This document shows, one piece after another, positions 1 through 64,000 of a stretch of 64,000 nucleotides of DNA; position 1 is the stretch's first letter; every line of letters begins with the position of its first letter. A model generated the notes under the pieces. It was given only the letters and a program-made list of their open reading frames with translations, ran no database searches and had not been told where the DNA came from. The stretch comes from an uncultured Pseudomonadales bacterium (lineage in GTDB: Bacteria; Patescibacteriota; Microgenomatia; UBA1400; PJMF01), in NCBI GenBank assembly GCA_964645645.1, contig CAZYBC010000005.1, forward strand, positions 702 through 64,701. The letters run 5' to 3'. The position numbers were made by a program, and so were the translations under genes.

Positions 1-4
1 AAGT

Positions 5-343
5 GTGTTAGGGGCCATTGAAACGGCTATTAATAAAGCTGAGCTAAATCTTAATCCAGTAGTTGATGGCGATAAAATTAGAATTGTAGTACCAGCCTTA
101 ACTCAAGAACGACGTCAAGAAATGGTTAAACTTTTACATCAAAAAATTGAATCTGGTAAAGTGATGATTCGTAATGAAAGAACTGACACAAAAAAGATGA
201 TCGAAGCCCAAAAAGGTGAAGCAGCTGTAAGTGAAGATGATATTAAATTAGAATTAACAGAAATGCAAAAAATTGTTGATCAATATATTGAAAAACTAGA
301 AGAAATTGCGGAAGTTAAAGAAAAAGAGTTAATGACTATTTAA
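5..343 (+). CDS. frr: Ribosome recycling factor, C-terminal part (5' end lies before the window start)
   Basis: The translation carries conserved RRF motifs (NLNPxxDGxxIRIxxPxLTxERRxEMVK, KVMIRNERTD, EKELM). The ORF starts at the window edge with no upstream start codon. Confidence 0.85.
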   Translation: MLGAIETAINKAELNLNPVVDGDKIRIVVPALTQERRQEMVKLLHQKIESGKVMIRNERTDTKKMIEAQKGEAAVSEDDIKLELTEMQKIVDQYIEKLEEIAEVKEKELMTI

Positions 344-346
344 ACT

Positions 347-1489
347 ATGTCGATTATTTTAGTGGTTTTGATTATTTCTTTTTTAGTGATTATTCATGAG
401 TTAGGTCATTTTTTTCTGGCTAAAAAACACAAAATTAAGGTAGAAGAATTTGGACTTGGTTATCCACCCAAATTATTTAAATTATTTCGTTGGCTAGATA
501 CAGATTTTACTGTTAATGCCATTCCTTTTGGCGGTTTTGTTAGATTAGAAGGTGAAAATGGGCCAGAAGAAAAAACGGCTGATCAAGCAGAAAAAAAATC
601 TCAACCCAAAGAACAAGCTTTTTACCAAAAATCAGCTTCAGCTAAAATTCAAGTTTTATTAGCTGGAGTTGTCATTAATTTTATTTTTGGTTGCTTAGCT
701 TTTTGTCTGATTTTTTCCTTTATGGGTATTCCTACTTCTTTGAACAACCAGCCCATTATTGGTCAGTTGTCAACAAATTCTCCGGCGGCTGTTGCTCAGT
801 TGCCACTTAATTCATCAATTGAAGCTTTGCAATTAGAAGGTGAAGCTTTAGTAAAAGTTAATCATATTAATCAAGTTCAAGATTTTGTAAAAATTCATCA
901 AGGTCAAACCATTAAGATTTATCTTAGCCAAGAATGTCAAATGGATCTTTGTCAAAGTGCGATGACCGAATATCAAATTTATTTAAGAAAAGATGATGAA
1001 ATTCCTGCTAATGAAGGTTCAATGGGGATCATGTTTGCTGATTATTATCTTAAATTTTATCCTTGGTATGAAATGCCTTTTAGAGCGATGTTCTACGGAG
1101 TTAAACAAGCAGTGTCTTTGGGATTATTAATTTTAGTGACCTTATTAAGTGTTTTTAAAGATTTATTAACTCATGGTTCTTTACCTCAAGATGTGGCTGG
1201 GCCAGTAGGGATTGCTCATCAAGCCAATGAATTTAATTTGGCAGGGCAAGATTGGGCCACTTTATTAAATTTTGCTGGAATGTTATCTATCAATTTAGCA
1301 ATTATGAATTTATTACCATTGCCGGCTTTAGATGGTGGAAGAGCTTTATTTGTTTTATTAGGAAAATTTATCGGTAAGAACAAATTAGAAAAATTGGAAT
1401 CATATCTTAATTATGCTGGTTTTTCTTTATTAATCTTATTAATGATTTTAGTCACTATCCGTGATGTTAGTCGCTGGATTGGAATTTAA
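347..1489 (+). CDS. rseP: Site-2 protease, M50 family zinc metalloprotease (RseP-like)
   Basis: An HELGHF (HExxH) motif sits in the first TM segment. An NLLPLPALDGGR (LDG) motif is near the C-terminus. The protein is polytopic and follows frr as in many bacteria. Confidence 0.85.
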   Translation: MSIILVVLIISFLVIIHELGHFFLAKKHKIKVEEFGLGYPPKLFKLFRWLDTDFTVNAIPFGGFVRLEGENGPEEKTADQAEKKSQPKEQAFYQKSASAKIQVLLAGVVINFIFGCLAFCLIFSFMGIPTSLNNQPIIGQLSTNSPAAVAQLPLNSSIEALQLEGEALVKVNHINQVQDFVKIHQGQTIKIYLSQECQMDLCQSAMTEYQIYLRKDDEIPANEGSMGIMFADYYLKFYPWYEMPFRAMFYGVKQAVSLGLLILVTLLSVFKDLLTHGSLPQDVAGPVGIAHQANEFNLAGQDWATLLNFAGMLSINLAIMNLLPLPALDGGRALFVLLGKFIGKNKLEKLESYLNYAGFSLLILLMILVTIRDVSRWIGI

Positions 1490-1494
1490 TTTTT

Positions 1495-1773
1495 ATGGCA
1501 AAAAAACGTACTAAAAAACAAAAATTAGCTGCTAAAGAAAAACGACAGCAAAATTCAACTTCTGTTGCTGTTGTAAAAAATTATTTAGAAGTACAGCCTT
1601 TAACAACAAAAACAGAAGCAGAAGCAACAACTGATAATGCTGATGAAGTAGCTCTAAGAACGACTCAATTATTAAGTACACCTGTCAAATTCATCCATCA
1701 AGATTTATTTAAAACAGCTTTAGTGACAGCAATTATTTTAGTGATCCTGATTGTGCTTGCAATTTATTATTAA
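1495..1773 (+). CDS. Hypothetical small protein with a Lys-rich N-terminus and a C-terminal TM anchor
   Basis: A 92-aa ORF with MAKKRTKKQK at the N-terminus and a hydrophobic C-terminal segment (LVTAIILVILIVLAIYY). No recognisable family. Confidence 0.35.
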   Translation: MAKKRTKKQKLAAKEKRQQNSTSVAVVKNYLEVQPLTTKTEAEATTDNADEVALRTTQLLSTPVKFIHQDLFKTALVTAIILVILIVLAIYY

Positions 1774-1843
1774 ATAGTTAACAATTAAGTAATAAGCTCT
1801 TGGAGTTTATTTTTTTTGAATATCACGAAAGGAACAAGTTTTA

Positions 1844-3049
1844 ATGTCAAAAAAAATTCTTATTAGTGCTTTAGTTTTATATCTATTATCTGGCGGTTTG
1901 TCTTATACTGCTTTTTCATATTTCATGCCAGGTTCTTCTAGCATTTCTGTTACAGATCAGACTGATAATAATGGCTCAAATGATCAAGAAAATACAGCTT
2001 TAGCTGCTTTATTGGAAATTGATCCAAATGAAGCTAAAGATCAAGTTTGTCCTTTAAATGGTGCTTATTTTACTAATACAGAAAAGACAGCCTGGGAAAA
2101 ACGTCGTCCTTTATTTGTAATGATTGAAAATTCAGTTGATGCGAGACCTCATTCTGGTATTAATAATGCTGATGTTGTTTTTGAAGCTGTTGCTGAAGGT
2201 GGTGTTACTCGTTTTGGTGCTTTATTTTATTGTAATGCTCAAGCTTACAATGTTACTTTAGCTCCAGTACGTAGCGCTAGAACTTATTTTGTAGATTGGG
2301 CTAGCGGCTTTAATTATCCAATGTATGTTCATGTCGGTGGTGCTAATATTCCTGGCCCAGCCAATGCTTTAGGTCAGATTGCTGATTATGGTTGGAATTT
2401 ACAAAATGACATTAATCAATTTTCAGTAGGTTATCCTACTTTTGTTCGTAATGCTAATCGTTTAGCTGGTAAAGAAGTAGCTACTGAACATACCATGGAG
2501 ACTACCACTGAGGCTTTATGGAAAGTAGCAGAAGAAAGAGAATGGACTAATCTTAGCCCAGTAAGAAAAGTAGGACGTACTTCTGTGGGCGGTGACGATT
2601 GGAAAACTGGTTATAAAGGTTGGACTTTCTTAGATGAAGAGCCAGCTGATGGAACAGTTGCTAATATTGCTTATGATTTTTGGAGCGGTTACGGTCAATT
2701 TAGCGTTGCTTGGAAATATGATCCAGCTACCAAAATGTATTTAAGATCTAATGGTGGAGAAATTCATACTGACTTAAATACTGGCAAACAAGTCACTGCT
2801 AAAAATGTAATTGTTGCTTGGATGGTAGAAAAAGGCCCGATTGATGAGGCTAAACATTTACTTTATACCACGCTTGGTACTGGTGAAGCTTTAGTCTTCC
2901 ATAACGGTACAGTTACTGAAGTATTATGGCAGAAAAAGACTCGTGAAGGAGAATTAACCTTTGTAGATAAAAAAGGTAAACCAGTTGAGTTAGCCAGAGG
3001 TATGACTTGGATTAGTGTTTTACCTAAGGGTAATAAAGTTACCTATTAA
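1844..3049 (+). CDS. DUF3048 family protein (YerB-like secreted/lipoprotein-like)
   Basis: An N-terminal signal/TM is followed by the core motif RRPLFVMIENSVDARPHSGINNADVVFEAVAEGGVTRFGALF...APVRSARTYFVDWA. This matches the conserved DUF3048/YerB block (RP..VMIEN...RPQSG...ADIVYE.LAEGGITRF...IGP.RSAR.YF). Confidence 0.7.
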   Translation: MSKKILISALVLYLLSGGLSYTAFSYFMPGSSSISVTDQTDNNGSNDQENTALAALLEIDPNEAKDQVCPLNGAYFTNTEKTAWEKRRPLFVMIENSVDARPHSGINNADVVFEAVAEGGVTRFGALFYCNAQAYNVTLAPVRSARTYFVDWASGFNYPMYVHVGGANIPGPANALGQIADYGWNLQNDINQFSVGYPTFVRNANRLAGKEVATEHTMETTTEALWKVAEEREWTNLSPVRKVGRTSVGGDDWKTGYKGWTFLDEEPADGTVANIAYDFWSGYGQFSVAWKYDPATKMYLRSNGGEIHTDLNTGKQVTAKNVIVAWMVEKGPIDEAKHLLYTTLGTGEALVFHNGTVTEVLWQKKTREGELTFVDKKGKPVELARGMTWISVLPKGNKVTY

Positions 3050-3077
3050 AAAGCAATTATTAATAGTGTCAAATTTT

Positions 3078-3103
3078 GCCGGGCTTTTAGCCCGGCATTT
3101 TAG
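3078..3103 (+). terminator. Rho-independent terminator-like hairpin downstream of the DUF3048 gene
   Basis: A 7-bp GC stem GCCGGGC (3078-3084) / GCCCGGC (3090-3096) with a TTTTA loop, followed by ATTTTAG. Confidence 0.55.
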
Positions 3104-3172
3104 TTAAACAAGCTTTTTATAAACCATAGCGGTAGTTTTTAAGTTGTGTTTTTAAATCATTCCAATAATTGA

Positions 3173-3242
3173 AAAAAATATATATGACTTTATAAACCAT
3201 TTGAGCGAAGCGATTGCGTTTATAAAGTCATATATATTTTTT
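3173..3242. repeat. Perfect 25-bp inverted repeat with a 20-nt spacer; candidate operator or bidirectional hairpin
   Basis: The left arm 3173-3197 is AAAAAATATATATGACTTTATAAAC. The right arm 3218-3242 is GTTTATAAAGTCATATATATTTTTT, the exact reverse complement. The spacer is CATTTGAGCGAAGCGATTGC. A third TTTATAAACCAT copy lies at 3116-3127. The repeat sits about 75 bp upstream of an HTH-domain gene. Confidence 0.6.
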
Positions 3243-3318
3243 ACTGCTTTACTAATAATTGAGTACATATTATATTCTATTTAATTATCTATAATTATTT
3301 TTATAAAAAAGGTATTTT

Positions 3319-3921
3319 ATGAGCAGCATGCAAGACTTTATGATCTCCAGGGTAAGAGTGAAAATGTTGGAATTATTTTTTTGTGAAGAAGATGAAATGT
3401 TTTATGTTAGAGAAATTACTCGTCGGATTAAAGAAGAAATTAATGCTGTAAGACGTGAATTAGATAGAATGTTAGAATCAAGTATTCTTAAAAGTGAACA
3501 ACGTGGTAATCGTCTTTATTATTACCTAAATAAAAAATACCTTTATTATCAAGAATTACAACGGATGGTCGCTAAAAGTATTGGTTTAGGTAAAAAAATT
3601 CGCAAATTACGTCATAAATTAGGCCAATTAGATTACGTTATGTTTTCTGGTAAATTTATTACTGGCCGTAGACCCAATCGAGATGAAGTAGATGTTTTAG
3701 TAATTGGTGACGTGGTTTTAACAGAATTAGAAGAATTAATGAAAAAAGAGCAAGAAAGATTAGGTAGAGAAGTTAATTATGCTGTTTTCTCTTTAGATGA
3801 ATTTGATTTTAGAAAAGTGAGAAGAGATCCTTTTATTATGGATATTCTTTATTCTAATCGAATTATGATTATTGGCGACGAAATTTCTTTTGCAGAACGA
3901 AAAACCACCAATGTAGTTTAG
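3319..3921 (+). CDS. Winged-helix (HTH) domain fused to a minimal nucleotidyltransferase-like domain; putative regulator
   Basis: The N-terminal ~90 aa is helix-rich and basic (ITRRIKEEINAVRRELDRMLES..., wHTH-like). The C-terminal block MFSGKFITGRRPNRDEVDVLVIGD fits the hG[GS]x(9-13)D[VI]D[LV] minimal NTase signature. Confidence 0.45.
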   Translation: MSSMQDFMISRVRVKMLELFFCEEDEMFYVREITRRIKEEINAVRRELDRMLESSILKSEQRGNRLYYYLNKKYLYYQELQRMVAKSIGLGKKIRKLRHKLGQLDYVMFSGKFITGRRPNRDEVDVLVIGDVVLTELEELMKKEQERLGREVNYAVFSLDEFDFRKVRRDPFIMDILYSNRIMIIGDEISFAERKTTNVV

Positions 3922-3930
3922 AAATTTTTT

Positions 3931-5313
3931 ATGAAAAACCAAAATTTAAAACGTTTATTACTTATTATTTTGCTTTTTTTAATTAGCTTATATATTAGTT
4001 TACCAAGTAAATTTAAACTTGATTTTAAAATTTTTGGCAAACAAATTTCTCAAGAAATTCAAATTCCACAATTAGATTTTTGGTTTTTTGGCAAAAAAGT
4101 TAATCCAAAATTTGAATTAAAAAGAGGTCTAGATATTCAAGGTGGAATGCAGGTAGTTTTGCAAGCCAAGATGGATAATATCGCTTTAGAAGATAGAGAA
4201 ACAGCTTTAGAAGCTGCTAAAAATATTATTTTACGTCGGGTAGATTTATTTGGCGTGGCAGAGCCACGGGTACAGACTGCTCAAGCTGGAGAAAATGATT
4301 ATCGTATTATTGTTGAATTACCAGGTGTTGATGATCCTGCCGCCGCTCTGCAATTAGTTGGTCAAACTGCTCAATTAGATTTTAGATTACAAAAAGAACA
4401 ACTCTCACCAGAAGCTACTCAATCAGCAGCCGCTTTTTTAAGTGATTTTGAAAAAACTGGTCTTTCTGGTAAACAACTTAAAAAAGCTCAAGTTCAATTT
4501 AACCCCAATAGTAGCGAACCAGTCATTAGCTTGGAATTTGATGAAGAAGGGACGCAATTATTTGCGGATATTACTAAAAATCACCAGGGGGGTGTTTTAG
4601 CTATTTTTATTGATGAGTTTCCTGTAGCTATGCCAAGAATTAATGAACCGATTTTAACGGGTCAAGCACAGATGTCAGGTGGTTTTGATTTAGAATCAGC
4701 TAAACAACTAGCTATTCAACTTAATGCTGGGGCTTTGCCGGTTTCAATTAATGTTATTAGTCAACAAAACATCGGGGCCAGTTTGGGTGATCAATCTATT
4801 AAAGAAAGTATTAAAGCAGGTGTCATTGGTCTAATTTTGGTAATGCTATTTATGATTTTATATTATGGTAGACAAGGTTTAATTGCCAGTGTAGCGTTAT
4901 TAATTTATGCTGCCATTACGATTGCTTTATATAAACTTTTAGGAGTAGTAGTTACTTTACCAGGTATTGCTGGCTTATTGATCTCAATTGGTATGGCTGT
5001 TGATTCTAATATTTTAGTTTTTGAAAGAATTAAAGAAGAATTAAGAAACGGACAAATGGAAGACCGAGCCATTGAATTAGGTTTCGGAAAAGCCTGGGAA
5101 AGTATTAAAGATGCTAATTTAGCTACTATTATTACAGCCTTAATTTTAATTAACCCGCTTAATGCGAGATTTCTTAATAGTAGTGGTTTAGTCAGAGGGT
5201 TTGGAATTACGCTTTTATTAGGTGTTTTAGTGGGTTTATTTACTGGTGTGGTAGTTAGTCGGACTTTAATGAGAGTCTTTTTACCTATTTTAGTCAGGAA
5301 AAAAGTTAAATGA
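3931..5313 (+). CDS. secD: Protein translocase subunit SecD
   Basis: An N-terminal TM and a large periplasmic domain are followed by a C-terminal 6-TM bundle carrying SIGMAVDSNILVFERIKEE (the SecD/F signature). Confidence 0.9.
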   Translation: MKNQNLKRLLLIILLFLISLYISLPSKFKLDFKIFGKQISQEIQIPQLDFWFFGKKVNPKFELKRGLDIQGGMQVVLQAKMDNIALEDRETALEAAKNIILRRVDLFGVAEPRVQTAQAGENDYRIIVELPGVDDPAAALQLVGQTAQLDFRLQKEQLSPEATQSAAAFLSDFEKTGLSGKQLKKAQVQFNPNSSEPVISLEFDEEGTQLFADITKNHQGGVLAIFIDEFPVAMPRINEPILTGQAQMSGGFDLESAKQLAIQLNAGALPVSINVISQQNIGASLGDQSIKESIKAGVIGLILVMLFMILYYGRQGLIASVALLIYAAITIALYKLLGVVVTLPGIAGLLISIGMAVDSNILVFERIKEELRNGQMEDRAIELGFGKAWESIKDANLATIITALILINPLNARFLNSSGLVRGFGITLLLGVLVGLFTGVVVSRTLMRVFLPILVRKKVK

Positions 5314-5735
5314 AAAAATCAACAGTAGTTTTTGATATGCACGGGGTGATTTATGAACATGATTATCATGCTGATGGTTCACATCATTTTGTAGAAATAG
5401 ATCATGCCTTGCAAGTTTTATTAGCTTATTATCAAGCTGGATATAAGATTGTAATTTTATCTAGCTCGGCAACTGAATATTCTCGACAAATTTTGGAAAG
5501 TTTATTAGTTAATTATCCTCAAGTTGATCAAATAAAATTTTTTAAGGAATTAGATATTTTGTCAATGAAATATTTTGGCAGTAAAGATAACCAAGATTCT
5601 TGGCAAGCAGCCTTAGAACCTTATGTTAATATTGAACATATTTATGAGGATGGGGAATATAAATTAAAAATGGCTGGTTTAGCAGCTCAAGCTTTGGGTT
5701 CTCAACCAACTTTACATTTAAGTACTCAAGAATAA
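5310..5735 (+). CDS. Small HAD-like hydrolase-fold protein (variant motif I) inserted between secD and secF
   Basis: A 141-aa ORF overlaps the secD stop (ATGA). VVFDMHGVI resembles HAD motif I (hhhDxDG[TV]), but with His at the second acidic position. A Ser/Thr-rich ILSSSAT follows as a candidate motif II. Confidence 0.4.
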   Translation: MKKSTVVFDMHGVIYEHDYHADGSHHFVEIDHALQVLLAYYQAGYKIVILSSSATEYSRQILESLLVNYPQVDQIKFFKELDILSMKYFGSKDNQDSWQAALEPYVNIEHIYEDGEYKLKMAGLAAQALGSQPTLHLSTQE

Positions 5736-5745
5736 AAAGGATATT

Positions 5746-6618
5746 ATGAATCTTCTTAAATATAAATGGATTTTTTTCACTATTTCAGCCGTAATTTTGA
5801 TTCCTGGTTTAATTAGTTTACTTTTATTTGGTTTAAAACCAGGCTTAGATTTTATTGGAGGGTCTTTATTAGAAGTAAAAGTTTTAGATCAAGCGAAATC
5901 TCTTGATGGGCAGACGATCTTTGATGATCTAAAAGCAGATTACTCTTTAGAGAGTGTTGTAATATCTAAAGAGAATCAAATAATTATTAGAGCTGAAGAA
6001 CTTAGTAATGAGCAAAAAGACATTTTATTGACAAAATTAAATGATAAACTTGGTCAAGTTGAAGAGATTAAATTTGAAACAGTAGGGCCTACTTTAGGAA
6101 AAGAATTGTTAATTAAAACTATTGTCGCTGTTATTTTAGTAGCTTTTTTTACTATTTTATACGTTTGGTATGAATTTAAGGATTTTTCTTTTGGAGTCTG
6201 TGCAATTTTAGGAATGTTTCATGATAGTTTCATTTTATTAGGAATTTTTAGTTTATTAGGTAAGTTTATGAAGGTAGAAGTAGATGTTTTATTTGTAACT
6301 GCTATCTTAACCACTTTGTCTTTTTCTATTCATGATACGATTGTGATTTTTAATCGGATTAAAGAATTAGAAAAAAAACATGTTAGAGAAAAATTTACGA
6401 CAGTGGCTAATGTTGCAGCAGTAGAAAATTTGTCTCGTTCGATTAATAACTCTATAACTATTATTTTAATGCTGGTAGCTTTAGTGGTTTTAGGAGGTGA
6501 TACTTTACGTTGGTTTAGTTTGGCTTTATTAATTGGGGCAATTATTGGGACTTATTCTAGTACCTTTGTGGCTGTGCCTTTATTAACTGTTTGGCAGGAA
6601 AGAAAAAAGAAAAAATAG
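5746..6618 (+). CDS. secF: Protein translocase subunit SecF
   Basis: LDFIGGSLLEV in the periplasmic loop, a 6-TM bundle and HDTIVIFNRIKE (SecD/F family motif). Confidence 0.9.
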   Translation: MNLLKYKWIFFTISAVILIPGLISLLLFGLKPGLDFIGGSLLEVKVLDQAKSLDGQTIFDDLKADYSLESVVISKENQIIIRAEELSNEQKDILLTKLNDKLGQVEEIKFETVGPTLGKELLIKTIVAVILVAFFTILYVWYEFKDFSFGVCAILGMFHDSFILLGIFSLLGKFMKVEVDVLFVTAILTTLSFSIHDTIVIFNRIKELEKKHVREKFTTVANVAAVENLSRSINNSITIILMLVALVVLGGDTLRWFSLALLIGAIIGTYSSTFVAVPLLTVWQERKKKK

Positions 6619-6621
6619 TTG

Positions 6622-8241
6622 TTAGCTATTTTTTTGAGCTATTAGTTCTTTGGCTAAAGCTAAAAGTTTTTTAACTTCGTTTTCAGCTGGATTTTCTAGT
6701 ACTATTTCTAAAAGTTGATTAAGAATTTCACCTAAAATTGGCCCTGGTTTAAGTTGGAGTTTTTCCATTAAGTCATGACCATTGATAGCCAGATCAGTTA
6801 CTTCCATAGGCTGATTAAGTTGGTCTACCATTCGTTGCTTCATTTCTTCTAAACGCCAACTGGTTTTTTTAGAACCACTGCCCAGGCGATCAGCTTCACG
6901 CAGATCTAGCATATCATCTACATTTTCTAGGCCAACTTTGCGCATAAAACGTCTAATTGAAGCATCAGTATGATCTGGTTGATAATAAAACATATGATAG
7001 CGAACCATAATAAATAAGCGTTGTAATTGTTTTTTGCTTAATTTTAGCCGTTTACCAATTTTATCAGCGATTCTTGAACCAACAATTTCATGGTTATAAA
7101 AAGTAATGGTGTTATTTTGATATTTTTGAGTAGAGGCTTTACCGATATCATGTAAAAGGGTAGCCAAACGCACAATCGGATCATGATTAGGACAAGCTTG
7201 TACGGCATTAAGACTATGAACCCAAACATCAGTAGTATGATGACCAGCCTGATCAACCTTTTTAGTACTAATTAATTCAGGTAAAATTTCTGCTAATAAT
7301 TCTGTTTGATCTAATAATTCAATGGCCCGCTTGGGTTGATCACTAGCTAACATTTTTAAGAGTTCATCTCTAATTCTTTCGCCGCTGATATGTTTAATTA
7401 ATTGATGTTGTTGTTTAATCGCTTCTAAAACTGGTTGAGTAAGATTAAACTTTAACTGCACAGCAAAACGAATAGCTCTCAACATTCTTAAGGCATCTTC
7501 TTGAAAACGTTCGGTTGTTTCACCTACGGTGTTAAGTTGTTTAGCACTGAGATCTTTCATGCCATTATGTTCGTCAATTAACTGATATTGGCTCGGTTTA
7601 ATCAAATATTGAGTTTGTAAAATTTTTTGACTAAAAATTTCTTCCAAAAAAGCGTCTTCAATTTTTAAAGCCATGGCATTAATAGTGAAGTCACGGCGAT
7701 TAAGATCTTCTTGAATAGTTTTTCCCCAGCTAACTTGGCTAGGATGTCGGAAGTCAGTATATAAAGATTCGCTGCGATAAGTAGTAATTTCAAAATCATG
7801 AACTTGAGTATTATTTTTATCTAATTCTGATTGGGGTTCAGTAAGTGATTGATGCAGTTTACTGGCTTTAGCTAAATCAATTAGTTTAGTCTTTGGTTGA
7901 TTAGTTAATTCCACCCAAGTAGCTAAATTTTTAGCTGGTAAAGTATATTGTTTTTCAAGCTGAATAAGTAATTTTTCGTGAGCTGTTGCTACAGTGCCAA
8001 ATTCATTTTCATAATAACTATCAGGAAAAATTTTCAAAATTTTTTCTGGAGGAGCATTGGTCGTAAAATCATAATCAGCTATAACTTGATTAAAAATTAA
8101 TTGATTTTGAGCATTTTGCAAACTATTTAAACTATTAATCAAAATATCTCTCACCGCTCCGCCTACAATATAGGCATCAACATTAGCTTGACGTAAAGTA
8201 TAAAGCACAAATAAAGTTTCGAAAGGTAAAGAGATAATCAT
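6622..8241 (-). CDS. cca: CCA-adding enzyme / tRNA nucleotidyltransferase with a C-terminal HD domain
   Basis: The Pol-beta NTase head (YIVGGAVRDILI...RRDFTINAMA) is followed by an HD domain (HSL...LLHDIGK). The ORF-track start at 8289 is a TTG, so the first ATG (8241, MIISLPF...) was chosen. The start is uncertain. Confidence 0.8.
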   Translation of the reverse strand: MIISLPFETLFVLYTLRQANVDAYIVGGAVRDILINSLNSLQNAQNQLIFNQVIADYDFTTNAPPEKILKIFPDSYYENEFGTVATAHEKLLIQLEKQYTLPAKNLATWVELTNQPKTKLIDLAKASKLHQSLTEPQSELDKNNTQVHDFEITTYRSESLYTDFRHPSQVSWGKTIQEDLNRRDFTINAMALKIEDAFLEEIFSQKILQTQYLIKPSQYQLIDEHNGMKDLSAKQLNTVGETTERFQEDALRMLRAIRFAVQLKFNLTQPVLEAIKQQHQLIKHISGERIRDELLKMLASDQPKRAIELLDQTELLAEILPELISTKKVDQAGHHTTDVWVHSLNAVQACPNHDPIVRLATLLHDIGKASTQKYQNNTITFYNHEIVGSRIADKIGKRLKLSKKQLQRLFIMVRYHMFYYQPDHTDASIRRFMRKVGLENVDDMLDLREADRLGSGSKKTSWRLEEMKQRMVDQLNQPMEVTDLAINGHDLMEKLQLKPGPILGEILNQLLEIVLENPAENEVKKLLALAKELIAQKNS

Positions 8242-8259
8242 AATGGTATTATAAATGAT

Positions 8260-9900
8260 ATGAAGTGGCAGATAAAAGCACCAGATCAAATTTCTAATTT
8301 AGATGAATTAAAAAAAATTCTTTTGACTAATCGTCATTTAGATCTTAAATCAGATTTAGATTTTTTTTCTCCACCTCATCCCAGACAACTTTCTTTAAAT
8401 TCCGTAGGTATCAAGGAAAAAAGTTTGTTGCATGCTCAACAATTGATTCAATCAGCGATTGATCATAAGCAAAAAATCCTTATTTTTGGTGATTATGACG
8501 CAGATGGAATTTGTTCTACCGCGGTAATTTGGGAAACTTTATATCACTTAGGCATGAAAGCTCAAGTTTTTATTCCTCACCGTAAAAAGCATGGTTACGG
8601 GCTTTCAGTGACTGCTTTAGCAGAGATTTTTGCTAAAGATAAACCTGATTTAATTATTACTGTTGATAATGGCATTGTGGCTCACCCTGCTTTGGAATTT
8701 GCCAAGCAGGCTGGAGTAAAAGTAATTGTGACTGATCATCATCAAGCTGATCAAGAAAAATTAGAGGCTGAGGAAGTAATTCATAGTACAGCTTTGGCTG
8801 GAGCTGGGGTGGCTTGGTTTTTGAGCCAAACTTTAATTGGACGAGCTGCTGATCAATTATTAGATTTGGTGGTTTTAGCGACCATTGCTGATCAAGTGCC
8901 AGTTTTAAAAGCTAATCGGAGTTTTGTTTTTCATGGTTTACCAGCTTTAGCTAAAACTCAACGTTTAGGTTTACAAGCATTGTTAAAAGTAGCTGGTTTA
9001 AATAGTGGCAAATTAGATAGTTTTCAAGTTGCTTTTATGTTAGCTCCTAGAATTAACGCGATGGGGAGATTAGATTATGGTTTGCCAGCTTTGCAATTAT
9101 TATGTACTAGAAATAAAGATCGGGCGGCTACATTAGCCATTCAACTTAATCAGACTAATCAAGAAAGACAAAATTTAACTTATGATGCACTCACTCAAGT
9201 AGAAAAGCATTTAACTTTAGGTGAAAAAGATAAATTACTTTTAGTTTTTGATTCTAGTTATAATCCTGGTGTAATTGGCTTAATAGCTGGTAAATTAGTG
9301 GAAAAATATGCTCGGCCAACTTTAGTGATGACCAAGGTAGAAGGAGTGATTAAAGGGTCAGCTAGAAGTGTAGAAGGTATTGATATTACCACTTTTTTGA
9401 GAAAATTTAGCAAAGACTTTTTGGAATTAGGTGGGCATAGTATGGCCGCTGGTTTTGCTTTTAATCCAGATCTTCAAAATGAACTTTTTATTAAATTACA
9501 AACTCAAGCTCAACAAGATTTTGCCGACGAGTTATTAGTGGCCAATTTAGTTTTAGAAGCTAAGCTAGATCCACAATTATTGAATTTAGAATTACTGGAT
9601 TTATTAGATACTTTTAAACCGTTTGGTCAGGCTAATCAAGCTCCTTTGTTTGCTTTGTCTAAGTTAAAACTTTTAGACAAACAATATTTAGGTAAAAATC
9701 AAGAACATTTAAAATTAATTTTTGCTTATCCAGATCAGGAAGCTAAAACTTTAAAAACTCTTTTTTGGCAACAAGGAGAAATTTTTAATCAGTTAAAATT
9801 AGCTCAGAGCTATGATCTGGCTGTTAGTTTAGAAAGAAATGTGTGGAATGGTAAAAGTAGTTTACAAGCTGTAGTTAAAGATCTAAAAACTGAGCTTTAA
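8260..9900 (+). CDS. recJ: Single-stranded-DNA-specific exonuclease RecJ (DHH/DHHA1)
   Basis: A DHH motif block (IFGDYDADGICSTAV...TVDNG...VIVTDHH) is followed by a DHHA1-like C-terminal region (GGHSMAAGF). Confidence 0.85.
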   Translation: MKWQIKAPDQISNLDELKKILLTNRHLDLKSDLDFFSPPHPRQLSLNSVGIKEKSLLHAQQLIQSAIDHKQKILIFGDYDADGICSTAVIWETLYHLGMKAQVFIPHRKKHGYGLSVTALAEIFAKDKPDLIITVDNGIVAHPALEFAKQAGVKVIVTDHHQADQEKLEAEEVIHSTALAGAGVAWFLSQTLIGRAADQLLDLVVLATIADQVPVLKANRSFVFHGLPALAKTQRLGLQALLKVAGLNSGKLDSFQVAFMLAPRINAMGRLDYGLPALQLLCTRNKDRAATLAIQLNQTNQERQNLTYDALTQVEKHLTLGEKDKLLLVFDSSYNPGVIGLIAGKLVEKYARPTLVMTKVEGVIKGSARSVEGIDITTFLRKFSKDFLELGGHSMAAGFAFNPDLQNELFIKLQTQAQQDFADELLVANLVLEAKLDPQLLNLELLDLLDTFKPFGQANQAPLFALSKLKLLDKQYLGKNQEHLKLIFAYPDQEAKTLKTLFWQQGEIFNQLKLAQSYDLAVSLERNVWNGKSSLQAVVKDLKTEL

Positions 9901-10205
9901 AATTGAAAAGTTGAGGAATCAGATAAATAATGAGCATCATTTAATTCTGTTCCATTAAAATTAAGTTTGGCTAAAATAGAATTTTCAATTTTTTGAGCGG
10001 TTTGAAAATTACTTGGTTCATTAAAAAAAGCAATCCCAAACCCAAAACCCAAGGCTAAAAACAAACAAAAAAATAAAGTTTTTTGTTGAGTTAAAACATT
10101 GTTTACAAATTGATAAAGAGAATAAAAACTGTTAGTAAAAATTTTTTTCATATTAAGTTCAATAATTAAGTCAGTATGATGGCGGTGCTTATTAACGTTG
10201 ATCAT
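9897..10205 (-). CDS. Hypothetical small membrane-anchored protein
   Basis: A 102-aa ORF with one hydrophobic segment (LFFCLFLALGFGFGIAFF). No family recognised. The start is uncertain (an internal MKKIF is possible). Confidence 0.3.
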   Translation of the reverse strand: MINVNKHRHHTDLIIELNMKKIFTNSFYSLYQFVNNVLTQQKTLFFCLFLALGFGFGIAFFNEPSNFQTAQKIENSILAKLNFNGTELNDAHYLSDSSTFQF

Positions 10206-10268
10206 TGGATCGTATTATATCAATTAATATCAAATTTAGCTAAGGAATAGGCAAATAATAACAAAAAA

Positions 10269-10290
10269 CCCCTCGGTTAAGAGGGGTTTT
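10269..10290 (-). terminator. Intrinsic terminator hairpin for the DsbA-like gene (A-run/T-run on both sides)
   Basis: AAAAAA-CCCCTC-GGTTAA-GAGGGG-TTTT. A 6-bp GC-rich stem (10269-10274 / 10281-10286) with a 6-nt loop. The minus-strand transcript reads the hairpin followed by U6. Confidence 0.6.
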
Positions 10291-10311
10291 AGCTTTAAGT
10301 TAAATCTTAAT

Positions 10312-11130
10312 TTAAAGATATTTTTCTACAATGGCTTTTACTTGTTCAAATGGTAAAGCACCAGGGATTAATTCATATTTGCCATCTTTAGTGACCACAA
10401 TCGTACCAGGAGTACCACTCACACCAGCTTTAGTACCACCAGCCATTTGATCAGTAACTTTTTTGGTCATTTCACCACTATCCATACAACTCTTAACAGC
10501 AGTTTGGTTTAAGCCAATTTGAGCTACTAATTTAAGAGCATTATCAATTTGAGCTAAAGTTTCATCTTCAGCGTAGCCACTGTAAAATAAGTCAGAAAAT
10601 TGCCAGAATTTTTCATTACCACCTAATTTAGCGACACATTCACCCATTTCGCCTAATTTTTGAGCATTTTCGTGGAAACTTAAAGGATAATGACGGTAGA
10701 CCCAAGCTACTTTATCACCGTATTCATCTAAAACTTGTTTCATAGTAGGATGAAAACGACTACAGTAAGGACATTGATAATCTGAATATTCAATGAAAGT
10801 TAGTTTAGCATTAGCATTACCACGGATATGATCATTTTTATCAACTTTTGGTACTTGAGCTAAGGTTTCTTGGGTAGGACCTTCATCAACTACAGTTGGA
10901 TCAGCATCTTTAACAATGGCTCCAGTATTAGTACCATTTTTAAGCATTTGTTTTTCTGTCCATAAAGAACCAATAATAAAACCACCTACAAAAATTAAGG
11001 CAAATAAGAAAATTAAAGCAAAATTATTATTCATAAAGTTAACTAAAGCTTTAAAAGAATAGGGAGAAAAATCGCTGCTACTCGTTGAAGAATCAGGCAT
11101 TGTGTTAGAATTATGTCTTTGTGCAGTCAT
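10312..11130 (-). CDS. Thiol:disulfide oxidoreductase, DsbA/BdbD-like thioredoxin-fold protein with an N-terminal TM anchor
   Basis: An N-terminal TM (LIFLFALIFVGGFIIGSL) is followed by a CPYC active site in DYQCPYCSRFHP and a thioredoxin-fold-length C-terminal domain. Confidence 0.7.
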   Translation of the reverse strand: MTAQRHNSNTMPDSSTSSSDFSPYSFKALVNFMNNNFALIFLFALIFVGGFIIGSLWTEKQMLKNGTNTGAIVKDADPTVVDEGPTQETLAQVPKVDKNDHIRGNANAKLTFIEYSDYQCPYCSRFHPTMKQVLDEYGDKVAWVYRHYPLSFHENAQKLGEMGECVAKLGGNEKFWQFSDLFYSGYAEDETLAQIDNALKLVAQIGLNQTAVKSCMDSGEMTKKVTDQMAGGTKAGVSGTPGTIVVTKDGKYELIPGALPFEQVKAIVEKYL

Positions 11131-11178
11131 AAATACTTTCTAATTTATTAGATAATAACTATTATTGTAAAAGATACT

Positions 11179-11949
11179 ATGCAAAAGGCAAAGCGTCAAC
11201 TAACGGTCTATGAAAAAAATCAGTTATTAAAACATGGTTTTTCTCTAGACCAAATCGATTTAGAACAATTAGGAGAAAAACCAATTGAATATTTTATTGG
11301 TCAAGCTGACTTTGCTGGCAGAACTTTTTTAGTTAATCAGCATGTTTTAATCCCCAGAGTTGAAACTGAGGAATTGCTTGATTTGATTGTTGATTATTTA
11401 AAAAGGCAGCAATTAAATCGACCAGTGAAAATTATTGAGATAGGTACTGGTAGTGGTTGCATAGGGATTACTTTAGCTTTAACTTTAGAAAAACTAGCGA
11501 TTTCTTATGAACTGATTTTAGTGGATATTAGTCAATCCGCTTTAGATCTTGCCCAAAAAAACTGGCAAAGTTTGCAGCCTAAAATATTAAAATCACAATT
11601 AAAATTTCAGCAAAGTGATTTATTGGAGCAATTTACAGATCAACAATTTGATTTAGTTGTTGCTAATTTGCCCTATATTCCCACTTCAGATTTGCAAGCT
11701 TTAGATCTTAGTGTTAAGGGTTTTGAGCCGATTTTAGCCTTAGATGGTGGAGTAGATGGTAAATTTTTAATTAATCAGTTATTAAATCAAGCTCAAACCC
11801 AACTAAAAGCTAATGGCAAAATTTTTTTGGAAATTTATGAAACGATGAGTTTCCCAGAATGGACTCATCAATATGAGATTGAATATTATATTGATCAATT
11901 TGGCAAAAGAAGATTTGCTCGTTTAGCAAAAATAACCGATCATTGCTAG
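11179..11949 (+). CDS. prmC: Release factor glutamine-N5 methyltransferase PrmC/HemK
   Basis: HVLIPRVETEELLD, SAM-binding IIEIGTGSGCI, and the catalytic NLPYIP (NPPY-type) motif. Confidence 0.8.
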   Translation: MQKAKRQLTVYEKNQLLKHGFSLDQIDLEQLGEKPIEYFIGQADFAGRTFLVNQHVLIPRVETEELLDLIVDYLKRQQLNRPVKIIEIGTGSGCIGITLALTLEKLAISYELILVDISQSALDLAQKNWQSLQPKILKSQLKFQQSDLLEQFTDQQFDLVVANLPYIPTSDLQALDLSVKGFEPILALDGGVDGKFLINQLLNQAQTQLKANGKIFLEIYETMSFPEWTHQYEIEYYIDQFGKRRFARLAKITDHC

Positions 11950-11970
11950 TTTGAGTGAGCTATATTAAAA

Positions 11971-13278
11971 TTGCCATTAATGAAAAAAATTATATTATTT
12001 ATTTTTAGTTTCTTATTTTTGAGCATTAGTTTTTTATCTTTAATTTCTAAACCAATTTATGCTCAAGAAACTCCTAAAATTGTTCATCTATTTAGTTCAC
12101 GCACTTGCCCCCACTGTAAAGCAGAAAGATTATTTTTAGAACAATATCAAAAAGAAAATTCTGACATTAAAATTTATGTTTATTATATTGATAAGTTTAA
12201 TGAAGTAGTTAATACTAATTTAATTACCCAAGTAGCTAAAGAGTTAAACATTTCTTCAGCTGGAGTTCCAATTACCATCATTGGTGATCAAGTTTTGATC
12301 GGTTTTGGTGACGCAGCCACCACTGGTCAAGAAATCAAAAATTTAGTTGGCTCAGAATTTACAAAACCAACATATCAAGATGTTGTTACTAAGATTGCCA
12401 AAGAAAAAAATTTGATCCCTGTTTTTGAAGATTTAAGCTTAGCTAAAGTTACTACTCCTACGCCAGAACCAGTTGGTTTAATTCCTAATAATAATGGCGA
12501 TCAAGTTAAGCAAGATCAAGACACTGGAGTAAAAGAAATTAGCTTACCACTTATTGGCAAAGTTAGTTTAAAAGGTATGTCCTTACCATTATTAACTCTA
12601 GTTTTGGGTTTAGCAGATGGCTTTAACCCTTGTGCCATGTGGACGCTAATTTTTTTAATTAGTTTATTGTTAGGTTTAAAGGATAGAAAAAGAATGTGGA
12701 TATTAGGTGTTTCTTTTATCTTGGCGAGTGGCTTTGTTTACTTTTTATTTATGGCAGCGTGGTTAAATTTCTTTTTATTAGTAGGGATGATTAAATGGGT
12801 AAGAATTGTTATCGGTTTAGTAGCATTAGGTGCAGCCTGGAGTTATTTAAAAGATTATTGGGAAAATAAAGATGGGGCTTGTAAAACTGATTTTAGTGGT
12901 AAAAAACAACAAGTTTTTGCTAAGTTAAAAGCCATTACGAGCAAAGAAAGTTTAGTTTTAGCTTTAATAGGAATTGTTCTTTTAGCCTTTGCGGTTAATC
13001 TTGTGGAAATGGTTTGTTCAGCTGGTTTACCTGCTATTTTTACTAAAGCTCTTACTCTTAATAATTTACCCCAATGGCAATATTATGGCTATATCTTGTT
13101 TTATTTACTCTTTTTTATGGCTGATGATATTATTGTTTTTACAATTGCTATGAAAACCTTACAGGGTGTTGGTTTAGATACCAAGTATGCTCGTTATTCT
13201 CATTTAGTAGGAGGAATTTTAATGTTGTTAATTGGTTTAGCGATGATTTTTAAACCCAGTTTATTAACTTTTGGTTAA
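11971..13278 (+). CDS. Thioredoxin/glutaredoxin-like domain fused to a CcdA/DsbD-type transmembrane thiol-reductant transporter domain
   Basis: A signal/TM is followed by a CPHC motif (SSRTCPHCKAERLF) in a Trx-like N-terminal domain. The polytopic C-terminal half has conserved Cys in TM segments (GFNPCAMW, MVCSAGLP), as in CcdA/DsbD beta. Confidence 0.5.
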   Translation: MPLMKKIILFIFSFLFLSISFLSLISKPIYAQETPKIVHLFSSRTCPHCKAERLFLEQYQKENSDIKIYVYYIDKFNEVVNTNLITQVAKELNISSAGVPITIIGDQVLIGFGDAATTGQEIKNLVGSEFTKPTYQDVVTKIAKEKNLIPVFEDLSLAKVTTPTPEPVGLIPNNNGDQVKQDQDTGVKEISLPLIGKVSLKGMSLPLLTLVLGLADGFNPCAMWTLIFLISLLLGLKDRKRMWILGVSFILASGFVYFLFMAAWLNFFLLVGMIKWVRIVIGLVALGAAWSYLKDYWENKDGACKTDFSGKKQQVFAKLKAITSKESLVLALIGIVLLAFAVNLVEMVCSAGLPAIFTKALTLNNLPQWQYYGYILFYLLFFMADDIIVFTIAMKTLQGVGLDTKYARYSHLVGGILMLLIGLAMIFKPSLLTFG

Positions 13279-13283
13279 AAAAA

Positions 13284-13310
13284 AAGCCTTGTTATTAACA
13301 AGGCTTTTTA
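13284..13310. terminator. Bidirectional intrinsic terminator between convergent genes
   Basis: A9-AAGCCTTGTT-ATT-AACAAGGCTT-TTTTTA. A perfect 10-bp stem (13284-13293 / 13297-13306) flanked by an A-run and a T-run. Confidence 0.65.
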
Positions 13311-13327
13311 ATGTTTTATAAGCGGAT

Positions 13328-14050
13328 TTATTCTTCTACAATTTCTAAACTATTAATCACAATATCACTAAGTGGTTTATCGTTATTACCAGTTTGAACT
13401 TTTTCAATCTCTAAAGCTATTTCCAAACCTTTAGTAATTTGGCCGAAATTAGTATGCTTACCATCTAACCAAGGAGTTGATTCAGCGGTGACAATAAAAA
13501 ATTGGCTTCCATTAGTATTAGGGCCACTATTAGCCATAGCTAAAGAACCTTGGACTAATTTATTAGGGCTTTGCTCATCTTCAAATTTATAACCAGGACC
13601 GCCCATGCCACTACCTAAAGGATCACCACCTTGAATCATAAAACCTTCAATGACACGATGAAAAATTAAACTATCGTAAAAGCCCATTTTAGCTAAGCTA
13701 ACAAAATTATTAACGGTTACGGGCGTGTTTTTAGCATCCAGAGTAAATTCCATATCACCTCGATTGGTGTGCATAATGGCTTTATAGGTTTTATTTTGAT
13801 CAATGCTCATGGCTGGTCTAGCCAATTTAGTTTTGCTAGTGCTATCCATATTTGTCCCTTCTGTTTGATTATTATTAATTAAGTCAGTTTTAATTTCACT
13901 GATTTGAATATTAGTTCCTTTAACTTTATCATCAGTGATGAGATTTTCTTTGGGTAAACTGACAGTTTTATTGGGTGGATTAATAAGTAGTAATAAAACT
14001 ACAAAAGATATTAGACTTAAAAAAACAATGACTAAGATTTTATTTTTCAT
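13328..14050 (-). CDS. Peptidyl-prolyl cis-trans isomerase, cyclophilin type, membrane-anchored
   Basis: Cyclophilin core FHRVIEGFMIQGGDP...GGPGYKFEDE...LAMANSGPNTNGSQFFI. An N-terminal TM is followed by a linker. The ORF-track start at 14086 is TTG, so the ATG at 14050 (MKNKILVIV) was chosen. Confidence 0.85.
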   Translation of the reverse strand: MKNKILVIVFLSLISFVVLLLLINPPNKTVSLPKENLITDDKVKGTNIQISEIKTDLINNNQTEGTNMDSTSKTKLARPAMSIDQNKTYKAIMHTNRGDMEFTLDAKNTPVTVNNFVSLAKMGFYDSLIFHRVIEGFMIQGGDPLGSGMGGPGYKFEDEQSPNKLVQGSLAMANSGPNTNGSQFFIVTAESTPWLDGKHTNFGQITKGLEIALEIEKVQTGNNDKPLSDIVINSLEIVEE

Positions 14051-14068
14051 GTCTGTATAATAGAGATA

Positions 14069-15082
14069 ATGAAGAAAGTTTGGCAACTAGCAATTTATCT
14101 TTTATTAGGCTTTATTTTTAGCCTAGCTATTTTAATTATTAGCCAAAAAAGTAACTGGAGAACATCAATTCATCTCACCGAAGAACAAATTAATCCTTTA
14201 GTTACTGCTCCCTTACCTACTCCAATCCCACCGATAAAAAAAATTAAACTGATTTTTTTAGGCGATATGATGTTTGACCGCCATATCCGTAAATACGCTC
14301 GCCAGAATGCTAATTACACTTATATTTTAGAAGATTTCCGTAGCCCTTTTTATCAAGCTGATTTAATTATTGGCAATTTAGAAGGGCCAGTAACAGATAA
14401 TAAAAGTCGCAGTGAAGGCAGCGTGATTGGCTCTACTAATAATTTTATTTTTACCTTTGAGCCAGCTGTTTTGAAAATGCTCAAAGGCTATGGAAAATTT
14501 TTGCTTAATTTAGGGAATAATCACATTTTTAATTTTGGTCAGAATGGTTTGAAAGAGACACTTGATAATCTTAATCAAGAAGAAATAGCTTATTTTGGTT
14601 TTTTAGGGCCAGTGAATGGCTACTATAGCCATCGAATTGTTGATTTTAGCAATCAACAGCAAAATTTTAAAATTGCTTTTATTAATTACAATCAATTTAT
14701 TGCTGATTCTAAATTACAAACTTTCACAGAAATTAAGCTATTAAAACCACAGGTGGATTTAGTGGTGGTTTATCCTCATTGGGGGATTGAATATCAAACT
14801 ACAGCCAACTCAGCTATTACAACCTTAGCCCATCAATTTGTTGATGCTGGAGCAGATTTGGTGATCGGGGCGCACCCGCACGTAGTCCAACAATCAGAAA
14901 TTTATCAAGGTAAATATATTTACTATAGTTTAGGCAATTTTATTTTTGATCAATATTTTTCTCCAGAAGTGAAAAAAGGGTTAATGTTAGAAGCAGAAAT
15001 TGATCCTATTAATAAAGAAATCCAGATTAAGGAATTTCAAACTCAATTAGAACTTAATGGAAAGACCAGTTTGGTAAAATAA
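14069..15082 (+). CDS. CapA/PgsA-family metallophosphatase-fold protein (poly-gamma-glutamate capsule-synthesis-like)
   Basis: An N-terminal TM is followed by LGNNHIFNFG and GAHPHVVQ metallophosphoesterase motifs arranged as in CapA. Confidence 0.7.
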   Translation: MKKVWQLAIYLLLGFIFSLAILIISQKSNWRTSIHLTEEQINPLVTAPLPTPIPPIKKIKLIFLGDMMFDRHIRKYARQNANYTYILEDFRSPFYQADLIIGNLEGPVTDNKSRSEGSVIGSTNNFIFTFEPAVLKMLKGYGKFLLNLGNNHIFNFGQNGLKETLDNLNQEEIAYFGFLGPVNGYYSHRIVDFSNQQQNFKIAFINYNQFIADSKLQTFTEIKLLKPQVDLVVVYPHWGIEYQTTANSAITTLAHQFVDAGADLVIGAHPHVVQQSEIYQGKYIYYSLGNFIFDQYFSPEVKKGLMLEAEIDPINKEIQIKEFQTQLELNGKTSLVK

Positions 15083-15084
15083 AA

Positions 15085-15109
15085 AAGCCCAGTGGTTTAG
15101 ACTGGGCTT
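15085..15109. terminator. Bidirectional terminator hairpin between CapA-like (+) and coiled-coil (-) genes
   Basis: AAAAAA-AAGCCCAGT-GGTTTAG-ACTGGGCTT. A 9-bp perfect stem. U6 follows on the minus-strand transcript; an AT-rich tail follows on the plus strand. Confidence 0.6.
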
Positions 15110-15128
15110 AATTAATTTACCAAAATAT

Positions 15129-15407
15129 TTATTTTGCTAACATTTTAAATAGCCATCCTAATAAGCTGCTAGTTGCTTCCTCAGTTTTCACCATATCTTG
15201 TAAGCTCGTATTTTGTGCTGTTAAAGCCTCAATTGCTTCTTGCACCATTTGCAGATCACCTTGATTAGAAAGCTGAGTTTTAATCTGTTCTAATTGTTGA
15301 ATTCTTAATTGATTCTGTTCCATTTCTTGATTAAGAGCCTTTAAGGCTTTGTAATCTGGACCAATTAAACTTTTCATTAACTGACCGCGATTTTCTACTT
15401 TATGCAA
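15129..15407 (-). CDS. Coiled-coil protein (C-terminal part of an interrupted reading frame; see 15504-15890)
   Basis: A Q/E-rich heptad-like sequence. The ORF-track start is TTG. The frame stays open upstream with no ATG until an in-frame TAA at 15504-15506. Confidence 0.35.
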   Translation of the reverse strand: MHKVENRGQLMKSLIGPDYKALKALNQEMEQNQLRIQQLEQIKTQLSNQGDLQMVQEAIEALTAQNTSLQDMVKTEEATSSLLGWLFKMLAK

Positions 15408-15503
15408 TTCAGTTTGTAATTGAGTTTGAGTTTGTTGATGTTCTTGAGCAATGGTTCTAACTTGATCACCAATTCCGCCTTGAGTAGTTTTAACTGAAAG
15501 TAA

Positions 15504-15890
15504 TTATTGAACTTTTTGGGCGACCACGCTCATGTTTTCAGCAGCTTGAGAATTACCTTTAGAATCAGAATCATCTTCTAAGCCATTTTTTGCCATGTCT
15601 TTTTCACTATCATCAATATATTCACGCATTTCTTGTTCTTCTGTTGTAACTTGAAGCTGGGATTCTTCACCCTCGTTCTGAGTTTGAACTTGATTTTGAT
15701 TTTTAACAGCACTACCAGTAGGCATAATTTGCTGAGCTTGACCAGCACTAGGCTGAGTAGAGCCTTGAGCCTTAGCCTCATTTTGAGCCGCATAGGCTAA
15801 AGAGGAAGTGGATAAAAGAGTACAAGTAACAAGCAAAAGGACAAATTTTTTCATAGGGGCTTTCTGCTTAGTTGGTAATAAGGAAATCAT
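15504..15890 (-). CDS. Secreted low-complexity Q/E/N-rich protein (N-terminal part of the interrupted frame)
   Basis: A signal peptide (MKKFVLLLVTCTLLSTSSLAYAA) is followed by a Q/N/E-rich region. It terminates at a single TAA that is in frame with the downstream 15129-15407 ORF. Confidence 0.4.
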   Translation of the reverse strand: MISLLPTKQKAPMKKFVLLLVTCTLLSTSSLAYAAQNEAKAQGSTQPSAGQAQQIMPTGSAVKNQNQVQTQNEGEESQLQVTTEEQEMREYIDDSEKDMAKNGLEDDSDSKGNSQAAENMSVVAQKVQ

Positions 15891-15932
15891 AGCATATTTG
15901 AAAAGAAATTTTTAAAACGGTGTCATTTTTTG

Positions 15933-16003
15933 ATCCCGAGCCAGGATTCGAACCTGGAATAACTGATTCAGAGTCAGTTGTGATGCCATTTCACTACCCG
16001 GGA
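15933..16003 (-). tRNA. tRNA-Gln (anticodon CUG)
   Basis: The reverse complement folds as a cloverleaf: acceptor UCCCGGG/CUCGGGA (U1-A72, typical of bacterial tRNA-Gln), D arm GUGA/UCAC, anticodon stem ACUGA/UCAGU, loop CU-CUG-AA, T arm CCAGG-UUCGAAU-CCUGG. CCA is not encoded. Confidence 0.85.
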
Positions 16004-16181
16004 AAATGGATGAACTTGAGCTTAAATTTTTAGCCGTCACTTTAGTTCAAAATTTAGCTTAAAAGTTCATAATTTTGTCATTTTTGGCTGTTAAACTGCT
16101 GGTATATCGAGTTATAAAAGAAAGGTCTTTTAGCAGGCATAAGTATATCAAACTCCTGGCTAATTTACAGCTATAAATCCT

Positions 16182-16847
16182 ATGTCAAAAATTTTATTAG
16201 CAGAAAATGATCTTAATTTACAAGCTATTCTTAAAAGTTGTTTGCAAGCTTATGGTCATCAAGTTTGGGCAGTAGCAAGGGTAAGTAGAGTTATGCAATT
16301 ATTAGCAGAAATTAATTTTGATTTACTGATTTTAGATCGCTTTTTGTTGGATGGTGATTTGTATGCTCAATTGCCTTATTTAGCTCTTAAACACTTACAT
16401 GCCAGAACCTTGATTATTAGTCAAGAAAATAATGTCACACATAAGATTAGAGGTTTTGATTTGGCCGTCAATGATATTTTAGCGAAGCCCTTTACTTTGG
16501 CAGAGTTTCAATTACGGGTAAAGAATTTATTAAATTTGGAAAAGATCTATCAGTTTAACAAGATTCAATTAGGGTCGCTTTTTTATCATCCAGACACTGG
16601 TTTAGTTGAAGATCAAGATTTACAAGCTATTTTTTGTCCTAAAGAAAAAATTTTGTTTGATTGTTTGTATCAAAACCGTAAGAGAATTGTCAGTCGTGAT
16701 TATTTAATTAGTTTAGCCTGGGGCAATGAATTAATTCCGCAAAATAATACTTTAGATGTTTATATTCGTCGCATTAGAATGAAATTATTTACTCAAGCTA
16801 AAAAACTAGAAACCATTAAAAGAATTGGTTATCGTTTATGGGTTTAA
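16182..16847 (+). CDS. OmpR/PhoB-family response regulator (receiver + winged-helix DNA-binding domain)
   Basis: The receiver carries ILLAENDLNL, a phospho-acceptor context DLLILD, S/T and the K-P-F motif (ILAKPF). The C-terminal trans_reg_C-like block is LSLAWGNELIPQNNTLDVYIRRIRMKL. Confidence 0.7.
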   Translation: MSKILLAENDLNLQAILKSCLQAYGHQVWAVARVSRVMQLLAEINFDLLILDRFLLDGDLYAQLPYLALKHLHARTLIISQENNVTHKIRGFDLAVNDILAKPFTLAEFQLRVKNLLNLEKIYQFNKIQLGSLFYHPDTGLVEDQDLQAIFCPKEKILFDCLYQNRKRIVSRDYLISLAWGNELIPQNNTLDVYIRRIRMKLFTQAKKLETIKRIGYRLWV

Positions 16848-17503
16848 GTTTTGATTGGTAAATCTATACTAATGGTGGTGCCACGATTTTCTTTACTTAG
16901 AATTTTCATTTTGCCGTGCATTTGGGTACAAAAGATTTTTTTAGCATAAGCTAAGCCCAAACCAGTATGGTTACTTTTATAGCTAATACCTTTTACACTG
17001 GCAAATTTTTGTTGCAGCCAACTCATGCCCAAACCGCCATCAGTAATGCTCAAGTAACAAGTTTCAGTAGTTACTCTGGCACTAATGATCACCATTTTAT
17101 GAGGAGTTTTGTCGCTGTAAGCTTCAAAAGCATTATTAATTAAACAAATTAAGGCTTGTTGAAAGCAAAAAACATTGCCTCTAATTTTAATTTTTTCATC
17201 AATATGAAAATAGCGAATGATTTGTTGATATTTGGCTGAAAACTGACAAAGATTTAAAGTTTCATTAAGGGTTTTACTTAAATTAAATAAGCGTTGTTGG
17301 GCTTGCGGTTGTTTGAGAATGCTTTGTAGGTACTTACTAGCCATTAAAGATTGGCTTAAGTAGTGAGATAAATTACTCTGATCATGCTTTTGCTGACAAA
17401 TATCTAAAGCTAATTGAGTATTAAGTAAAATATTAGTAACTGGAGTACTCAGCTGATGAATCAGTTGAGCATAAGCTGGTGAGTTGGTCATAATTAAAAG
17501 CAT
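16844..17503 (-). CDS. Soluble sensor-less histidine kinase (HisKA + HATPase_c only)
   Basis: H-box HQLSTPVT, N-box LINNAFEAYS, G1 ITDGGLGM, G2 GLGLAYAKK. No TM or sensor domain (219 aa). Convergent with the RR gene; the two share a TTAA stop overlap. Confidence 0.7.
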   Translation of the reverse strand: MLLIMTNSPAYAQLIHQLSTPVTNILLNTQLALDICQQKHDQSNLSHYLSQSLMASKYLQSILKQPQAQQRLFNLSKTLNETLNLCQFSAKYQQIIRYFHIDEKIKIRGNVFCFQQALICLINNAFEAYSDKTPHKMVIISARVTTETCYLSITDGGLGMSWLQQKFASVKGISYKSNHTGLGLAYAKKIFCTQMHGKMKILSKENRGTTISIDLPIKT

Positions 17504-17561
17504 AACAAAGAATTATGACCAAATTATGAAATTTTTTTTGATGGTGGCAGGGTTAAAAAAT

Positions 17562-19091
17562 CTAGTTTGCTTTTGCCTTTTGAATGGCTAATTTTTGGCT
17601 GTAAGTAGTAATATCCCAGATTTGTTGGCAAAGGTTATTGGGTCGGCAATATTCGGCTAACAAAGTAATTTCTGAACTATTAATTAACATACGATGAGCG
17701 TTAACAATTAATAAAACCTGATCATAGTTATTAACTTTTTGGAGTAATTCTATGGGTAAGTCTCTGACTGGTTGACCAATGCCTTGAATAAATAGATTAG
17801 TGACATCGCGGCCATGATAATACATTAGTAAACCATCTGGTAAGGTACCAAAAAAACCTTCAGTCGCTACTAATAAATTTTTATCGGCTTTCAATTGATG
17901 AAGGTAAGTGACACTTTCTTTAACACCAAATCCAGCTGACCATTCATTTAAGTATTGAACCTGATCTAATTTGCTAAAAGGAATTTTACTTAAATCTGTG
18001 TATGAATAAAACATGAAACGACCACTCAAATATAAACTCCAACTAATTAAAACTAAAAGAATCAGTTTACCTAAAGATTTACATTCTTGCCATAAAGCTT
18101 CAGTGGATAAGGCAAAACTTAAGATAAAACCGATTATTGCTGGCATTAGATAACGGGCATAAACAGTTTTACCTAAAACAAACATTGGGAATAAAAAGCT
18201 GAGACTAGTTAAAATTAAAACTAGATTAGTGCGACGTAGTTTTTTGACTTTGATTAGAGCAATAAAAATAAACATAAACACTGGCCAAGTTAAATAATTG
18301 CCCAAACTCTCACCAAAGCTTAAACAGTTATGCCATAAAATTTGACCTGGCTGTTTGAAAAATTCTGTTAAAGGATATAAAAAATCATTTCCGCGACTAA
18401 ATAATTGGCCAAAAGCTGGATTTAATTTTAAACTAGCAAAAATAACTAAACCTAATAAAACAGTTAAACTGGGATTTAACCAAGTTTTTAAAGAAAACAG
18501 ATTTTTATTTTTAGCAAAAAGAACGATTAAAAAAAGACTAGGAATAAATAAAACTGCTGGAATTTTAGTCCATAAAGCTAAGCCTAAAAATAGACCAGCT
18601 AGACAGCTATCTTTTATCGCCAACGGCGATTGTTTAATAGCTTTAATCATGAAGTAAAAACTGAGTGATAACAGCAAAGTTAGCAAAGCATCAATTAAAG
18701 CCATGCGGTGATGAAAAAAGAAAAAAGGTAAGAAAATAACACTAAAACTAGCTAAAAGTTGAGCCAATTTTTTACCATTTAGGAGTTTGACTAAGGCGCC
18801 CATTACAAAAACTTGTCCTAGACCTACTAAGACTGATAAAAATCGTCCAGCATAAAGTTGATCATTAAAGATTAATTGAAAGGGTAGCATCAGCCACATT
18901 TGCAAAGGAGTTTTACCATCATTGAGCGGAAAAAATAGATATTGTTTCCAGTCATCCATAATTAATTGAGTCCAACGAATATAAATAGCTTCATCAGCAA
19001 AAACTGGTAAAAAGACTAATCTATATAATCTAGTAATTAAATAGAGGCCAATTAACAAGAGTGGTAAAAGCCAAGTCTTTTTTTTCATCAT
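17562..19091 (-). CDS. GT-C fold glycosyltransferase, ArnT/PMT-like (GT83/GT39 superfamily)
   Basis: About 12 predicted TM segments. The first extracytoplasmic loop carries FADEAIYIRWTQLIMDDW, resembling the ArnT DExRYAEISREMLxSGDW catalytic-loop motif. Confidence 0.55.
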   Translation of the reverse strand: MMKKKTWLLPLLLIGLYLITRLYRLVFLPVFADEAIYIRWTQLIMDDWKQYLFFPLNDGKTPLQMWLMLPFQLIFNDQLYAGRFLSVLVGLGQVFVMGALVKLLNGKKLAQLLASFSVIFLPFFFFHHRMALIDALLTLLLSLSFYFMIKAIKQSPLAIKDSCLAGLFLGLALWTKIPAVLFIPSLFLIVLFAKNKNLFSLKTWLNPSLTVLLGLVIFASLKLNPAFGQLFSRGNDFLYPLTEFFKQPGQILWHNCLSFGESLGNYLTWPVFMFIFIALIKVKKLRRTNLVLILTSLSFLFPMFVLGKTVYARYLMPAIIGFILSFALSTEALWQECKSLGKLILLVLISWSLYLSGRFMFYSYTDLSKIPFSKLDQVQYLNEWSAGFGVKESVTYLHQLKADKNLLVATEGFFGTLPDGLLMYYHGRDVTNLFIQGIGQPVRDLPIELLQKVNNYDQVLLIVNAHRMLINSSEITLLAEYCRPNNLCQQIWDITTYSQKLAIQKAKAN

Positions 19092-20320
19092 TTTTTAATT
19101 TTTTTTACTCCATAAACTAAAGTACATAAGGCTAAATAAATTATTGGTAATAGCCAAGTAATTAATTTTTGTTGAGCTAAAACTTCAGGAGTATAACCGT
19201 TAATTTTTAGCCAAGGTAAATAGCGTAATAAACTAGTTAAAGAAAAAATTAACAAGGTATTTCGCCAAACTTTTTCTTTAATAAACGGAAACCAAATTAA
19301 GCTCCAACTTAAATACCAAGGCAAAAATTGTTGTGAGCGAAGTGTAGTTAATGGTAAAAATAATAATAAAGAGGCTAATAGAGGCCAATTATTTTTTAAC
19401 CAATTAGTAAATTTGCTTGGCAGTTTAAATTTGAGTAATTGCAAATTTTCGTTTAATAAAAATGCCCAAATTGGAATTAAAACAACGGTCGCTAATTTGG
19501 TTGAAATAGAAAAAGCTAATAATAAAATAGAAAAAATGATTCTTTTAAGATCTAATTTTTTTTTGCCAACAATTAACAAACTAAGCATAGCTGGCAATAG
19601 CATCCACAAATCATTGTGACTATTACTGATTAATTCAAGCAGCATTAAAGGATTAAAAACTAAAGCCGTTAAAGACCAATTAAATTTTTTGTCATCTAAA
19701 TTAGCAAAATAGGCTTGTTTGAGAGAAATAATAATTTTAATAGTCAAAATTAGAGCTAAAACAGAAATTAACCTAAAAATTAACCAAGTAGTTAAAAATT
19801 TATTTAAACCCAATAAATAAGGTACTAGCGAAAATAATGTCCAACCATAACCATAAGGGGCCGGGGTATGAACATTATGCATAAAACGAGTCCAGGTATC
19901 AAAACTATAATTTAAAGCCACACTTTGATGAGGATTAGCGTGATAAACCAAAACCATTTTGGCATTAAAAATATAATTAAAAACGTCATAAGATAAGGCA
20001 TTAAAGCTCAAAATTAAAGGGCTAAGAATTAATAAATATTTAATGACTGTAGCTTTAAAATTTTTTTGCCAATCTAGCTTTAATTTTTGTTTGGATAATT
20101 GAAATAAAATTACTCCATAGCAAACAAACAAAGCAACAATTAAAATTAAAAATAAATTAGTGGCTAAATTTCGATTATTATAAATATTAGCCCACATCAT
20201 GTTTTGGAAATTAGTAAACCAAGTTTGATTAATTAAAGTTAAATTTGGTGCAGTTAAACCATAAGTAAATAAACCATAAGCCACTAAAAGCAAAAAATAA
20301 AAAATTAATAATAAACTCAT
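19088..20320 (-). CDS. Polytopic membrane protein, unclassified (possible GT-C or polymerase-like)
   Basis: A 410-aa protein with 10 or more hydrophobic segments. It has a conserved-looking loop (SYDVFNYIFNAKMVLVYHANPH...HTPAPYGYGW). It sits between GT-C and GT2 genes. Confidence 0.35.
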   Translation of the reverse strand: MSLLLIFYFLLLVAYGLFTYGLTAPNLTLINQTWFTNFQNMMWANIYNNRNLATNLFLILIVALFVCYGVILFQLSKQKLKLDWQKNFKATVIKYLLILSPLILSFNALSYDVFNYIFNAKMVLVYHANPHQSVALNYSFDTWTRFMHNVHTPAPYGYGWTLFSLVPYLLGLNKFLTTWLIFRLISVLALILTIKIIISLKQAYFANLDDKKFNWSLTALVFNPLMLLELISNSHNDLWMLLPAMLSLLIVGKKKLDLKRIIFSILLLAFSISTKLATVVLIPIWAFLLNENLQLLKFKLPSKFTNWLKNNWPLLASLLLFLPLTTLRSQQFLPWYLSWSLIWFPFIKEKVWRNTLLIFSLTSLLRYLPWLKINGYTPEVLAQQKLITWLLPIIYLALCTLVYGVKKIKK

Positions 20321-20322
20321 AG

Positions 20323-21075
20323 TCAGTATTTACCTTGTAAATCTGCTAATCTAATTTTGATAATATCTTTTAACATTCGCCAACTATCCTTAATAGGACT
20401 AACTCTGGCTGAGTGAAAATGTTTCCACAGGATAGGAACTTCCTTAATTTTGAGCTTATTTTTTCTGGCTAAATAGAGTAATTCAACATCAAAAGCTCCA
20501 GTAAAGGCATCTTTACGAGGTTTATTTGAACCATAAATATAAAGTTTATTAAATAGTTGTTCTTTAGCTGCATGAGAAAATAATTTAAAACCACACTGAG
20601 TATCCCAAATACCCGGTATGGCTAAAAATTGGACTAACAAATTAAAGCCTTTACCCATTAAATGACGATGAAGCGGCTCCTTATCGCGAATAGCTCCTGG
20701 TAATTCTCTAGAACCAATAATAATTTGATAATCAGCAGTAAAAGGAAGTAATTTTTCAATTTCTTTTAAAGGGGTACTTTGATCAAAATCAGTAAATAAA
20801 CACCAGTCTCCTGTTGCTGCTTTCATACCGGCTTTAACAGTTGGTGCCTTGCCAGCATGTTTATTGGCGAGTAATTTTACTCCATGATATTGTTGAGCAA
20901 ACTTTTCTAGAGTTTCAAGGGTGCCATCTTGGCTACCATCATCACTTAAAATAAGTTCAAATGAATAATCTTGACTTTTAAGATAATGATAAAGATCAAT
21001 TAATACACCTCTTTGAAGATTTTCCATCTCATTATATGAAGGCACAATCACTGATAAATAAGGTTTCTTAGACAT
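20323..21075 (-). CDS. GT2 polyprenyl-phosphate sugar synthase (DPM1/ArnC/GtrB-like)
   Basis: LSVIVPSYNEMENL...ELILSDDGSQDGT...DFDQSTP. A typical GT-A/GT2 DxD architecture at the short (~250 aa) DPM1-like size. Confidence 0.75.
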   Translation of the reverse strand: MSKKPYLSVIVPSYNEMENLQRGVLIDLYHYLKSQDYSFELILSDDGSQDGTLETLEKFAQQYHGVKLLANKHAGKAPTVKAGMKAATGDWCLFTDFDQSTPLKEIEKLLPFTADYQIIIGSRELPGAIRDKEPLHRHLMGKGFNLLVQFLAIPGIWDTQCGFKLFSHAAKEQLFNKLYIYGSNKPRKDAFTGAFDVELLYLARKNKLKIKEVPILWKHFHSARVSPIKDSWRMLKDIIKIRLADLQGKY

Positions 21076-21099
21076 AAATATATCTTACCAGACTAGTAA

Positions 21100-22650
21100 T
21101 TATCTTCTCAATAGATGAATAATTGGCCCATCTGGAATAATTAACTGCTCACTAATTTTTTTATTAGGAAAGGTGATTATTTCATATAGCTCAGATTTAT
21201 TTGGGTCAAAATTCTGTTTAAGTTCATCAATTACTACTAAATTTTGAGCTTGGCTACTTAATTCAAAATCAATTGGTGGGTGATTCATTGTAGATAGAAA
21301 ATAACGGTAGTTTTGACCATGAAGGTCATTAGTAATACTCAAAAGAATTAAACTATAACTTTCATTGGGCGGTACAAAATCAGTCACGGCTTGAGCTGTT
21401 TTTTGGATGTCTTTAATTGTCCAGCCAGCAGTTTGCCAGATTGGATTTTGTAAATTAAATTGAAAAATTAAATAGCTAAGAAAAATAAATCCAATTAATA
21501 CGACTAAATTTTTAATAAAATCTATTTTAGGAAGTTTAAAATTTAATAAACTATTAATTACGATGGCATAAACTAAAGCTGTTACAGGAAAAAGGTAGGC
21601 AATATAATGATCAAAAATACTGTTTTGATAAAAAGCTGTTCCTAAAATTCCAATAAAAAGAAAAATGGCAATAATGGTTGTTGGTGTAAGCTGATTGTTT
21701 TTAGCTCGTTTTTGTTTTACCACTACGGTAATTAATAAAATTAAAATAAAGCTATAAGCTAAAATCTGATTTAGCTGACGATTTTTTCCAATCATATATT
21801 CAAAAAGAATATGCATTGCTCTGCCTTCAGATTCACTCAAAGTTTTAAAAACTTTAGTTGTTAGCGGCTGATGGGTATTAGTAGAAAAATTTTCTCCTTG
21901 AGTTAATAGATTTTTAAAAGCTTTAAAATTTAAGCCATCATGTTTTAAATCAAAAAGGAATAATGGGGTTAAGCTAGCTAGAAAAATTAAAAAACCAATT
22001 AAAGTATATTTAAGATGTTCTAAATTAATTTTCTTTTGAAGTAAATAAATTAACCAAATTAATCCAGCCGTTCCTGCAGCTAATAAAGTTAAATAATGAA
22101 GTTGTAATAAAACAGCTATGCAAGTAAAAATTCCCAGCCAAAGTTTGGGATTTTTTTGTACTTTAAATAGTAAATAAATCATAATTATGCTAACTAAAGG
22201 AGCTGGATTAGGATTCCAACTAAAACGAGTTTGAGCGGCAATTGTAAAAGAAAAGGCATAAAAAAAGCTGGCAATTAAAGCAATTTTTTCATCAAACATT
22301 TTTTTAGCAAATAGATAAAGTAATAAAATTGTCATAATTCCTAAACAAGCAACAGCATAAATTGGCCCCATTGGACTAGGATATGACAAAAATAAAAAAG
22401 GCAACATAAAATAATAATAAAGTGGGCCTAAATACATGTTTCCCACACTAGTAACTGGGCCGATAAAAACCAAATCTTTTTCTTTAAAAATTTTGGAAAC
22501 AATTAAAGCATCACGACCTTGGTCACCTAAAAACTGTTGACTATTTTCTAGATTATATAAACGCAAAAAAGCTCCAGCTAATAAAATAATAATGAAAATT
22601 TTATCAGCCATACTTAATTGAGTAATAAATTGAATTAATTTTTTTAACAT
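21100..22650 (-). CDS. Polytopic membrane protein, 'DQxRD...GPxYYY' family (putative GT-C glycosyltransferase), paralog 1 of 4
   Basis: The N-terminal loop LGDQGRDALIVSKIF...FIGPVTSVGNMYLGPLYYYFMLPF aligns with ORFs 38271, 42852 and 45275. It has 12 or more TM segments. Confidence 0.45.
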   Translation of the reverse strand: MLKKLIQFITQLSMADKIFIIILLAGAFLRLYNLENSQQFLGDQGRDALIVSKIFKEKDLVFIGPVTSVGNMYLGPLYYYFMLPFLFLSYPSPMGPIYAVACLGIMTILLLYLFAKKMFDEKIALIASFFYAFSFTIAAQTRFSWNPNPAPLVSIIMIYLLFKVQKNPKLWLGIFTCIAVLLQLHYLTLLAAGTAGLIWLIYLLQKKINLEHLKYTLIGFLIFLASLTPLFLFDLKHDGLNFKAFKNLLTQGENFSTNTHQPLTTKVFKTLSESEGRAMHILFEYMIGKNRQLNQILAYSFILILLITVVVKQKRAKNNQLTPTTIIAIFLFIGILGTAFYQNSIFDHYIAYLFPVTALVYAIVINSLLNFKLPKIDFIKNLVVLIGFIFLSYLIFQFNLQNPIWQTAGWTIKDIQKTAQAVTDFVPPNESYSLILLSITNDLHGQNYRYFLSTMNHPPIDFELSSQAQNLVVIDELKQNFDPNKSELYEIITFPNKKISEQLIIPDGPIIHLLRR

Positions 22651-22658
22651 GGGCAGTG

Positions 22659-23855
22659 TTAATTATTTTTTTTCTTTTTCCAAATAAAAGTGTTATAAGC
22701 GAAAAAATTCCAGAACATACCAATTAAAATGCCTACTACGGCAATAATAGTTCCTAAATCTAAATCATAATTAATGATTGGCAATTTAAATAAAATTGGG
22801 AAGACAGCCAAGCCATTTTCTTGAGTAGCAAATAATCTTTCTCCCAAAAAAGCTAAAAATTGTTGAATTAAAATAGAACCCCCGCTAGCAAAATTAAATT
22901 TAATAAATTTACTTGGGATTTCGCTAAGCTTAAGCTTTCTATCTGCAAAAGTCCAAATGTTATTAATAGCAAAATTAATTAAAACAGCACATTCAATAGC
23001 GGCAAAATAAGCAGCCTGATAAGGTAAAAATAATCTAAAAGCTTGTAAAGAAATTAGTTGAGTTAAGGCTCCAATTGTACCAACCACTAAAAATTTAAAA
23101 ACTCGGCTCTCTAAAATTTCTTGAGTTCTAACTTTAAATAAATAAGAAAGATTATTAATAATAATTTTAAAAGAATTAATTTTGCTAGTACCAATAGTGC
23201 GATCTTTAAAGTGAAAAGGTATCTCCGTAATTTTAAATTTCTTTTTAAAAACTTTATGCAAAAACACAATTTGAAAAGTATAACCAGTAAAACGTGGATC
23301 ATTCATTTCATTTCCCACTGCCATAAAAACTTTTTTAGTAATCGCTCTATAACCACCAGTCCAGTCAGCAATCTTAAAATCAGTTAAAATAATTCTAATG
23401 ATTAAATTACCAAACACACTTAAAAATTTGCGGTGAATACCCCAATTAGAAGGAATACTGCCACCTTTAATGTATCTTGAGCCTAAAACCATATCATAGC
23501 CATGATCAATTTTATCTAAAAAGGCAGGAATTTTAGTAGGATCATGTGATAAATCAGCATCAAATTCAAAAATCACATCAGCATCTAGCTTGTAAAAAGC
23601 CTGTTTCATGCCAGCTAAATAGGCAGCTCCTAAACCAGCTTTCTTCTTATTAATGAGCAGATGTAAATTTTTTTGTTTTTTTTGTAATTCTTCTACAAAT
23701 TCATAAGTTTTATCTGGTGAACTATCATCAACCACTAAAATATGACAATCCCAATGTTGAGAGACTTTTTTAAAAGCTTCTTGAACCGCTAAAGTAGTTT
23801 GTTCAATATTGCCTCTTTCATTATAAGTAGGGATAATCACAATCGCTTTTGGCAT
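22659..23855 (-). CDS. GT2 polyprenyl-monophosphate-sugar synthase (DPM1/Ppm1-like) fused to a C-terminal GtrA-like TM domain
   Basis: VIIPTYNERGNI...ILVVDDSSPDKT...KKAGLGAAYLAG...FEFDADLSHDP is the DPM synthase signature. The C-terminal ~120 aa hold 4 TM segments (FKFLVVGTIGALTQLISLQAF), GtrA-like. Confidence 0.75.
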   Translation of the reverse strand: MPKAIVIIPTYNERGNIEQTTLAVQEAFKKVSQHWDCHILVVDDSSPDKTYEFVEELQKKQKNLHLLINKKKAGLGAAYLAGMKQAFYKLDADVIFEFDADLSHDPTKIPAFLDKIDHGYDMVLGSRYIKGGSIPSNWGIHRKFLSVFGNLIIRIILTDFKIADWTGGYRAITKKVFMAVGNEMNDPRFTGYTFQIVFLHKVFKKKFKITEIPFHFKDRTIGTSKINSFKIIINNLSYLFKVRTQEILESRVFKFLVVGTIGALTQLISLQAFRLFLPYQAAYFAAIECAVLINFAINNIWTFADRKLKLSEIPSKFIKFNFASGGSILIQQFLAFLGERLFATQENGLAVFPILFKLPIINYDLDLGTIIAVVGILIGMFWNFFAYNTFIWKKKKNN

Positions 23856-23860
23856 AAATT

Positions 23861-24847
<987 letters not shown>

Positions 24848-25795
24848 CTAATTTTGATTTCTATAAAAATTTAAAATCCTTGCTAAAGTTGGCTTAATAT
24901 CTTTGGTTTCTTGCCAACCTAAAGTCTTTACCTTGTGATTATCGGCAATAATTTGCGCAGTATCAAGTGGTCTAAATTTTTGTGGATCAACTTCTACTTT
25001 AATTTTAACCTGAGCTAAACTAATTAGCATCTCCAACATTGCTTGGATGCTGTAACCACGGCCACTGCCAAGGTTATATGTTTCACCAATTTCTCCTTGA
25101 TTCATTAATAAAATATAAGCTTTGACAATGTCTTTAACATCAGAAAAATCCCGAATACTATTTAAATTACCTACCATGATTTTATCTTGTAATCCTTGTT
25201 CAATTTTTACTATTTGACTAGCAAAATCGGCAATCACAAATCCTGGAGCTTGTCTTTCGCCAATATGATTAAAAGGTCTCACTCGGATAATATTTAAGTG
25301 ATGAGTTTGTTGATAGTTATAAGCCAGCATATCTTGAATAACTTTAGAAACGGCATAGGGATTAACTGGCCCTAAAGGAGTATTTTCATCTAATGGTTTA
25401 TCTTGTGGCTGATAAACTAAAGCACTGCCAATAGCTAAAATTTTAGCTTTAGGCGTGAATTGTTTTACAGCATGCAGAAGATTCAACTGTAACACTAAAT
25501 TATTTTCTAAAGTTTCTTTTTCTGCTTCATAACTACTGCCCACTGCGGCGGTAGCAGCCAAATGATAAATTTGGGTAGCTTGCAATTTTTCTATTAATTC
25601 AAAGGTAGCTTGCTGGTTGGTTAAATCAACCTGGTGAATTTGATTAGAACCTAACAAATTAGCCACATAGCCACCATGGCTGGAAATATTGGTGACATGG
25701 ATATTTTTATATTGTTGGGCAATTAGTTCTTCAACGAGATGTGAACCAACAAAACCAGTGCCTCCAGTAATTAAAATTACTTCTTGTTTAGACAT
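24848..25795 (-). CDS. rmd: GDP-4-keto-6-deoxy-D-mannose reductase (GDP-D-rhamnose forming, Rmd-like)
   Basis: An extended SDR (GGTGFVGSHL, PYAVSKV). RPFNHIGERQAPGFVIADFASQI and RDFSDVKDI match Rmd (RPFNHIGPGQ...FVI, RDFLDVQDV) rather than the Fcl/WcaG signature. It lies immediately downstream of gmd. Confidence 0.65.
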   Translation of the reverse strand: MSKQEVILITGGTGFVGSHLVEELIAQQYKNIHVTNISSHGGYVANLLGSNQIHQVDLTNQQATFELIEKLQATQIYHLAATAAVGSSYEAEKETLENNLVLQLNLLHAVKQFTPKAKILAIGSALVYQPQDKPLDENTPLGPVNPYAVSKVIQDMLAYNYQQTHHLNIIRVRPFNHIGERQAPGFVIADFASQIVKIEQGLQDKIMVGNLNSIRDFSDVKDIVKAYILLMNQGEIGETYNLGSGRGYSIQAMLEMLISLAQVKIKVEVDPQKFRPLDTAQIIADNHKVKTLGWQETKDIKPTLARILNFYRNQN

Positions 25796-25801
25796 AATAT
25801 T

Positions 25802-27076
25802 TTAGCGTCCAATGCCAATATATTTGAAGCCAGCAGCTTTTATCTTACTTGGATCAAATTGATTTCTGGCATCAATAAAGTAAGGTTTTTTAGTAGTTTT
25901 AATTGTAGCAAAATCAAAGCCAATAATCTCCGGCCATTCTACTAAAGCCATAATAACCTCAGCTTTTTGACAAGCTTCTGGTAAAGTTGATACTTGAGTA
26001 TAATTATCAAAATCAGGTTGATATTTAGCCATAGGATCAAAAGCCATGATTTTGGCACCCTTATCCATTAAAACTGGCACAATTTTAGTTGCTGGCGCTT
26101 CACGTAAATCATCGGTGTGGGGTTTAAAAGATAAACCTAAAACAGCGACAGTTTTGCCTGCAAAACCACCTACCTGTTGATCAAATTTATCCATTAATTT
26201 ATAAATTCTTTCTTCATTAAGTTGACTAATCTTATTAAGCAAATTGTTACTTTCTCCAACCGCCCTAGAATAGGCAGCTAATTCTTTAACATCTTTGGGG
26301 AAACAAGAACCACCATAACCCAAACCAGGATACCAATAATGGTTGCCAATTCTTTGATCAAAACCAATGCCTTTAATAACTTCCATTACATCAGCGCCAT
26401 TTTTTTCACACAAGTCTGCAATTTGATTAATAAAAGTAATACGAGTGGCTAAATAAGAATTAGCGGTATATTTAGTCATTTGAGCTGAATTAGGATTCAT
26501 TCTTAGGATAGTGGTTTTTAGTGGCTGATGAAGTTCTTCTAATTTTTTAAAGACAAATTCATTAGTAGCGCCAATAATAACTCGATCTGGATTTAAAGTA
26601 TCAGCTACTGCACTGCCTTCTTTAAGAAATTCTGGCAAACTGGCTGTATGAAATTTAGTCTTAGTTTTAGCTTTAAGTGCTTTTTCTACTTTATTTAAAG
26701 TACCAGGAGGCACAGTAGATTTAACTACCACAATGGCATCTTGCTTAAGATATTCAGCCATTGCTTCACAGCTAGCAAAAACATATTTTAAATCTGCCTG
26801 ACCATCAGCAGCACTTGGAGTACCAACAGCAATAATAATGACGTCGGCATCCTTAATAGCAGTTTGATAGTGAGTGGTAAAAGTTAAACGACCAGTTTTT
26901 TGTTGTTCAGTTAATAATTCTTCCAGATTCGGTTCATAAAAAGGCACTTTGCTTTTTTTAAGGCTCGCGATTTTTTTCTCATCAACATCAAGACCAATGA
27001 CTTGATGACCAAAAGAAGCGTAGACAGCGCTACTAACAACTCCTACAAAACCAGTACCAATAATCGTTATGTTCAT
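25802..27076 (-). CDS. Nucleotide-sugar 6-dehydrogenase (UDP-glucose/GDP-mannose dehydrogenase family)
   Basis: Rossmann IIGTGFVGVV and catalytic-Cys motif GGSCFPKD. The ORF-track start at 27115 is TTG, so the ATG at 27076 (MNITIIGTGFVG) was chosen. Confidence 0.8.
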   Translation of the reverse strand: MNITIIGTGFVGVVSSAVYASFGHQVIGLDVDEKKIASLKKSKVPFYEPNLEELLTEQQKTGRLTFTTHYQTAIKDADVIIIAVGTPSAADGQADLKYVFASCEAMAEYLKQDAIVVVKSTVPPGTLNKVEKALKAKTKTKFHTASLPEFLKEGSAVADTLNPDRVIIGATNEFVFKKLEELHQPLKTTILRMNPNSAQMTKYTANSYLATRITFINQIADLCEKNGADVMEVIKGIGFDQRIGNHYWYPGLGYGGSCFPKDVKELAAYSRAVGESNNLLNKISQLNEERIYKLMDKFDQQVGGFAGKTVAVLGLSFKPHTDDLREAPATKIVPVLMDKGAKIMAFDPMAKYQPDFDNYTQVSTLPEACQKAEVIMALVEWPEIIGFDFATIKTTKKPYFIDARNQFDPSKIKAAGFKYIGIGR

Positions 27077-27116
27077 AATAGGGTACAATATACTTATTAA
27101 TATAACAGATGCCAAG

Positions 27117-27767
27117 ATGCAGATTAATATCTTAACTCTATTTCCAGACTTTTTTAAAGGGGCTTTAGAAACCTCTATTTTAGCGCGAGCTCAAAAAGCT
27201 GGTTTAATAACTTTTAAAATTATTAATATCCGTGATTTTGCCACAGATAAACACCATCTTACCGATGAACGGCCCTTTGGCGGTGGCCCAGGAATGGTGA
27301 TGAAAATAGAGCCAATTGATAAAGCTCTGCAAGCTTTAAAACTAGCCACAAAATTAAATTGTAAAACTATTTTAACTTCAGCTAAAGGCGGATTATTTAC
27401 TCAAAAACTTGCTCAAGAATATGCGCAATTAGATGAATTAACCATTATCTGTGGTCATTATGAAGGTGTAGATGAACGAGTAGCTGAGCATTTGGTAGAT
27501 GAAGAAATCAGAATCGGGGACTATGTTTTAACTGGCGGTGAAAGTGCGGCTTTAGTAATTAGTGATGCTGTAAGCCGCTTAATTAAAGGCGTGCTAGGTA
27601 ATGAAGAAAGTAATCAGAACGAATCGCATAGCCAAGTTGGTGAATTAGCTCATCCTGTTTACACTCAGCCCAGAGTTTATAAAGATTGGGCTGTTCCAGA
27701 AATTTTACTTAGTGGTGACCATCAAAAAATTAAAACCTGGCGGAAAGAACAAAGAAAAACTAGTTGA
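27117..27767 (+). CDS. trmD: tRNA (guanine37-N1)-methyltransferase
   Basis: MQINILTLFPDFF, DERPFGGGPGMVM and a SPOUT knot region. The second ATG was chosen to avoid overlapping the divergent upstream gene. Confidence 0.9.
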   Translation: MQINILTLFPDFFKGALETSILARAQKAGLITFKIINIRDFATDKHHLTDERPFGGGPGMVMKIEPIDKALQALKLATKLNCKTILTSAKGGLFTQKLAQEYAQLDELTIICGHYEGVDERVAEHLVDEEIRIGDYVLTGGESAALVISDAVSRLIKGVLGNEESNQNESHSQVGELAHPVYTQPRVYKDWAVPEILLSGDHQKIKTWRKEQRKTS

Positions 27768-28173
27768 TTTTAAATTGCTGGGTGATTTTTTTTTGTAATT
27801 TTTTAAAATCTTGATCAAAAGTAAAAATTTGTTTAATTTGATATTGATCAATAATTGCTGCTGAATAGCAATCTATCCAGCTAAGATTTTTATTTTTAAT
27901 TTGTTTAAAAATTTTCCATGTTTGAGTAAGCAATTTAGTTTTTTCAGTTAATATTAAAGTCTGAGGATTATTTTGCAGTTTTTCGACAAATTTAAGAGTA
28001 GTTTGTTTATCAAATCTCATGCTGCCTACAGTAAGAATTTCTCCAATTACCGCCCAGCTAGTGACAAAATGATCAATCTTAAGATTTTGCTTGATAATTT
28101 TTAAAGCTTCAAGATGATTAGTATCGTGTTGATTAAGTAAACTTAGATAAAAACTTGTATCAATAAAAGTCAT
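27760..28173 (-). CDS. vapC: PIN-domain ribonuclease toxin (VapC-like)
   Basis: The PIN acidic quartet context is present: FIDTSF (D5), VIGEIL (E), WIDCYS (D), FTFDQDF (D). About 137 aa. Overlaps the upstream RHH gene by 4 bp. Confidence 0.7.
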   Translation of the reverse strand: MTFIDTSFYLSLLNQHDTNHLEALKIIKQNLKIDHFVTSWAVIGEILTVGSMRFDKQTTLKFVEKLQNNPQTLILTEKTKLLTQTWKIFKQIKNKNLSWIDCYSAAIIDQYQIKQIFTFDQDFKKLQKKITQQFKIN

Positions 28174-28403
28174 TTTTGATAAAGGGTTTTTTTATAAGTA
28201 GTAGATAATTGTGGATCAGCTTTAATTGCTGGATCAGAAATTTTGCTTAATTCTAACAAAATATTGCTATTTTCAGCTTGTTCTTGAAGAAAATCATTAA
28301 TTAAACTTCTAATTAAATTAGAAATATTAAGAGCCTTTTTTTCAGCGATTAATTGTAAAGTTTGCTTATCTTTATCTGGTAAACGAATAATAAGTTGAGC
28401 CAT
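28170..28403 (-). CDS. vapB: Ribbon-helix-helix (CopG/Arc-like) antitoxin, VapB-type
   Basis: MAQLIIRLPDKDKQTLQLIAEKKALNISNLIRSLI is an RHH beta-strand plus two helices. The ORF track extends it to 28439, but the ATG at 28403 is preferred. Confidence 0.6.
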   Translation of the reverse strand: MAQLIIRLPDKDKQTLQLIAEKKALNISNLIRSLINDFLQEQAENSNILLELSKISDPAIKADPQLSTTYKKTLYQK

Positions 28404-28523
28404 ATTAAAATGATTGAGATTTTGTATTACGTATTGCATTATATTAATTAAACCAAAGATAGTAAATATTTAGTTACTGCTATTTATAACAAACAAAAAT
28501 GAAAAAATTATGAAAAAAATAAA

Positions 28524-29411
28524 CTAAATTTTAATCTCTTTAATTGCACTTTTAATGTTCTTTAGTTGAAAATCTAAAATATTTTTTAATTTACTGCAAT
28601 CTAAGGCTGTATTTTTTTGGTAAGGCCGATTTAGAGTTTTTAAATAAGCACTTAAATCACCTTTTTTGACCTCTCCTGGTAAGTTTAAACCTTCTTTAAG
28701 AGCTAGAGCAAAATCATAATCGCTCCATTTTTCACCACTGCTAGCGTGAAATAAACCAGTTTGCTGAGTACGGATAATAAAATCAATAATTTTAGCAAAG
28801 TCATCAACAAAAGTTGGCCCGAAATAATGATTATCAAACATTGGATAAAGTTGATTAGCTTGTAAACCCTGAATAATTTTATGAGCCATATCAGCTCTTT
28901 CAAAACGATCAGAACGGAATGGTTGATCAATACGTAAAATTGTCCAGTTAAGATCACTATTAGTCACGGCTTCTTCTGCCCAAGCTTTGGTTTGACCATA
29001 CCACTCAATTGGTTGCATCACATCATTTTCGCTGTATAAATCTTCTTTTTCGCCATTAAAAACATAAGCCGTAGAAATATGGATTAAATGTTTGCCAGTT
29101 TGTTCGCAAGCTTTAATAATATTTTTAGTGCCATCAACATTAATTTTATAAACTAAACCATTTTTATCACCTTGTTGATTCCAAGCGGCAGTGACATCTG
29201 TAAAAGCAGCTAAATGCAAAACAAATTTAGCTTCAGGAGTTTGTGCAAAAGCCTGTATCACACTTTCATAATTAGTGATATCCACTGGTTGAGTTGGATG
29301 TCTTAAATCTAAACTATGAAATTGATATTCTTGTTTAAAATCATTGGCAAATTTAGAACCAACTAAACCATTTAAACCAGTTGTAATAATTGTTTCTTGC
29401 ATATTAACCAT
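28524..29411 (-). CDS. RmlD-like NAD(P)-dependent sugar-nucleotide reductase (dTDP-4-dehydrorhamnose reductase family)
   Basis: An extended SDR without a long N-terminal Rossmann loop. ISTAYVFNGEKEDLYSENDVMQPIEWYGQTKAWAEEAV resembles RmlD STDYVFxG...YGKTKLAGE. It overlaps rmlB by 8 bp. Confidence 0.55.
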   Translation of the reverse strand: MVNMQETIITTGLNGLVGSKFANDFKQEYQFHSLDLRHPTQPVDITNYESVIQAFAQTPEAKFVLHLAAFTDVTAAWNQQGDKNGLVYKINVDGTKNIIKACEQTGKHLIHISTAYVFNGEKEDLYSENDVMQPIEWYGQTKAWAEEAVTNSDLNWTILRIDQPFRSDRFERADMAHKIIQGLQANQLYPMFDNHYFGPTFVDDFAKIIDFIIRTQQTGLFHASSGEKWSDYDFALALKEGLNLPGEVKKGDLSAYLKTLNRPYQKNTALDCSKLKNILDFQLKNIKSAIKEIKI

Positions 29412-30417
29412 ATTTTTCTTGAAAATATTTTTTGTTTTTTTCTTTTAGTGCTTGCCACCACCATTGATTATCTTGGTACCATTGAATGGTTTTGGTTAAA
29501 CCTTCTTCTAAATTAACGCTGGGCTTCCAGCCTAATTCGCGATTAATTTTAGACCAATCAACACTATAACGGCGATCATGGCCAGGACGATCATTAATAA
29601 ATTCAATTTTATTTTCATCTTCATTCATTAAATTAAGAATCATTTTGCAGATTTCTAAATTAGAGACATCTTTATTTAAGCCACCAATTAAATAAGTTTC
29701 ACCAATTTGACCATTTAATAATACGGCTTCTATAGCACTGCAATGATCTTGAACATATAACCAATCTCGTACATTTAAGCCATCACCATAAACTGGAATT
29801 TTTTTACCTTCGATTAAATTTGTAATGGCTAAAGGAATAAATTTTTCTGGAAAATGATATTCACCATAATTATTAGAACAATTAGTGAGAGTGTAGGGTA
29901 AACCATAAGTTTCTCCATAGGCTCTTACCAAATGATCACTGCTAGCTTTGCTGGCTGAATAAGGACTTCGTGGATCATAGGGAGTTTGTTCATTGAATTT
30001 TTCCTCAGTATCTAAAGCCAATGAACCAAAAACTTCATCAGTAGAGATATGATGAAAACGCTTAATTTTATTTTTTAAAGCGGCATCTAAAAGAGTAAAA
30101 GTCCCGTTAACGTTAGTATCCAAAAAAATTTCTGGATTACTAATAGAACGATCAACGTGAGATTCAGCTGCAAAATGTACTACGGTACTAACATCATCCA
30201 TAATTTTTGCCACTAATTCTTTATCAGTAATATTACCTTCAATAAAAACATAATTAGGATTATTTTCTAAATCTTTTAGGCTATCTTTATTACCGGCATA
30301 GGTTAAAGCATCAAGGTTAATGATTTTATAATCAGGATGATTTTTCATCCAATAATGAATAAAGTTAGACCCAATAAAACCGGCTCCGCCAGTTACTAAT
30401 ATAGTTTTTTCTTTCAT
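29404..30417 (-). CDS. rfbB: dTDP-glucose 4,6-dehydratase
   Basis: ILVTGGAGFIGSNF, HFAAESHVDRS, PYSASKASSDHLVRAY and YTLTNCSNNYGEYHFPEKFIP are classic RmlB motifs. Confidence 0.85.
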   Translation of the reverse strand: MKEKTILVTGGAGFIGSNFIHYWMKNHPDYKIINLDALTYAGNKDSLKDLENNPNYVFIEGNITDKELVAKIMDDVSTVVHFAAESHVDRSISNPEIFLDTNVNGTFTLLDAALKNKIKRFHHISTDEVFGSLALDTEEKFNEQTPYDPRSPYSASKASSDHLVRAYGETYGLPYTLTNCSNNYGEYHFPEKFIPLAITNLIEGKKIPVYGDGLNVRDWLYVQDHCSAIEAVLLNGQIGETYLIGGLNKDVSNLEICKMILNLMNEDENKIEFINDRPGHDRRYSVDWSKINRELGWKPSVNLEEGLTKTIQWYQDNQWWWQALKEKNKKYFQEKYG

Positions 30418-30441
30418 AAAATGATCCTATTTTTTTTAGAA

Positions 30442-30672
30442 TTAAAAATCATAATCTAAATCTTGTTCATGTGATAAATCAATTAAACGTTGAGTTTCTT
30501 CTCTGCCTAAAATATCTCTCACTCTAACATACATATCCTCTAGCTTATTATATTTTTTTTGTTCTAATTTATAAGCAGATTGATAAAATCCAGCCATTAG
30601 AGCTAAGACTAAAATTATTATTAATAATATATAAGTGAGAGTTCTATAACTAATTGGTTGCTTTAATTGCAT
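30442..30672 (-). CDS. Hypothetical small bitopic membrane protein (FtsB/DivIC-like topology?)
   Basis: A 76-aa protein with one TM (LTYILLIIILVLALMAGF) followed by a short charged helical segment. No family assigned. Confidence 0.3.
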   Translation of the reverse strand: MQLKQPISYRTLTYILLIIILVLALMAGFYQSAYKLEQKKYNKLEDMYVRVRDILGREETQRLIDLSHEQDLDYDF

Positions 30673-30690
30673 TGGACTTAGTATATCAGT

Positions 30691-30921
30691 TTAATAAATT
30701 TCTACCAACTTTTTTTTTGTTGTTAATCCTTGTTTAATAAAAATTTGTGAAGTTTTACAGTGAAAATGATCAGATAAAATTTTAATTAAAACTTGATTAG
30801 CTTTTCCTTTTACTGGTGTAGTAGTTAAATAAACCTGCCAAATTTCTTGCTTATCAACGAGAATTTTTTCCACTAAATTTTTTTTAGCTTGAGGATGCAC
30901 TAGCACTGTAATTATTTTCAT
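30691..30921 (-). CDS. DUF167 / UPF0235 (YggU-like) protein
   Basis: VLVHPQAKKNLVEKI...TTPVKGKANQVLIKILSDHFHCKTSQIFIKQGLTTKKKLVEI matches the YggU pattern (V.P.A..N.V...APP.DGKAN.AL...L....S.V.I..G..SR.K.V.I). Confidence 0.5.
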   Translation of the reverse strand: MKIITVLVHPQAKKNLVEKILVDKQEIWQVYLTTTPVKGKANQVLIKILSDHFHCKTSQIFIKQGLTTKKKLVEIY

Positions 30922-30923
30922 TA

Positions 30924-32069
30924 TTATTGATTAGCATTAAGTTTTAACAAAATTTCGTTACGAAAATCATCAATATTTTTAATTGTATAAACCCATAAAT
31001 TTTCATAATAGAAATCTGGAGGATTATAAAGTACCCCAGAAGGATCTGATGGATCAGTGCTTAAAGTTTGACCGACAATTTTGAGTTGATTAATAGTCGG
31101 TAAAAGAGCGCTCACTGTAGCAAATAAATCAACCAGACTTAAGGCTTGAGAATAATTTTGGTTATAAAAATTAATAATTTTTCCACCTATCTCAGGATGA
31201 TCATAAAAATATTGAGGATCTCCAACTTTATTGAAAAAAGCCTTGAATACTTCCTGTTGACGTTCACCTCTGGCGATATCATTACCTTCGTCATCAGCGC
31301 TTTTTCTTGATCTGATATATTGTAAAGCTCTTTTTCCAGACATTAATTGTTTGCCAGATTCAAAAGTAACGGTTTCATAAAGTAAATTCGGATCAGTTAC
31401 AGTGCTGATATCAACATCACTTTTAGGAAATTCTGTATCAGTAAAACCTTCAGCCACCTCAACTTCAATCCCACCAACAACATCAATTAATTGTTCTAAT
31501 TGTTCTAAAGATAAAACTAAAGTGTGATCAATATGAATATTAGTTAATTCACTAATTACTTGAGCTGGAAATTGAGTTGGATTAGTTTGATTACGCTCAT
31601 AACCATAAGCGAGTAAAGCATTAATTTTAGTTTGATAAGATTCGCTCCAAATATCTCTAGGTAAAGAAAGAATATTGATAGTGCCAGTATCAAAATGAAT
31701 TCTAACAATCATCATCGTATCAGTAAGAGGCGGAATATCACCTCGACTCTCTAAAGTATCTACTCCAAGCAAAAGAATAGTGGTTTCGGTTCTATTGGCT
31801 TCTTGATAAAGCTGGCTTTTATCATATCCAGTTTGAACCATAGAAAGCAAATTTCTAACTGGAATTTGAGCAGTAGATTCAAAAGCTTGGTATTTTTTAC
31901 TAAAAATAATAAATAAAATAGCTGAAGATAACCAAATTAAAAAAATACAAGTAAAAATAAAATAAGCAAACCAAGATAATTTTCTTTTCTTTTTTAAAGG
32001 TTGATTTTGATCATTGCTAGTATTAATTTGATCTTCCATAATGGGAAAATTCTGATTATTTTGATCCAT
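30924..32069 (-). CDS. LytR-CpsA-Psr (LCP) family glycopolymer phosphotransferase/ligase
   Basis: An N-terminal TM is followed by the LCP core TTILLLGVDTLESRGD...TDTMMIVRIHFDTGTINILSLPRDIW...INALLAYG. Confidence 0.8.
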   Translation of the reverse strand: MDQNNQNFPIMEDQINTSNDQNQPLKKKRKLSWFAYFIFTCIFLIWLSSAILFIIFSKKYQAFESTAQIPVRNLLSMVQTGYDKSQLYQEANRTETTILLLGVDTLESRGDIPPLTDTMMIVRIHFDTGTINILSLPRDIWSESYQTKINALLAYGYERNQTNPTQFPAQVISELTNIHIDHTLVLSLEQLEQLIDVVGGIEVEVAEGFTDTEFPKSDVDISTVTDPNLLYETVTFESGKQLMSGKRALQYIRSRKSADDEGNDIARGERQQEVFKAFFNKVGDPQYFYDHPEIGGKIINFYNQNYSQALSLVDLFATVSALLPTINQLKIVGQTLSTDPSDPSGVLYNPPDFYYENLWVYTIKNIDDFRNEILLKLNANQ

Positions 32070-32210
32070 AATTTTAATATTGTATCAATTTTAATATTTA
32101 ATTTGCACTTGTATTACTCATTTTAGGCATAAAGCTTAAAAAAAGATACTCTTATTTTAAATTAGAAAGTTAATATTATTAATCTTAGTTAATTTGCTAC
32201 AATAAAAATA

Positions 32211-33962
32211 ATGAATAGAATTTTACGTAATATTATTTTATTTTTAATTTTTCTAGCTAGCTCTTGGTCATTATTAAAACCAGGATTTTTTTCTTTTCAT
32301 GATTTTACTCATGGAGCTAGAATTGCGGAAATGACAAGAGCTTTAGAAGATGGTCATTTTCCTGTTCGTTGGTCAAAAAATTTTGGTTTTGGTTATGGGA
32401 TGCCCTTATTTGAATTTTATGCTCCTTTACCATTTTATGTAGGGAGTTTCTTTTATTGGTTAGGTTTAGACTTAGTTACCTCTATTAAAATTTTATTTTT
32501 AATTTGTAATGTTGGTACTTTATTAGGAGGTTTTTATTTAGGTCAAGCTTTAACTCATCATAAAAATGATCCTAAAATTAAAGATCTGAATGGTTTAATT
32601 TTTGCTACCTTATTAACTTTGGCTCCTTACAGAGCAGTTAATCTTTTTGTACGTGGTGCTTTAAGTGAAGCCTGGGGGATTATGGCTTTTCCATGGATTC
32701 TATTAGGTATAGTTCAAATTATTCAACAAAAAAAACAAGCTTGGAAAACTTTATTATTAGGTCTAATTATTTTATTTTTAAGTCATAATTTGATGACCAT
32801 GATTTTTGTTCCTTTTAGTTTGGTTTTTGGATTAGCTTATTTTTATTACGAAATTAATAAAAAGGAGAGTCTGTATCAATTAAAGGGAAAATTAGTTTGG
32901 CTTGAAATTAAAAAAACTGTTTTTAAAACAGCTGGAGTTTATCTATTAGCCATTGCGGCTTGTACTTTCTATTTATTTCCAGCTTTCTTAGAAAAAAATT
33001 TAACACAAGTTGATAAACTTATCCTAGAATCAAGTGGGTATTGGAATTTTCAGCTCCATTTTCTTTATTTAAGACAACTTTTTAAAGTTAATTGGGGCTA
33101 TGGCGGAAGTTTTTGGGGTCCTAATGATGACATGTCATTTTTCCTTGGCTATCCACAAATAATCTCTCTTTTAATTTCTGGATTTTTTATTATCACTGAA
33201 TTTATCACTAGATTTAAAAACAAAAAAAAGTTTAATAAAATAAATTTTTTATTTAATATTTTTTTATTCTTGCTTTTGTTAAGTTCAGTTTTATTAACTA
33301 CATCTAAAACTAGTTTTTTATGGGAAAAAATTGAACTTTTAAGTTATATTCAATTTCCCTGGAGATTTTTAAGCTTAATTATTCTTGTAATTGCTTTAAT
33401 TAGTGTTTTTGTTATTAATCAAATTCAACACAAAATTTTATTAAAAATAATTTATTTTCTTCTTTTATTTAGCACTTTAATTCTTAATTATCATTTTTTT
33501 AAACCTGATTTTTATTTAGATAACCCTAAGGGTGTATTTTATGAAGATGAACAAAAAATTAGAAAAGAAATGAGTGGAATTTTACCTGATTATCTTCCTA
33601 CAGATATGAAATGGGAAATTGTGCCAGTTGATCATTTAGTTTTAAATGATCAGTTATCAAAAAATGACTATAAAATTTTAATCGATAAAACTCAAGAAAA
33701 ATTAATTGATTTTAACTTAACTCAAGAAACAAAAATCGATTTGGCCATTGCTTATTATCCAGGTTGGCAAGCTGAAATTGATGGTCTTAAAACAATAGTA
33801 GGAAAAAGTAACACTGGTGGTATCCAAATTAGTTTACCAGCAGGCAATCATAAATTAGGTATTTATTTCGGCTATACTACAATTCGTCTAGTTAGTGATT
33901 TGGTGAGTTTAGGAGCTTTTTTCTTAATTATTTATTTATTATTTATTAGAAAAGAAGACTAA
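32211..33962 (+). CDS. Polytopic membrane protein, family B ('THx...GxFPxRW...IQFPWR'), putative GT-C; paralog of 58990
   Basis: LKPGFFSFHDFTHGARIAEMTRALEDGHFPVRW and IQFPWRFLSLIILVIA align with LKPYLSTTFPYTHDGMNHLARF...GQFPPRL and IQFPWRLTLFISILIL of ORF 58990. More than 12 TM segments. Confidence 0.4.
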   Translation: MNRILRNIILFLIFLASSWSLLKPGFFSFHDFTHGARIAEMTRALEDGHFPVRWSKNFGFGYGMPLFEFYAPLPFYVGSFFYWLGLDLVTSIKILFLICNVGTLLGGFYLGQALTHHKNDPKIKDLNGLIFATLLTLAPYRAVNLFVRGALSEAWGIMAFPWILLGIVQIIQQKKQAWKTLLLGLIILFLSHNLMTMIFVPFSLVFGLAYFYYEINKKESLYQLKGKLVWLEIKKTVFKTAGVYLLAIAACTFYLFPAFLEKNLTQVDKLILESSGYWNFQLHFLYLRQLFKVNWGYGGSFWGPNDDMSFFLGYPQIISLLISGFFIITEFITRFKNKKKFNKINFLFNIFLFLLLLSSVLLTTSKTSFLWEKIELLSYIQFPWRFLSLIILVIALISVFVINQIQHKILLKIIYFLLLFSTLILNYHFFKPDFYLDNPKGVFYEDEQKIRKEMSGILPDYLPTDMKWEIVPVDHLVLNDQLSKNDYKILIDKTQEKLIDFNLTQETKIDLAIAYYPGWQAEIDGLKTIVGKSNTGGIQISLPAGNHKLGIYFGYTTIRLVSDLVSLGAFFLIIYLLFIRKED

Positions 33963-33963
33963 A

Positions 33964-35457
33964 ATGATTGAACAAACAGCTGTAGATACTACTGATGAAT
34001 TAGAAGAAGCACTGTCAGAAGAGCAAATTACACAGATTAAAAATAAATCAGTTTCTGGAGCAATTGCTTATTTTATAAGAACTTTATTTTTACAAGGAAT
34101 TGGTTTGGCAAGTGCCTTTGTGTTAAGCTGGTTTTTTGAGCCAGAAGATTTTGCAGTTTATGGTTTTGTCACTCAAATTATTGGATTATTAATCTTTTTT
34201 TCTGATGTCGGTTTGGCTGCAACTTTAGTAAAAAAAGAAACTGAACCTTCTGAAAATGATTACAAAACGACTTTTACAATTCAACAAATTTTATCTTGGT
34301 TTATCTTTTTAATAACTTGTTTAATTTTTGTTTTGGGATTTGTGCAAAAACGTTTTGGTATAGCCGGAGGATGGATTTTATTAAGTTTAGGTTTTTCTTT
34401 TCCTTTAGCTTCTCTAAAAACTATCTCTTCAATTAAATTAGAAAGAAAGCTGGATTTTTCTAAATTAGTAATTCCTCAAATTTTTGAACAAATTGTTTTT
34501 CACGGTTTATTAATCTTTTTAGCTTGGAGAAGCTATGGACCCATCGCTTATGCATGGGCGATTACTGCTCGGTCAATCATTGGCGTGATAGTGATGTTTA
34601 TTATTTATCCATGGAAAATCGGCTTTAAATTAGAAAATAGTAGTATTAAGCAATTATTGGGTTATGGTTTAAAATTTCAAATTAACGATTTATTAGCCCG
34701 TATTAAAGATCAATTGTTTTTCTTGGCGATTGGTTATTATTTGCCAATTAAAAGTTTTGGCTTAATTAATTGGGCTAAAAATTGGTCTTTGTATCCATAT
34801 AATCTCACAGTTCAAAATGTAATGGCTGTAACTTTTCCTACTTTTTCTCGTTTGCAGAAACACAAAGATTTATTGAAAAAAGCTTTAGAAAAATCAATCT
34901 TTTTTATTAGCCTTTTTATTTTTCCTCTTTTAACTGGCATGTGTTTAATGATTACTCCTTTTGTTACAGTAATTGAAAAATATCAAAAATGGCAGCCAGC
35001 TGTGCCAAGTTTTATTTTCTTTGCTTTAAGTATTGCTTGGGCTGCTTTGTCTACGCCTTTAATTAATACTTTAAATGCTATTGGAAAAATTAATCAAAGT
35101 TTAAAATTAATGATTATGTGGACAATTTTAACTTGGATTTTAACGCCAATTATGATGTTCTTTTTTGACTTCAATGGCGTAGCTATCGCTGCTTTCCTAA
35201 TTTCCTTTACTTCTGTTTTATCTATTAAATTTGTTAAAAAAGAAGTTGATATTCAAGTTTGGCCTAATATTTGGCGACAATTATTAGCTAGTTTAAGTAT
35301 GGTTTTAATAGCTTATTTAATTAGAGATTTTATGGCAAAAGATATACAAAGCTTTTTATTAAGTGGTGTAGCTATCAGCTTTACTTATTTGATAGCTTTA
35401 TTACTGATTGATAAAAATATGATTTTACAACAATTACATAGTTTAAAAGCTAAATAA
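33964..35457 (+). CDS. Wzx-like oligosaccharide/polysaccharide flippase (MOP superfamily)
   Basis: A 497-aa protein with about 12-14 TM segments. The N-terminal stretch (KNKSVSGAIAYFIRTLFLQGIGLASAFVLSWFFEPEDFAVYG) follows the typical polysaccharide-biosynthesis-protein pattern. Confidence 0.6.
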   Translation: MIEQTAVDTTDELEEALSEEQITQIKNKSVSGAIAYFIRTLFLQGIGLASAFVLSWFFEPEDFAVYGFVTQIIGLLIFFSDVGLAATLVKKETEPSENDYKTTFTIQQILSWFIFLITCLIFVLGFVQKRFGIAGGWILLSLGFSFPLASLKTISSIKLERKLDFSKLVIPQIFEQIVFHGLLIFLAWRSYGPIAYAWAITARSIIGVIVMFIIYPWKIGFKLENSSIKQLLGYGLKFQINDLLARIKDQLFFLAIGYYLPIKSFGLINWAKNWSLYPYNLTVQNVMAVTFPTFSRLQKHKDLLKKALEKSIFFISLFIFPLLTGMCLMITPFVTVIEKYQKWQPAVPSFIFFALSIAWAALSTPLINTLNAIGKINQSLKLMIMWTILTWILTPIMMFFFDFNGVAIAAFLISFTSVLSIKFVKKEVDIQVWPNIWRQLLASLSMVLIAYLIRDFMAKDIQSFLLSGVAISFTYLIALLLIDKNMILQQLHSLKAK

Positions 35458-35469
35458 TCAATTCTATAT

Positions 35470-36180
35470 ATGGATAAATTGAAACTTAATTCTTTATCAG
35501 TTTTTTTTCCTTGCTTTAATGAAAGTAGTAATATTCCTATTTTTGTACAAAAAACAGCTGATTTTTTACCTAAAATTTGTAAAAAATATGAAATTATTAT
35601 TGTTAATGATGGCAGTAGTGATGACACCATAGATGTTGTTAAAAATTTGCAAAAAAATTATCCTTATCTAAAATTAGTTAACCATAAAAAAAACTTAGGA
35701 TATGGAGAAGCTTTAAAAACAGGTTTTAAACATAGTCTTTATGATTGGATTTTTTTTACTGATGGTGACTTACAGTTTGATATTACTCAGCTAGAAAATT
35801 TTATACAGCATACTGATGAATATAGTGTCATCATTGGCTATCGTACTAATCGTGCCGATGGGGCTTTAAGATCTTTGAATGCCAAGCTTTTTAAAATTTA
35901 TATAGATTTATTATTTAGAGTTCATGTCAAAGATATTGATTGCGCTTTTAAATTATTAAAAGCTGAAACAATTAAATCTATTAATTTAGTTTCTAGTGGT
36001 GCTTTTACTACTTCAGAATTTTTATACAAATTAAAGAAAAAAGGCCAAAAATTTAAGCAATTACCAGTTAAACATCAACAAAGATTATATGGTAATCCAA
36101 CTGGAGCCAAATTAAAGGTCATCATTAAAGGTGTCTGGGAAGCCTTTAGACTTTATTTACAGATTAAATTCAAAAGTTAA
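35470..36180 (+). CDS. GT2 polyprenyl-phosphate sugar synthase (DPM1/GtrB-like)
   Basis: LSVFFPCFNESSNI...EIIIVNDGSSDDT...KNLGYGEALKTG...FFTDGDLQFD at the 236-aa DPM1-like size. Confidence 0.75.
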   Translation: MDKLKLNSLSVFFPCFNESSNIPIFVQKTADFLPKICKKYEIIIVNDGSSDDTIDVVKNLQKNYPYLKLVNHKKNLGYGEALKTGFKHSLYDWIFFTDGDLQFDITQLENFIQHTDEYSVIIGYRTNRADGALRSLNAKLFKIYIDLLFRVHVKDIDCAFKLLKAETIKSINLVSSGAFTTSEFLYKLKKKGQKFKQLPVKHQQRLYGNPTGAKLKVIIKGVWEAFRLYLQIKFKS

Positions 36181-38201
36181 TTTATTTTTAAAATTTTAAC
36201 TTTATCATTTTGATAATAAATTTTAAGGTCAGGAAAAATTTCCTCCAGGGTTTTATAATAAAGTTTTTCATTTTCATCAAAAAAAGGAATTTTCAATTCC
36301 TTTTGAGGATTATTATTATAAATGAAATCAGCTCCACTTTCTTTTAGTTTAGCCTTTAAAGTAATTAAATTATCAAACTTAAAAATTTGATCTCTAAGTT
36401 GGAATCTTGCTTGAACTGGTTGATTATGGCTTTCCAAAATCACTTTGCCACTGGCATAACCGTAGCCATTACTAAAAAAGCTAATATAAGGTGTTTCTTT
36501 ATCCCAATGATCTGTAGAATACACCAAAATGGTACTATTAGGATTGTTTATAGCTAGATAATTTAAAGCTTGATATTCTTCCAAAGTTAAAATAGTAGCA
36601 TCAAAACCTTTAAGATAATTTCGACTTTGATGATAAAAAACAGCCATTGTTCTAGGCAAAATAATCATGATTGATAAAATAATCAATAAGTTTTTTATCA
36701 GTTTATTATTAATTTTATTTAAAAAATAATCTAAATTAATCGCCGCCAAAATTCCAAAAATAATTAAAGAAACTACAAAAAAATTAAAAACATTATGACC
36801 TCCAGATTTTTGTAAAGTATTTGCTCCAATGAATAAAAATAGAAAAGCAGTTATATATAAAGATTTGAATATATTAATGTCAGTTTTTTGGGCAACAGTT
36901 TTGTTAAAGAAAAATCCACAAATTTTAAGCGCATAAACTGAGATTAAAAACATCATTGAAGCTAAAAAATTATAGAAAACAATAAATTTAATATTTTTAT
37001 ATTCTTGATAAACTTGCATTCTTAACCACCAATCATTCCAGTTTAAATTCTCTGCACCAATATAAAGCTTTACCCAATTAAGAGGCGCCCAAAACAGACC
37101 TCCTGCTTCTTTATTAACTGGAAAAAAAATCAAGCTACTAATCAGTGCAAAAATTAAAACATTTAAAATTGTAAGTTTATTTTTGATAAAAGTTTCAATT
37201 AAATTGCGCTTTTTAAGAAAATTCAATAAAACATATAAACAGTAAAATAAGACAGCAAAAATGCCAAAATAAATTTTAAAACCAACTAAAGTAGAGAAAA
37301 TTAAAACGCTAATAAATTCTAATTTTTTGTTTTTTTCTTGGATAGCTTTAATTAATAGAATTAATCCTGAAGCCAATAAAATTTTAGCAAATGTTTGAGG
37401 AGGGTTAAGAAATTGAATAATTCCATTATCAATAGATGCGATTTGCCAATTAAAATTTTGATGCAAAATTAAATTAAAAATATATGAGATATCAGCTCCA
37501 AAATATAAAAGAAAAACCGCCCAAAGCCCAGCGGTTTTAGAATTACTTAATAGTTTGGTAAGTTTATAAAAAACTAACCCCATTAAAAAAGATAAAACTA
37601 AAGGGAAGTATTGGAAAAAAGTATGTGTAATTGGTGTTTGCCAAACTCTAATGAAATCAGCCATAACCATATTTGACCAATAATGATAATTAGTAACGGG
37701 TAAGCCAGCCGCTCCTGGTTGTAAGGGAGGGAAATTCTTAATTAATTCGTTGATTAAGCTAATATGAAAAACACCATCAAAAGCATTTAACCAATAAAAA
37801 ATTATGCCTTTACTAGTCATTAACCCTGAAAAGAAAACAGTTGATAATTCAACCAAAGAACCTAAAATAATTATAAATATTAATAATTTATTCTTTTTAA
37901 GCCCTGCAAAATTTATTTTTAAATTTTTTATTTTAAGTTGTTTAATAAACAAAATTAAAAAAATTAGTAAATATAGGTAAACTAAATTTCTTAACTTTAA
38001 CCAAGCAAATAAATAATTTATTAAACCCCATAGAGCAATCCCTAAGAATGGTGAGGTTAACAATTTGCTTGTTGTATCTTTAAGTTTAATTTTAGATAGA
38101 ACAACAAATCCTGGTATAAAAAAAGTCACTAAAAATCCTAATAAAAAAATTATTAGATTAAAAAAGAACTGATAACTAAAAAGAGGATATATTTCTCTCA
38201 T
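36177..38201 (-). CDS. Large polytopic membrane protein, unclassified (putative glycosyltransferase or polymerase)
   Basis: A 674-aa protein with 15 or more hydrophobic segments and a C-terminal soluble ~150 aa. It is the only minus-strand gene inside the island's plus-strand block. Confidence 0.35.
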   Translation of the reverse strand: MREIYPLFSYQFFFNLIIFLLGFLVTFFIPGFVVLSKIKLKDTTSKLLTSPFLGIALWGLINYLFAWLKLRNLVYLYLLIFLILFIKQLKIKNLKINFAGLKKNKLLIFIIILGSLVELSTVFFSGLMTSKGIIFYWLNAFDGVFHISLINELIKNFPPLQPGAAGLPVTNYHYWSNMVMADFIRVWQTPITHTFFQYFPLVLSFLMGLVFYKLTKLLSNSKTAGLWAVFLLYFGADISYIFNLILHQNFNWQIASIDNGIIQFLNPPQTFAKILLASGLILLIKAIQEKNKKLEFISVLIFSTLVGFKIYFGIFAVLFYCLYVLLNFLKKRNLIETFIKNKLTILNVLIFALISSLIFFPVNKEAGGLFWAPLNWVKLYIGAENLNWNDWWLRMQVYQEYKNIKFIVFYNFLASMMFLISVYALKICGFFFNKTVAQKTDINIFKSLYITAFLFLFIGANTLQKSGGHNVFNFFVVSLIIFGILAAINLDYFLNKINNKLIKNLLIILSIMIILPRTMAVFYHQSRNYLKGFDATILTLEEYQALNYLAINNPNSTILVYSTDHWDKETPYISFFSNGYGYASGKVILESHNQPVQARFQLRDQIFKFDNLITLKAKLKESGADFIYNNNPQKELKIPFFDENEKLYYKTLEEIFPDLKIYYQNDKVKILKIN

Positions 38202-38270
38202 CTTATTTTTCTACTATTTATTGTTTCATAATAATCCTATTATAATCCTATTATAATAACAAAGATATAA

Positions 38271-39830
38271 ATGAAAAAATATAAACACCTTTTACTTTTT
38301 TGGTTAATAATTTTGATTTCTAGAGCAATCTTCGCTTTTTTTTGTAATACTTTCGGTCAAGATGTCGCTAGAGATTTAGTTGTAATTGATCAACATCGTA
38401 AAACAGGACAACATCTTTTTTATTATGGCCCTAAGGCTAGTGTGGCTAATTTTTATTTACCTCCTGCTTATTATCAAGTTCACTATTTATTGTCTTTAGT
38501 TACGAGCAATCATCCTTATACCATGAAGTTTTTTACTATTTTTTTGGAATCTTTGACTCCGATTATTTTATATTTAGTATTAAAAAAAATTGGTTTAAAA
38601 AATTATGCTTTAATTGGTGCCTTTTTATATGCAATTAGTTATTTTCCAGCAAATTTTGGTATTCAAGCATGGAATCCCAATACGATTCCTTTTTTTAGCA
38701 CTTTATTTTTATTGCTGTTACTTATTTATTTAGAAAAAGACAAACCAAAATTTTTATTAGGTGCAATTATCTGTTTAAATTTGGCAGTTCAATTTCATTA
38801 TCAAGGCGTGGTTTTAGGTTTATTTACATCCATAATTGCAATTTATCAATTAAGTAAAAATTTTAAAAAATATTGGGCAAATTGGATACTAGCAAGTTTA
38901 TTAATGATTGGATTGTTTACACCTTATTTTATTGGCGAAATGAAGAATCATTGGCAAAATACTCAAGCAATTATTACTTATTTTACTGGAGAACATAAAA
39001 ATTATTATCAACGAGTGTCTAAACCAGATTATGTCTTAACTTTTATTCCATCTTTTTTTGAAATGGTGATGATTGGTAAACATCAAGCATTTAAATTTTT
39101 AGGGCGTTTAACCTTTTTTATTGGATTTGCTATTTGGTTTAGGACAATTTTTATTAATAGAAAATCTCAACAGCAAACTGCTAAAAATTCACGTTGGGTC
39201 TTTATTTATTTTATCTGTATTTTATTAATGTTTAGAGTTTATAAAGGCGATAAAGTTAGTTATTACATGAGTACTATTTTTATTTTGCCTAGTATCTTAT
39301 GGGGATTTTTGTGGCAATTTAAGAAAAAAATTACTATTATTTTGACTATGTTGATGGTGTTTTTAATTGGTCAACAATTTGCTCAAGTAAATTTTCGTAA
39401 TGATTTGAAACAAATTAAAAATGAGATTAATTTGTTAGAAGCTAATTTGCCTCAAAAAGAAATTGCTCTTTTTTTTCATAATTCAGAACAAATTAATACT
39501 TATGTTTATGCTTTAGATAAATTTTCCAATCTTAAAATTAACCAACAGAGCAAAATTTTAGTAGAAGTTTGCCATAAAACTAATATCTTATGCAATAATG
39601 TTCATCGACAAGTTTGTCAAAATTCTAAAACTCAGGTTTATACTTTGCTTTTAAGAGATCAATTTGCTATGCAAACAATTAAAGTGCTTGAATTTCCTGA
39701 ACAACAAAAATTTTGTATTAATCAATTAACTCAAGATTTACAACCATTACATTATCAATATTATAATTATAATTTTGAATATGGTTCAGATGTTTTAATT
39801 CCTGAAATTGCTAGATATAATCAATATTAA
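38271..39830 (+). CDS. Polytopic membrane protein, 'DQxRD...GPxYYY' family, paralog 2 of 4
   Basis: FGQDVARDLVVIDQHRKTGQHLFYYGPKASVANFYLPPAYYQVHYLL aligns with the DQGKD/GPxxxxxxxxGPAYYY loop of ORFs 21100, 42852 and 45275. Confidence 0.45.
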   Translation: MKKYKHLLLFWLIILISRAIFAFFCNTFGQDVARDLVVIDQHRKTGQHLFYYGPKASVANFYLPPAYYQVHYLLSLVTSNHPYTMKFFTIFLESLTPIILYLVLKKIGLKNYALIGAFLYAISYFPANFGIQAWNPNTIPFFSTLFLLLLLIYLEKDKPKFLLGAIICLNLAVQFHYQGVVLGLFTSIIAIYQLSKNFKKYWANWILASLLMIGLFTPYFIGEMKNHWQNTQAIITYFTGEHKNYYQRVSKPDYVLTFIPSFFEMVMIGKHQAFKFLGRLTFFIGFAIWFRTIFINRKSQQQTAKNSRWVFIYFICILLMFRVYKGDKVSYYMSTIFILPSILWGFLWQFKKKITIILTMLMVFLIGQQFAQVNFRNDLKQIKNEINLLEANLPQKEIALFFHNSEQINTYVYALDKFSNLKINQQSKILVEVCHKTNILCNNVHRQVCQNSKTQVYTLLLRDQFAMQTIKVLEFPEQQKFCINQLTQDLQPLHYQYYNYNFEYGSDVLIPEIARYNQY

Positions 39831-41164
39831 TGAAAAAGATTTTTCGCTATTGGCAAATTTTAGTGATTTTAATTTTAGCTTTTGTGTTACGTTTTTATCA
39901 TTATGCTCAATTTCCGATTGCTGGTGAAACCGCTGACGAGCGCGCTTGGACAATGATCGGGGCTAGTTTAATTCAGACTGGTAAACCAGCATCATGGTCA
40001 TATTTTGGTGCTTATGAAAAATTTAATGCAGTTCTTAAAAATACAAGCGAACCAATTGTTTCTCCTGCTTTAGATCACCCACCACTTTTTGCTTTAATTC
40101 CTGGTTTAGCACAAACTTTAAAGGCTAGCTGGGATCAACTGCCTTCTATTAAGGTAATTCGTTTTCCTTTGCTTTTATTAGGAACACTTAATGTTTATTT
40201 ACTTTATTTAGTAGCTGAAAAATTATTTAATCAAGAAAAACTGGCATTAGTAGCTAGCCTTATTTATGCCACTGCTCCAGTTTTTGTTTTTGCCAGCCGT
40301 TTAGTGATGGCAGAAAATTTATTAATTACTTGGATTTTGTTAAGTATTTATCTTTGTTTAACTAATTATAAAAGAAAATATTTTTTCTTAACCATCATTG
40401 CTGTTTTAGCAGTTTTAAGCAAATTTTCTGGAATAATTTTACCCACTTCGGTATTCTTGTATGCTCTGGTAATTAAAGATAAAAAATTAATCATTGCCTC
40501 TTTACTAGGTTTAGTGTTAGGTATTTTAGCCTTTTTTATCTATGGGGCTATTTATAATTGGCAATTATTTTTAGCGATTTTCTTTTCTCAATCAAATCGA
40601 GCAATTGGCTTTTTTACTTTTTATAATCGATTCTTTCTTCATCCTGGAGTAGTAGACAAATTATTTACTGATGGTTGGTTGATGTTGGGCTTTTTAGCAA
40701 GTTTTTTCTTAATTGCTTTTGAAAAAGACAAAAAATATTTGTTTATAAAAATTTTATTTATAATTAATTTATTATTTATTTTTGCTTCAGTAGGACAACA
40801 AACTTTTCATGCTTGGTATGATTACGTTTGGTATCCATTATTTGTTTTAGCAATTACATATTTGTTTAACTTTATTTATCAAACTAAAAATGATTGGTTA
40901 TTTGCCTTAAGTTATTTAACTTTACTACCTTTATTTCAGATTTTTTTCTTAGAGCTTAAATTTAATCCATCAAGCTTAATTACCAGATTAATTTTAGCTT
41001 TTAGTCTTAGTCCATTTTTAATTAAAATCTTTTTTAAAGATAAATGGGGAAGTAAAATAATGAAATTTAGTTTATTAATTTTATTAATCATTAATCTGAT
41101 TGTTATTGTGCGTTTTTCTCAAATACAATACTGGGAGACAGATAGTTTCTTATATTATCGTTAA
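39830..41164 (+). CDS. GT-C glycosyltransferase, ArnT/PMT-like ('DE' family, divergent member)
   Basis: FPIAGETADERAWTMIGASLIQTGKPASW resembles the ArnT DETRYAEISREMLASGDW motif. About 12 TM segments. Confidence 0.5.
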   Translation: MKKIFRYWQILVILILAFVLRFYHYAQFPIAGETADERAWTMIGASLIQTGKPASWSYFGAYEKFNAVLKNTSEPIVSPALDHPPLFALIPGLAQTLKASWDQLPSIKVIRFPLLLLGTLNVYLLYLVAEKLFNQEKLALVASLIYATAPVFVFASRLVMAENLLITWILLSIYLCLTNYKRKYFFLTIIAVLAVLSKFSGIILPTSVFLYALVIKDKKLIIASLLGLVLGILAFFIYGAIYNWQLFLAIFFSQSNRAIGFFTFYNRFFLHPGVVDKLFTDGWLMLGFLASFFLIAFEKDKKYLFIKILFIINLLFIFASVGQQTFHAWYDYVWYPLFVLAITYLFNFIYQTKNDWLFALSYLTLLPLFQIFFLELKFNPSSLITRLILAFSLSPFLIKIFFKDKWGSKIMKFSLLILLIINLIVIVRFSQIQYWETDSFLYYR

Positions 41165-41167
41165 CCT

Positions 41168-42862
41168 ATGAAAAAATCTTTAGCTTTAACAAAAAAAGAA
41201 TGTTTAATTTTTACTTTAATTCTTTTAATTGCCTTTCTAGTTCGGTTTATTAAAATTACCACCATCCCGATCGCTTTTAATCGTGATGAGCTGGCTTTGG
41301 CTTATAATGCTTTTAGTATTGCGCAAACAGCAAGAGATGAACGGGGTAATTTTTTACCCCTTAATTTTGAATCTTTTGGCGATTGGAAACTTCCTGGTTA
41401 TATTTATAGTCTTGTGCCTTTAATCAAGATTTTTGGGTTGAATGATTTGATAGTTAAATTACCTTCATTCTTAGCTGGCTTAGGAATTATTGTCATTAGT
41501 TTTTTTCTCATGCGTTTATGGCTGGATAAAAAAGACTCAAAATTAGCTTTTATGCTAATGTTTTTTTTAAGCATTTTGCCCTGGGCGGTTCATACTTCTA
41601 GAATTGCTTATGAGGCTAATTTAGCTTTATTTTTATTTAGTTTAGGAATATTAAGTTTTGAATTATTTAAAGAATCTTATTTGAAAGCTAAACAAATTAA
41701 ACTTTATTTAATCTGCTTAGCTGGTTTAAGCTTTTTTCTAACTTTACTGACTTATCATGGTTTTCAAATAGTTACTCCTTTATTTTTACTAGCTTTATTA
41801 ATAATTGAAAAAGAATTTTTATTAAAATTATTTAAACAAAATAAAAATGTTTTATTAATTCCAACAATTCTATTTTTATTATTAACAACACTATTTTTTC
41901 TAGCTGGCACTAAAAAAGCTAATACTGTTAAGGGCAGTGGCTTGTTAATTCTTAATCAAAGTTATCAAAACGAAATTTATGAAAAAAGAAATTTTCTTAA
42001 AAATAAACCGTTAATAGCAAAAATTTACGTTAATAGTTTATCTCTTAAATTAGCTAGTTTAAGAGATAATTTTTTTCAGACTTTTTCTTGGGATTTTTTA
42101 GTAACCAGTGGTGGTAAAAATGGCGCTCACAATATTAGTTTAATTGGTAATTTATACCCTTATGAAATAATTTTTATTTTTATAGCTTTATTTTATTTTT
42201 TTACTGAAAAAAAATTGTGGCAAAAAAAAGTTTTACTTTGGCTTATTACTGCCTCAGTTGCACCCATTTTAACCACTGCCCCAAATCACACAATCAGATT
42301 TATCGCGGGGATGATTCCTTTAGAAATTTTATCAGTCTATGGCTGTTATAAAGTTTATTTAAAATTTAAACATAAAAAATTTATAATTTTTATGTTACTT
42401 ATTACTTTAATTTACAACTGGTTTTATTATTTTGTCTCTTACTTTTTAGTTGCTCCATTAAAAGATGTTAATAGACATAACTGGGCTTTAAAAGAAATCA
42501 GTCAAGAAATTCAACAAAAAAAAGACCATTATGACTTAGTAATGATTGATGAATCTGGAACTTCTCTTTATATTTATTTGCTTTATTATTGGCAATATGA
42601 CCCTAAAAAACTTAGTAGCAATTTAGTTTATTATCCTCATGATGATGAAGGTTTCTCTCATGCTCAAGCTTTAGAAAATGTTGTTTTTGCCTTACCTAAT
42701 TTTATCGAAAATGAGAATAAAGATTATCAAAAAATTTTATATGTTTTAAAAAAATCACAAGTTCCAGAATTTATCTGGATCCAAGGTCATTATAAATATC
42801 TTAAGGAATTTAAAAATGACTATGCTAAAGAGACTTATGTCATGTTTGAATATGAAAAATAA
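41168..42862 (+). CDS. GT-C glycosyltransferase, PMT/ArnT-like ('DE' family core paralog)
   Basis: IAFNRDELALAYNAFSIAQTARDERGNFLPLNFESFGDWKLPGYIYSLVPL, and the C-terminal motif TAPNHTIRFI. Aligns with ORFs 49776 (C-terminal domain), 52174, 53871 and 55579. Confidence 0.6.
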   Translation: MKKSLALTKKECLIFTLILLIAFLVRFIKITTIPIAFNRDELALAYNAFSIAQTARDERGNFLPLNFESFGDWKLPGYIYSLVPLIKIFGLNDLIVKLPSFLAGLGIIVISFFLMRLWLDKKDSKLAFMLMFFLSILPWAVHTSRIAYEANLALFLFSLGILSFELFKESYLKAKQIKLYLICLAGLSFFLTLLTYHGFQIVTPLFLLALLIIEKEFLLKLFKQNKNVLLIPTILFLLLTTLFFLAGTKKANTVKGSGLLILNQSYQNEIYEKRNFLKNKPLIAKIYVNSLSLKLASLRDNFFQTFSWDFLVTSGGKNGAHNISLIGNLYPYEIIFIFIALFYFFTEKKLWQKKVLLWLITASVAPILTTAPNHTIRFIAGMIPLEILSVYGCYKVYLKFKHKKFIIFMLLITLIYNWFYYFVSYFLVAPLKDVNRHNWALKEISQEIQQKKDHYDLVMIDESGTSLYIYLLYYWQYDPKKLSSNLVYYPHDDEGFSHAQALENVVFALPNFIENENKDYQKILYVLKKSQVPEFIWIQGHYKYLKEFKNDYAKETYVMFEYEK

Positions 42863-44348
42863 ATTGTTATTTTTTCTTTTATTTTTAATTATTATTACGA
42901 GAATATTTTTTCTATTAGATCAAAACGTTAATTTTGTTTTTGATCAAGGAAAAGATTCTTTAGCAATTTTAAATATTTGGTTAAATAAAAAACCTACTTT
43001 AATAGGTCCTTGGACAAGTATCCCAGGACTTTTTTTTGGGCCAGCTTATTATTACTTATTATTACCGTTTTATATGTTGGCTAATGGCAATCCTGTTTTT
43101 GCTACAATCCCGATGATTCTTTTATTGTGTATTGCTGTAATTATCTTTTATTATAAATTTAATAAAACAGCAGCTTTAATTTTAGCCACTTCTACTATTG
43201 CCTGGACTATTACAACTAGTGCTTGGAATCCATTCCCAATGGTTTTAATTAGTACTTTAATTTTATATTTTTTAGAAAAAATAAAGGGTAAAAATTTAAA
43301 AAAGGATTATTTTTTTATTGGCTTAACAGCTTCTTTAGGATTTCATTTTTCAACAGCTTTTGCTATTTTTTATCCAATTATTATTGCTTTAGTTTTATTA
43401 CTCAATAAAATTAAAATAAATTTTAAAAAGATTTTCTTATTAATGATGGGATTTTTTCTTCCATTTATACCTCAATTAATTTTTGAAATTAGACATAATT
43501 TCATCCAAACAAAAGCAATCTTAGAATATTTAAAAAATGGAGAAAGTCAAAATTTGGGTTTAAGTAAATTATTATTAGTACTCAAAGACTCATTATCTGA
43601 ATTTAAAGTTTACAGTTTACCTAAATTTAATTTTTTCAATATTAAAATAAGCGATATTTTACTATTAATTTTATCTATTTATAGTCTTTATTATTTATTA
43701 AAATTTAAGAATAAATTGAACAAAAAAAAGATTATAGAAACCTTAATCTGGCTTTTTATTCCTTTTGCTTCTTACTATTTTTTACATTTCAATTTTTGGT
43801 ATTTGTTAGGCTTAGCTCCCATTGTGATTTTAACAGTTAGTAAAATTATTAATAAATTACCTATAAGTTTAAAAAATATAATTTTATTTTTATTTATTCT
43901 GAATCCATTATTTCAATTAAATAATTATTATCAAAATAAAAATTTCATTAATAATACTGGTGATTTTTTAAAAAACAAAACAGAAGTTATTAGTTACATT
44001 TATCAGCAAGCTAATAGTCAGTCTTTTGCTTCTTATCAATATGAACCTGCCATTTATGACTACAGCTATCAATATTTATTCTTCCAAAAAGCTCTAACTG
44101 GTGAAAAATTACCTTTTGAATTTTCTTATAAACCAGGAGAAATTAGCTATATTAAAGAGAAACCAGAATTATTACAATATTTTGCTAATAAAATATATCA
44201 AGAGCCTCCTCAAAAAATATTTTTTATCGTTGAAAAAGCAGAAAATGAGGCTTATTTAAAATCATGGTGGAATCAACAACATTATTCTAAAATTATTTCT
44301 GAAAGAAATTTTGGATCTAGTATAAAAGTATATGAAGCCTTACCATAA
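42852..44348 (+). CDS. Polytopic membrane protein, 'DQxRD...GPxYYY' family, paralog 3 of 4
   Basis: FVFDQGKDSLAILNIWLNKKPTLIGPWTSIPGLFFGPAYYYLLLPFYML. The ORF-track start at 42816 overlaps the upstream gene by 47 bp, so the internal MKNKLLFF start was chosen. Uncertain. Confidence 0.45.
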   Translation: MKNKLLFFLLFLIIITRIFFLLDQNVNFVFDQGKDSLAILNIWLNKKPTLIGPWTSIPGLFFGPAYYYLLLPFYMLANGNPVFATIPMILLLCIAVIIFYYKFNKTAALILATSTIAWTITTSAWNPFPMVLISTLILYFLEKIKGKNLKKDYFFIGLTASLGFHFSTAFAIFYPIIIALVLLLNKIKINFKKIFLLMMGFFLPFIPQLIFEIRHNFIQTKAILEYLKNGESQNLGLSKLLLVLKDSLSEFKVYSLPKFNFFNIKISDILLLILSIYSLYYLLKFKNKLNKKKIIETLIWLFIPFASYYFLHFNFWYLLGLAPIVILTVSKIINKLPISLKNIILFLFILNPLFQLNNYYQNKNFINNTGDFLKNKTEVISYIYQQANSQSFASYQYEPAIYDYSYQYLFFQKALTGEKLPFEFSYKPGEISYIKEKPELLQYFANKIYQEPPQKIFFIVEKAENEAYLKSWWNQQHYSKIISERNFGSSIKVYEALP

Positions 44349-44354
44349 ATTTAT

Positions 44355-45245
44355 ATGACTCTTTCTGTTGTTATTAATACTAAAAATGCAGAAGCTACTT
44401 TAAAAAAGTGTTTGGATTCAGTGAAGTTTGCTGATGAAATTATTATTGTTGATATGCATAGTCAAGATAAAACTCTTGAAATTGCTCAAAAATATACCAA
44501 TAAAATTTTTACTTATAAAGATGTCGGGTTTGCTGATCCAGCCAGAAACTTTGCTTTGTCTAAAGCTACTCAAAATTGGATTTTAATTGTTGATGCTGAT
44601 GAAGAAGTGCCTATTAGTTTAAAAAATAAAATTTTGGCTTTAATTGCTGAATCCAATAATACGCCAGCCTACTTTATTGCTCGTAAAAATATTATTTGGG
44701 ATAAATGGATTGAACATACTGGCTGGTGGCCAGATTACCAATTAAGATTTTTTAAACGAGGTGCTATTGATTATCCAGCTAAGATTCACACTAAGCCTCA
44801 AGCGCCTCAAAACAGTCAGTTTTTACCAGCCCAAGAGGATTTAGCCTTAATTCATTATAATTATCCAACTATTAGTAGCTTTTTAGAAAAAATGAATCGC
44901 TATACGGACTTAACTGACATTGCAGTTAATAAATTTGACGCTCAAGCTGTTTTAGATAAATTTTTTGCTGAATTTTTGGCTAGATATTTTGTTCATCAAG
45001 CTTATTTAGATGATTTAAATGGAACCGCCTTAGCTTTAGCTCAAAGTAGTTATGAATTATTTACCTATCTAAAAGCTTGGGAAAAACAAGGTTATAAATT
45101 TAATAAAAATAATCAACAAACTACTTTTGCCTTTTGGCGTAAGTTAAATAAAGATCTTAACTATTATTTAGCTGATTTCCAGGTTAAAAACACCACGGGC
45201 TTTAGTAAATTTTATTGGCAAATTAGACGTAAATTTAAGATTTAA
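44355..45245 (+). CDS. GT2 glycosyltransferase, WaaE/KdtX-like (paralog 1 of 3)
   Basis: LSVVINTKNAEATLKKCLDSVKFADEIIIVDMHSQDKT...ILIVDADEEVP follows the LSVVIxTKNEExxIxxCLxSVxWADEIIVVDSGSTDxT pattern of this GT2 subfamily. Confidence 0.7.
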   Translation: MTLSVVINTKNAEATLKKCLDSVKFADEIIIVDMHSQDKTLEIAQKYTNKIFTYKDVGFADPARNFALSKATQNWILIVDADEEVPISLKNKILALIAESNNTPAYFIARKNIIWDKWIEHTGWWPDYQLRFFKRGAIDYPAKIHTKPQAPQNSQFLPAQEDLALIHYNYPTISSFLEKMNRYTDLTDIAVNKFDAQAVLDKFFAEFLARYFVHQAYLDDLNGTALALAQSSYELFTYLKAWEKQGYKFNKNNQQTTFAFWRKLNKDLNYYLADFQVKNTTGFSKFYWQIRRKFKI

Positions 45246-45274
45246 AATTATTTTAGAATTACTATAATATAATA

Positions 45275-46840
45275 ATGACAATCTCAAACAATAATACTTC
45301 AAAAAAAACTTGGCTTTTACTTTTTATCATTTTTTTATTATCAATTTGTTTACGTTATTTAGCTTTACTTGATTATAAAATTGTTTTTTGGTTTGATCAA
45401 AGTCGTGATGCATATATTTCTCAACAAATTATTAATAATCATGATCTAAAAATATTAGGTCCTTCGGCAAGTGGTACCAATGATACTATTTATCATGGTG
45501 TATTGTATTATTATTTTATTGCTCCATTTTATATTTTAAGTAAAGGTAATCCCTTATTACCAGCTTTAGCTTTATCTATTTTAGGAGCAACCGGAATTTT
45601 TCCATTATTTTTCTTTACAAAAAGTATTTTTAAATCTGCTAAAGTGTCTTGGCTATCTGTAATATTTTTTTCTTTTTCAGTAGAAATTGTTCAACTTTCG
45701 CATTGGCTATCTAACCCTTCTCTAGCTGTTATGCCATTAATTATTTTTTATTGGTCACTTTGGGAAAGTGCTTATCAAAATAAAAATAAATTTTTAATTC
45801 CTTTAGCACTTTCTTTAGGTGTTTGTTTACAAAGTGCTATTTGGCTTATATATCTTATGGGTTCATTATTAATTGCTATTATCTATAATTATGATCATTT
45901 TGGTAAAAAATCTCTTTTCATCAAATGGAAAAAATTATTATTGCCTTCTTTTTTAGTTATATTATTGATTTCAACTATTATATTAGGCCAAATTATGCTT
46001 TGGAAAAACCATGTTTTTAGTTTAAAAAATTTGCATGGTAATAATAGTCAAATCAGTATTGCTAATCAGATTGTTGGTTTATCCAATATGTATATAACTA
46101 AAGTATTACAGAGCATAACACCGTCTTCTCCGATTATTTCTTTAGTTTTATTTATTGTAATTTTATTGCAACTTACTAAGTTGAATCATCCTCAAAAACT
46201 TTTTTTCTTGTCTTGGATTTTGGCTCCTTTTTGGCTTTATATTATTGAATGGCGTAATAGTTTACATATGTTAATTTCTTTAGAAACAGTTTTATTTATT
46301 TTATTATCGGTTGCTTTAAACCAATTATGGAAAGACAAAAGACCTGTCCTAAAATGTTTAATGTTAATACTAGTAATAATTTTTATAATAACTAATTTAG
46401 TTCAATTACAAAAATATCGTAATAATGCTAGTAGCATTTTTTCTCCACAGCAAGGAACTGATTTATCAATGCAAAGAGAATTAATTGAATATACTTATAA
46501 AAAAGCCAATGGTCAAAATTTTTCTTTTTCAGTTTTTAGTAATCCATATGGATATTTTATTACTTGGGCTTATTTATATAATTGGTACAATATAGAACAG
46601 AATAAAAATTATTTACCCACTTATATAGGCCCAGATCAAAATGGATTATTTGGAAAAGAATTATTACCACGTAGTGATGTGCCAAAAAATAATTTACATT
46701 TTACTATCATAGAGCCTAATTTAGGCAGTGTTCCTGAAATTATTTTTCAAAAATTTATGCAAGAACAGGATTCTTTTGGAGAAGTAATTGAAAAACAACA
46801 ATTTGGTAGTACGCTCATTTATATGAGGCATGTTAATTAA
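45275..46840 (+). CDS. Polytopic membrane protein, 'DQxRD...GPxYYY' family, paralog 4 of 4
   Basis: VFWFDQSRDAYISQQIINNHDLKILGPSASGTNDTIYHGVLYYYFIAPFYIL. Confidence 0.45.
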   Translation: MTISNNNTSKKTWLLLFIIFLLSICLRYLALLDYKIVFWFDQSRDAYISQQIINNHDLKILGPSASGTNDTIYHGVLYYYFIAPFYILSKGNPLLPALALSILGATGIFPLFFFTKSIFKSAKVSWLSVIFFSFSVEIVQLSHWLSNPSLAVMPLIIFYWSLWESAYQNKNKFLIPLALSLGVCLQSAIWLIYLMGSLLIAIIYNYDHFGKKSLFIKWKKLLLPSFLVILLISTIILGQIMLWKNHVFSLKNLHGNNSQISIANQIVGLSNMYITKVLQSITPSSPIISLVLFIVILLQLTKLNHPQKLFFLSWILAPFWLYIIEWRNSLHMLISLETVLFILLSVALNQLWKDKRPVLKCLMLILVIIFIITNLVQLQKYRNNASSIFSPQQGTDLSMQRELIEYTYKKANGQNFSFSVFSNPYGYFITWAYLYNWYNIEQNKNYLPTYIGPDQNGLFGKELLPRSDVPKNNLHFTIIEPNLGSVPEIIFQKFMQEQDSFGEVIEKQQFGSTLIYMRHVN

Positions 46841-46918
46841 TTCAAAATAAATTCTTGGTGCTTATTATTAGTATTTTTACCCCAAAAATCACTATTTAAG
46901 GTATAATGAAATAAGATT

Positions 46919-47833
46919 ATGAATGAAATTGCTATTATTCTAGTTGACTATAATAGTCATGATGAAACTCGAGCTTGTTTAGCTTCACTCTTAGCTTTAA
47001 AAAGACAAAATTTTAATTTTAAAATTTTTGTTATTGATAATGGTTCAAAAACTCTACTAAAGCTGACTAAAAAAGAGTCAGATAATAAAATAGAGGTATT
47101 AAGAAGTGAAGCAAACTTAGGTTTTACTGGAGGTAATAATTTAGGCATTAGTTATGCCATTAAAAATTATAATCCAGATTATTTATTATTGCTTAATAAT
47201 GATACGCGCATAGAAGAAAATTTTTTAACTCACTTATATTTAGCTTTAAAAAATAATACTAAAGCAGGTATTGCTGCTAGTAAAATTTATTTTGAAAAGA
47301 ACCATGAATTTCATAAAAAAAGTTATGCTCGGCATCAACGTGGCAAGGTGTTATGGTATGCTGGCGGCAGCATTGATTGGTTAAACTTATTAGCTTTTCA
47401 TCGAGGGGTAGATGAACTTGATTATGGCCAATTTGATCAACAAACAACTAGTGATTTTGCCACTGGTTGTTCAATGTTAATTAAAAGAGAATTAATTGAA
47501 AAAGTAGGTTTATTAGATAAACGCTATTTTTTATATTTTGAAGATGTTGATTATTCTTTAAGAGCTAAAAGGCATGGTTATCAACTTTTATTTGTTCCTC
47601 AAAGTATTGTTTGGCATATTAACGCTGGTTCTAGTGAAGGGGCAGGAGGAAATACCTCTATTTATTATCAAAACAGAAACCGCTTATTATTTGCTTTTAA
47701 ATTTGGTAGTTTTAGAAATAAATTAACTGCTTTAAAAATTCTATTTAATTTACTAAAAGATCGTCATCCTATTAAACGTCAAGCTGGGTGGGATTTTATT
47801 CTGCAAAGATTTGGTAAACAAATCATAGTTTAA
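46919..47833 (+). CDS. GT2 glycosyltransferase (WbbL/rhamnosyltransferase-like subfamily)
   Basis: IAIILVDYNSHDETRACLASL...IFVIDNGSK...LLLNNDTRIEE...YFEDVDYSLRA. This is GT2 with a DxD and a second acidic motif, at a WbbL-like size. Confidence 0.65.
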   Translation: MNEIAIILVDYNSHDETRACLASLLALKRQNFNFKIFVIDNGSKTLLKLTKKESDNKIEVLRSEANLGFTGGNNLGISYAIKNYNPDYLLLLNNDTRIEENFLTHLYLALKNNTKAGIAASKIYFEKNHEFHKKSYARHQRGKVLWYAGGSIDWLNLLAFHRGVDELDYGQFDQQTTSDFATGCSMLIKRELIEKVGLLDKRYFLYFEDVDYSLRAKRHGYQLLFVPQSIVWHINAGSSEGAGGNTSIYYQNRNRLLFAFKFGSFRNKLTALKILFNLLKDRHPIKRQAGWDFILQRFGKQIIV

Positions 47834-47837
47834 ATTT

Positions 47838-48665
47838 ATGAAAAAAACTCTTAGCGCCATTATTATTGCTAAAAATGAAGCTTTAATGTTAGAAGCTTGT
47901 TTAAAAACTTTATCTTGGTGTGACGAAATTATTTTAATTGACAGTGGCTCAACCGATCAAACTCAAAGCATTGCCAAAAAATATCAAGCTAAAATTGTTG
48001 AATTTACTCATCATTCTTTTGCTAAATTAAGAGAAAAAGGCGCTCAAAGTGCTACTAAAGATTATCTTTTTTATGTTGACGCTGACGAAAGAGTTACTCC
48101 TCAGTTAGCTAAAGAAATTTTAACTGTTTTAGAAAAAACTGAAGCCAAAGTTCTAAAAATTAAAAGACAAAATATTTGTTATGGTCAAGCTTTAACTCTA
48201 GGTGGATGGGAAAAAGATTTTGTTACCAGAATTTTTGCCAAAGACAGTCTTAAAGGTTGGCAGGGTGAAATTCATGAAAGTCCCATTTTTAGCCAAGAAG
48301 TTACAACTTTAAATTCTAGTTTAATCCACTTAACCCATCGCTCTACTGAAGATAATCTACTTAAAAGCGCTGCTTGGACAAAAAAAGAAGCCCAATTACT
48401 TTATGAGGCAGGAATAAAACCAGTTACTTTTTTAACTTTACTGCGTAAAGGAGTAATGGAATTTATTCGTCGAGCTATTTTTCAGAAAGGTTATCAAGAT
48501 GGTTTGGTGGGTTTAATTGAAGCTTTAGTTCAAGGTATTAATCGAATTTTTGTTTATATTCAAGTTTGGGAATTACAACAACAACCATCTCTTAATCAAA
48601 AATATCAACAAGCAGAAAATAAAATTAGCAAATCATGGGCAGAAACAAAGAATCAACTTAAATAA
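47838..48665 (+). CDS. GT2 glycosyltransferase, WaaE/KdtX-like (paralog 2 of 3)
   Basis: LSAIIIAKNEALMLEACLKTLSWCDEIILIDSGSTDQT...FYVDADERVTP. Confidence 0.7.
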   Translation: MKKTLSAIIIAKNEALMLEACLKTLSWCDEIILIDSGSTDQTQSIAKKYQAKIVEFTHHSFAKLREKGAQSATKDYLFYVDADERVTPQLAKEILTVLEKTEAKVLKIKRQNICYGQALTLGGWEKDFVTRIFAKDSLKGWQGEIHESPIFSQEVTTLNSSLIHLTHRSTEDNLLKSAAWTKKEAQLLYEAGIKPVTFLTLLRKGVMEFIRRAIFQKGYQDGLVGLIEALVQGINRIFVYIQVWELQQQPSLNQKYQQAENKISKSWAETKNQLK

Positions 48666-48668
48666 AAT

Positions 48669-49772
48669 ATGAAAATTGCCCTTTATTCACCTTATTTACC
48701 CAATCATTTTGGTGGAGGTGAACATTATTTACTTAATGTTGCTTTAGCTTTAGCTCAAGAGCATCAAGTTTATGTAGCGATTAACGCTAAGAATAAATTA
48801 GATGCAACTAAATTGGCTAAAATTAAAACGCAATATGAACAATTTTTAGCTCAAAAATTAAATAATATTACTTTTATAGAAACTCCTCTTGGTAGTGCCG
48901 CCAATTTTTTAAAAAAATTATTTTGGACTAAACAATTTGACTGTTTATATTATCAAACTGATGGTAGTTTATTTTTTAGTTTAGCAAAAAAAAATATTTT
49001 GCATATCCAAATTCCTTTTACTCAAAATAAAAATAGCTTTATTGAAAGATTAAAATTAAAAAATTGGCAAGTTAAAAATACTAATAGTTTTTTTACCAAA
49101 AATGTGGTTGAAAAAAGTTGGCAAACCACAATTGATTATGTTCACCATCCTATCATTAAACTAAATACTCCAGTTACAAATCAAGTTTTTGGTCAAAAAG
49201 AAAAAATTATTTTATCTGTAGGTAGATTTTTTAGACATTTGCATAGTAAGCGCCAAGATATTTTAGTAGAAATTTTTAAACAAATGCTAAAACTTTATCC
49301 AAAACAATGCCAAAGTTGGAAATTAGTTTTAATTGGCAATGTTGAAGATGAAGCTTATGCTGCAGAAATAAAGAAAGCAGCTCAAGGTTTTCCTATTGAA
49401 ATTAAACATCAAGTAAATAGGGAAGAATTAGAACATTATTACTTAAAGTCAGCAATTTATTGGCATGCTGCTGGTTATGAAGTTGATGAAAATCTCCATC
49501 CAGAAAAAGTAGAACATTTTGGGATCACCAGTGGTGAAGCAATGTTGGCTGGGTGCTTGCCTTTACTCATTAATAAAGGCGGACAACGAGAAATTCTTGG
49601 TGATGATTTGAAAAATCTTTTGTGGCTTGGTGATTCAGATTTGATTCAAAAAACGTTATATTTTATGGAGAATAAAAAAGAACGAATTGCTTGGGCAAGT
49701 AAAGCTCAAGAACAAGCTAAAAAGTTTAATCAAAATAATTTTAGTCATATTTTAGAAAAAATGATTAATTAA
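48669..49772 (+). CDS. GT4 (GT-B fold) glycosyltransferase
   Basis: A glycos_transf_1 C-terminal domain with the EX7E motif (EHFGITSGEAMLAGCLP). The N-terminal domain has the GT-B-type MKIALYSPYLP...GGGEHY. Confidence 0.75.
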   Translation: MKIALYSPYLPNHFGGGEHYLLNVALALAQEHQVYVAINAKNKLDATKLAKIKTQYEQFLAQKLNNITFIETPLGSAANFLKKLFWTKQFDCLYYQTDGSLFFSLAKKNILHIQIPFTQNKNSFIERLKLKNWQVKNTNSFFTKNVVEKSWQTTIDYVHHPIIKLNTPVTNQVFGQKEKIILSVGRFFRHLHSKRQDILVEIFKQMLKLYPKQCQSWKLVLIGNVEDEAYAAEIKKAAQGFPIEIKHQVNREELEHYYLKSAIYWHAAGYEVDENLHPEKVEHFGITSGEAMLAGCLPLLINKGGQREILGDDLKNLLWLGDSDLIQKTLYFMENKKERIAWASKAQEQAKKFNQNNFSHILEKMIN

Positions 49773-49775
49773 TTT

Positions 49776-52184
49776 ATGTCAATTTCTGTACTCATCCCAA
49801 CTTTTAACGGTCAAAAATTATTAGCAAAAAATTTACCGGCTGTCCTAAAAGCTTTAACTAACAACGATGAATTAATTATTCTTGATGATGCAAGCACTGA
49901 TAATACTGTTTCATGGCTTAGTAATTATTTTAATTTAAGCCCAAGCCCTATTCCACAAAATTTAGCCAATCATTCTGTGGCTCAATTTTTGATTGGAACC
50001 AAACAAAAAATAAAAATTAAATTATTAGTTAATCAGCAAAATTTACGTTTTGGGCAAACGGTTAATCGAGGATTCTTAATAGCTGAAAATCAATTAGTTT
50101 GGCTTTTAAATAATGACGTGGCACCTTATCCCAATGCCCAACAATTTTTAGTCAAACATTTTAAAGATCAAACAGTTTTTGCCGTGGGTTGTTTAGAAAT
50201 AGAAAAAAATTTAGGAGGCGTTAAGGGTGGCAAAAATAAGCTTTGGTTTGACAAAGGCATCTTTATGCATAGTCGAGCTGAAGATTTTAAAACTGGGACA
50301 ACAGCATGGGCGAGTGGTGGTAGTGCCATGTTTGATAAAGAAAAATGGTTAAAAATTGGTGGATTTGATAAACGTTTTTATCCAGCTTATTGGGAAGATA
50401 TTGATCTTTCTCAAACGGCTAAAGAACATCATTGGCAAATTTTATTTGAAGAAAAAGCAATAGTTAATCATAACCATGAATCCACTAACGCTGATGTTTT
50501 TGGTCAAGCTCAAATAGAAAAAATTAGCTGGAAAAATGCTCAGAAATTTGTTTTTAAACATGGCACTATCTGGCAAAAACTAGCTAATTTACTGTGGCGT
50601 CCTTATTGGCTTTATCAGAGACAGAAAAAAAACAAATGGCAAATTTTAGTTTTTTTAGGTATTTTTATACTAGCGTCTATTTTAAGATTTTATCAATTGG
50701 GGAAAGTTCCTCATGGGATGACCTGGGATGAAGCAGCTATTGGATATAATGGTTTTGCTATTCTTAATACTCGAAGAGATGAATGGTTGGTAAGATTGCC
50801 AATTTCCTTTAAATCTTTTGGTGATTTTAAAGCTCCGCTAGCTATTTATCTTAATGGTATTTTTACTCACTTTTTAGGCATGAACTTGACTGCTGTTAGA
50901 ATGCCTTTTGCTTTAGCAGGGGTTGCTTCAGTAGTAGGAATTTTTCTGTTGGCACAAACAATGGCTGAATTTTTTAAATTAAAAACTATTCAAGGTTTAA
51001 AATGGCCATTTTGGGCAATATTAGGCTTAAGTCTTTCACCTTGGCATTTACATTTTTCAAGAATTGGCTTTGAATCGGGTTTAGCTTTAATGTTTATTAT
51101 TTATGCTTGTTACTTTTTATTTAAACTTTTTCTTGAATCAGAAAATAATTTTTTTAAAATCAATTTTTGGGCTGGCCTAGCATTCACTAGCTTTGTGGCG
51201 AGTCTTTATACCTATCATAGCAGTAAGATTTTTTTACCTTTATTTGCTTTATTGTTTTTAATTTTATTTTTTAAACATATTAAAAAACTTTGGTTAAAAA
51301 TTTTACCAGCCAGTTTATTTAGCTTAACCTTACTTTATCCTTTAATTAAAGATTCTATTTGGGGAGAAGGAATGACTAGAGCTAATTCATTAATTTTTAG
51401 TGAAAAGCTAAATTTTTTTCAATTAGCAGGCAAAATCATTACTCAATTACTTGCTCATTTATCTCCAGCCTTTTTATTTTTAGGTCAAACTGATACGTTA
51501 AGACATGGCCCAGGTAAATTAGCGGTCTTATTACCTGGCTCAATTATTCTCATTATTTTGGCCTGCTATTTTTTGTTAACTAAAAAATTTTCTAGCACTA
51601 AGAAAAAAATGTTTCAATTTTTATTAGGCTGGCTAATGATCGGTTTAATTCCTGCGGCTTTAGCTACTCCAGTTCCACATAGTAATCGTGCTTTATTAGC
51701 TTTACCAGCAATTATTTTAGGTTTAAGTTTAACACTAAGTTATCTTCGTTCTAAATTGATAATTGGGCTTTTTGTTATCATACAAAGTCTAAGTTTCATA
51801 GCTTATCTTCAATATTATTATCAAGATTTTGCTAAATTATCTGCCAATGATTTTAAAGATGGTTATTTAGAAATAATGGCAATCACTCAAGAATATGAAA
51901 AAGGTCTTAATGGCAAACCCAAAGTAGATAAAATCATTTTTACTAATGATTATGGCCAAGCTTATATTTATGCTTTATTTGTTAGACAAACTAATCCAAT
52001 TTGGTATCAAGGTGGTTCATTAATCAAATATGAATTTAAAGATGATGTTAATGTTGGAGATTTAAGCCGTAACAATAGCTTGATTATTGGTAGTAATAGT
52101 GATGATTTACCCACTGAAAAAGCTGATCATCTAGTTTATGGTAGTGACAATCAGGTAAAATTTAAAGCATTCTATGTTAAATAA
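49776..52184 (+). CDS. Bifunctional fusion: N-terminal cytoplasmic GT2 domain + C-terminal GT-C (PMT/ArnT-like 'DE' family) membrane domain
   Basis: Residues 1-~270 hold GT2 motifs: ISVLIPTFNGQKLL...LIILDDASTDNT...LLNNDVAPYPN...YWEDIDLS. Residues ~280-802 have 10 or more TM segments with GMTWDEAAIGYNGFAILNTRRDEW...SFGDFKAPLAIY and the C-terminal TPVPHSNRALL motif. Confidence 0.6.
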   Translation: MSISVLIPTFNGQKLLAKNLPAVLKALTNNDELIILDDASTDNTVSWLSNYFNLSPSPIPQNLANHSVAQFLIGTKQKIKIKLLVNQQNLRFGQTVNRGFLIAENQLVWLLNNDVAPYPNAQQFLVKHFKDQTVFAVGCLEIEKNLGGVKGGKNKLWFDKGIFMHSRAEDFKTGTTAWASGGSAMFDKEKWLKIGGFDKRFYPAYWEDIDLSQTAKEHHWQILFEEKAIVNHNHESTNADVFGQAQIEKISWKNAQKFVFKHGTIWQKLANLLWRPYWLYQRQKKNKWQILVFLGIFILASILRFYQLGKVPHGMTWDEAAIGYNGFAILNTRRDEWLVRLPISFKSFGDFKAPLAIYLNGIFTHFLGMNLTAVRMPFALAGVASVVGIFLLAQTMAEFFKLKTIQGLKWPFWAILGLSLSPWHLHFSRIGFESGLALMFIIYACYFLFKLFLESENNFFKINFWAGLAFTSFVASLYTYHSSKIFLPLFALLFLILFFKHIKKLWLKILPASLFSLTLLYPLIKDSIWGEGMTRANSLIFSEKLNFFQLAGKIITQLLAHLSPAFLFLGQTDTLRHGPGKLAVLLPGSIILIILACYFLLTKKFSSTKKKMFQFLLGWLMIGLIPAALATPVPHSNRALLALPAIILGLSLTLSYLRSKLIIGLFVIIQSLSFIAYLQYYYQDFAKLSANDFKDGYLEIMAITQEYEKGLNGKPKVDKIIFTNDYGQAYIYALFVRQTNPIWYQGGSLIKYEFKDDVNVGDLSRNNSLIIGSNSDDLPTEKADHLVYGSDNQVKFKAFYVK

Positions 52185-53868
52185 AAAACAATTTATTTTG
52201 GCTTTTATTTTAATTATATTTTTTGCAGCTCTACTTCGCTTAGTGGGTTTAACAAAATTACCACCAGCTCCATATTGGGAAGAAGTCGCTTTAGGTTATG
52301 ATGCGTATAGTTTATTAAAAACTGGCAAAGATCATCACGGTCATTCTTGGCCAATTGTAGCTTTAGAATCTTTTGGTGATTATAAACCAAGTGGTTATTT
52401 TTATGCTTTAATGCCGGTCATAGCTGTTTTAGGTTTAAATGTTGAAGCAGTTCGTTTACCCAGTGCTTTAGCCGGAATTGCGATGGTGGCTGGCATGATT
52501 GTTATTAGTCAATTACTTTTTTTTCCAGATAAAAAAGATAAAAAATCTTTGTGGCCACTAATTGCTGGCTTAATTATGGCCATTTCTCCTTGGGCAATTA
52601 TATTTTCTCGCTCTGCTTGGGAGGTTAATTTAGCAACAGCCATGTTGCTTTGGGCTATTATTTTAGGCATCAAAACTTTGCGAAGTAAAAATCTAAATTA
52701 TTATTGGCCACACTTACTCTTGTTAATAACTACTTTATATACTTACCATAGTACAAGAATTACTGCTCCTTTAATTGGAATTTGGTTTTTAGTGAATTTA
52801 CTTAAACAAAAAATTATTAAGAATAAAACACAATGGATACAATTATTATTAGCCTTAAGTTTAACTTTTCTAGCTGCTTTACCAATGTTATTAGCTATGC
52901 GACAAGCAGAATTTAGAATTCGTTTTGCTCAAACCAGTGCTTTTAATAACTCATCACTGATTGAACAAAGTAATGCGGCTAAAGAGCGTTTAAATAATAG
53001 CCTTTATGCCAGACTTGTTTATCATCGTTATTGGTTTTTCCTTAGAGAAATGAGCACTAATTTTTTGAGTCATTTTAATTTGAATTTTTTATTTATCAGT
53101 GGTGATATAAATCATCGTCATTCCATTCAAATGATGGGTCAACTGTACCATATCGAAATAATTTTTTTATTTTTTGGCTTTGTCTATTTATTTGGTAGAG
53201 AGAAAAATAATTTTAATAAATTTTTCTTATTATTTTGGTTGACAGCCGCTATTTTGCCAGCCAGTTTAACTAATGCTACACCACATGCCTTGAGAATTTT
53301 ACCTAGTTTACCAGTCTTTATTTTATTAATTATTTTAGGAATTAAAGAATTTTTGAACTTAATTAAACCACTAAATTTAAATAAGTTAATCAGAATCTTC
53401 AGCATAGTTTTAATTGTTGGTCTTTATTTAGGAGAATTTACTTATTTTATTCATAGCTACTGCAAACTTTATCCTCAACAATATAGTCAGGAATGGCAAT
53501 TTGGTTATCAGGAAATGCTAAGCGCTTTAGACAACTTAAAAGAACAATATCCAGATTTACCAATTTATATGACTAGAGAACAAGGGAGACCGGCTATGTA
53601 TTATTGGTTTTATCAAAACACCGATCCACGTTTAGTTCAACAAGCCGAAGCCAGCGCATTAAAAGATCAAGGTGAATTCTTAGAATTTGCTAATATTAAA
53701 TTTATCAATGGTTTAAATTTAGCCGAAAATAAACCAGCAATTCTGGTTGGCTCACCAGCTCAAATTATTCAATATCAACAAAGCTATCCCAATCGCCAGT
53801 TAGAAATTAAGCAAACGATTAAAGACTTAAAAGAAGAAGTTATTTGGCAATTAGCCATTTCAAATTAA
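52174..53868 (+). CDS. GT-C glycosyltransferase, PMT/ArnT-like ('DE' family core paralog; EE variant)
   Basis: APYWEEVALGYDAYSLLKTGKDHHGHSWPIVALESFGDYKPSGYFYALMPV, and the C-terminal motif NATPHALRIL. Confidence 0.6.
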   Translation: MLNKKQFILAFILIIFFAALLRLVGLTKLPPAPYWEEVALGYDAYSLLKTGKDHHGHSWPIVALESFGDYKPSGYFYALMPVIAVLGLNVEAVRLPSALAGIAMVAGMIVISQLLFFPDKKDKKSLWPLIAGLIMAISPWAIIFSRSAWEVNLATAMLLWAIILGIKTLRSKNLNYYWPHLLLLITTLYTYHSTRITAPLIGIWFLVNLLKQKIIKNKTQWIQLLLALSLTFLAALPMLLAMRQAEFRIRFAQTSAFNNSSLIEQSNAAKERLNNSLYARLVYHRYWFFLREMSTNFLSHFNLNFLFISGDINHRHSIQMMGQLYHIEIIFLFFGFVYLFGREKNNFNKFFLLFWLTAAILPASLTNATPHALRILPSLPVFILLIILGIKEFLNLIKPLNLNKLIRIFSIVLIVGLYLGEFTYFIHSYCKLYPQQYSQEWQFGYQEMLSALDNLKEQYPDLPIYMTREQGRPAMYYWFYQNTDPRLVQQAEASALKDQGEFLEFANIKFINGLNLAENKPAILVGSPAQIIQYQQSYPNRQLEIKQTIKDLKEEVIWQLAISN

Positions 53869-53870
53869 AA

Positions 53871-55589
53871 ATGCTAAATAAATTAAATAATTGGTTAAAA
53901 ATTAAAAATCATCATTATTATTTAATGATGGGATTGCTATTAATCGTAGCCATTTTTTTACGTTTATATAAATTGGGCCAAATTCCTTTTGCTCTTTACA
54001 TTGATGAATTAGCCATGATGGTAGATGCTAAATCTTTAAGTTTAACTGGTGTGGACATGCACGGTAAAGCTTTTTGGCAAAGTATGTTTTTATCTTATGG
54101 TGATTACAAGTTGCCAGTTTATCTTTGGTTAGCAACTTTGAGTTTTAAATTATTTAGAATTAGTGAATTTTACTTACGCTTACCCAGTGCTGTTATTGGC
54201 ATTCTAACGATTGTCTTAACTGGTATTTTAAGTCAAAAGATTTTTAATTCAGCCAATAAAAAATCTTTGCGCCAAATAATCAGTATATTAGTAATCACGT
54301 TTAGTCCTTGGGCAATGTTGTTTTCTAGGACAGCTTTTGAAGGGCATGTTGGACAATTTTTTCTTGGTCTAGCAGTTTTAATTTGTTTTTTAGCTTTAGA
54401 AATACCTGTTTTATTTTTATTAGCCGGTCTTAGTGCTGGCTTAGCAGTTTATTCTTATTTTTCAGTACGTTTTGTTTGGCCGATTATTTATTTAGCTTTT
54501 GGAATTTTGTTTGTTTTATTTAGAAAAAAAGAAACTCAAACTAAAAATTTATTACTAATAATCACTTTTTTTGTTTTAGGTGGTATCGTTTTCTTTTTAT
54601 CCTTACAACCTTTATATAAAAGTGAATATTATCAAGCCAGTAATCAATTCCGTTATAGCACTACCTCAGTTTTAAATCTCAAAGATTGGCCTGTGGAGTC
54701 TAATATTCTCAAAGAACAAGCTGGTAACCATTTTATTGATCGTTTCTTTTATCACCGCTATGTTTTGATGGCTAGACAATTAGCTAAAAATTATGCTGAT
54801 CATTTTTCTCTTAATTATTTGTTTTTTCAAGGAGATAGTAATTTAAGACATGGTACTGGACAACATGGGCTATTTTTATGGCCACTAATTTTAGCTTTTC
54901 TTTGGGGATTAATTATTTTATTTAAAAAAAATATTAAGGCTTTTGCCTTCTTATTAATTTGGTGGATTGCTGCTGTTTTACCAGCAGCTGTACCAATGGA
55001 AACTCCTCATGCTTTAAGATCACTGAATGCTTTAATTCCTTTAAGTATTATTATTGGTTTCGGCTTAAAAGAAATAATTATTGCTTTTACTCTTAGCCAA
55101 AAAAAATCAATTAAAATTTTAGTTTCTTCTTATTTTTTACTTTTAATTTTTAGCGCTTTTGAATTTGTGACTTTTTATTTTCAACAATATCCTTATGTTA
55201 GTGCCTTATCTTGGCAAGATCATCAAAAAGAATTTGTTCAAACTTTATTAGCTAAACAAAGCCAAACAGAGAAAATTTATTTGCAAGCTTTTACCAGTGA
55301 ACCATATTTAGGTTTCTTAGCTTATGATGAAAATTTAAAAGATTTTTCTCAATTAGATTTAAGTAATAATGATTTAAAACAAATTACTAATCAAATTAAA
55401 ATTACTGATATCTATCCAGATAATTGGGAAAACATTTTTCCTTTTCAAGCTAGATTTATAGTGGCTGGTGAGTACAAGTGGTTAATGAACAATCAATGGC
55501 TTTTAGAACCAGACTATCTTAAACAGGTAGAATTTATCTATAATAGTTTAGGTGAAAAAGCTTTTGCCATTTTAATTTATGAAAGATAA
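53871..55589 (+). CDS. GT-C glycosyltransferase, PMT/ArnT-like ('DE' family core paralog)
   Basis: ALYIDELAMMVDAKSLSLTGVDMHGKAFWQSMFLSYGDYKLPVYLWL, and the C-terminal motif METPHALRSL. The ORF-track start at 53844 overlaps the upstream gene by 25 bp, so the internal ATG was chosen. Confidence 0.6.
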   Translation: MLNKLNNWLKIKNHHYYLMMGLLLIVAIFLRLYKLGQIPFALYIDELAMMVDAKSLSLTGVDMHGKAFWQSMFLSYGDYKLPVYLWLATLSFKLFRISEFYLRLPSAVIGILTIVLTGILSQKIFNSANKKSLRQIISILVITFSPWAMLFSRTAFEGHVGQFFLGLAVLICFLALEIPVLFLLAGLSAGLAVYSYFSVRFVWPIIYLAFGILFVLFRKKETQTKNLLLIITFFVLGGIVFFLSLQPLYKSEYYQASNQFRYSTTSVLNLKDWPVESNILKEQAGNHFIDRFFYHRYVLMARQLAKNYADHFSLNYLFFQGDSNLRHGTGQHGLFLWPLILAFLWGLIILFKKNIKAFAFLLIWWIAAVLPAAVPMETPHALRSLNALIPLSIIIGFGLKEIIIAFTLSQKKSIKILVSSYFLLLIFSAFEFVTFYFQQYPYVSALSWQDHQKEFVQTLLAKQSQTEKIYLQAFTSEPYLGFLAYDENLKDFSQLDLSNNDLKQITNQIKITDIYPDNWENIFPFQARFIVAGEYKWLMNNQWLLEPDYLKQVEFIYNSLGEKAFAILIYER

Positions 55590-57138
55590 GCATTTACTTA
55601 AAACTATCTTAATTGCTTTAATCGGCTTATTTGCTTTATTAAGATTAATTAACTTAGGCACTAATCCGATAATCCTTAATCGAGATGAAGCTGCCTTAGG
55701 TTATAATGCCTGGCTTTTATCTCAGACTGGTTGGGATGAATGGCATCAAAAATGGCCGTTAATGATTAAATCATTTGGTGATTATAAATTACCAGGCTAT
55801 GTTTATTTATTAGTCCCACTATTTAGAGTTTTTAGCACCAGTGATTTTTTATTAAGATTACCGGCTTGTCTTTCAGGGATAATTTTAATTTATTTGAGTA
55901 TCAATTTAGCCAAAAAATTAGGCTTAAAAAAAATTACAACATTAATTTTTGCTTTAAGTATCGCGATTACTCCGGTGTTTTTCTTTTATTCTCGCATGGC
56001 GTGGGAGGCTAATTTAGGCTTAACTTTGCTAATTGGTAGTTTGATTTGCTTATTAAATAAACAAAAATTATTTAATTACTTAGGAATAATTTTAATTTTA
56101 TTAGCTTGCTTTACTTATAATACTCCTTATCTATTATTACCTTTTATTTTAGTTGCTCTAATTTTTTGGCAAAAAATGATTGGCAAAAAAACTAATTGGC
56201 TAATTATTTTAGCCTTAGGCATAGTTTTTATTGGTACTAGTTTAATGATTTTGCCACTTACTAATCAAAAAAGCGGCATTACGATTTTTACTGATCCAAC
56301 GGTAAGAGCTAATTATATTAATTATCGAGCTGATTTTAGTGGCTTAAGTCAAAAAATTTTAGCTAATCAATATATCTATTGGGCATCACTAATGTTCAAA
56401 AATACTTTAGCCAGCTTTAGTTATCAATTTTTAGTAAAAAATGGTGGTGGTCATCCTTGGCATAGTCAGCCTGGTTTTGCTCATCTAAATAATAGTTTTT
56501 ATTTTGTCGGTTTAGCTAGTTTAGTTTTTAATTTAGGAAAAATAATCATTGATTTAATTAAACGTCGTAAAATTCAGTTGCCAATGGTTTTTTTAATTTG
56601 GCTTTTATTTTCAGCATTAATTCCCAGTGTAATTACTACAGACGCCCCACATGCCACTCGGAGTTTATTGTTTTTTTATCTATTTAATTTAATGGCCGTA
56701 ATCGGTTTAGAACAATTTTATTTAGCTGTTATTAAAAAAAAGCCAATGCTAGTGAAAACTTTATTGCTGATCTTAGCAAGTTTAATTAGTTTAGAAACTG
56801 GTCGCTATTTTTATCACTATTTTGTAAGTTATCCTCAGCAACAAACAGCTTTACAGCCTGGTTATCAAAAAGTTTTAGCAGAAGTGAAGTCAACTAATCA
56901 AGCCATTGCCGTGGTTGATCCAAGTGGGTATCAATATATTAGCACTGCTTGGTATCTAAAATTACCTACTAAAATCTTTCTTGATACAGTTATTCATCAA
57001 AATCCTAACCAAATTGGCTTGTCTTATGGAGAAAGAATTAACAATTATCACTTTATTGCCCAAAAAGAAGACCGTAATGAACAAGAAAAAATTTTAATTA
57101 TTTGGGAAAATGGGCAATGGGTTATACAATATTATTAG
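55579..57138 (+). CDS. GT-C glycosyltransferase, PMT/ArnT-like ('DE' family core paralog)
   Basis: ILNRDEAALGYNAWLLSQTGWDEWHQKWPLMIKSFGDYKLPGYVYLLVPL, and the C-terminal motif TDAPHATRSL. Confidence 0.6.
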   Translation: MKDKHLLKTILIALIGLFALLRLINLGTNPIILNRDEAALGYNAWLLSQTGWDEWHQKWPLMIKSFGDYKLPGYVYLLVPLFRVFSTSDFLLRLPACLSGIILIYLSINLAKKLGLKKITTLIFALSIAITPVFFFYSRMAWEANLGLTLLIGSLICLLNKQKLFNYLGIILILLACFTYNTPYLLLPFILVALIFWQKMIGKKTNWLIILALGIVFIGTSLMILPLTNQKSGITIFTDPTVRANYINYRADFSGLSQKILANQYIYWASLMFKNTLASFSYQFLVKNGGGHPWHSQPGFAHLNNSFYFVGLASLVFNLGKIIIDLIKRRKIQLPMVFLIWLLFSALIPSVITTDAPHATRSLLFFYLFNLMAVIGLEQFYLAVIKKKPMLVKTLLLILASLISLETGRYFYHYFVSYPQQQTALQPGYQKVLAEVKSTNQAIAVVDPSGYQYISTAWYLKLPTKIFLDTVIHQNPNQIGLSYGERINNYHFIAQKEDRNEQEKILIIWENGQWVIQYY

Positions 57139-57141
57139 AAT

Positions 57142-57930
57142 ATGATTTCAATCGTCTTAGCTATTCATAATGAAGAAAAAAATTTAACGGCTTGTTTAAG
57201 CAGTGTAGCTGATTTTGCCGATGAGATTATTGTTGTTGATGGTGAATCAACAGATCAAAGTTTAGTAATTGCCAAAAAATTTAAAGCTAAAATTATTAAA
57301 ACCAGCAATAAAAAAAACTTTCACATTAATAAACAATTAGGCTTAAACAAAGCTAAAGGTGATTTGGTTTTACAATTAGATGCTGATGAAATAGTTGACC
57401 AAGATTTAAAAAAATTTATTCTTAATTTACATCAACAAATTCTTAATTTAAGTCCTAAACAAGAAGCTCATTTTCAACCCAAAGCTTGGTGGTTAAAAAG
57501 AAAAAATTTCTTTATGGGTAAAGCTTTTAAAAAAGGTGGTCAATATCCTGATCCAGTGATTAGATTATTTATTAATGGTTTTGCTAGATTACCTCAGAAA
57601 GATGTCCATGAACAAATGCAAGTTGATGGCCAAGTTGGCTGGGCAGAAGGTCATTTGCTTCATTATTCTAATCCTCACTTTAGTGATTATTTAAGAAAAT
57701 TTACTACTTATACAGATTTTAAAGCCACTCAATTAAAACAACAAAAACTTAAAATTAATTTAATCACAGCGTTTAAGTATTTAATTTTTTTGCCTCTTTA
57801 TACCTTTTGCCAATTGTTTTTAAGACACAAGGGTTTTGTTGATGGTTGGCGAGGTTTCATTTTTGCTCTTTTTAGTGCTCTACATCATCCTATTAGTTAT
57901 TTAAAATACTGGGAACTAAAATATGATTAA
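57142..57930 (+). CDS. GT2 glycosyltransferase, WaaE/KdtX-like (paralog 3 of 3)
   Basis: ISIVLAIHNEEKNLTACLSSVADFADEIIVVDGESTDQS...LQLDADEIV. Confidence 0.7.
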   Translation: MISIVLAIHNEEKNLTACLSSVADFADEIIVVDGESTDQSLVIAKKFKAKIIKTSNKKNFHINKQLGLNKAKGDLVLQLDADEIVDQDLKKFILNLHQQILNLSPKQEAHFQPKAWWLKRKNFFMGKAFKKGGQYPDPVIRLFINGFARLPQKDVHEQMQVDGQVGWAEGHLLHYSNPHFSDYLRKFTTYTDFKATQLKQQKLKINLITAFKYLIFLPLYTFCQLFLRHKGFVDGWRGFIFALFSALHHPISYLKYWELKYD

Positions 57931-58981
57931 AGTTTTAATTGATACTAGCCCTTTGGCTAATGCTAATTCTATTAGAGGAGTTGGCAATTATACTAGATTC
58001 ATTACTCAATATTTAGAAAAAATTCCAAATTTAGAAGTTAAAAGAGCTCAACGTAAAAGTTTCAGAAGTTTTAAACCAGATATTGTCCATTATCCTTTTT
58101 TTGATTTATTTTTTAATACTTTACCGATTACTTTAGGTCGTAGACATAAAATAATAGTAACAGTTCATGATGTTATCCCTCTAAAATTTCCCCAATGTTA
58201 TCCAGCTGGCATTAAAGGCAAGCTTAGATTAATGAAACAAAAAAAAGCCCTACAGATGGCTGATGCTATTATTACTGACTCTTTTGCTTCTAAAAAAGAT
58301 ATCCAAAATTATTTAGGAATTAACGAAAATAAAATCCATGTTGTTTATTTAGCTGCTAATCCTAATTTGACTAAACCCACTGAACAAATCATTACTAAAG
58401 TTACTCGTAAATATAATCTTCCTAAGAATTATTTATTATATGTAGGTGATATTAACTATAATAAAAATATTCCTCAATTAATTAAAACTTTAAAATATTT
58501 ACCTCCTCAAATCAAACTGGTTTGTGTTGGTCGCAATTTTGTGCCAGCTAATATTCCAGAATGGCAATGGATTGAAACTCAAATTGCCATGAGTGATGTA
58601 AGTAAAAGAATTAAATTTATTACTGATTTAAGAAGTGAACAAACTGAAGAATTAGCCGCTATTTATTCCGGAGCTCTAGCTTATATTCAGCCCTCATTAG
58701 CTGAAGGTTTTGGCTTACCAATTTTAGAAGCAATGCAGTGTCAAACCCCAGTGATAGCTAGCAATAATAGTTCTTTAATAGAGATCGGTGATAAATATGC
58801 TTTATTTAGTGAAGCAAATGCTGAGGCCTTTGCAGAACAAGTTGAAGTGATTCTAAATTGGACTAAGGAAAAAAGAACTCAACATCTTCAAGAAGCTTTA
58901 TTGTGGACTAAAAGTTTTACCTGGGAAAAAGCTGCTCATGAAACTCATCAAGTTTACCAACAAATCATGGCTAAAAAATAA
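57923..58981 (+). CDS. GT4 (GT-B fold) glycosyltransferase
   Basis: EX7E motif EGFGLPILEAMQCQTPVIAS and a glycos_transf_1 C-terminal domain. The N-terminal GT-B domain begins IKVLIDTSPLANANSIRGVGNY. Confidence 0.75.
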   Translation: MIKVLIDTSPLANANSIRGVGNYTRFITQYLEKIPNLEVKRAQRKSFRSFKPDIVHYPFFDLFFNTLPITLGRRHKIIVTVHDVIPLKFPQCYPAGIKGKLRLMKQKKALQMADAIITDSFASKKDIQNYLGINENKIHVVYLAANPNLTKPTEQIITKVTRKYNLPKNYLLYVGDINYNKNIPQLIKTLKYLPPQIKLVCVGRNFVPANIPEWQWIETQIAMSDVSKRIKFITDLRSEQTEELAAIYSGALAYIQPSLAEGFGLPILEAMQCQTPVIASNNSSLIEIGDKYALFSEANAEAFAEQVEVILNWTKEKRTQHLQEALLWTKSFTWEKAAHETHQVYQQIMAKK

Positions 58982-58989
58982 AGTATGTT

Positions 58990-60615
58990 ATGTTAAAAAA
59001 TTTTTTATCTAAATTTTTATTAATGATTTTTTTAATTTTTAGTATTATTTTTTTGCTCAAACCTTATTTAAGCACAACTTTTCCTTATACCCATGATGGC
59101 ATGAATCATTTAGCAAGATTTGCTAATTATAAAATTGCTTTACGTGAAGGACAGTTTCCACCACGTTTAGCCCCAAATTTACTTAATCATTATGCTTACC
59201 CAGTTTTTAATTACAATTATCCATTAGCAAATATTTTATCTTTACCTTTTTCAATTATCGGTTTTAATTATGAATTAACTTTTAAAATTATAGTTGTTTT
59301 TAGCTTAATTTTAGCTTGCTTAGGTATAACTTTTTGGTTAAAAAGCCGAAAAGACAAGCTTACAATCGTTTTTTCTCTGGTGGTTTTTCTTCTAAATCCT
59401 TATTTAATTAACTTAATTTTTTTTAGAGGCAATATTGGTGAAATTTTAGCTTTATCATTATTACCGTGGTTATTTTATAGTTTGGAAAAATTTAAAACTA
59501 AATCAACCGTTAATTCATTTGATCTTTTACTATGGACAGCTTTTTTATTATCACACAACGTAACTGTTTTATTTGGTAGTGGCATATTAATAGTTTATGC
59601 CATTTTAATTTTCAAAAATAATTTACAAGCTTATAAAAAATTAGCTTTTGTTTTTATTGGCTCAATCTTATTAAGTTTGTGGTTTTGGTTACCGGCTCTT
59701 GCTGAAAAAAATCAAATTGTTTTAGATAATGCTAATTTAAATATTGATTTTCTTACTCACTTTCCAACTCTTAAAGAATTATTATTGGCACCTTTAGAAT
59801 TTGGTTTTTCTCGCGTTGGATCAGTTGATGATCTTAGTTTTAGTTTAGGATTAGTGCAAATTCTAATCATTGTTTTGAGTTTTATATTATTATTTATTAA
59901 TCAAAAATTTGCTCAAAAAAATAAATTTTTAATTATTTTAATTTTAGCTTGTTTAGTTTTTCAATTATCCTTGACTCAAAAAATTTGGCAGGTTTTACCA
60001 TTAGTCTCTTTTATTCAATTCCCTTGGCGTTTAACTTTATTCATTAGTATTTTAATTTTGCCTTTAGCAGCACAATTATGGCAATTTAATAAAATAAGAT
60101 TGATTTTATTATTCTTACTTTTAATTCAAATTATTAATTTAAGTCGTTTAAAACCAGCTGACCAATTTCATTATCAAAAAGTAGACTATGAAGCCTTTAG
60201 TCAAACTACTTCTACTCAAAATGAAAATTTAGCCAAAACTTTTAAATATCAAAATTTTGCTGATTGGCAACCAACTGCCAAAATTTTAAATGGGGAAGGG
60301 GAAATCAAAATTAATTATTGGTTTGGTTCCAAAAGAGAATATCAGCTGCATCTTACTACCGATGCAACTATTATTGAACCAAGCATGAATTATTTAGGTT
60401 GGCAAACCTGGGCCAATCAACAAAAAATTTCTTATTTTGATAATGAACAAATTGCAGGCAGAATTGCTTATCAACTTAAAGCTGGTGATTATTTAATTAA
60501 AACTAAATTTACCCAACAAACCCCAGCCCGCTTAATTGGCAACTTTGTGAGCCTTAGTGCTGGCCTTATTTATTTAATTTTATTATTTAAAAATAAATAT
60601 GCTAAAAAAAATTAG
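58990..60615 (+). CDS. Polytopic membrane protein, family B, paralog of 32211 (putative GT-C)
   Basis: TFPYTHDGMNHLARFANYKIALREGQFPPRL and IQFPWRLTLFISILIL. Confidence 0.4.
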   Translation: MLKNFLSKFLLMIFLIFSIIFLLKPYLSTTFPYTHDGMNHLARFANYKIALREGQFPPRLAPNLLNHYAYPVFNYNYPLANILSLPFSIIGFNYELTFKIIVVFSLILACLGITFWLKSRKDKLTIVFSLVVFLLNPYLINLIFFRGNIGEILALSLLPWLFYSLEKFKTKSTVNSFDLLLWTAFLLSHNVTVLFGSGILIVYAILIFKNNLQAYKKLAFVFIGSILLSLWFWLPALAEKNQIVLDNANLNIDFLTHFPTLKELLLAPLEFGFSRVGSVDDLSFSLGLVQILIIVLSFILLFINQKFAQKNKFLIILILACLVFQLSLTQKIWQVLPLVSFIQFPWRLTLFISILILPLAAQLWQFNKIRLILLFLLLIQIINLSRLKPADQFHYQKVDYEAFSQTTSTQNENLAKTFKYQNFADWQPTAKILNGEGEIKINYWFGSKREYQLHLTTDATIIEPSMNYLGWQTWANQQKISYFDNEQIAGRIAYQLKAGDYLIKTKFTQQTPARLIGNFVSLSAGLIYLILLFKNKYAKKN

Positions 60616-61753
60616 TCTTTGGTTTATTCTTTGGCGAATTGCCTTGTTTTTATTAGCAATAATAGCGCCTTATTTATTGATTTATCAGCCAAGTTTTCCT
60701 TATGCTGATAGTTTGTTGCCCAATACAAATCTTCCTCAATGGCTGTATTCTTTTGCCAATTTTGATGGCGTGCACTATTTAACTATTGCTAATAAAGGTT
60801 ATATCGGGACTGGTTTAATTCAAGCTTTCTTTCCGGTTTATCCCTATTTAATTAGAATCTTAAGTTTTAAATACTTTTCTTTATTATTAACAGGCTTAAC
60901 TATTAGTAATTTAAGTGCTTGGCTATTATTAATTTTATGGTTTGCTAGTTTAAAAAAAATCTTCAATACTAAAATAGCCAACTTAGGCATCTTGGTTTTA
61001 ATTTTTTCTCCTACGTCTTTCTTTTTAGGCAGTTTATATAATGAAAGTTTATTTTTAAGTTTAATTTTGGCTTGCTTTTTAGCTAGTAAAAAAAAGCATT
61101 GGCTGTTAGCTGGCTTATTTGCTGGCCTAGCCAGCGCCACTAGAGTAGTGGGAATTTTCAGTTTATTAATTATTGTAATTGAAGCCTGGCAAAGTTTAGG
61201 TAAAAAAATGTTTAAAAACTGGCAAATCTACTTAAGTTTAATCTTAGCTAGCAGCGGTCTAATGGCTTATATGTGGTTTTTAAAAACTGAATTTGATGAC
61301 TATTTATACTTTTTACATGTTCAAAATCAATTTGGAGCAGGGAGACAAAGTCAGTTAATTTTGTTTCCTCAAGTAATTTGGCGATATAGCAAGATTTTAC
61401 TAACAGCTCGCCCAATTAATTGGAAATATTATAGTTATGTCCAAGATTTAATCATTAGTCTTGGCGGATGCTTAATTTTACTTAAACAAATTTACCAAAT
61501 TGTTAAAGAAAAAAAATTAAATTCTCCAACTCTTAGTTTACTTATTTTTTCAACAGCTTGCTTTTTTTTACCCAGTTTAACAGGTACTTTTTCTAGTATG
61601 CCTAGATATCTTTTAGCTTGCCCAAGCATTTTTATATTTATTGCTAACTGGCTTCATCAACATTCCAAGTGGCAGATTTTATATTTTAGTATTAGTATAG
61701 GACTACTTATTATTAACACTATTTTATTTATCCAAGGTTATTGGGTAGCTTAA
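60599..61753 (+). CDS. Polytopic membrane protein, possibly PIG-V/Gpi18-like (GT76-type) mannosyltransferase homolog
   Basis: A 384-aa protein with about 8-10 TM segments. The N-terminal luminal loop FANFDGVHYLTIANKGY resembles the WDxxHF..IA..GY block of the PIG-V (Mannosyl_trans2) family. Assigned from memory of the motif; needs an HMM check. Confidence 0.35.
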   Translation: MLKKISLWFILWRIALFLLAIIAPYLLIYQPSFPYADSLLPNTNLPQWLYSFANFDGVHYLTIANKGYIGTGLIQAFFPVYPYLIRILSFKYFSLLLTGLTISNLSAWLLLILWFASLKKIFNTKIANLGILVLIFSPTSFFLGSLYNESLFLSLILACFLASKKKHWLLAGLFAGLASATRVVGIFSLLIIVIEAWQSLGKKMFKNWQIYLSLILASSGLMAYMWFLKTEFDDYLYFLHVQNQFGAGRQSQLILFPQVIWRYSKILLTARPINWKYYSYVQDLIISLGGCLILLKQIYQIVKEKKLNSPTLSLLIFSTACFFLPSLTGTFSSMPRYLLACPSIFIFIANWLHQHSKWQILYFSISIGLLIINTILFIQGYWVA

Positions 61754-61757
61754 ATTT

Positions 61758-62672
61758 ATGCAAAAACTTAACATTATTGTGACTGGTGGGTCTGGTTTTT
61801 TAGGCAGACATTTATTAAGAGCTTTATCAGCCGCCGGACATCAAGTAAAAAATATTGATCTTAAAGAAAATCCGGAATTTCCGACAACTATTGCTGATGT
61901 AAGAGATCAAGAAAGAATGTTAGCTGAAGTTAAAAATGCTGATGCGGTTTTCCATTTAGCCAGCCTAATTGAAGCTGGTGAATCTGTTAAAGAACCAGCC
62001 AAATTTATTGATTACAACATTAATGGCACTTTAAATATTTTAGAGGCAATGCGCCAAAATAACATTAAAACTTTTTTATTTTCTTCCAGTGCCGCCATCT
62101 ATGGAGAACCTTTAAAAACCCCCATTAAAGAAGATGATCGCTATTTACCCATTAATCCTTATGGCATGACTAAATTAGCCATGGAAGGTCTATTAGCTAG
62201 TTATGTCAAAGCCCACGGTTTTACTGGCGTAGCTTTACGCTATTTTAATCTTTACGGCCCAGAAGAACATCATATCCCTGAAACTCACGCCATCCCTCGT
62301 TTTATTGAACAAATTAAAAATGAACAAGAAGTCACAGTTTGGGGTGACGGCCAACATCAACGTGATTTTGTTTATGTCTTAGATATTGTTGAAGCTCACT
62401 TAAAAGCCTTAAATTATGCTTTAAAACACCCTCAGCAATATCATTATTTCAATCTGTCTGGCGCTAATGCTACAAAAGTGATTGACGTCATTAAAATTTT
62501 AGAAAAATTAATTGCTAAAAAAGCAATTATTAAACACTTTCCAGATCGACCGGGAGACCCCAGAGTGTTAATTGCTGATGATAGTAAAGCTAAAAAAGAA
62601 TTAAATTGGCAAGCCCAAGTTAAAATTGAAGAAGGCTTAAAAAAAACAGTTGAATATTTTGCTAAAAAATAG
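61758..62672 (+). CDS. NAD-dependent sugar-nucleotide epimerase/dehydratase (GalE-like short form)
   Basis: IVTGGSGFLGRHL Rossmann, the SSSAAIYGEP catalytic Ser region, and YGMTKLAME (YxxxK). Confidence 0.7.
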   Translation: MQKLNIIVTGGSGFLGRHLLRALSAAGHQVKNIDLKENPEFPTTIADVRDQERMLAEVKNADAVFHLASLIEAGESVKEPAKFIDYNINGTLNILEAMRQNNIKTFLFSSSAAIYGEPLKTPIKEDDRYLPINPYGMTKLAMEGLLASYVKAHGFTGVALRYFNLYGPEEHHIPETHAIPRFIEQIKNEQEVTVWGDGQHQRDFVYVLDIVEAHLKALNYALKHPQQYHYFNLSGANATKVIDVIKILEKLIAKKAIIKHFPDRPGDPRVLIADDSKAKKELNWQAQVKIEEGLKKTVEYFAKK

Positions 62673-63948
62673 CCTTTAATAAACCACTTAAATTTTTTAG
62701 TCTTTCTAAAAAAATGCCTGGAGCATATTTAATTTTTTGACTAATAGACCAATTTTTAGCAATTACTAGACACCAGTTTTTTAGATCTAACCAAGCTTTA
62801 TAAATTGGCTTTTTAGATGATGTTTGCTGACCTAAATGGATAACTTCTACACTTTTAATAGCTAAATTTTTATAACCTTTTTTATCAAATCTTAATCCAA
62901 GATCAATATCTTCTAAATAAGAACCAAATTTTTCATCAAATAAGCCCACTTCTTCTAAAGCGAAACGGTTAAATAGTACAACAGCTGCATTAAAACTATT
63001 ACTAATAGTAAATTCAGCTAATTGATGATTGGGTATAGCTTTACCAATTGGTAAAACGATAACTCCCAAAGATTCTATTTCGCCTTTAGAATTCTTTATT
63101 AAAGGAGAAATTGTTCCAAGTTTAATTTGTTGATTTTTCTGATAATTTTTAGCTTCTTTAATTAAATTTTCTAACCAGCCATTTGATAAAATTACGTCAT
63201 CATTTACTGTTCCTAACAAATCTCCAGTAGCCCTTTTTAAACCGATATTAACGGTCTTAACAAAACCTTTGTTTTTTTCAATTTGAATAAAAATTACTTG
63301 AGGATAATCTTGTCTTAAATTATAAATATTAGATGCCGAAGTAACAATAATTAATTCATCTTGAGAATAATCAAAAAATTTATTATTTAGTATCAAAAAA
63401 TTTTTTAAAAGATCTTTTCTTAAATTTGGGACAATGATGCTAGCTCTAATCTTAGAATTTTTAGGATAAAGTTTATTATTAGCAAAACGGCTAGTTAATT
63501 TTTTAACTATTAATTTTTTACAACCAGAAAAATATTTATCTGCATAAATATTAAGAGAATGAAAAAAAACTTGTTTTTTCCAAGACATACTTAAAGGCTT
63601 AAAAGACGATCCTCCTTGATGTTTTATCGTTATTGCTTTAGAAATTCCAAAATTGTGTTCATCATTTAATAATTTTTTAGAAACATCACTATCTTCAAAC
63701 CATAAAAAAAAGCGTTCATCCCAAAGACCTAAAGTTAAAAACTTAGTTTTATTTACTAATAAACAAGCTCCAGGTAAAGTAATTTTTTGAGGATTTTTAT
63801 TTTTTATAATTTTATTAAGCCAAGAAAATTCAGTTATTAAAGAAAAAAAATTGGGAATTTCTTTACGATAATTAAAATCTAACTGACCTTTATCATTTAA
63901 AAAAGTTGGAGCAACAGCCGTTAAATTTTTTTCTTTTAACTCTATCAA
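62662..63948 (-). CDS. GT2 glycosyltransferase with tandem GT2-like modules; the N-terminus probably extends beyond the window end
   Basis: The C-terminal module is SIIVPNLRKD...GDLLGTVNDDVIL...YLEDIDLGLRF. The N-terminal ~120 aa look like the C-terminal half of another GT2 domain (GACLLVNKTKF...WFEDSDVSKKL). The upstream frame stays open to near position 64000. Confidence 0.55.
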   Translation of the reverse strand: MIELKEKNLTAVAPTFLNDKGQLDFNYRKEIPNFFSLITEFSWLNKIIKNKNPQKITLPGACLLVNKTKFLTLGLWDERFFLWFEDSDVSKKLLNDEHNFGISKAITIKHQGGSSFKPLSMSWKKQVFFHSLNIYADKYFSGCKKLIVKKLTSRFANNKLYPKNSKIRASIIVPNLRKDLLKNFLILNNKFFDYSQDELIIVTSASNIYNLRQDYPQVIFIQIEKNKGFVKTVNIGLKRATGDLLGTVNDDVILSNGWLENLIKEAKNYQKNQQIKLGTISPLIKNSKGEIESLGVIVLPIGKAIPNHQLAEFTISNSFNAAVVLFNRFALEEVGLFDEKFGSYLEDIDLGLRFDKKGYKNLAIKSVEVIHLGQQTSSKKPIYKAWLDLKNWCLVIAKNWSISQKIKYAPGIFLERLKNLSGLLKAIF

Positions 63949-64000
63949 TAATTGTTTAATCTGTAATTCATTAATATCTAAATCTGAATTTAAAAATAAA

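Follow-up and report, generated by a model that had tools for sequence, protein, structure and literature searches.

Five paralogous membrane glycosyltransferases are encoded between positions 41168 and 57138 of the analyzed window (the whole 64-kb stretch of patescibacterial DNA under study), and they form one divergent subfamily of the GT-C(A) class whose members share homologous sequences, motifs and topology and have conserved orthologs and synteny in other genomes. Sequence comparison indicates that these paralogs diverged anciently. Their most probable function, proposed here with moderate confidence, is the stepwise glycosylation of a wall glycopolymer at the outer face of the membrane.

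Organization of the GT-C Gene Cluster

All five open reading frames named in the first-pass annotation are present on the plus strand (Table 1). They had been described as a tandem array, which is true of four contiguous genes (49776–57138), while 41168 is set apart from these by six other genes. Intergenic gaps in the cluster range from -11 to +3 nt, suggesting a single operon, and the pairs 49776/52174 and 53871/55579 overlap by 11 nt each. For paralog 4 the previously chosen ATG is a more plausible start than the TTG at 53844, since it lies 2 nt downstream of the stop codon of 52174. Paralog 2 is the C-terminal part of a fusion protein. The nearest folds of its N-terminal GT-A domain are those of ppGalNAc-T, WrtF, and Listeria RmlT, and an ArnC/DPMS type is ruled out for this domain.

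Table 1. Glycosyltransferase genes and associated features of the window. Genes are named by start position; EL, extracytoplasmic loop.
Feature	Position	Strand	Description	Loop motifs (nt)
Distant relative 17562	17562..19091	-	Bona fide Pfam PMT/PMT_2 member	ADEAIY...NDGKTP
GT2	20323	-	ArnC/GtrB-like
GT2-GtrA	22659	-	Fusion of GT2 and GtrA domains
Envelope-polymer accessory genes	30924..36180		LCP (LytR-CpsA-Psr) ligase 30924-32069 (-); YfhO-like 32211; Wzx/MOP flippase 33964; ArnC/GtrB/DPMS-like polyprenyl-phosphate sugar synthase 35470
Distant relative 39830	39830..41164	+	444 aa, PMT_2; keeps only the DE motif and TM3-TM5 core	ADERAW
GT-C paralog 1	41168..42862	+	564 aa; own orthologous clade	EL1 41285-41389 NRDE...SFGDWK; EL2 41597-41614 SRIAYE; EL5 42281-42298 (A)PNHTIR
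Genes between paralog 1 and the array	44355..49772	+	GT2 44355; second-family GT-C 45275; rhamnosyltransferase-like GT2 46919; GT2 47838; GT4 48669
49776, whole ORF	49776..52184	+	802 aa fusion; GT-C part from ~aa 284
Cytoplasmic GT-A (GT2) domain of 49776	49776..50480	+	N-terminal aa 1-235; Pfam Glycos_transf_2, E 1e-17
GT-C paralog 2	50625..52184	+	aa 284-802 of 49776	EL1 50727-50831 WDE...SFGDFK; EL2 51057-51074 SRIGFE; EL5 51672-51689 VPHSNR
GT-C paralog 3	52174..53868	+	564 aa; modelled member	EL1 52279-52386 WEE...SFGDYK; EL2 52606-52623 SRSAWE; EL4 53086-53121 GDINHRH; EL5 53278-53295 TPHALR
GT-C paralog 4	53871..55589	+	572 aa from ATG 53871; mechanical ORF start TTG 53844	EL1 54003-54110; EL2 54324-54341 SRTAFE; EL5 55002-55019 TPHALR
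GT-C paralog 5	55579..57138	+	519 aa	EL1 55684-55788 NRDE...SFGDYK; EL2 55990-56007 SRMAWE; EL4 56428-56463 GGGHPWH; EL5 56644-56661 APHATR
Downstream genes	57142..61753	+	GT2 57142; GT4 57923; PTPS_related/YfhO-like GT-C 58990; multi-TM protein 60599

Sequence Relationships and Conserved Motifs

The full-length alignment of the five proteins shows 26–28% identity (26–32% as the overall range) and 28 invariant columns, the conserved residue types being E, D, K, R, H, G, P, and W. Pairwise BLAST comparisons among them gave E-values from 3.8e-17 to 2.2e-52, so the similarity is due neither to chance nor to AT-driven low complexity. Every motif string quoted in the first-pass annotation was found in the sequences, and both motifs occupy conserved positions in the five proteins. 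The first-loop signature is common to all five proteins as a consensus rather than as the strict pattern given originally: 41168 carries AY and TARD where the others have GY and TGxD, and 53871 reads IDE...MVDA...SYGDYK. The strict core of the C-terminal motif is H-x-x-R; proline and histidine are adjacent in four of the five proteins, and 41168 has P-N-H.

Among 299 relatives, taken from 82 loci, residues E37, D69, K71, E150, and R374 (numbering of 52174) are each conserved to at least 96%, and all are invariant in 146 representatives sharing <50% identity; the range for E37 is 98–100%. H371 is conserved to 97%. The putative catalytic or phosphate-binding residues E37, D69, K71, R146, E150, and H..R are kept in all five paralogs. 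The family numbers ~5,000 representatives at E<=1e-30.

Two further proteins that had been proposed as distant members, 17562 and 39830, were both matched by the family HMM: 17562 at E 7e-22, in an alignment that pairs up the DE, K, and R columns, and 39830 at E 2e-15. The former is assigned by Pfam to PMT_2 (E 2.9e-12, 47.5 bits) and PMT (E 1.2e-10, 41.8 bits) and ties the family by sequence to the GT39/GT83-type superfamily; the latter matches PMT_2 (E 1e-13, 52 bits). Homology to accepted PMT/PMT_2 members is thus detectable through the family HMM. None of the five proteins reaches the Pfam gathering thresholds (26.1 bits for PMT_2, PF13231; 22.7 bits for PMT, PF02366): paralog 4, taken from 53844, scores 25.3 bits with PMT_2, and the other four have no match. 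At E<=0.01, PMT_2 is matched by 14 and PMT by 2 of 54 members of the wider family, which places it at the fringe of the model. The 55579 protein matches TIGR03663 weakly (31 bits), over nearly the full length. In databases the relatives are named “glycosyltransferase family 39 protein” or “ArnT family glycosyltransferase,” and the five proteins are divergent members of this known, GT39/ArnT-like enzyme class. The family HMM also matches 21100 (minus strand), 38271, and 45275, which the earlier list of members did not include.

Orthology and Synteny in Patescibacteria

The paralogs fall into five orthologous clades, with 38–45% identity within and 23–28% between clades. The clade of 41168 comprises 14 sequences (bootstrap 89), that of the GT-C part of 49776 has 64 orthologs, that of 52174 has 83 (bootstrap 90), that of 53871 has 48 and that of 55579 ~51. 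Two of the clades have low exact-clade bootstrap values (15 and 9 of 100), although the gap between within-clade and between-clade identity is clear.

Many Patescibacteria genomes share the gene order 49776-52174-53844-55579, together with its GT2/GT4 flanks. All four core genes are contiguous in 28 of the 82 loci and the last three in 34; the 49 full-length loci contain two to six family members each. Orthologs of the genes at 44355..49772 follow the same order in 40–44 of these full-length loci, and the downstream genes (57142..61753) are syntenic in 20–32 of them. The position of 41168 within the cluster differs from genome to genome. In most genomes the GT-C part of 49776 is a separate gene located beside a GT2 gene, the fusion being found in 6 of the 82 loci; at least 60 clusters in the protein database contain the fused GT-A/GT-C form.

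With a clade for each paralog and a gene order conserved across many Patescibacteria, the tandem expansion envisaged at first is neither recent nor lineage-specific. As judged from the sequences, the paralog set is ancient, with conserved gene order, and not the product of recent duplication. The suggestion that the paralogs have diversified in specificity fits the clade-specific residues seen in the active-site loops.

Predicted Fold and Putative Active-Site Residues

The AlphaFold (AF2) models of 52174 (pLDDT 95, pTM 0.94) and 49776 (pLDDT 93) place the proteins in the GT-C(A) fold class, with 11 predicted TM helices followed by an extracytoplasmic alpha/beta domain at the C terminus. The predicted helix order is 7 + 4, and the first extracytoplasmic loop (EL1) consists of two helices and a hairpin. 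In 52174, TM1 is followed by a helix (35–50) that begins with E36-E37, a hairpin (63–72), a second helix (74–86) and then TM2–TM7, which is the layout expected of GT-C(A) enzymes: an N-terminal seven-TM module and a two-helix first outer loop whose first helix bears the catalytic acidic residue (PMC13503287), a role that E37 would have here. The predicted cytoplasmic loops are rich in K and R (KKDKK, KQKIIKNK, and GREKNNFNK); together with the helix order, this puts all conserved polar residues on the outer loops.

A Foldseek search with the 52174 model returned 22 matches at E<=1e-3, with TM-scores of ~0.5. ArnT was the closest solved structure (E 1.4e-7, prob 1.0, TM 0.51–0.55), in agreement with the initial description of these proteins as ArnT/PMT-like GT-C transferases, and was followed by STT3/PglB/AglB, ALG12, and Pmt4 (prob 1.0, E 1e-7 to 1e-4); ALG9 and Emb, including EmbA-EmbB, were also matched with prob 1.0.

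GT-C(A) enzymes have their catalytic base on the first of the loop 1 helices (PMC13503287), and in this family the [DE]-E pair at the N terminus of the first EL1 helix would supply the catalytic carboxylate. Carrier phosphate is contacted by an arginine preceding TM10 in PglB (R375), STT3 (R404/R405), and AglB (R426), and from EL1 by K85 of ArnT (PMC7801869); ALG3 binds the donor phosphate through an LL4 arginine and an LL5 histidine, H371, between TM9 and TM10 (PMC13503287). In the 52174 model, H371 and R374 are located in loop 365–375, ahead of the tenth TM helix (376–397), and the counterpart of R374 in the 49776 model, R638, precedes helix 638–655. Putative ligands of the donor phosphate are the lysine of GD[YW]K in EL1, the R/H in EL4, and the H-x-x-R in EL5. 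Specificity of the PHxxR motif to this clade, raised by the first-pass annotation, probably extends to the P-H context and not to the arginine: the EL5 position right before TM10 is that of the lipid-carrier-phosphate ligand across GT-C enzymes, making the arginine, by topology and spacing rather than superposition, probably a feature of the superfamily.

Comparison with Known Glycosyltransferase Systems

ArnT, the undecaprenyl-phosphate-L-Ara4N:lipid A transferase of CAZy family GT83, shares with the family an N-in topology, a two-helix EL1, and a C-terminal periplasmic domain (PDB 5ezm/5f15), and an ArnC-like Und-P-sugar synthase is encoded near the cluster. The reported resemblance of the first loop to the catalytic loop of ArnT is borne out by a co-linear pattern, [DE]E-x13-[ST]G ... 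K-P: the E. coli loop, PDETRYAEISREMLASGDW...YFEKP, and the family have the same 15-residue spacing from DE to [ST]G, and the subsequent K-P is also co-linear, with a 5-residue insertion before it in the family. A weak HMM alignment sets the family lysine opposite ArnT K85. Only the DE pair, [ST]G, and K(P) are co-linear; of the ArnT motifs RYA and YFEKP, which are essential (PMC5377068), the first is missing from loop 1 of the family, which has [DE]E-x-A-x-G-Y, and the second is replaced by SFGD[YW]K[PL]. Sequence similarity to ArnT is not significant (PDB profile E 0.58–5.4; hhalign probability 1–5%), the family HMM did not match E. coli ArnT at E<10, and profile searches and hhalign gave no significant match to any solved GT-C. 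ArnT differs further in having 13 TM helices, compared with 11 predicted here, and in using Y345 where the family conserves the H-x-x-R of EL5. The family, in contrast, has several paralogs per genome and is hosted by Patescibacteria; the 64-kb window contains no recognizable lipid A genes or arnA/B/D/E/F homologs, the ArnC-like GT2 being its only arn-type gene.

The PMT (GT39) and TMTC1-4 enzymes resemble the family in the DE/DD of EL1, a basic residue in the latter half of EL1, the R...E/D of EL2, and the arginine before TM10, corresponding to TMTC motifs M1, M2, M3, and M7 (PMC7801869). Unlike them, the family has no MIR or TPR domains, and its operon context suggests assembly of a glycan or polymer rather than modification of proteins. 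Another parallel is offered by ALG3/ALG9/ALG12 (and ALG6/8/10), EmbA/B/C, and AftA-D, GT-C(A) paralogs that arose by duplication and add one sugar or linkage each from a polyprenyl-phosphate sugar, as may be the case here. ALG9/12 likewise have seven conserved and four variable TM helices, with a further domain at the C terminus, and the mycobacterial arabinogalactan pathway also relies on an LCP ligase along with several GT-Cs and a rhamnosyltransferase-type GT2. Sequence similarity of the family to ALG, Emb, or Aft enzymes is not detectable, and, in contrast to those systems, its genes are clustered in one operon and one paralog is fused to a cytoplasmic GT-A domain. Three-component glycosylation systems, known from both Gram-positive and Gram-negative bacteria (for example, GtrABC, GacI/GacL, and YfhO), comprise an Und-P-sugar GT2 synthase, a GtrA-type flippase, and a GT-C. 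The window encodes comparable parts, namely ArnC/GtrB-like GT2s (35470 and 20323), the GT2-GtrA fusion (22659), and many GT-Cs. A single GT-C usually decorates the finished polymer in such systems, whereas four to five paralogs, from another GT-C subfamily, are conserved together here.

Genomic Context and Proposed Function

At least 14 genes for GT-C-type membrane transferases are located in the 64-kb window, along with nucleotide-sugar genes (RmlD, dehydratases, and UDP-Glc dehydrogenase); no priming phosphoglycosyltransferase was recognized in it. The product of 35470 matches the structures of ArnC, GtrB, and DPMS with E-values from 4e-16 (ArnC 9bhc) to 6e-8, and its gene is syntenic in just two of the 49 full-length loci. 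The LCP gene lies 9 kb from the cluster on the opposite strand, and only 6 of these 49 loci have an LCP gene no farther than 10 kb away; LCP-Wzx genes again adjoin the GT-C genes in loci L017, L027, L035, L044-L046, L053, L055, L058, L059, and L065.

The location of the paralogs side by side with GT2/GT4 enzymes, Wzx, LCP, Und-P-sugar synthases, and nucleotide-sugar enzymes suggests stepwise glycosylation of a wall glycopolymer. Most likely, each enzyme would take a sugar from polyprenyl monophosphate at the outer face of the membrane and pass it to the acceptor, so that each paralog in turn adds a different sugar or linkage to a cell-wall glycopolymer, either flipped in lipid-linked form or already attached to the wall. 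Such sequential action would be analogous to that of Emb/Aft in mycobacterial arabinogalactan or of ALG3/9/12 on the N-glycan. A wall glycopolymer is favored as the acceptor over protein targets by the LCP ligase, Wzx, and nucleotide-sugar gene context. More tentatively, the four or five paralogs, including the one fused to a GT-A domain, could constitute a dedicated extracytoplasmic assembly line for an undescribed peptidoglycan-linked heteropolysaccharide typical of Microgenomates-type Patescibacteria, a functional analog of mycobacterial arabinogalactan synthesis in very small bacteria with reduced genomes.

Two alternatives concern the acceptor. The paralogs could be PMT/TMTC-type protein O-glycosyltransferases, each serving separate secreted or surface targets (pilins, S-layer, or adhesion proteins) or adding successive sugars to a protein-linked glycan, as suggested by the weak PMT_2/PMT affinity of 14 of 54 members, the HMM link to the PMT-type protein 17562, the presence of Pmt4 among the fold matches, and the fact that eukaryotic PMT and TMTC enzymes are also multiple paralogs with distinct targets (PMC7801869). 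This is rather unlikely, given that the operon context (Wzx, GT2/GT4, LCP, and nucleotide-sugar enzymes) belongs to the assembly of a lipid-linked glycan or polymer, that the cluster has no conserved candidate gene for a target protein, that 17562 already provides the window with a separate bona fide PMT-like gene, and that PMT ranks structurally below ArnT and OST. Alternatively, a membrane glycolipid or lipoglycan of lipoteichoic-acid- or lipomannan-like type could be modified in place of a peptidoglycan-linked polymer, in the way that ArnT acts on lipid A and that teichoic acids are modified by YfhO/GtrII-type enzymes. In favor of this reading, the top fold match, ArnT, is a lipid-modifying GT-C, the YfhO/PTPS-related genes 32211 and 58990 are conserved within the cluster, and the window encodes GtrA-type modules and an Und-P-sugar synthase. 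It is nevertheless unlikely: the cluster repeatedly has as its neighbor an LCP ligase, the enzyme that joins polymers to peptidoglycan, and the window showed no gene that is LtaS-like or would serve lipid-anchor synthesis. The analysis draws no sharp line between this reading and the wall-polymer one.

The number of reactions could be smaller than the number of genes if the proteins form obligate hetero-oligomers of the Pmt1-Pmt2 or EmbA-EmbB kind, with some subunits being mainly structural. Strictly conserved adjacency, the two 11-nt overlaps, and the EmbA-EmbB and Pmt heterodimers among the fold matches are in line with such an arrangement, but it is improbable because all five proteins keep the complete set of putative catalytic and phosphate-binding residues, and compact genomes often have stop/start overlaps, which are no proof of a complex. 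Finally, the shared motifs might be ascribed to chance or to the composition of an AT-rich genome, since the GC content of the window is ~29% and K, I, L, and F abound in the proteins. The full-length BLAST E-values (down to 2e-52) and the 96–100% conservation of motif residues across hundreds of relatives in other genomes refute this origin, and with the confident fold prediction its likelihood is practically nil.

Significance for the Family and for Patescibacteria

To enzymology the family adds another GT-C paralog series, and another case of the EL1 acid and the basic residue before TM10 that GT-C enzymes have in common, but no new principle. The newly defined elements are the orthologous clades, the invariant E37, D69, K71, E150, H371, and R374, and the clade-specific loop residues; all of these are definite points at which mutagenesis, heterologous expression, and glycan analysis can be aimed. 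If the assembly-line reading is true, the family would merit its own CAZy family, with the P-H-x-x-R of EL5 as a signature donor-phosphate clamp. Patescibacteria (CPR) are bacteria with tiny genomes that for the most part live attached to other cells. With at least 14 GT-C genes in 64 kb and a paralog set conserved across many species, this set is likely a core envelope-glycan pathway of Patescibacteria.

Homology and Arrangement of the GT-C Paralogs

All five GT-C genes named by the first-pass annotation, starting at positions 41168, 49776 (C-domain), 52174, 53844/53871 and 55579, are present in the window, together with every motif string quoted from them. The five proteins, with residues 281–802 taken from the 802-aa 49776 product, align end to end (alignment A1) with 26–28% identity and 28 invariant columns, and pairwise BLAST among them gives E-values of 3.8e-17 to 2.2e-52. 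Because of this full-length alignment, the BLAST E-values and the presence of the motif strings, the shared motifs are seen to be positionally conserved and not a product of AT-driven low complexity. The proposed first-loop signature is present as a consensus that two members follow only loosely; in the C-terminal motif, H-x-x-R is strict in all five but P and H are adjacent in just four. Genes 17562(-) and 39830, listed as more distant members, were recovered as such by the family HMM (E 7e-22 and 2e-15), which also detected the unlisted genes 21100(-), 38271 and 45275.

The window has a GC content of about 29%, and its plus-strand genes form a near-continuous run from 38271 to 61753. Intergenic gaps of -47 to +78 nt in this run narrow to just -11 to +3 nt from 48669 to 57142, a stretch that takes in the four-gene array and its immediate neighbours. 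The presumed tandem array is accurate for these four contiguous genes (49776–57138), but 41168 is set apart from them by six genes. The putative operon structure is deduced from gene spacing; a promoter/terminator scan of 41000–60900 gave counts no different from those of shuffled sequences. The mechanical ORF start of the fourth paralog is TTG 53844; starting at ATG 53871, 2 nt past the stop codon of 52174, removes an N-terminal extension not common to the other paralogs. Similarly, ATG 42852 (MKNKLLFF) would produce an 11-nt overlap with 41168, equal in length to those at 52174 and 55579. The mechanical starts at 53844 and 42816 are probably too early.

The 64-kb window codes for at least 14 GT-C-like membrane proteins. 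A second paralog group (see table), interleaved with the five-paralog family, carries a different, FDQxRD-like first-loop motif and shows weak matches to PMT_2 at most, with none for 45275. A pair of YfhO/PTPS_related-type genes flanks the cluster at either side, and both are kept in syntenic loci elsewhere. The products of 19088–20320(-), 36177–38201(-), 60599–61753 and 11971–13278 have no Pfam match. The window also encodes a PIN-domain protein (27760–28173(-)) adjoining trmD (27069–27767), a response regulator with histidine-kinase fragment pair (16182–17503) and a PGA_cap (CapA-like) protein (14069–15082).

Features of the window and of the GT-C proteins (conserved residues in 52174 numbering; EL, extracytoplasmic loop)
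Feature	Position	Strand	Remark
Wzx/MOP flippase	33964		
LCP (LytR-CpsA-Psr) ligase	30924–32069	-	
ArnC/GtrB/DPMS-like polyprenyl-phosphate sugar synthase	35470		E 4e-16 to ArnC structures
GT2-GtrA/DPMS transmembrane domain fusion	22659–23855	-	Und-P-sugar synthase and putative flippase module
Another small GT2	20323	-	
Second GT-C-like paralog group	21100–22650(-), 38271–39830, 42816–44348, 45275–46840		mutual BLAST E 4e-9 to 4e-21
YfhO/PTPS_related-type membrane protein pair	32211–33962 and 58990–60615		mutual E 1e-24
49776 product, GT-A (GT2) domain	residues 1–235		followed by amphipathic linker helices; AF2 pLDDT 93 for the entire 49776 model
49776 product, GT-C part	TM1 at residues 284–305 onward		AF2 model
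TM1	first element		52174 model
Outer loop 1	helix 35–50, beta-hairpin 63–72, helix 74–86		52174 model
TM2–TM7	after outer loop 1		52174 model
Long outer loop	245–327		five short helices; 52174 model
TM8–TM11	after 245–327 loop		52174 model
C-terminal alpha/beta domain	about 440–564		52174 model
Most conserved, near TM1	R22, P30		
Most conserved, EL1	E37 (D/E36 before it), D53, S66-x-G68-D69-x-K71		
Most conserved, EL2	R146, E150		
Most conserved, EL3	Y191		
Most conserved, EL4	G310-D-x-N-x-R315-H316		
Most conserved, EL5	P370-H371-x-x-R374		

Predicted Fold and Membrane Topology

None of the five proteins scores above a Pfam threshold, the best being 53844 to PMT_2 (25.3 bits; cutoff 26.1), and the sole NCBIfam match, of 55579 to TIGR03663, is weak. 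Family profiles A1 and A2, searched against solved structures, returned only ArnT, at non-significant E-values of 0.58 and 5.4. The fold is settled by structure prediction, with a modeled GT-C(A) plan. For the 52174 protein, AlphaFold2 (54-sequence alignment) gave a model with a mean pLDDT of 95 and a pTM of 0.94, and Foldseek against the PDB places ArnT (5ezm/5f15) first (E about 1.5e-7, TM 0.51–0.55), followed by STT3, PglB, AglB, ALG12, Pmt4, ALG9 and EmbA/B/C, with a probability of 1.0 for all. GT-C(A) enzymes comprise a conserved seven-TM module, with a two-helix first loop carrying the catalytic base on its first helix, and then a variable module (PMC13503287). As in the 52174 family, the variable part of ALG9 and ALG12 comprises four TM helices, and a C-terminal domain is present. 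In 52174, the loops predicted to be cytoplasmic are rich in K/R (KKDKK, KQKIIKNK, GREKNNFNK), which supports an N-in topology; all conserved polar residues would then lie on the outer side of the membrane.

Comparison with ArnT and PMT Enzymes

In loop 1 of E. coli ArnT, PDETRYAEISREMLASGDW...YFEKP, the acidic pair is spaced 15 residues from [ST]-G, exactly as in the family, while the interval before K-P is 30 residues in ArnT and 35 residues in the family. The sole HMM alignment obtained, not significant by itself, puts the family lysine (K71) on ArnT K85. Given this shared spacing, the K-P order and the lysine alignment, the ArnT-loop resemblance reported in the first-pass annotation is real in pattern and position, although it lies below detection by sequence statistics. 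A2 was also compared by hhalign with E. coli ArnT as a single sequence and with 120 ArnT homologues; the latter alignment reached 4.7% probability, from a profile that was shallow because the homologues all share at least 76% identity. A pairing of PHALR with ArnT N-P-L-A-L-R (338–342) was discarded as a mis-registration, the ArnT segment being cytoplasmic by helix count.

ArnT function needs the RYA and YFEKP motifs (PMC5377068), of which the former is absent from the family and the latter altered. ArnT is the nearest solved structure, but there is no significant sequence similarity, the family has 11 TM helices against 13, and the window lacks an arn or lipid A context. For these reasons, the five proteins are not members of the ArnT family. 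With respect to PMT_2, the family scores below the Pfam threshold, yet its HMM connects it with accepted PMT_2/PMT members of the same genome. The proteins are predicted to fold like, and probably work like, GT-C(A) enzymes.

Conservation of the Paralog Series among Patescibacteria

Database relatives of the 52174 protein number more than 1,100; identical entries aside, the best share about 50% identity with it. Nearly all belong to Patescibacteria, including Pacebacteria, Woesebacteria and Beckwithbacteria (Microgenomates), and for some the database name is 'glycosyltransferase family 39 protein' or 'ArnT-like'. A cluster look-up returned neither names nor accessions for the proteins of the window. 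With the profile of the five window proteins, clusters formed at 50% identity gave 5,021 matching representatives at E<=1e-30, rising to 18,583 when the cutoff was E<=1e-3. A scan with one genome per species yielded 431 loci, 80 of which, with two contigs found by exact look-up, made up a comparison sample of 82 loci. The recurring gene order in this sample is GT2(44355)-GT2(46919)-GT2(47838)-GT4(48669)-GT2+GT-C(49776)-52174-53844-55579-GT2(57142)-GT4(57923)-58990-60599, with 37–70% identity between window genes and their counterparts. The four GT-C genes are contiguous in 28 of the 82 loci and the last three in 34; the 49 loci with full flanks contain two to six family members, mostly five. 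The same syntenic Patescibacteria cluster occurs in dozens of MAGs that serve as species representatives under the title 'uncultured Pseudomonadales' (loci L008, L009, L011, L016–L018, L068 and others), one with the isolate name HK-STAS-PATE-16, and in single 'Methylococcaceae', 'Limisphaerales' and 'Vitreimonas' records. These titles appear to stem from wrong taxonomy labels or from errors in binning.

In a neighbour-joining tree of 299 members, built with a capped distance, five clades each contain one window paralog, and 36 sequences fall outside them. Mean identity is 38–45% inside clades versus 23–28% across them. Exact-clade bootstraps are 89, 67, 90, 15 and 9; a few wandering sequences account for the last two. 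Residues of the active-site loops differ by clade and are conserved among orthologs: position 35 is W or R, EL4 reads GDxNxRH, GGxxPWH or GxTxTLRH, and EL5 reads PHALR, PHxNR, PHATR or HTxR. Such a pattern would be expected of old subfunctionalisation. A recent tandem expansion is not borne out, as the genes form a conserved putative operon with one orthologous clade per paralog across many loci.

The GT2 and GT-C parts of 49776 are separate adjacent genes in most genomes and fused in six of the 82 loci; fused forms make up at least 60 protein database clusters. Since the N terminus of the GT-C part would be cytoplasmic, the two parts can be joined without an additional TM helix. The GT-A domain is similar to transferases that modify glycans or peptides (ppGalNAc-T, WrtF, Listeria RmlT, chondroitin synthase). 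A role for it as Und-P-sugar donor synthase was rejected, as it lacks the ArnC/DPMS/GtrB similarity that 35470 has. To our knowledge, no GT-A–GT-C fusion has been characterised.

Conserved Residues and Putative Donor Site

Conservation was assessed in 299 relatives from the 82 loci and in 146 representatives sharing <50% identity; in the latter set, conservation reaches 100% at E37, D69, K71, E150 and R374. R374 is located in the short loop between TM9 and TM10, 1–2 residues ahead of helix 376–397 in the 52174 model, and its equivalent in the 49776 model, R638, starts helix 638–655. An EL5 arginine near the N terminus of TM10 touches the lipid-carrier phosphate in PglB (R375), STT3 (R404/R405/R459) and AglB (R426), and is conserved in TMTCs, while ArnT has Y345 nearby (PMC7801869). 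In ALG3, two residues bind the donor phosphate: R280 from loop 4 and, between TM9 and TM10, H371 from loop 5 (PMC13503287). By position, R315/H316 in EL4 and H371/R374 in EL5 of the family may thus serve in carrier-phosphate binding. At the place of PHxxR, to within one residue by HMM alignment, PMT-type 17562 reads T-V-Y-A-R-Y-L-M-P. Considering the positional fit to these phosphate ligands, the arginine of PHxxR is most likely a superfamily feature, leaving the P-H context alone as the family signature.

Putative Envelope-Polymer Context

Gene 22659(-) adjoins the nucleotide-sugar genes 23861, 24848, 25802, 28524 and 29404, and the sugar enzymes of the window include RmlD, three NDP-sugar dehydratase/epimerase paralogs and UDP-glucose dehydrogenase. 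No priming phosphoglycosyltransferase of the WecA/WbaP type was recognised in the 64-kb window. An LCP gene lies beside Wzx and GT-C genes again in at least 11 other loci, in differently arranged clusters (e.g., L035, L045, L059), which suggests that the product of the cluster is attached to peptidoglycan.

From the Wzx, LCP, Und-P-sugar synthase and nucleotide-sugar genes we infer a pathway in which cytoplasmic GT2/GT4 enzymes would make a lipid-linked glycan, Wzx would flip it, the outer-face GT-C paralogs would extend or branch it with Und-P-sugars, and the LCP enzyme would join it to peptidoglycan. The paralogs might instead act in protein O-glycosylation, which we consider unlikely, or modify a membrane lipoglycan, which appears quite unlikely; that they are obligate hetero-oligomers is improbable.

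A search of the literature on GT-Cs, mannosyltransferases and the cell envelope of Patescibacteria/CPR found nothing on this family. Overall, the most fitting description of the proteins is a large, divergent and uncharacterised PMT_2/ArnT-like subfamily of the GT-C clan, occurring as a conserved paralog series and either confined to Patescibacteria or strongly enriched there. The first-pass observation is confirmed, its interpretation is right in part, and the paralogs belong to an already known enzyme class.

Follow-up and report, generated by a model that had tools for sequence, protein, structure and literature searches.

Cytoplasmic GT2 and extracytoplasmic GT-C glycosyltransferases are found together in one pathway, acting on polyprenyl-linked sugars, in the three- and four-component transmembrane glycosylation systems (PMC10821137; PMC8035078). 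The GtrA/GtrB/GtrC-type, ArnC/ArnE-F/ArnT, CsbB/GtcA/YfhO and GacI/J/K/L systems are all of this kind, with a flippase encoded nearby. The locus described here shares with them a GT-C and a nearby Wzx-like gene, but whereas their GT2 is of the polyprenyl-phosphate type and a separate polypeptide, here the GT2 is WbbL-like, outside the polyprenyl-phosphate type, and linked covalently to the GT-C.

The lactococcal PSP system (WpsA-J) is modelled as elongation of an oligosaccharide on polyprenyl-P by several GTs in the cytoplasm, Wzx-type flipping, and polymerisation and transfer by GT-C enzymes, with WpsA/B, WpsC-F, the flippase WpsG and the GT-C proteins WpsH and WpsJ as its parts (PMC10821137). 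The window (the whole 64-kb stretch of DNA analysed) encodes analogues of these parts: five soluble GTs, an ArnC-like GT2 at 35470, a flippase of the Wzx type at 33964 and numerous GT-C proteins. The lactococcal system contains no GT2-GT-C fusion, and the window has far more GT-C paralogues. Mycobacterial arabinogalactan is made by the cytoplasmic GT2s WbbL, GlfT1 and GlfT2, the GT-C enzymes AftA-D and EmbA/B, and an Lcp ligase, all of which are known as separate proteins. The window resembles this set, at the level of families only, in its rhamnosyltransferase/GlfT1-like GT2s, dTDP-rhamnose genes, GT-C battery and LCP ligase.

A GT2 joined to a membrane protein is known from Ppm1 (Rv2051c) of M. 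tuberculosis, where some species have the GT2 and its membrane neighbour in one chain and others encode them as two adjacent genes. The GT2 of Ppm1 is a polyprenyl-phosphate mannose synthase and, instead of a GT-C, its membrane partner is an Lnt-like domain. In the literature consulted I found no relevant description of a GT2-GT-C fusion; in two likely papers, the words "fused" and "fusion" refer to GacJ-GacI (WpsB-WpsA) only.

A genuine fusion

The sequence-only reading proposed that a GT2 and a GT-C, in this order, form one chain, and it called for a check on frameshifts and stops at the domain boundary. The frame is in fact unbroken over 802 codons from ATG to TAA (Table 1), and a Logan contig assembled independently from run SRR29243425 matches the window at 100% over 3957 bp, with the same 802-aa protein as its product. 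A search for the same architecture in other genomes returned 45 fused homologues at 38-69% identity, colinear across the junction, with linkers differing in length by 0-25 residues. The nearest of these (P0001; 806 aa, 68-69% identity) is fused with the same linker. Fused orthologues of higher GC content occur on L002 and L017.

Table 1. Features of the fused gene and of its neighbours, in window positions
Feature	Position	Strand	Basis or remark
Whole ORF, 802 aa: GT2, linker helices, GT-C and C-terminal domain	49776..52184 including stop	+	
GT2 (GT-A fold) catalytic domain, residues 1-236, predicted cytoplasmic	49776..50483	+	Pfam, model, Foldseek, hhalign
DDASTDNT nucleotide-binding motif, residues 37-44	49884..49907	+	D38, D42 invariant
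NND motif at DXD position, residues 112-114	50109..50117	+	N112, D114 invariant
EDID acceptor-side/catalytic-base motif, residues 207-210, in PAYWEDIDLS	50394..50405	+	Common to ORF 46919
Two long conserved helices (residues 237-262, 265-282; WQKL..LLWxPYW) and short basic linker	50484..50624	+	DSSP of model
A8 homopolymer in linker, codons K-K-N	50625..50632	+	Only plausible indel-artefact site
GT-C membrane domain, residues 284-688, about 11 TM helices, N-in	50625..51839	+	Models, Foldseek, K+R bias, paralogues
D318-E319 acidic motif, first extracytoplasmic loop, MTWDEAAIGYN	50727..50732	+	Invariant in 45 fused homologues
C-terminal alpha/beta domain, residues 689-802, predicted extracytoplasmic	51840..52181	+	Models, alignment
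First GT2 of cytoplasmic GT block	44355..45245	+	Orthologue in 60/82 loci
Two soluble GT2s (304 aa, rhamnosyltransferase/WbbL-like; 275 aa)	46919..48665	+	Orthologues in 66, 68 of 82 loci
Upstream GT4, 367 aa	48669..49772	+	Orthologue in 69/82 loci
Three GT-C paralogues (564, 581, 519 aa), directly downstream	52174..57138	+	Orthologues in 54, 37, 35 of 82 loci
Wzx-like flippase (Polysacc_synt_3)	33964..35457	+	Syntenic with module in other genomes
ArnC/PpgS/AglJ-like polyprenyl-phosphate GT candidate, 236 aa	35470..36180	+	Profile matches
LytR-CpsA-Psr (LCP) family protein	30924..32069	-	

The position of the A8 run in the linker, together with the existence of split forms of the pair in other genomes, could suggest that an indel arising in sequencing or assembly falsely joined two genes. 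This is scarcely credible. With A7 in place of A8, the GT2 frame would end at codon 291 and there would be no ATG, GTG or TTG to start a separate GT-C gene containing TM1. The Logan contig and the nearest homologue agree with the frame as read, and the 26 fused Patescibacteria loci described below have unrelated DNA at their junctions. On the strength of the colinear homologues, the contig and the missing GT-C start codon, I rejected an artefact: the ORF is genuine and its two halves are truly fused. Programmed slippage at A8 to yield a GT2-only product was also considered and dropped, since the window holds 54 runs of this kind and the fused homologues of other genomes have no homopolymer at the junction.

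Domains, linker and topology

The GT2 domain matches PF00535 (Glycos_transf_2) over residues 4-189 well above the gathering threshold (E 1.2e-17, 64.8 bits against a cut-off of 23.3) and also PF13641 (E 1.3e-10, 42.1 bits against 27). Its GT-A fold, modelled at pLDDT >90 over most residues, finds GalNAc-T2, the fucosyltransferase WrtF and the rhamnosyltransferase RmlT as best Foldseek matches, all of them GT-A and at probability 1.00. All three motifs singled out from sequence, DDASTDNT, NND (at the DXD position) and EDID, are present, and their key residues (D38, D42, N112, D114, E207, D208 and D210) are invariant in 45 of 45 fused homologues, as is the stretch P203-D208.

Which kind of GT2 is this? 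A kinship with the WbbL-like ORF 46919 had been claimed from sequence, and the comparison bears it out: this ORF is the closest GT2 within the window (BLASTP, 28% identity over 218 aa, E 2e-12), and hhalign aligns it with the domain over 234 columns (probability 99%, E 7e-18). Inside that alignment lies the acceptor-side motif common to both (GGFDE/D..F..Y.ED.DL..R), which reads YWEDIDLS in the query and YFEDVDYS in ORF 46919. ORF 46919 itself matches TIGR01556 and GlfT1; in the NCBIfam scan the query did not match TIGR01556. Similarity to the polyprenyl-phosphate enzymes does not extend to the acceptor-side half. The ArnC model covers residues 3-65 only (E 0.05), the ArnC/PpgS-like ORF 35470 aligns by hhalign over the 108 N-terminal columns that make up the nucleotide-binding half, and the DPMS, GtrB and ArnC chains in the PDB match the GT2 family profile over its first ~50-60 positions only. 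None of these three enzymes was among the best 50 Foldseek matches of the model. PDB sequence searches gave only generic N-terminal GT2 matches with the whole protein and only N-terminal matches of ~55 residues with the GT2 profile. Thus, the domain is WbbL/rhamnosyltransferase-like, not ArnC/GtrB/DPMS-like.

The two long helices that follow are, judging from the model, probably membrane-interface helices, and they contain the conserved residues Q267, P276 and W278. Up to PYW they are kept in fused and split forms alike, and in split forms they belong with the GT2 protein.

The C-terminal half alone matched no Pfam or NCBIfam family, even at E<=10, so its assignment to GT-C rests on predicted structure. 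A separate model of this half was required, because Foldseek searches with the full-length model were swamped by the GT-A domain. The separate model (pLDDT 90, pTM 0.91) has the N-terminal TM module and long first outer loop of the GT-C fold, and its best 26 matches in the PDB are all GT-C proteins, including ArnT, AglB, STT3, Pmt4, ALG9/12/3, EmbA/B/C, AftD, AftA and DPY19. ArnT (GT83; 5ezm/5f15) is first, with E 2e-6 and TM 0.53 at a sequence identity of 8-9% in the structural alignment, and Pmt4 (GT39) is also a strong match. The query differs from ArnT and PMTs in its 11 predicted TM helices and its small, distinct C-terminal domain, which is highly conserved (VDKIIFT..YGQPYIYALF..NP..YQGGSLIKYEF). 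Many homologues carry precomputed PF13231 (PMT_2) matches, and some sources label them GT39 or ArnT family. As the query itself lacks a PF13231 match and its GT-C family profile reached ArnT 5ezm alone in the PDB, at E 0.056, it is a distant relative of PMT_2/GT39/GT83 and not a demonstrable member.

In its first outer loop the query has an acidic DE motif, as PMTs do. In a domain alignment extended to standalone homologues and to the paralogues of the window, E49 never varies and D48 is at least 90% conserved. Four GT-C paralogues in the window (at 52174, 41168, 53844 and 55579) show 26-29% identity to this half (BLASTP, E 6e-36 to 2e-17). Taken with the fold and the invariant D318-E319, they uphold the placement of the C-terminal half in a DE-motif GT-C family. 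Other charged residues invariant in the 45 fused homologues are D335, E336, K352, R375, E433, H481 and R535.

The model has 11 TM helices with the N-terminus inside and the C-terminus outside, and of the K+R in short loops, 16 fall on the predicted inner side versus 3 on the outer. This topology would place the GT2 in the cytoplasm and the acidic loop, the long loops and the C-terminal domain on the outer face, in keeping with the two-sided arrangement that the sequence-only reading had expected. The full-length model (pLDDT 91, pTM 0.83) suggests a defined arrangement between the domains.

The pair and its module in Patescibacteria

Of 82 Patescibacteria loci, 26 have the two units fused, about 37 have them as separate neighbours, and in about 13 they lie 1-4 kb apart, with one or two further genes, of GT-C type, in between; the order GT2 then GT-C is kept in 76. 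Split forms overlap by 4 nt or are separated by a gap of 0-10 nt. In one of them (L001; genes at 7153-8004 and 8001-9593), with an ATGA overlap, the GT2 shares 53% identity with query residues 2-279 and stops directly after PYW. In three loci counted among the adjacent cases (L006, L027 and L076), the GT2 is joined instead to the upstream GT4, and two representatives (P0234 and P0243) show further GT4+GT2 fusions.

A neighbour-joining tree distributes the fused forms over at least five clades, with seven Fitch changes; this count of events is approximate because the tree carries no support values. Clustering at 50% gave about 12 fused representatives versus about 100 standalone GT-C representatives. 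The fused state is thus a minority and phylogenetically scattered, standalone GT-C orthologues are widespread, and fusion has arisen or reverted several times. The sequence-only reading took the fusion to imply tight coupling. A functional link stands, as the pair is conserved and repeatedly fused, but "tight" is an overstatement in view of the loci with separated units and the three GT4+GT2 fusions.

The fusion is flanked by the conserved soluble-GT block of five genes and by a set of at least four GT-C paralogues. Its GT2 is always the last of the five-gene soluble block (GT2, GT2, GT2, GT4, GT2) and its GT-C the first conserved member of the paralogue block, in the conserved order YfhO-like, Wzx, GT2, GT2, GT2, GT4, [GT2/GT-C], GT-C x3, GT2, GT4. 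The window encodes about a dozen GT-C proteins in all, together with RmlB, RmlD, GDP-mannose dehydratase and UDP-glucose dehydrogenase; it also encodes an LCP protein, whose family links glycopolymers to peptidoglycan. A search for an initiating phosphoglycosyltransferase of the WecA/WbaP type among 52 of the 55 listed ORFs of at least 100 aa gave none. ORF 35470, which adjoins the Wzx-like flippase, matches positions 4-215 of 316 of the ArnC model and 4-213 of 226 of PpgS. On the other strand, ORF 22659(-) joins an ArnC/DPMS-like GT2 to a GtrA/DPMS TM domain and adjoins a PMT_2 GT-C, and a canonical GT2/flippase/GT-C system seems to lie there, apart from the fusion, at 20323-23855(-).

Function and meaning of the fused enzyme

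The best explanation, to which I give a probability of about 0.55, is that the protein is a bifunctional glycosyltransferase of the membrane, encoded in a conserved cell-envelope glycopolymer locus of Patescibacteria (Microgenomates/Pacebacteria/Woesebacteria-type) and performing two steps of one lipid-linked pathway. In structure it is a WbbL-type GT2 that two conserved helices and TM1 connect to an ArnT/PMT/STT3-like GT-C. In the scheme proposed here, whose donor, acceptor and sequence of steps come only from family type and gene order, the GT2 domain, anchored at the cytoplasmic face by its own C-terminal helices, would transfer one residue from a nucleotide sugar onto a polyprenyl-(pyro)phosphate-linked oligosaccharide made by the preceding GTs, and the syntenic Wzx-like protein would flip the lipid-linked glycan. 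At the outer face the GT-C, using D318/E319 and conserved basic residues, would transfer or polymerise this glycan, or alternatively might decorate it with a polyprenyl-P-sugar from the separate ArnC/DPMS-like enzymes; an LCP enzyme could then join the product to the wall. The fusion may have originated by loss of a stop codon between overlapping neighbours, which would arise easily, and the cytoplasmic N-terminus of the GT-C permits it topologically. Its probable effect is to fix the stoichiometry of two steps in the same assembly line and to co-localise them; it sets up no cycle of donor synthesis and donor use.

Such a cycle was the earlier suggestion from sequence, in which the GT2, like ArnC or GtrB, charges a polyprenyl phosphate with a monosaccharide that the attached ArnT-like GT-C uses as donor after flipping. 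A cytoplasmic GT2 paired with a GT-C on the outside does mirror the three-component systems (PMC10821137), the C-terminal helices of the modelled GT2 would set the domain at the membrane surface, the pair is strongly conserved and repeatedly fused, and acceptor specificity is not readable from sequence. However, the whole acceptor-side half, ED motif included, is shared with the WbbL-like ORF 46919, while the ArnC and ORF 35470 alignments stay within the N-terminal part and DPMS and GtrB fall outside the best 50 structural matches. Separate ArnC/DPMS-like candidates are encoded (35470, and 22659 with its GtrA fusion), other genes intervene between the units in some loci, and GT2 fused to a soluble GT4 is as expected of consecutive elongation steps. 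With a WbbL-like GT2 and ArnC/DPMS-like candidates elsewhere in the window, an ArnC-plus-ArnT in one chain is unsupported, and I regard it as unlikely. A trans-bilayer machine, in which the GT2 would load a sugar or short glycan on a polyprenyl carrier bound at the GT2/TM1 interface and the GT-C itself would be the path to its own outer active site with no flippase, is very unlikely; if true, it would couple synthesis, translocation and transfer in one polypeptide.

The two activities may also be related by operon membership only, a lost stop in a compact genome having joined a soluble GT to an N-in membrane protein. The junction falls exactly at the boundary between the soluble-GT and GT-C blocks, the split genes abut or overlap, the GT2 also fuses with its other neighbour, and the fused state is a minority and scattered. 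Such a neutral history is possible, yet on the whole doubtful, as fused lineages persist over deep divergence (38-69% identity, n=45), the helices to PYW are conserved whether or not the genes are fused, gene order is largely fixed, and the full-length pTM suggests a defined inter-domain arrangement. Finally, although the GT-C half reaches no curated family model and, among so many paralogues, some could be degenerate, it is highly improbable that this half is catalytically dead and serves as a membrane anchor or scaffold for the GT2 or as a product channel. Its invariant charged residues lie at expected sites, conservation is high throughout, the extracytoplasmic C-terminal domain included, and standalone orthologues are widespread.

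The preferred reading of a bifunctional enzyme overturns no concept, as neither domain is of a new kind, operon neighbours commonly fuse, and the architecture is already in public databases, unnamed or generically named. This architecture is uncharacterised and evolutionarily recurrent. GT-C substrates are hard to assign, and Patescibacteria, tiny uncultured bacteria, hold large unexplained GT-C expansions; here, recurrent fusion ties a particular cytoplasmic GT2 to a particular GT-C. As a single chain with a catalytic domain on either face of the membrane, it would be an attractive cryo-EM target and would help in studying the organisation of lipid-linked glycan assembly across its cytoplasmic and extracytoplasmic steps. 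The pair sits in a widely conserved module, which makes it a starting point for reconstructing the envelope glycopolymer pathway of an uncultured phylum.

Anatomy and authenticity of the fusion

The ORF at 49776-52184 (+) translates as 802 codons without interruption, in a window of 29.7% G+C. The motifs that the sequence-only reading had assigned to its GT2 domain all appear in the translation (DDASTDNT, residues 37-44; NND, 112-114; EDID, 207-210), and a Pfam scan places Glycos_transf_2 at residues 4-189 (E 1.2e-17) and Glyco_tranf_2_3 at residues 3-244. The same reading called this domain a paralogue of the WbbL-like GT2 at 46919, which is acceptable because 46919 is its nearest GT2 within the window by BLASTP (28% identity, E 2e-12) and aligns with it over 234 columns in hhalign (E 7e-18). 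The C-terminal 532 residues alone match no Pfam or NCBIfam model, even at E<=10. Four window ORFs (52174, 41168, 53844 and 55579; 26-29% identity) are clear paralogues of this GT-C half, whose database homologues often carry PF13231 (PMT_2) and are named GT39 or ArnT family by some sources.

The fusion is real. A homologous-protein search found over 60 proteins, 790-890 aa long and all from Patescibacteria-type metagenomes, whose alignments span 96-100% of the query with 38-68% identity. In 45 of them the junction is colinear: a conserved WQKL..LLWxPYW motif, a linker whose length varies by 0-25 residues, then TM1. An indel or assembly artefact at a run of eight A in the linker DNA (50625-50632) was considered and rejected. 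Besides the colinear homologues, the junction DNA of other fused genes is unrelated and free of homopolymers; a seven-A variant would end the GT2 frame at codon 291, giving a 290-aa GT2-only product that ends in QKKTNGKF, and a GT-C with TM1 would then have no start codon; and a Logan contig from run SRR29243425, 100% identical across 3957 bp, encodes exactly the same protein. The run is probably incidental, since the window has 54 stretches of eight or more A or T, this one included, and the other fused genes do not share it.

With an input alignment of 45 full-length homologues, AlphaFold2 gave a confident full-length model (pLDDT 91, pTM 0.83), for which Foldseek returned the GT-A enzymes GalNAc-T2, WrtF fucosyltransferase and RmlT rhamnosyltransferase. 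The C-terminal half was also modelled separately (pLDDT 90, pTM 0.91). Its GT-C assignment stands at the level of the predicted fold because its top 26 PDB matches are all GT-C enzymes, with ArnT (5ezm/5f15) first (E 2-3e-6, TM 0.53) and AglB/STT3, Pmt4, ALG9/12/3, EmbA/B/C, AftD, AftA and DPY19 after it. By sequence its relationship to ArnT/PMT is only distant, since the family profile reaches 5ezm at E 0.056. The helix count predicts an N-in, C-out topology. It places the C-terminal domain outside, together with two long loops: 306-370, which holds the invariant D318-E319, and 530-587. K+R in short loops number 16 on the inner side versus 3 on the outer. The prediction thus sets the GT2 domain in the cytoplasm and the catalytic loop of the GT-C on the outer side, the sidedness originally supposed.

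Features of the fusion protein, its gene cluster and related loci
Feature	Position	Remarks
Alpha/beta GT-A domain	residues 1-236	AlphaFold2 model
Two long helices	residues 237-262 and 265-282	AlphaFold2 model
About 11 TM helices	residues 284-688	AlphaFold2 model
Small alpha/beta domain, C-terminal end	residues 689-802	AlphaFold2 model
GT2, 250 aa	20323-21075	minus
PMT_2 GT-C	21100-22650	minus
GT2 fused to GtrA/DPMS TM domain, 398 aa	22659-23855	minus
LCP ligase	30924	minus
YfhO-like (weak YfhO match)	32211	conserved order, 1st
Wzx-like flippase (Polysacc_synt_3)	33964	2nd
GT2	44355	3rd
GT2, rhamnosyltransferase-like	46919	4th
GT2	47838	5th
GT4	48669	6th
GT2/GT-C unit, fused here	49776	7th
GT-C (three)	52174, 53844, 55579	8th-10th
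GT2	57142	11th
GT4	57923	12th
PTPS_related membrane protein	58990	13th
Unknown	60599	14th
Epimerase	61758	15th
GT-C-like or related proteins	17562(-), 21100(-), 32211, 38271, 39830, 41168, 42816, 49776 C-terminal half, 52174, 53844, 55579, 58990	possibly also 45275
GT4+GT2 fusions, 656-722 aa	L006:6895-8865, L027:8855-10945, L076:8265-10433	homologous loci

Fused, split and re-partnered forms in a conserved cluster

Gene order is strikingly conserved across the related genomes, from the YfhO-like gene through the epimerase, and it therefore places the fusion exactly where a block of five soluble glycosyltransferases meets a block of GT-C-like membrane proteins. In locus L001, on contig JBMORP010000006 of a Patescibacteria MAG, this cluster encodes the two domains as separate genes. 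The GT2 has 283 aa, is 53% identical to query residues 2-279 and stops five residues past PYW; the GT-C has 530 aa, and its ATG overlaps the GT2 stop as ATGA. When 82 loci were sorted by ORF content, the domains were fused in 26, adjacent but separate in about 37 and 1-4 kb apart in about 13, the gaps in loci inspected holding one or two more GT-C-like genes or stretches unmatched to window ORFs; the remaining six had no GT2 on the examined stretch. In L006, L027 and L076 the GT2 orthologue is instead joined to that of the upstream GT4 (48669), with the GT-C separate and downstream, and two 50%-identity representatives, P0234 and P0243, are GT4+GT2 proteins too. On a neighbour-joining tree of GT-C domains, fused forms are spread over five or more clades and require seven Fitch changes, a number that is approximate because the tree lacks support values. 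A representative library of 1.84 billion proteins yielded 715 matches at E<=1e-30, the top 150 of which include about a dozen full-length fusions and some 100 standalone GT-C proteins.

A scan in which a single genome stood for each GTDB species gave 473 relatives; the best 80 bear the titles Pacebacteria/Paceibacterota, Woesebacteria, Microgenomates or Patescibacteria. Many others with the typical Patescibacteria cluster (among L003-L082) are labelled 'uncultured Pseudomonadales bacterium', and two with the same cluster are titled Vitreimonas sp. (L047) and Methylococcaceae (L077); in these cases it seems that either the taxonomic label is wrong or the contig was mis-binned.

The window also encodes RmlB, RmlD, GDP-mannose dehydratase, epimerase and UDP-glucose dehydrogenase. 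GT-C-like and related membrane proteins are extremely expanded in it (17562-60615), several falling below Pfam thresholds or lacking any match. Compared with loci whose gene order was examined, several of which run Wzx-GT2-GT2-GT2-GT4 uninterrupted, the window has an insertion (35470-44348) that separates the Wzx gene from the first GT2 and contains an ArnC-like GT2, a 674-aa minus-strand ORF and four GT-C paralogues. That ORF (36177-38201) runs opposite to the glycan cluster around it and has no Pfam match; weakly similar ORFs (22-30% identity) adjoin a GT-C gene in L033, L038 and L044. An extra 521-aa membrane protein (45275-46840) lies between the first and second GT2, where L001 and L005 also have one. 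The 3' end of trmD (27069-27767, plus) shares 8 nt with a PIN-domain ORF (27760-28173, minus), which adjoins rmlD/rmlB (28524-30417, minus).

The type of GT2 domain and the role of the fusion

The sequence-only reading saw a resemblance to GtrB/ArnC-plus-ArnT logic in a single chain, a donor-cycle model, and this hinges on whether the GT2 is of polyprenyl-phosphate or WbbL-like type. By every test available, it is not a polyprenyl-phosphate glycosyltransferase. The NCBIfam ArnC model covers only residues 3-65 (E 0.05), and the best NCBIfam matches, all sub-threshold, are EpsD, PgaC and MftF-type models. The GT2-family profile aligns with WbbL-like 46919 over 234 columns, including the acceptor-side PAYWEDIDLS/YFEDVDYS motif and the next helix, but with ArnC-like 35470 over only 108 N-terminal, nucleotide-binding columns. 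DPMS, GtrB and ArnC chains in the PDB match it over roughly the first 50-60 positions only, and all three are absent from the top 50 Foldseek matches of the full-length model. The window has separate genes for ArnC/DPMS-like candidates, and the alternative fusion with a soluble GT4 is expected of consecutive glycan-elongating enzymes. The stretch 33964-36180 holds the Wzx-like gene and, directly after it, the GT2 35470 (236 aa). Almost the whole of this GT2 is covered by matches to the ArnC, PpgS, AglJ and dolichyl-P hexose transferase models, and it is the likely candidate for the cluster's polyprenyl-phosphate sugar synthase. A canonical-looking transmembrane glycosylation set lies apart at 20323-23855 on the minus strand, and is nearer to the proposed logic than the fusion is.

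While the anatomy of the protein is close to certain, its mechanism is inferred, and the most likely one (probability about 0.55) is an assembly line. At the inner face, soluble glycosyltransferases, the fusion GT2 last, would lengthen an oligosaccharide carried by polyprenyl-(pyro)phosphate; the two C-terminal helices of the GT2, present whether the pair is split or fused, would keep this domain at the membrane surface and might also dock it onto the GT-C. A Wzx-like protein would flip the lipid-linked intermediate, the GT-C domain and its paralogues would polymerise, transfer or decorate the glycan at the outer face, and the LCP protein would attach it to the wall. Such a pathway parallels mycobacterial arabinogalactan assembly. 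It also parallels the lactococcal PSP pathway model (PMC10821137). Despite the very large glycan cluster, no initiating phosphoglycosyltransferase of WecA/TagO or WbaP type was found among the 52 of 55 listed window ORFs of at least 100 aa that were scanned; ArnC-like 35470 may initiate, or the initiating enzyme may be encoded elsewhere.

As to origin, loss of the stop codon between overlapping genes would suffice, and topology allows the fusion, since the N-terminus of the GT-C is predicted to lie in the cytoplasm. That the fusion recurs and persists suggests some advantage, through fixed stoichiometry or co-localisation, although it may also be a largely neutral joining of neighbours. Among the other rival readings, the donor cycle is unlikely and a non-catalytic GT-C half very unlikely.

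Both domains belong to known superfamilies, and public databases already contain proteins with the two combined, though under generic labels; JGI, for instance, uses 'GT2 family glycosyltransferase/4-amino-4-deoxy-L-arabinose transferase-like glycosyltransferase'. The fusion is unsurprising in principle, but it is a useful Rosetta-stone link and structural target in an uncultured phylum.
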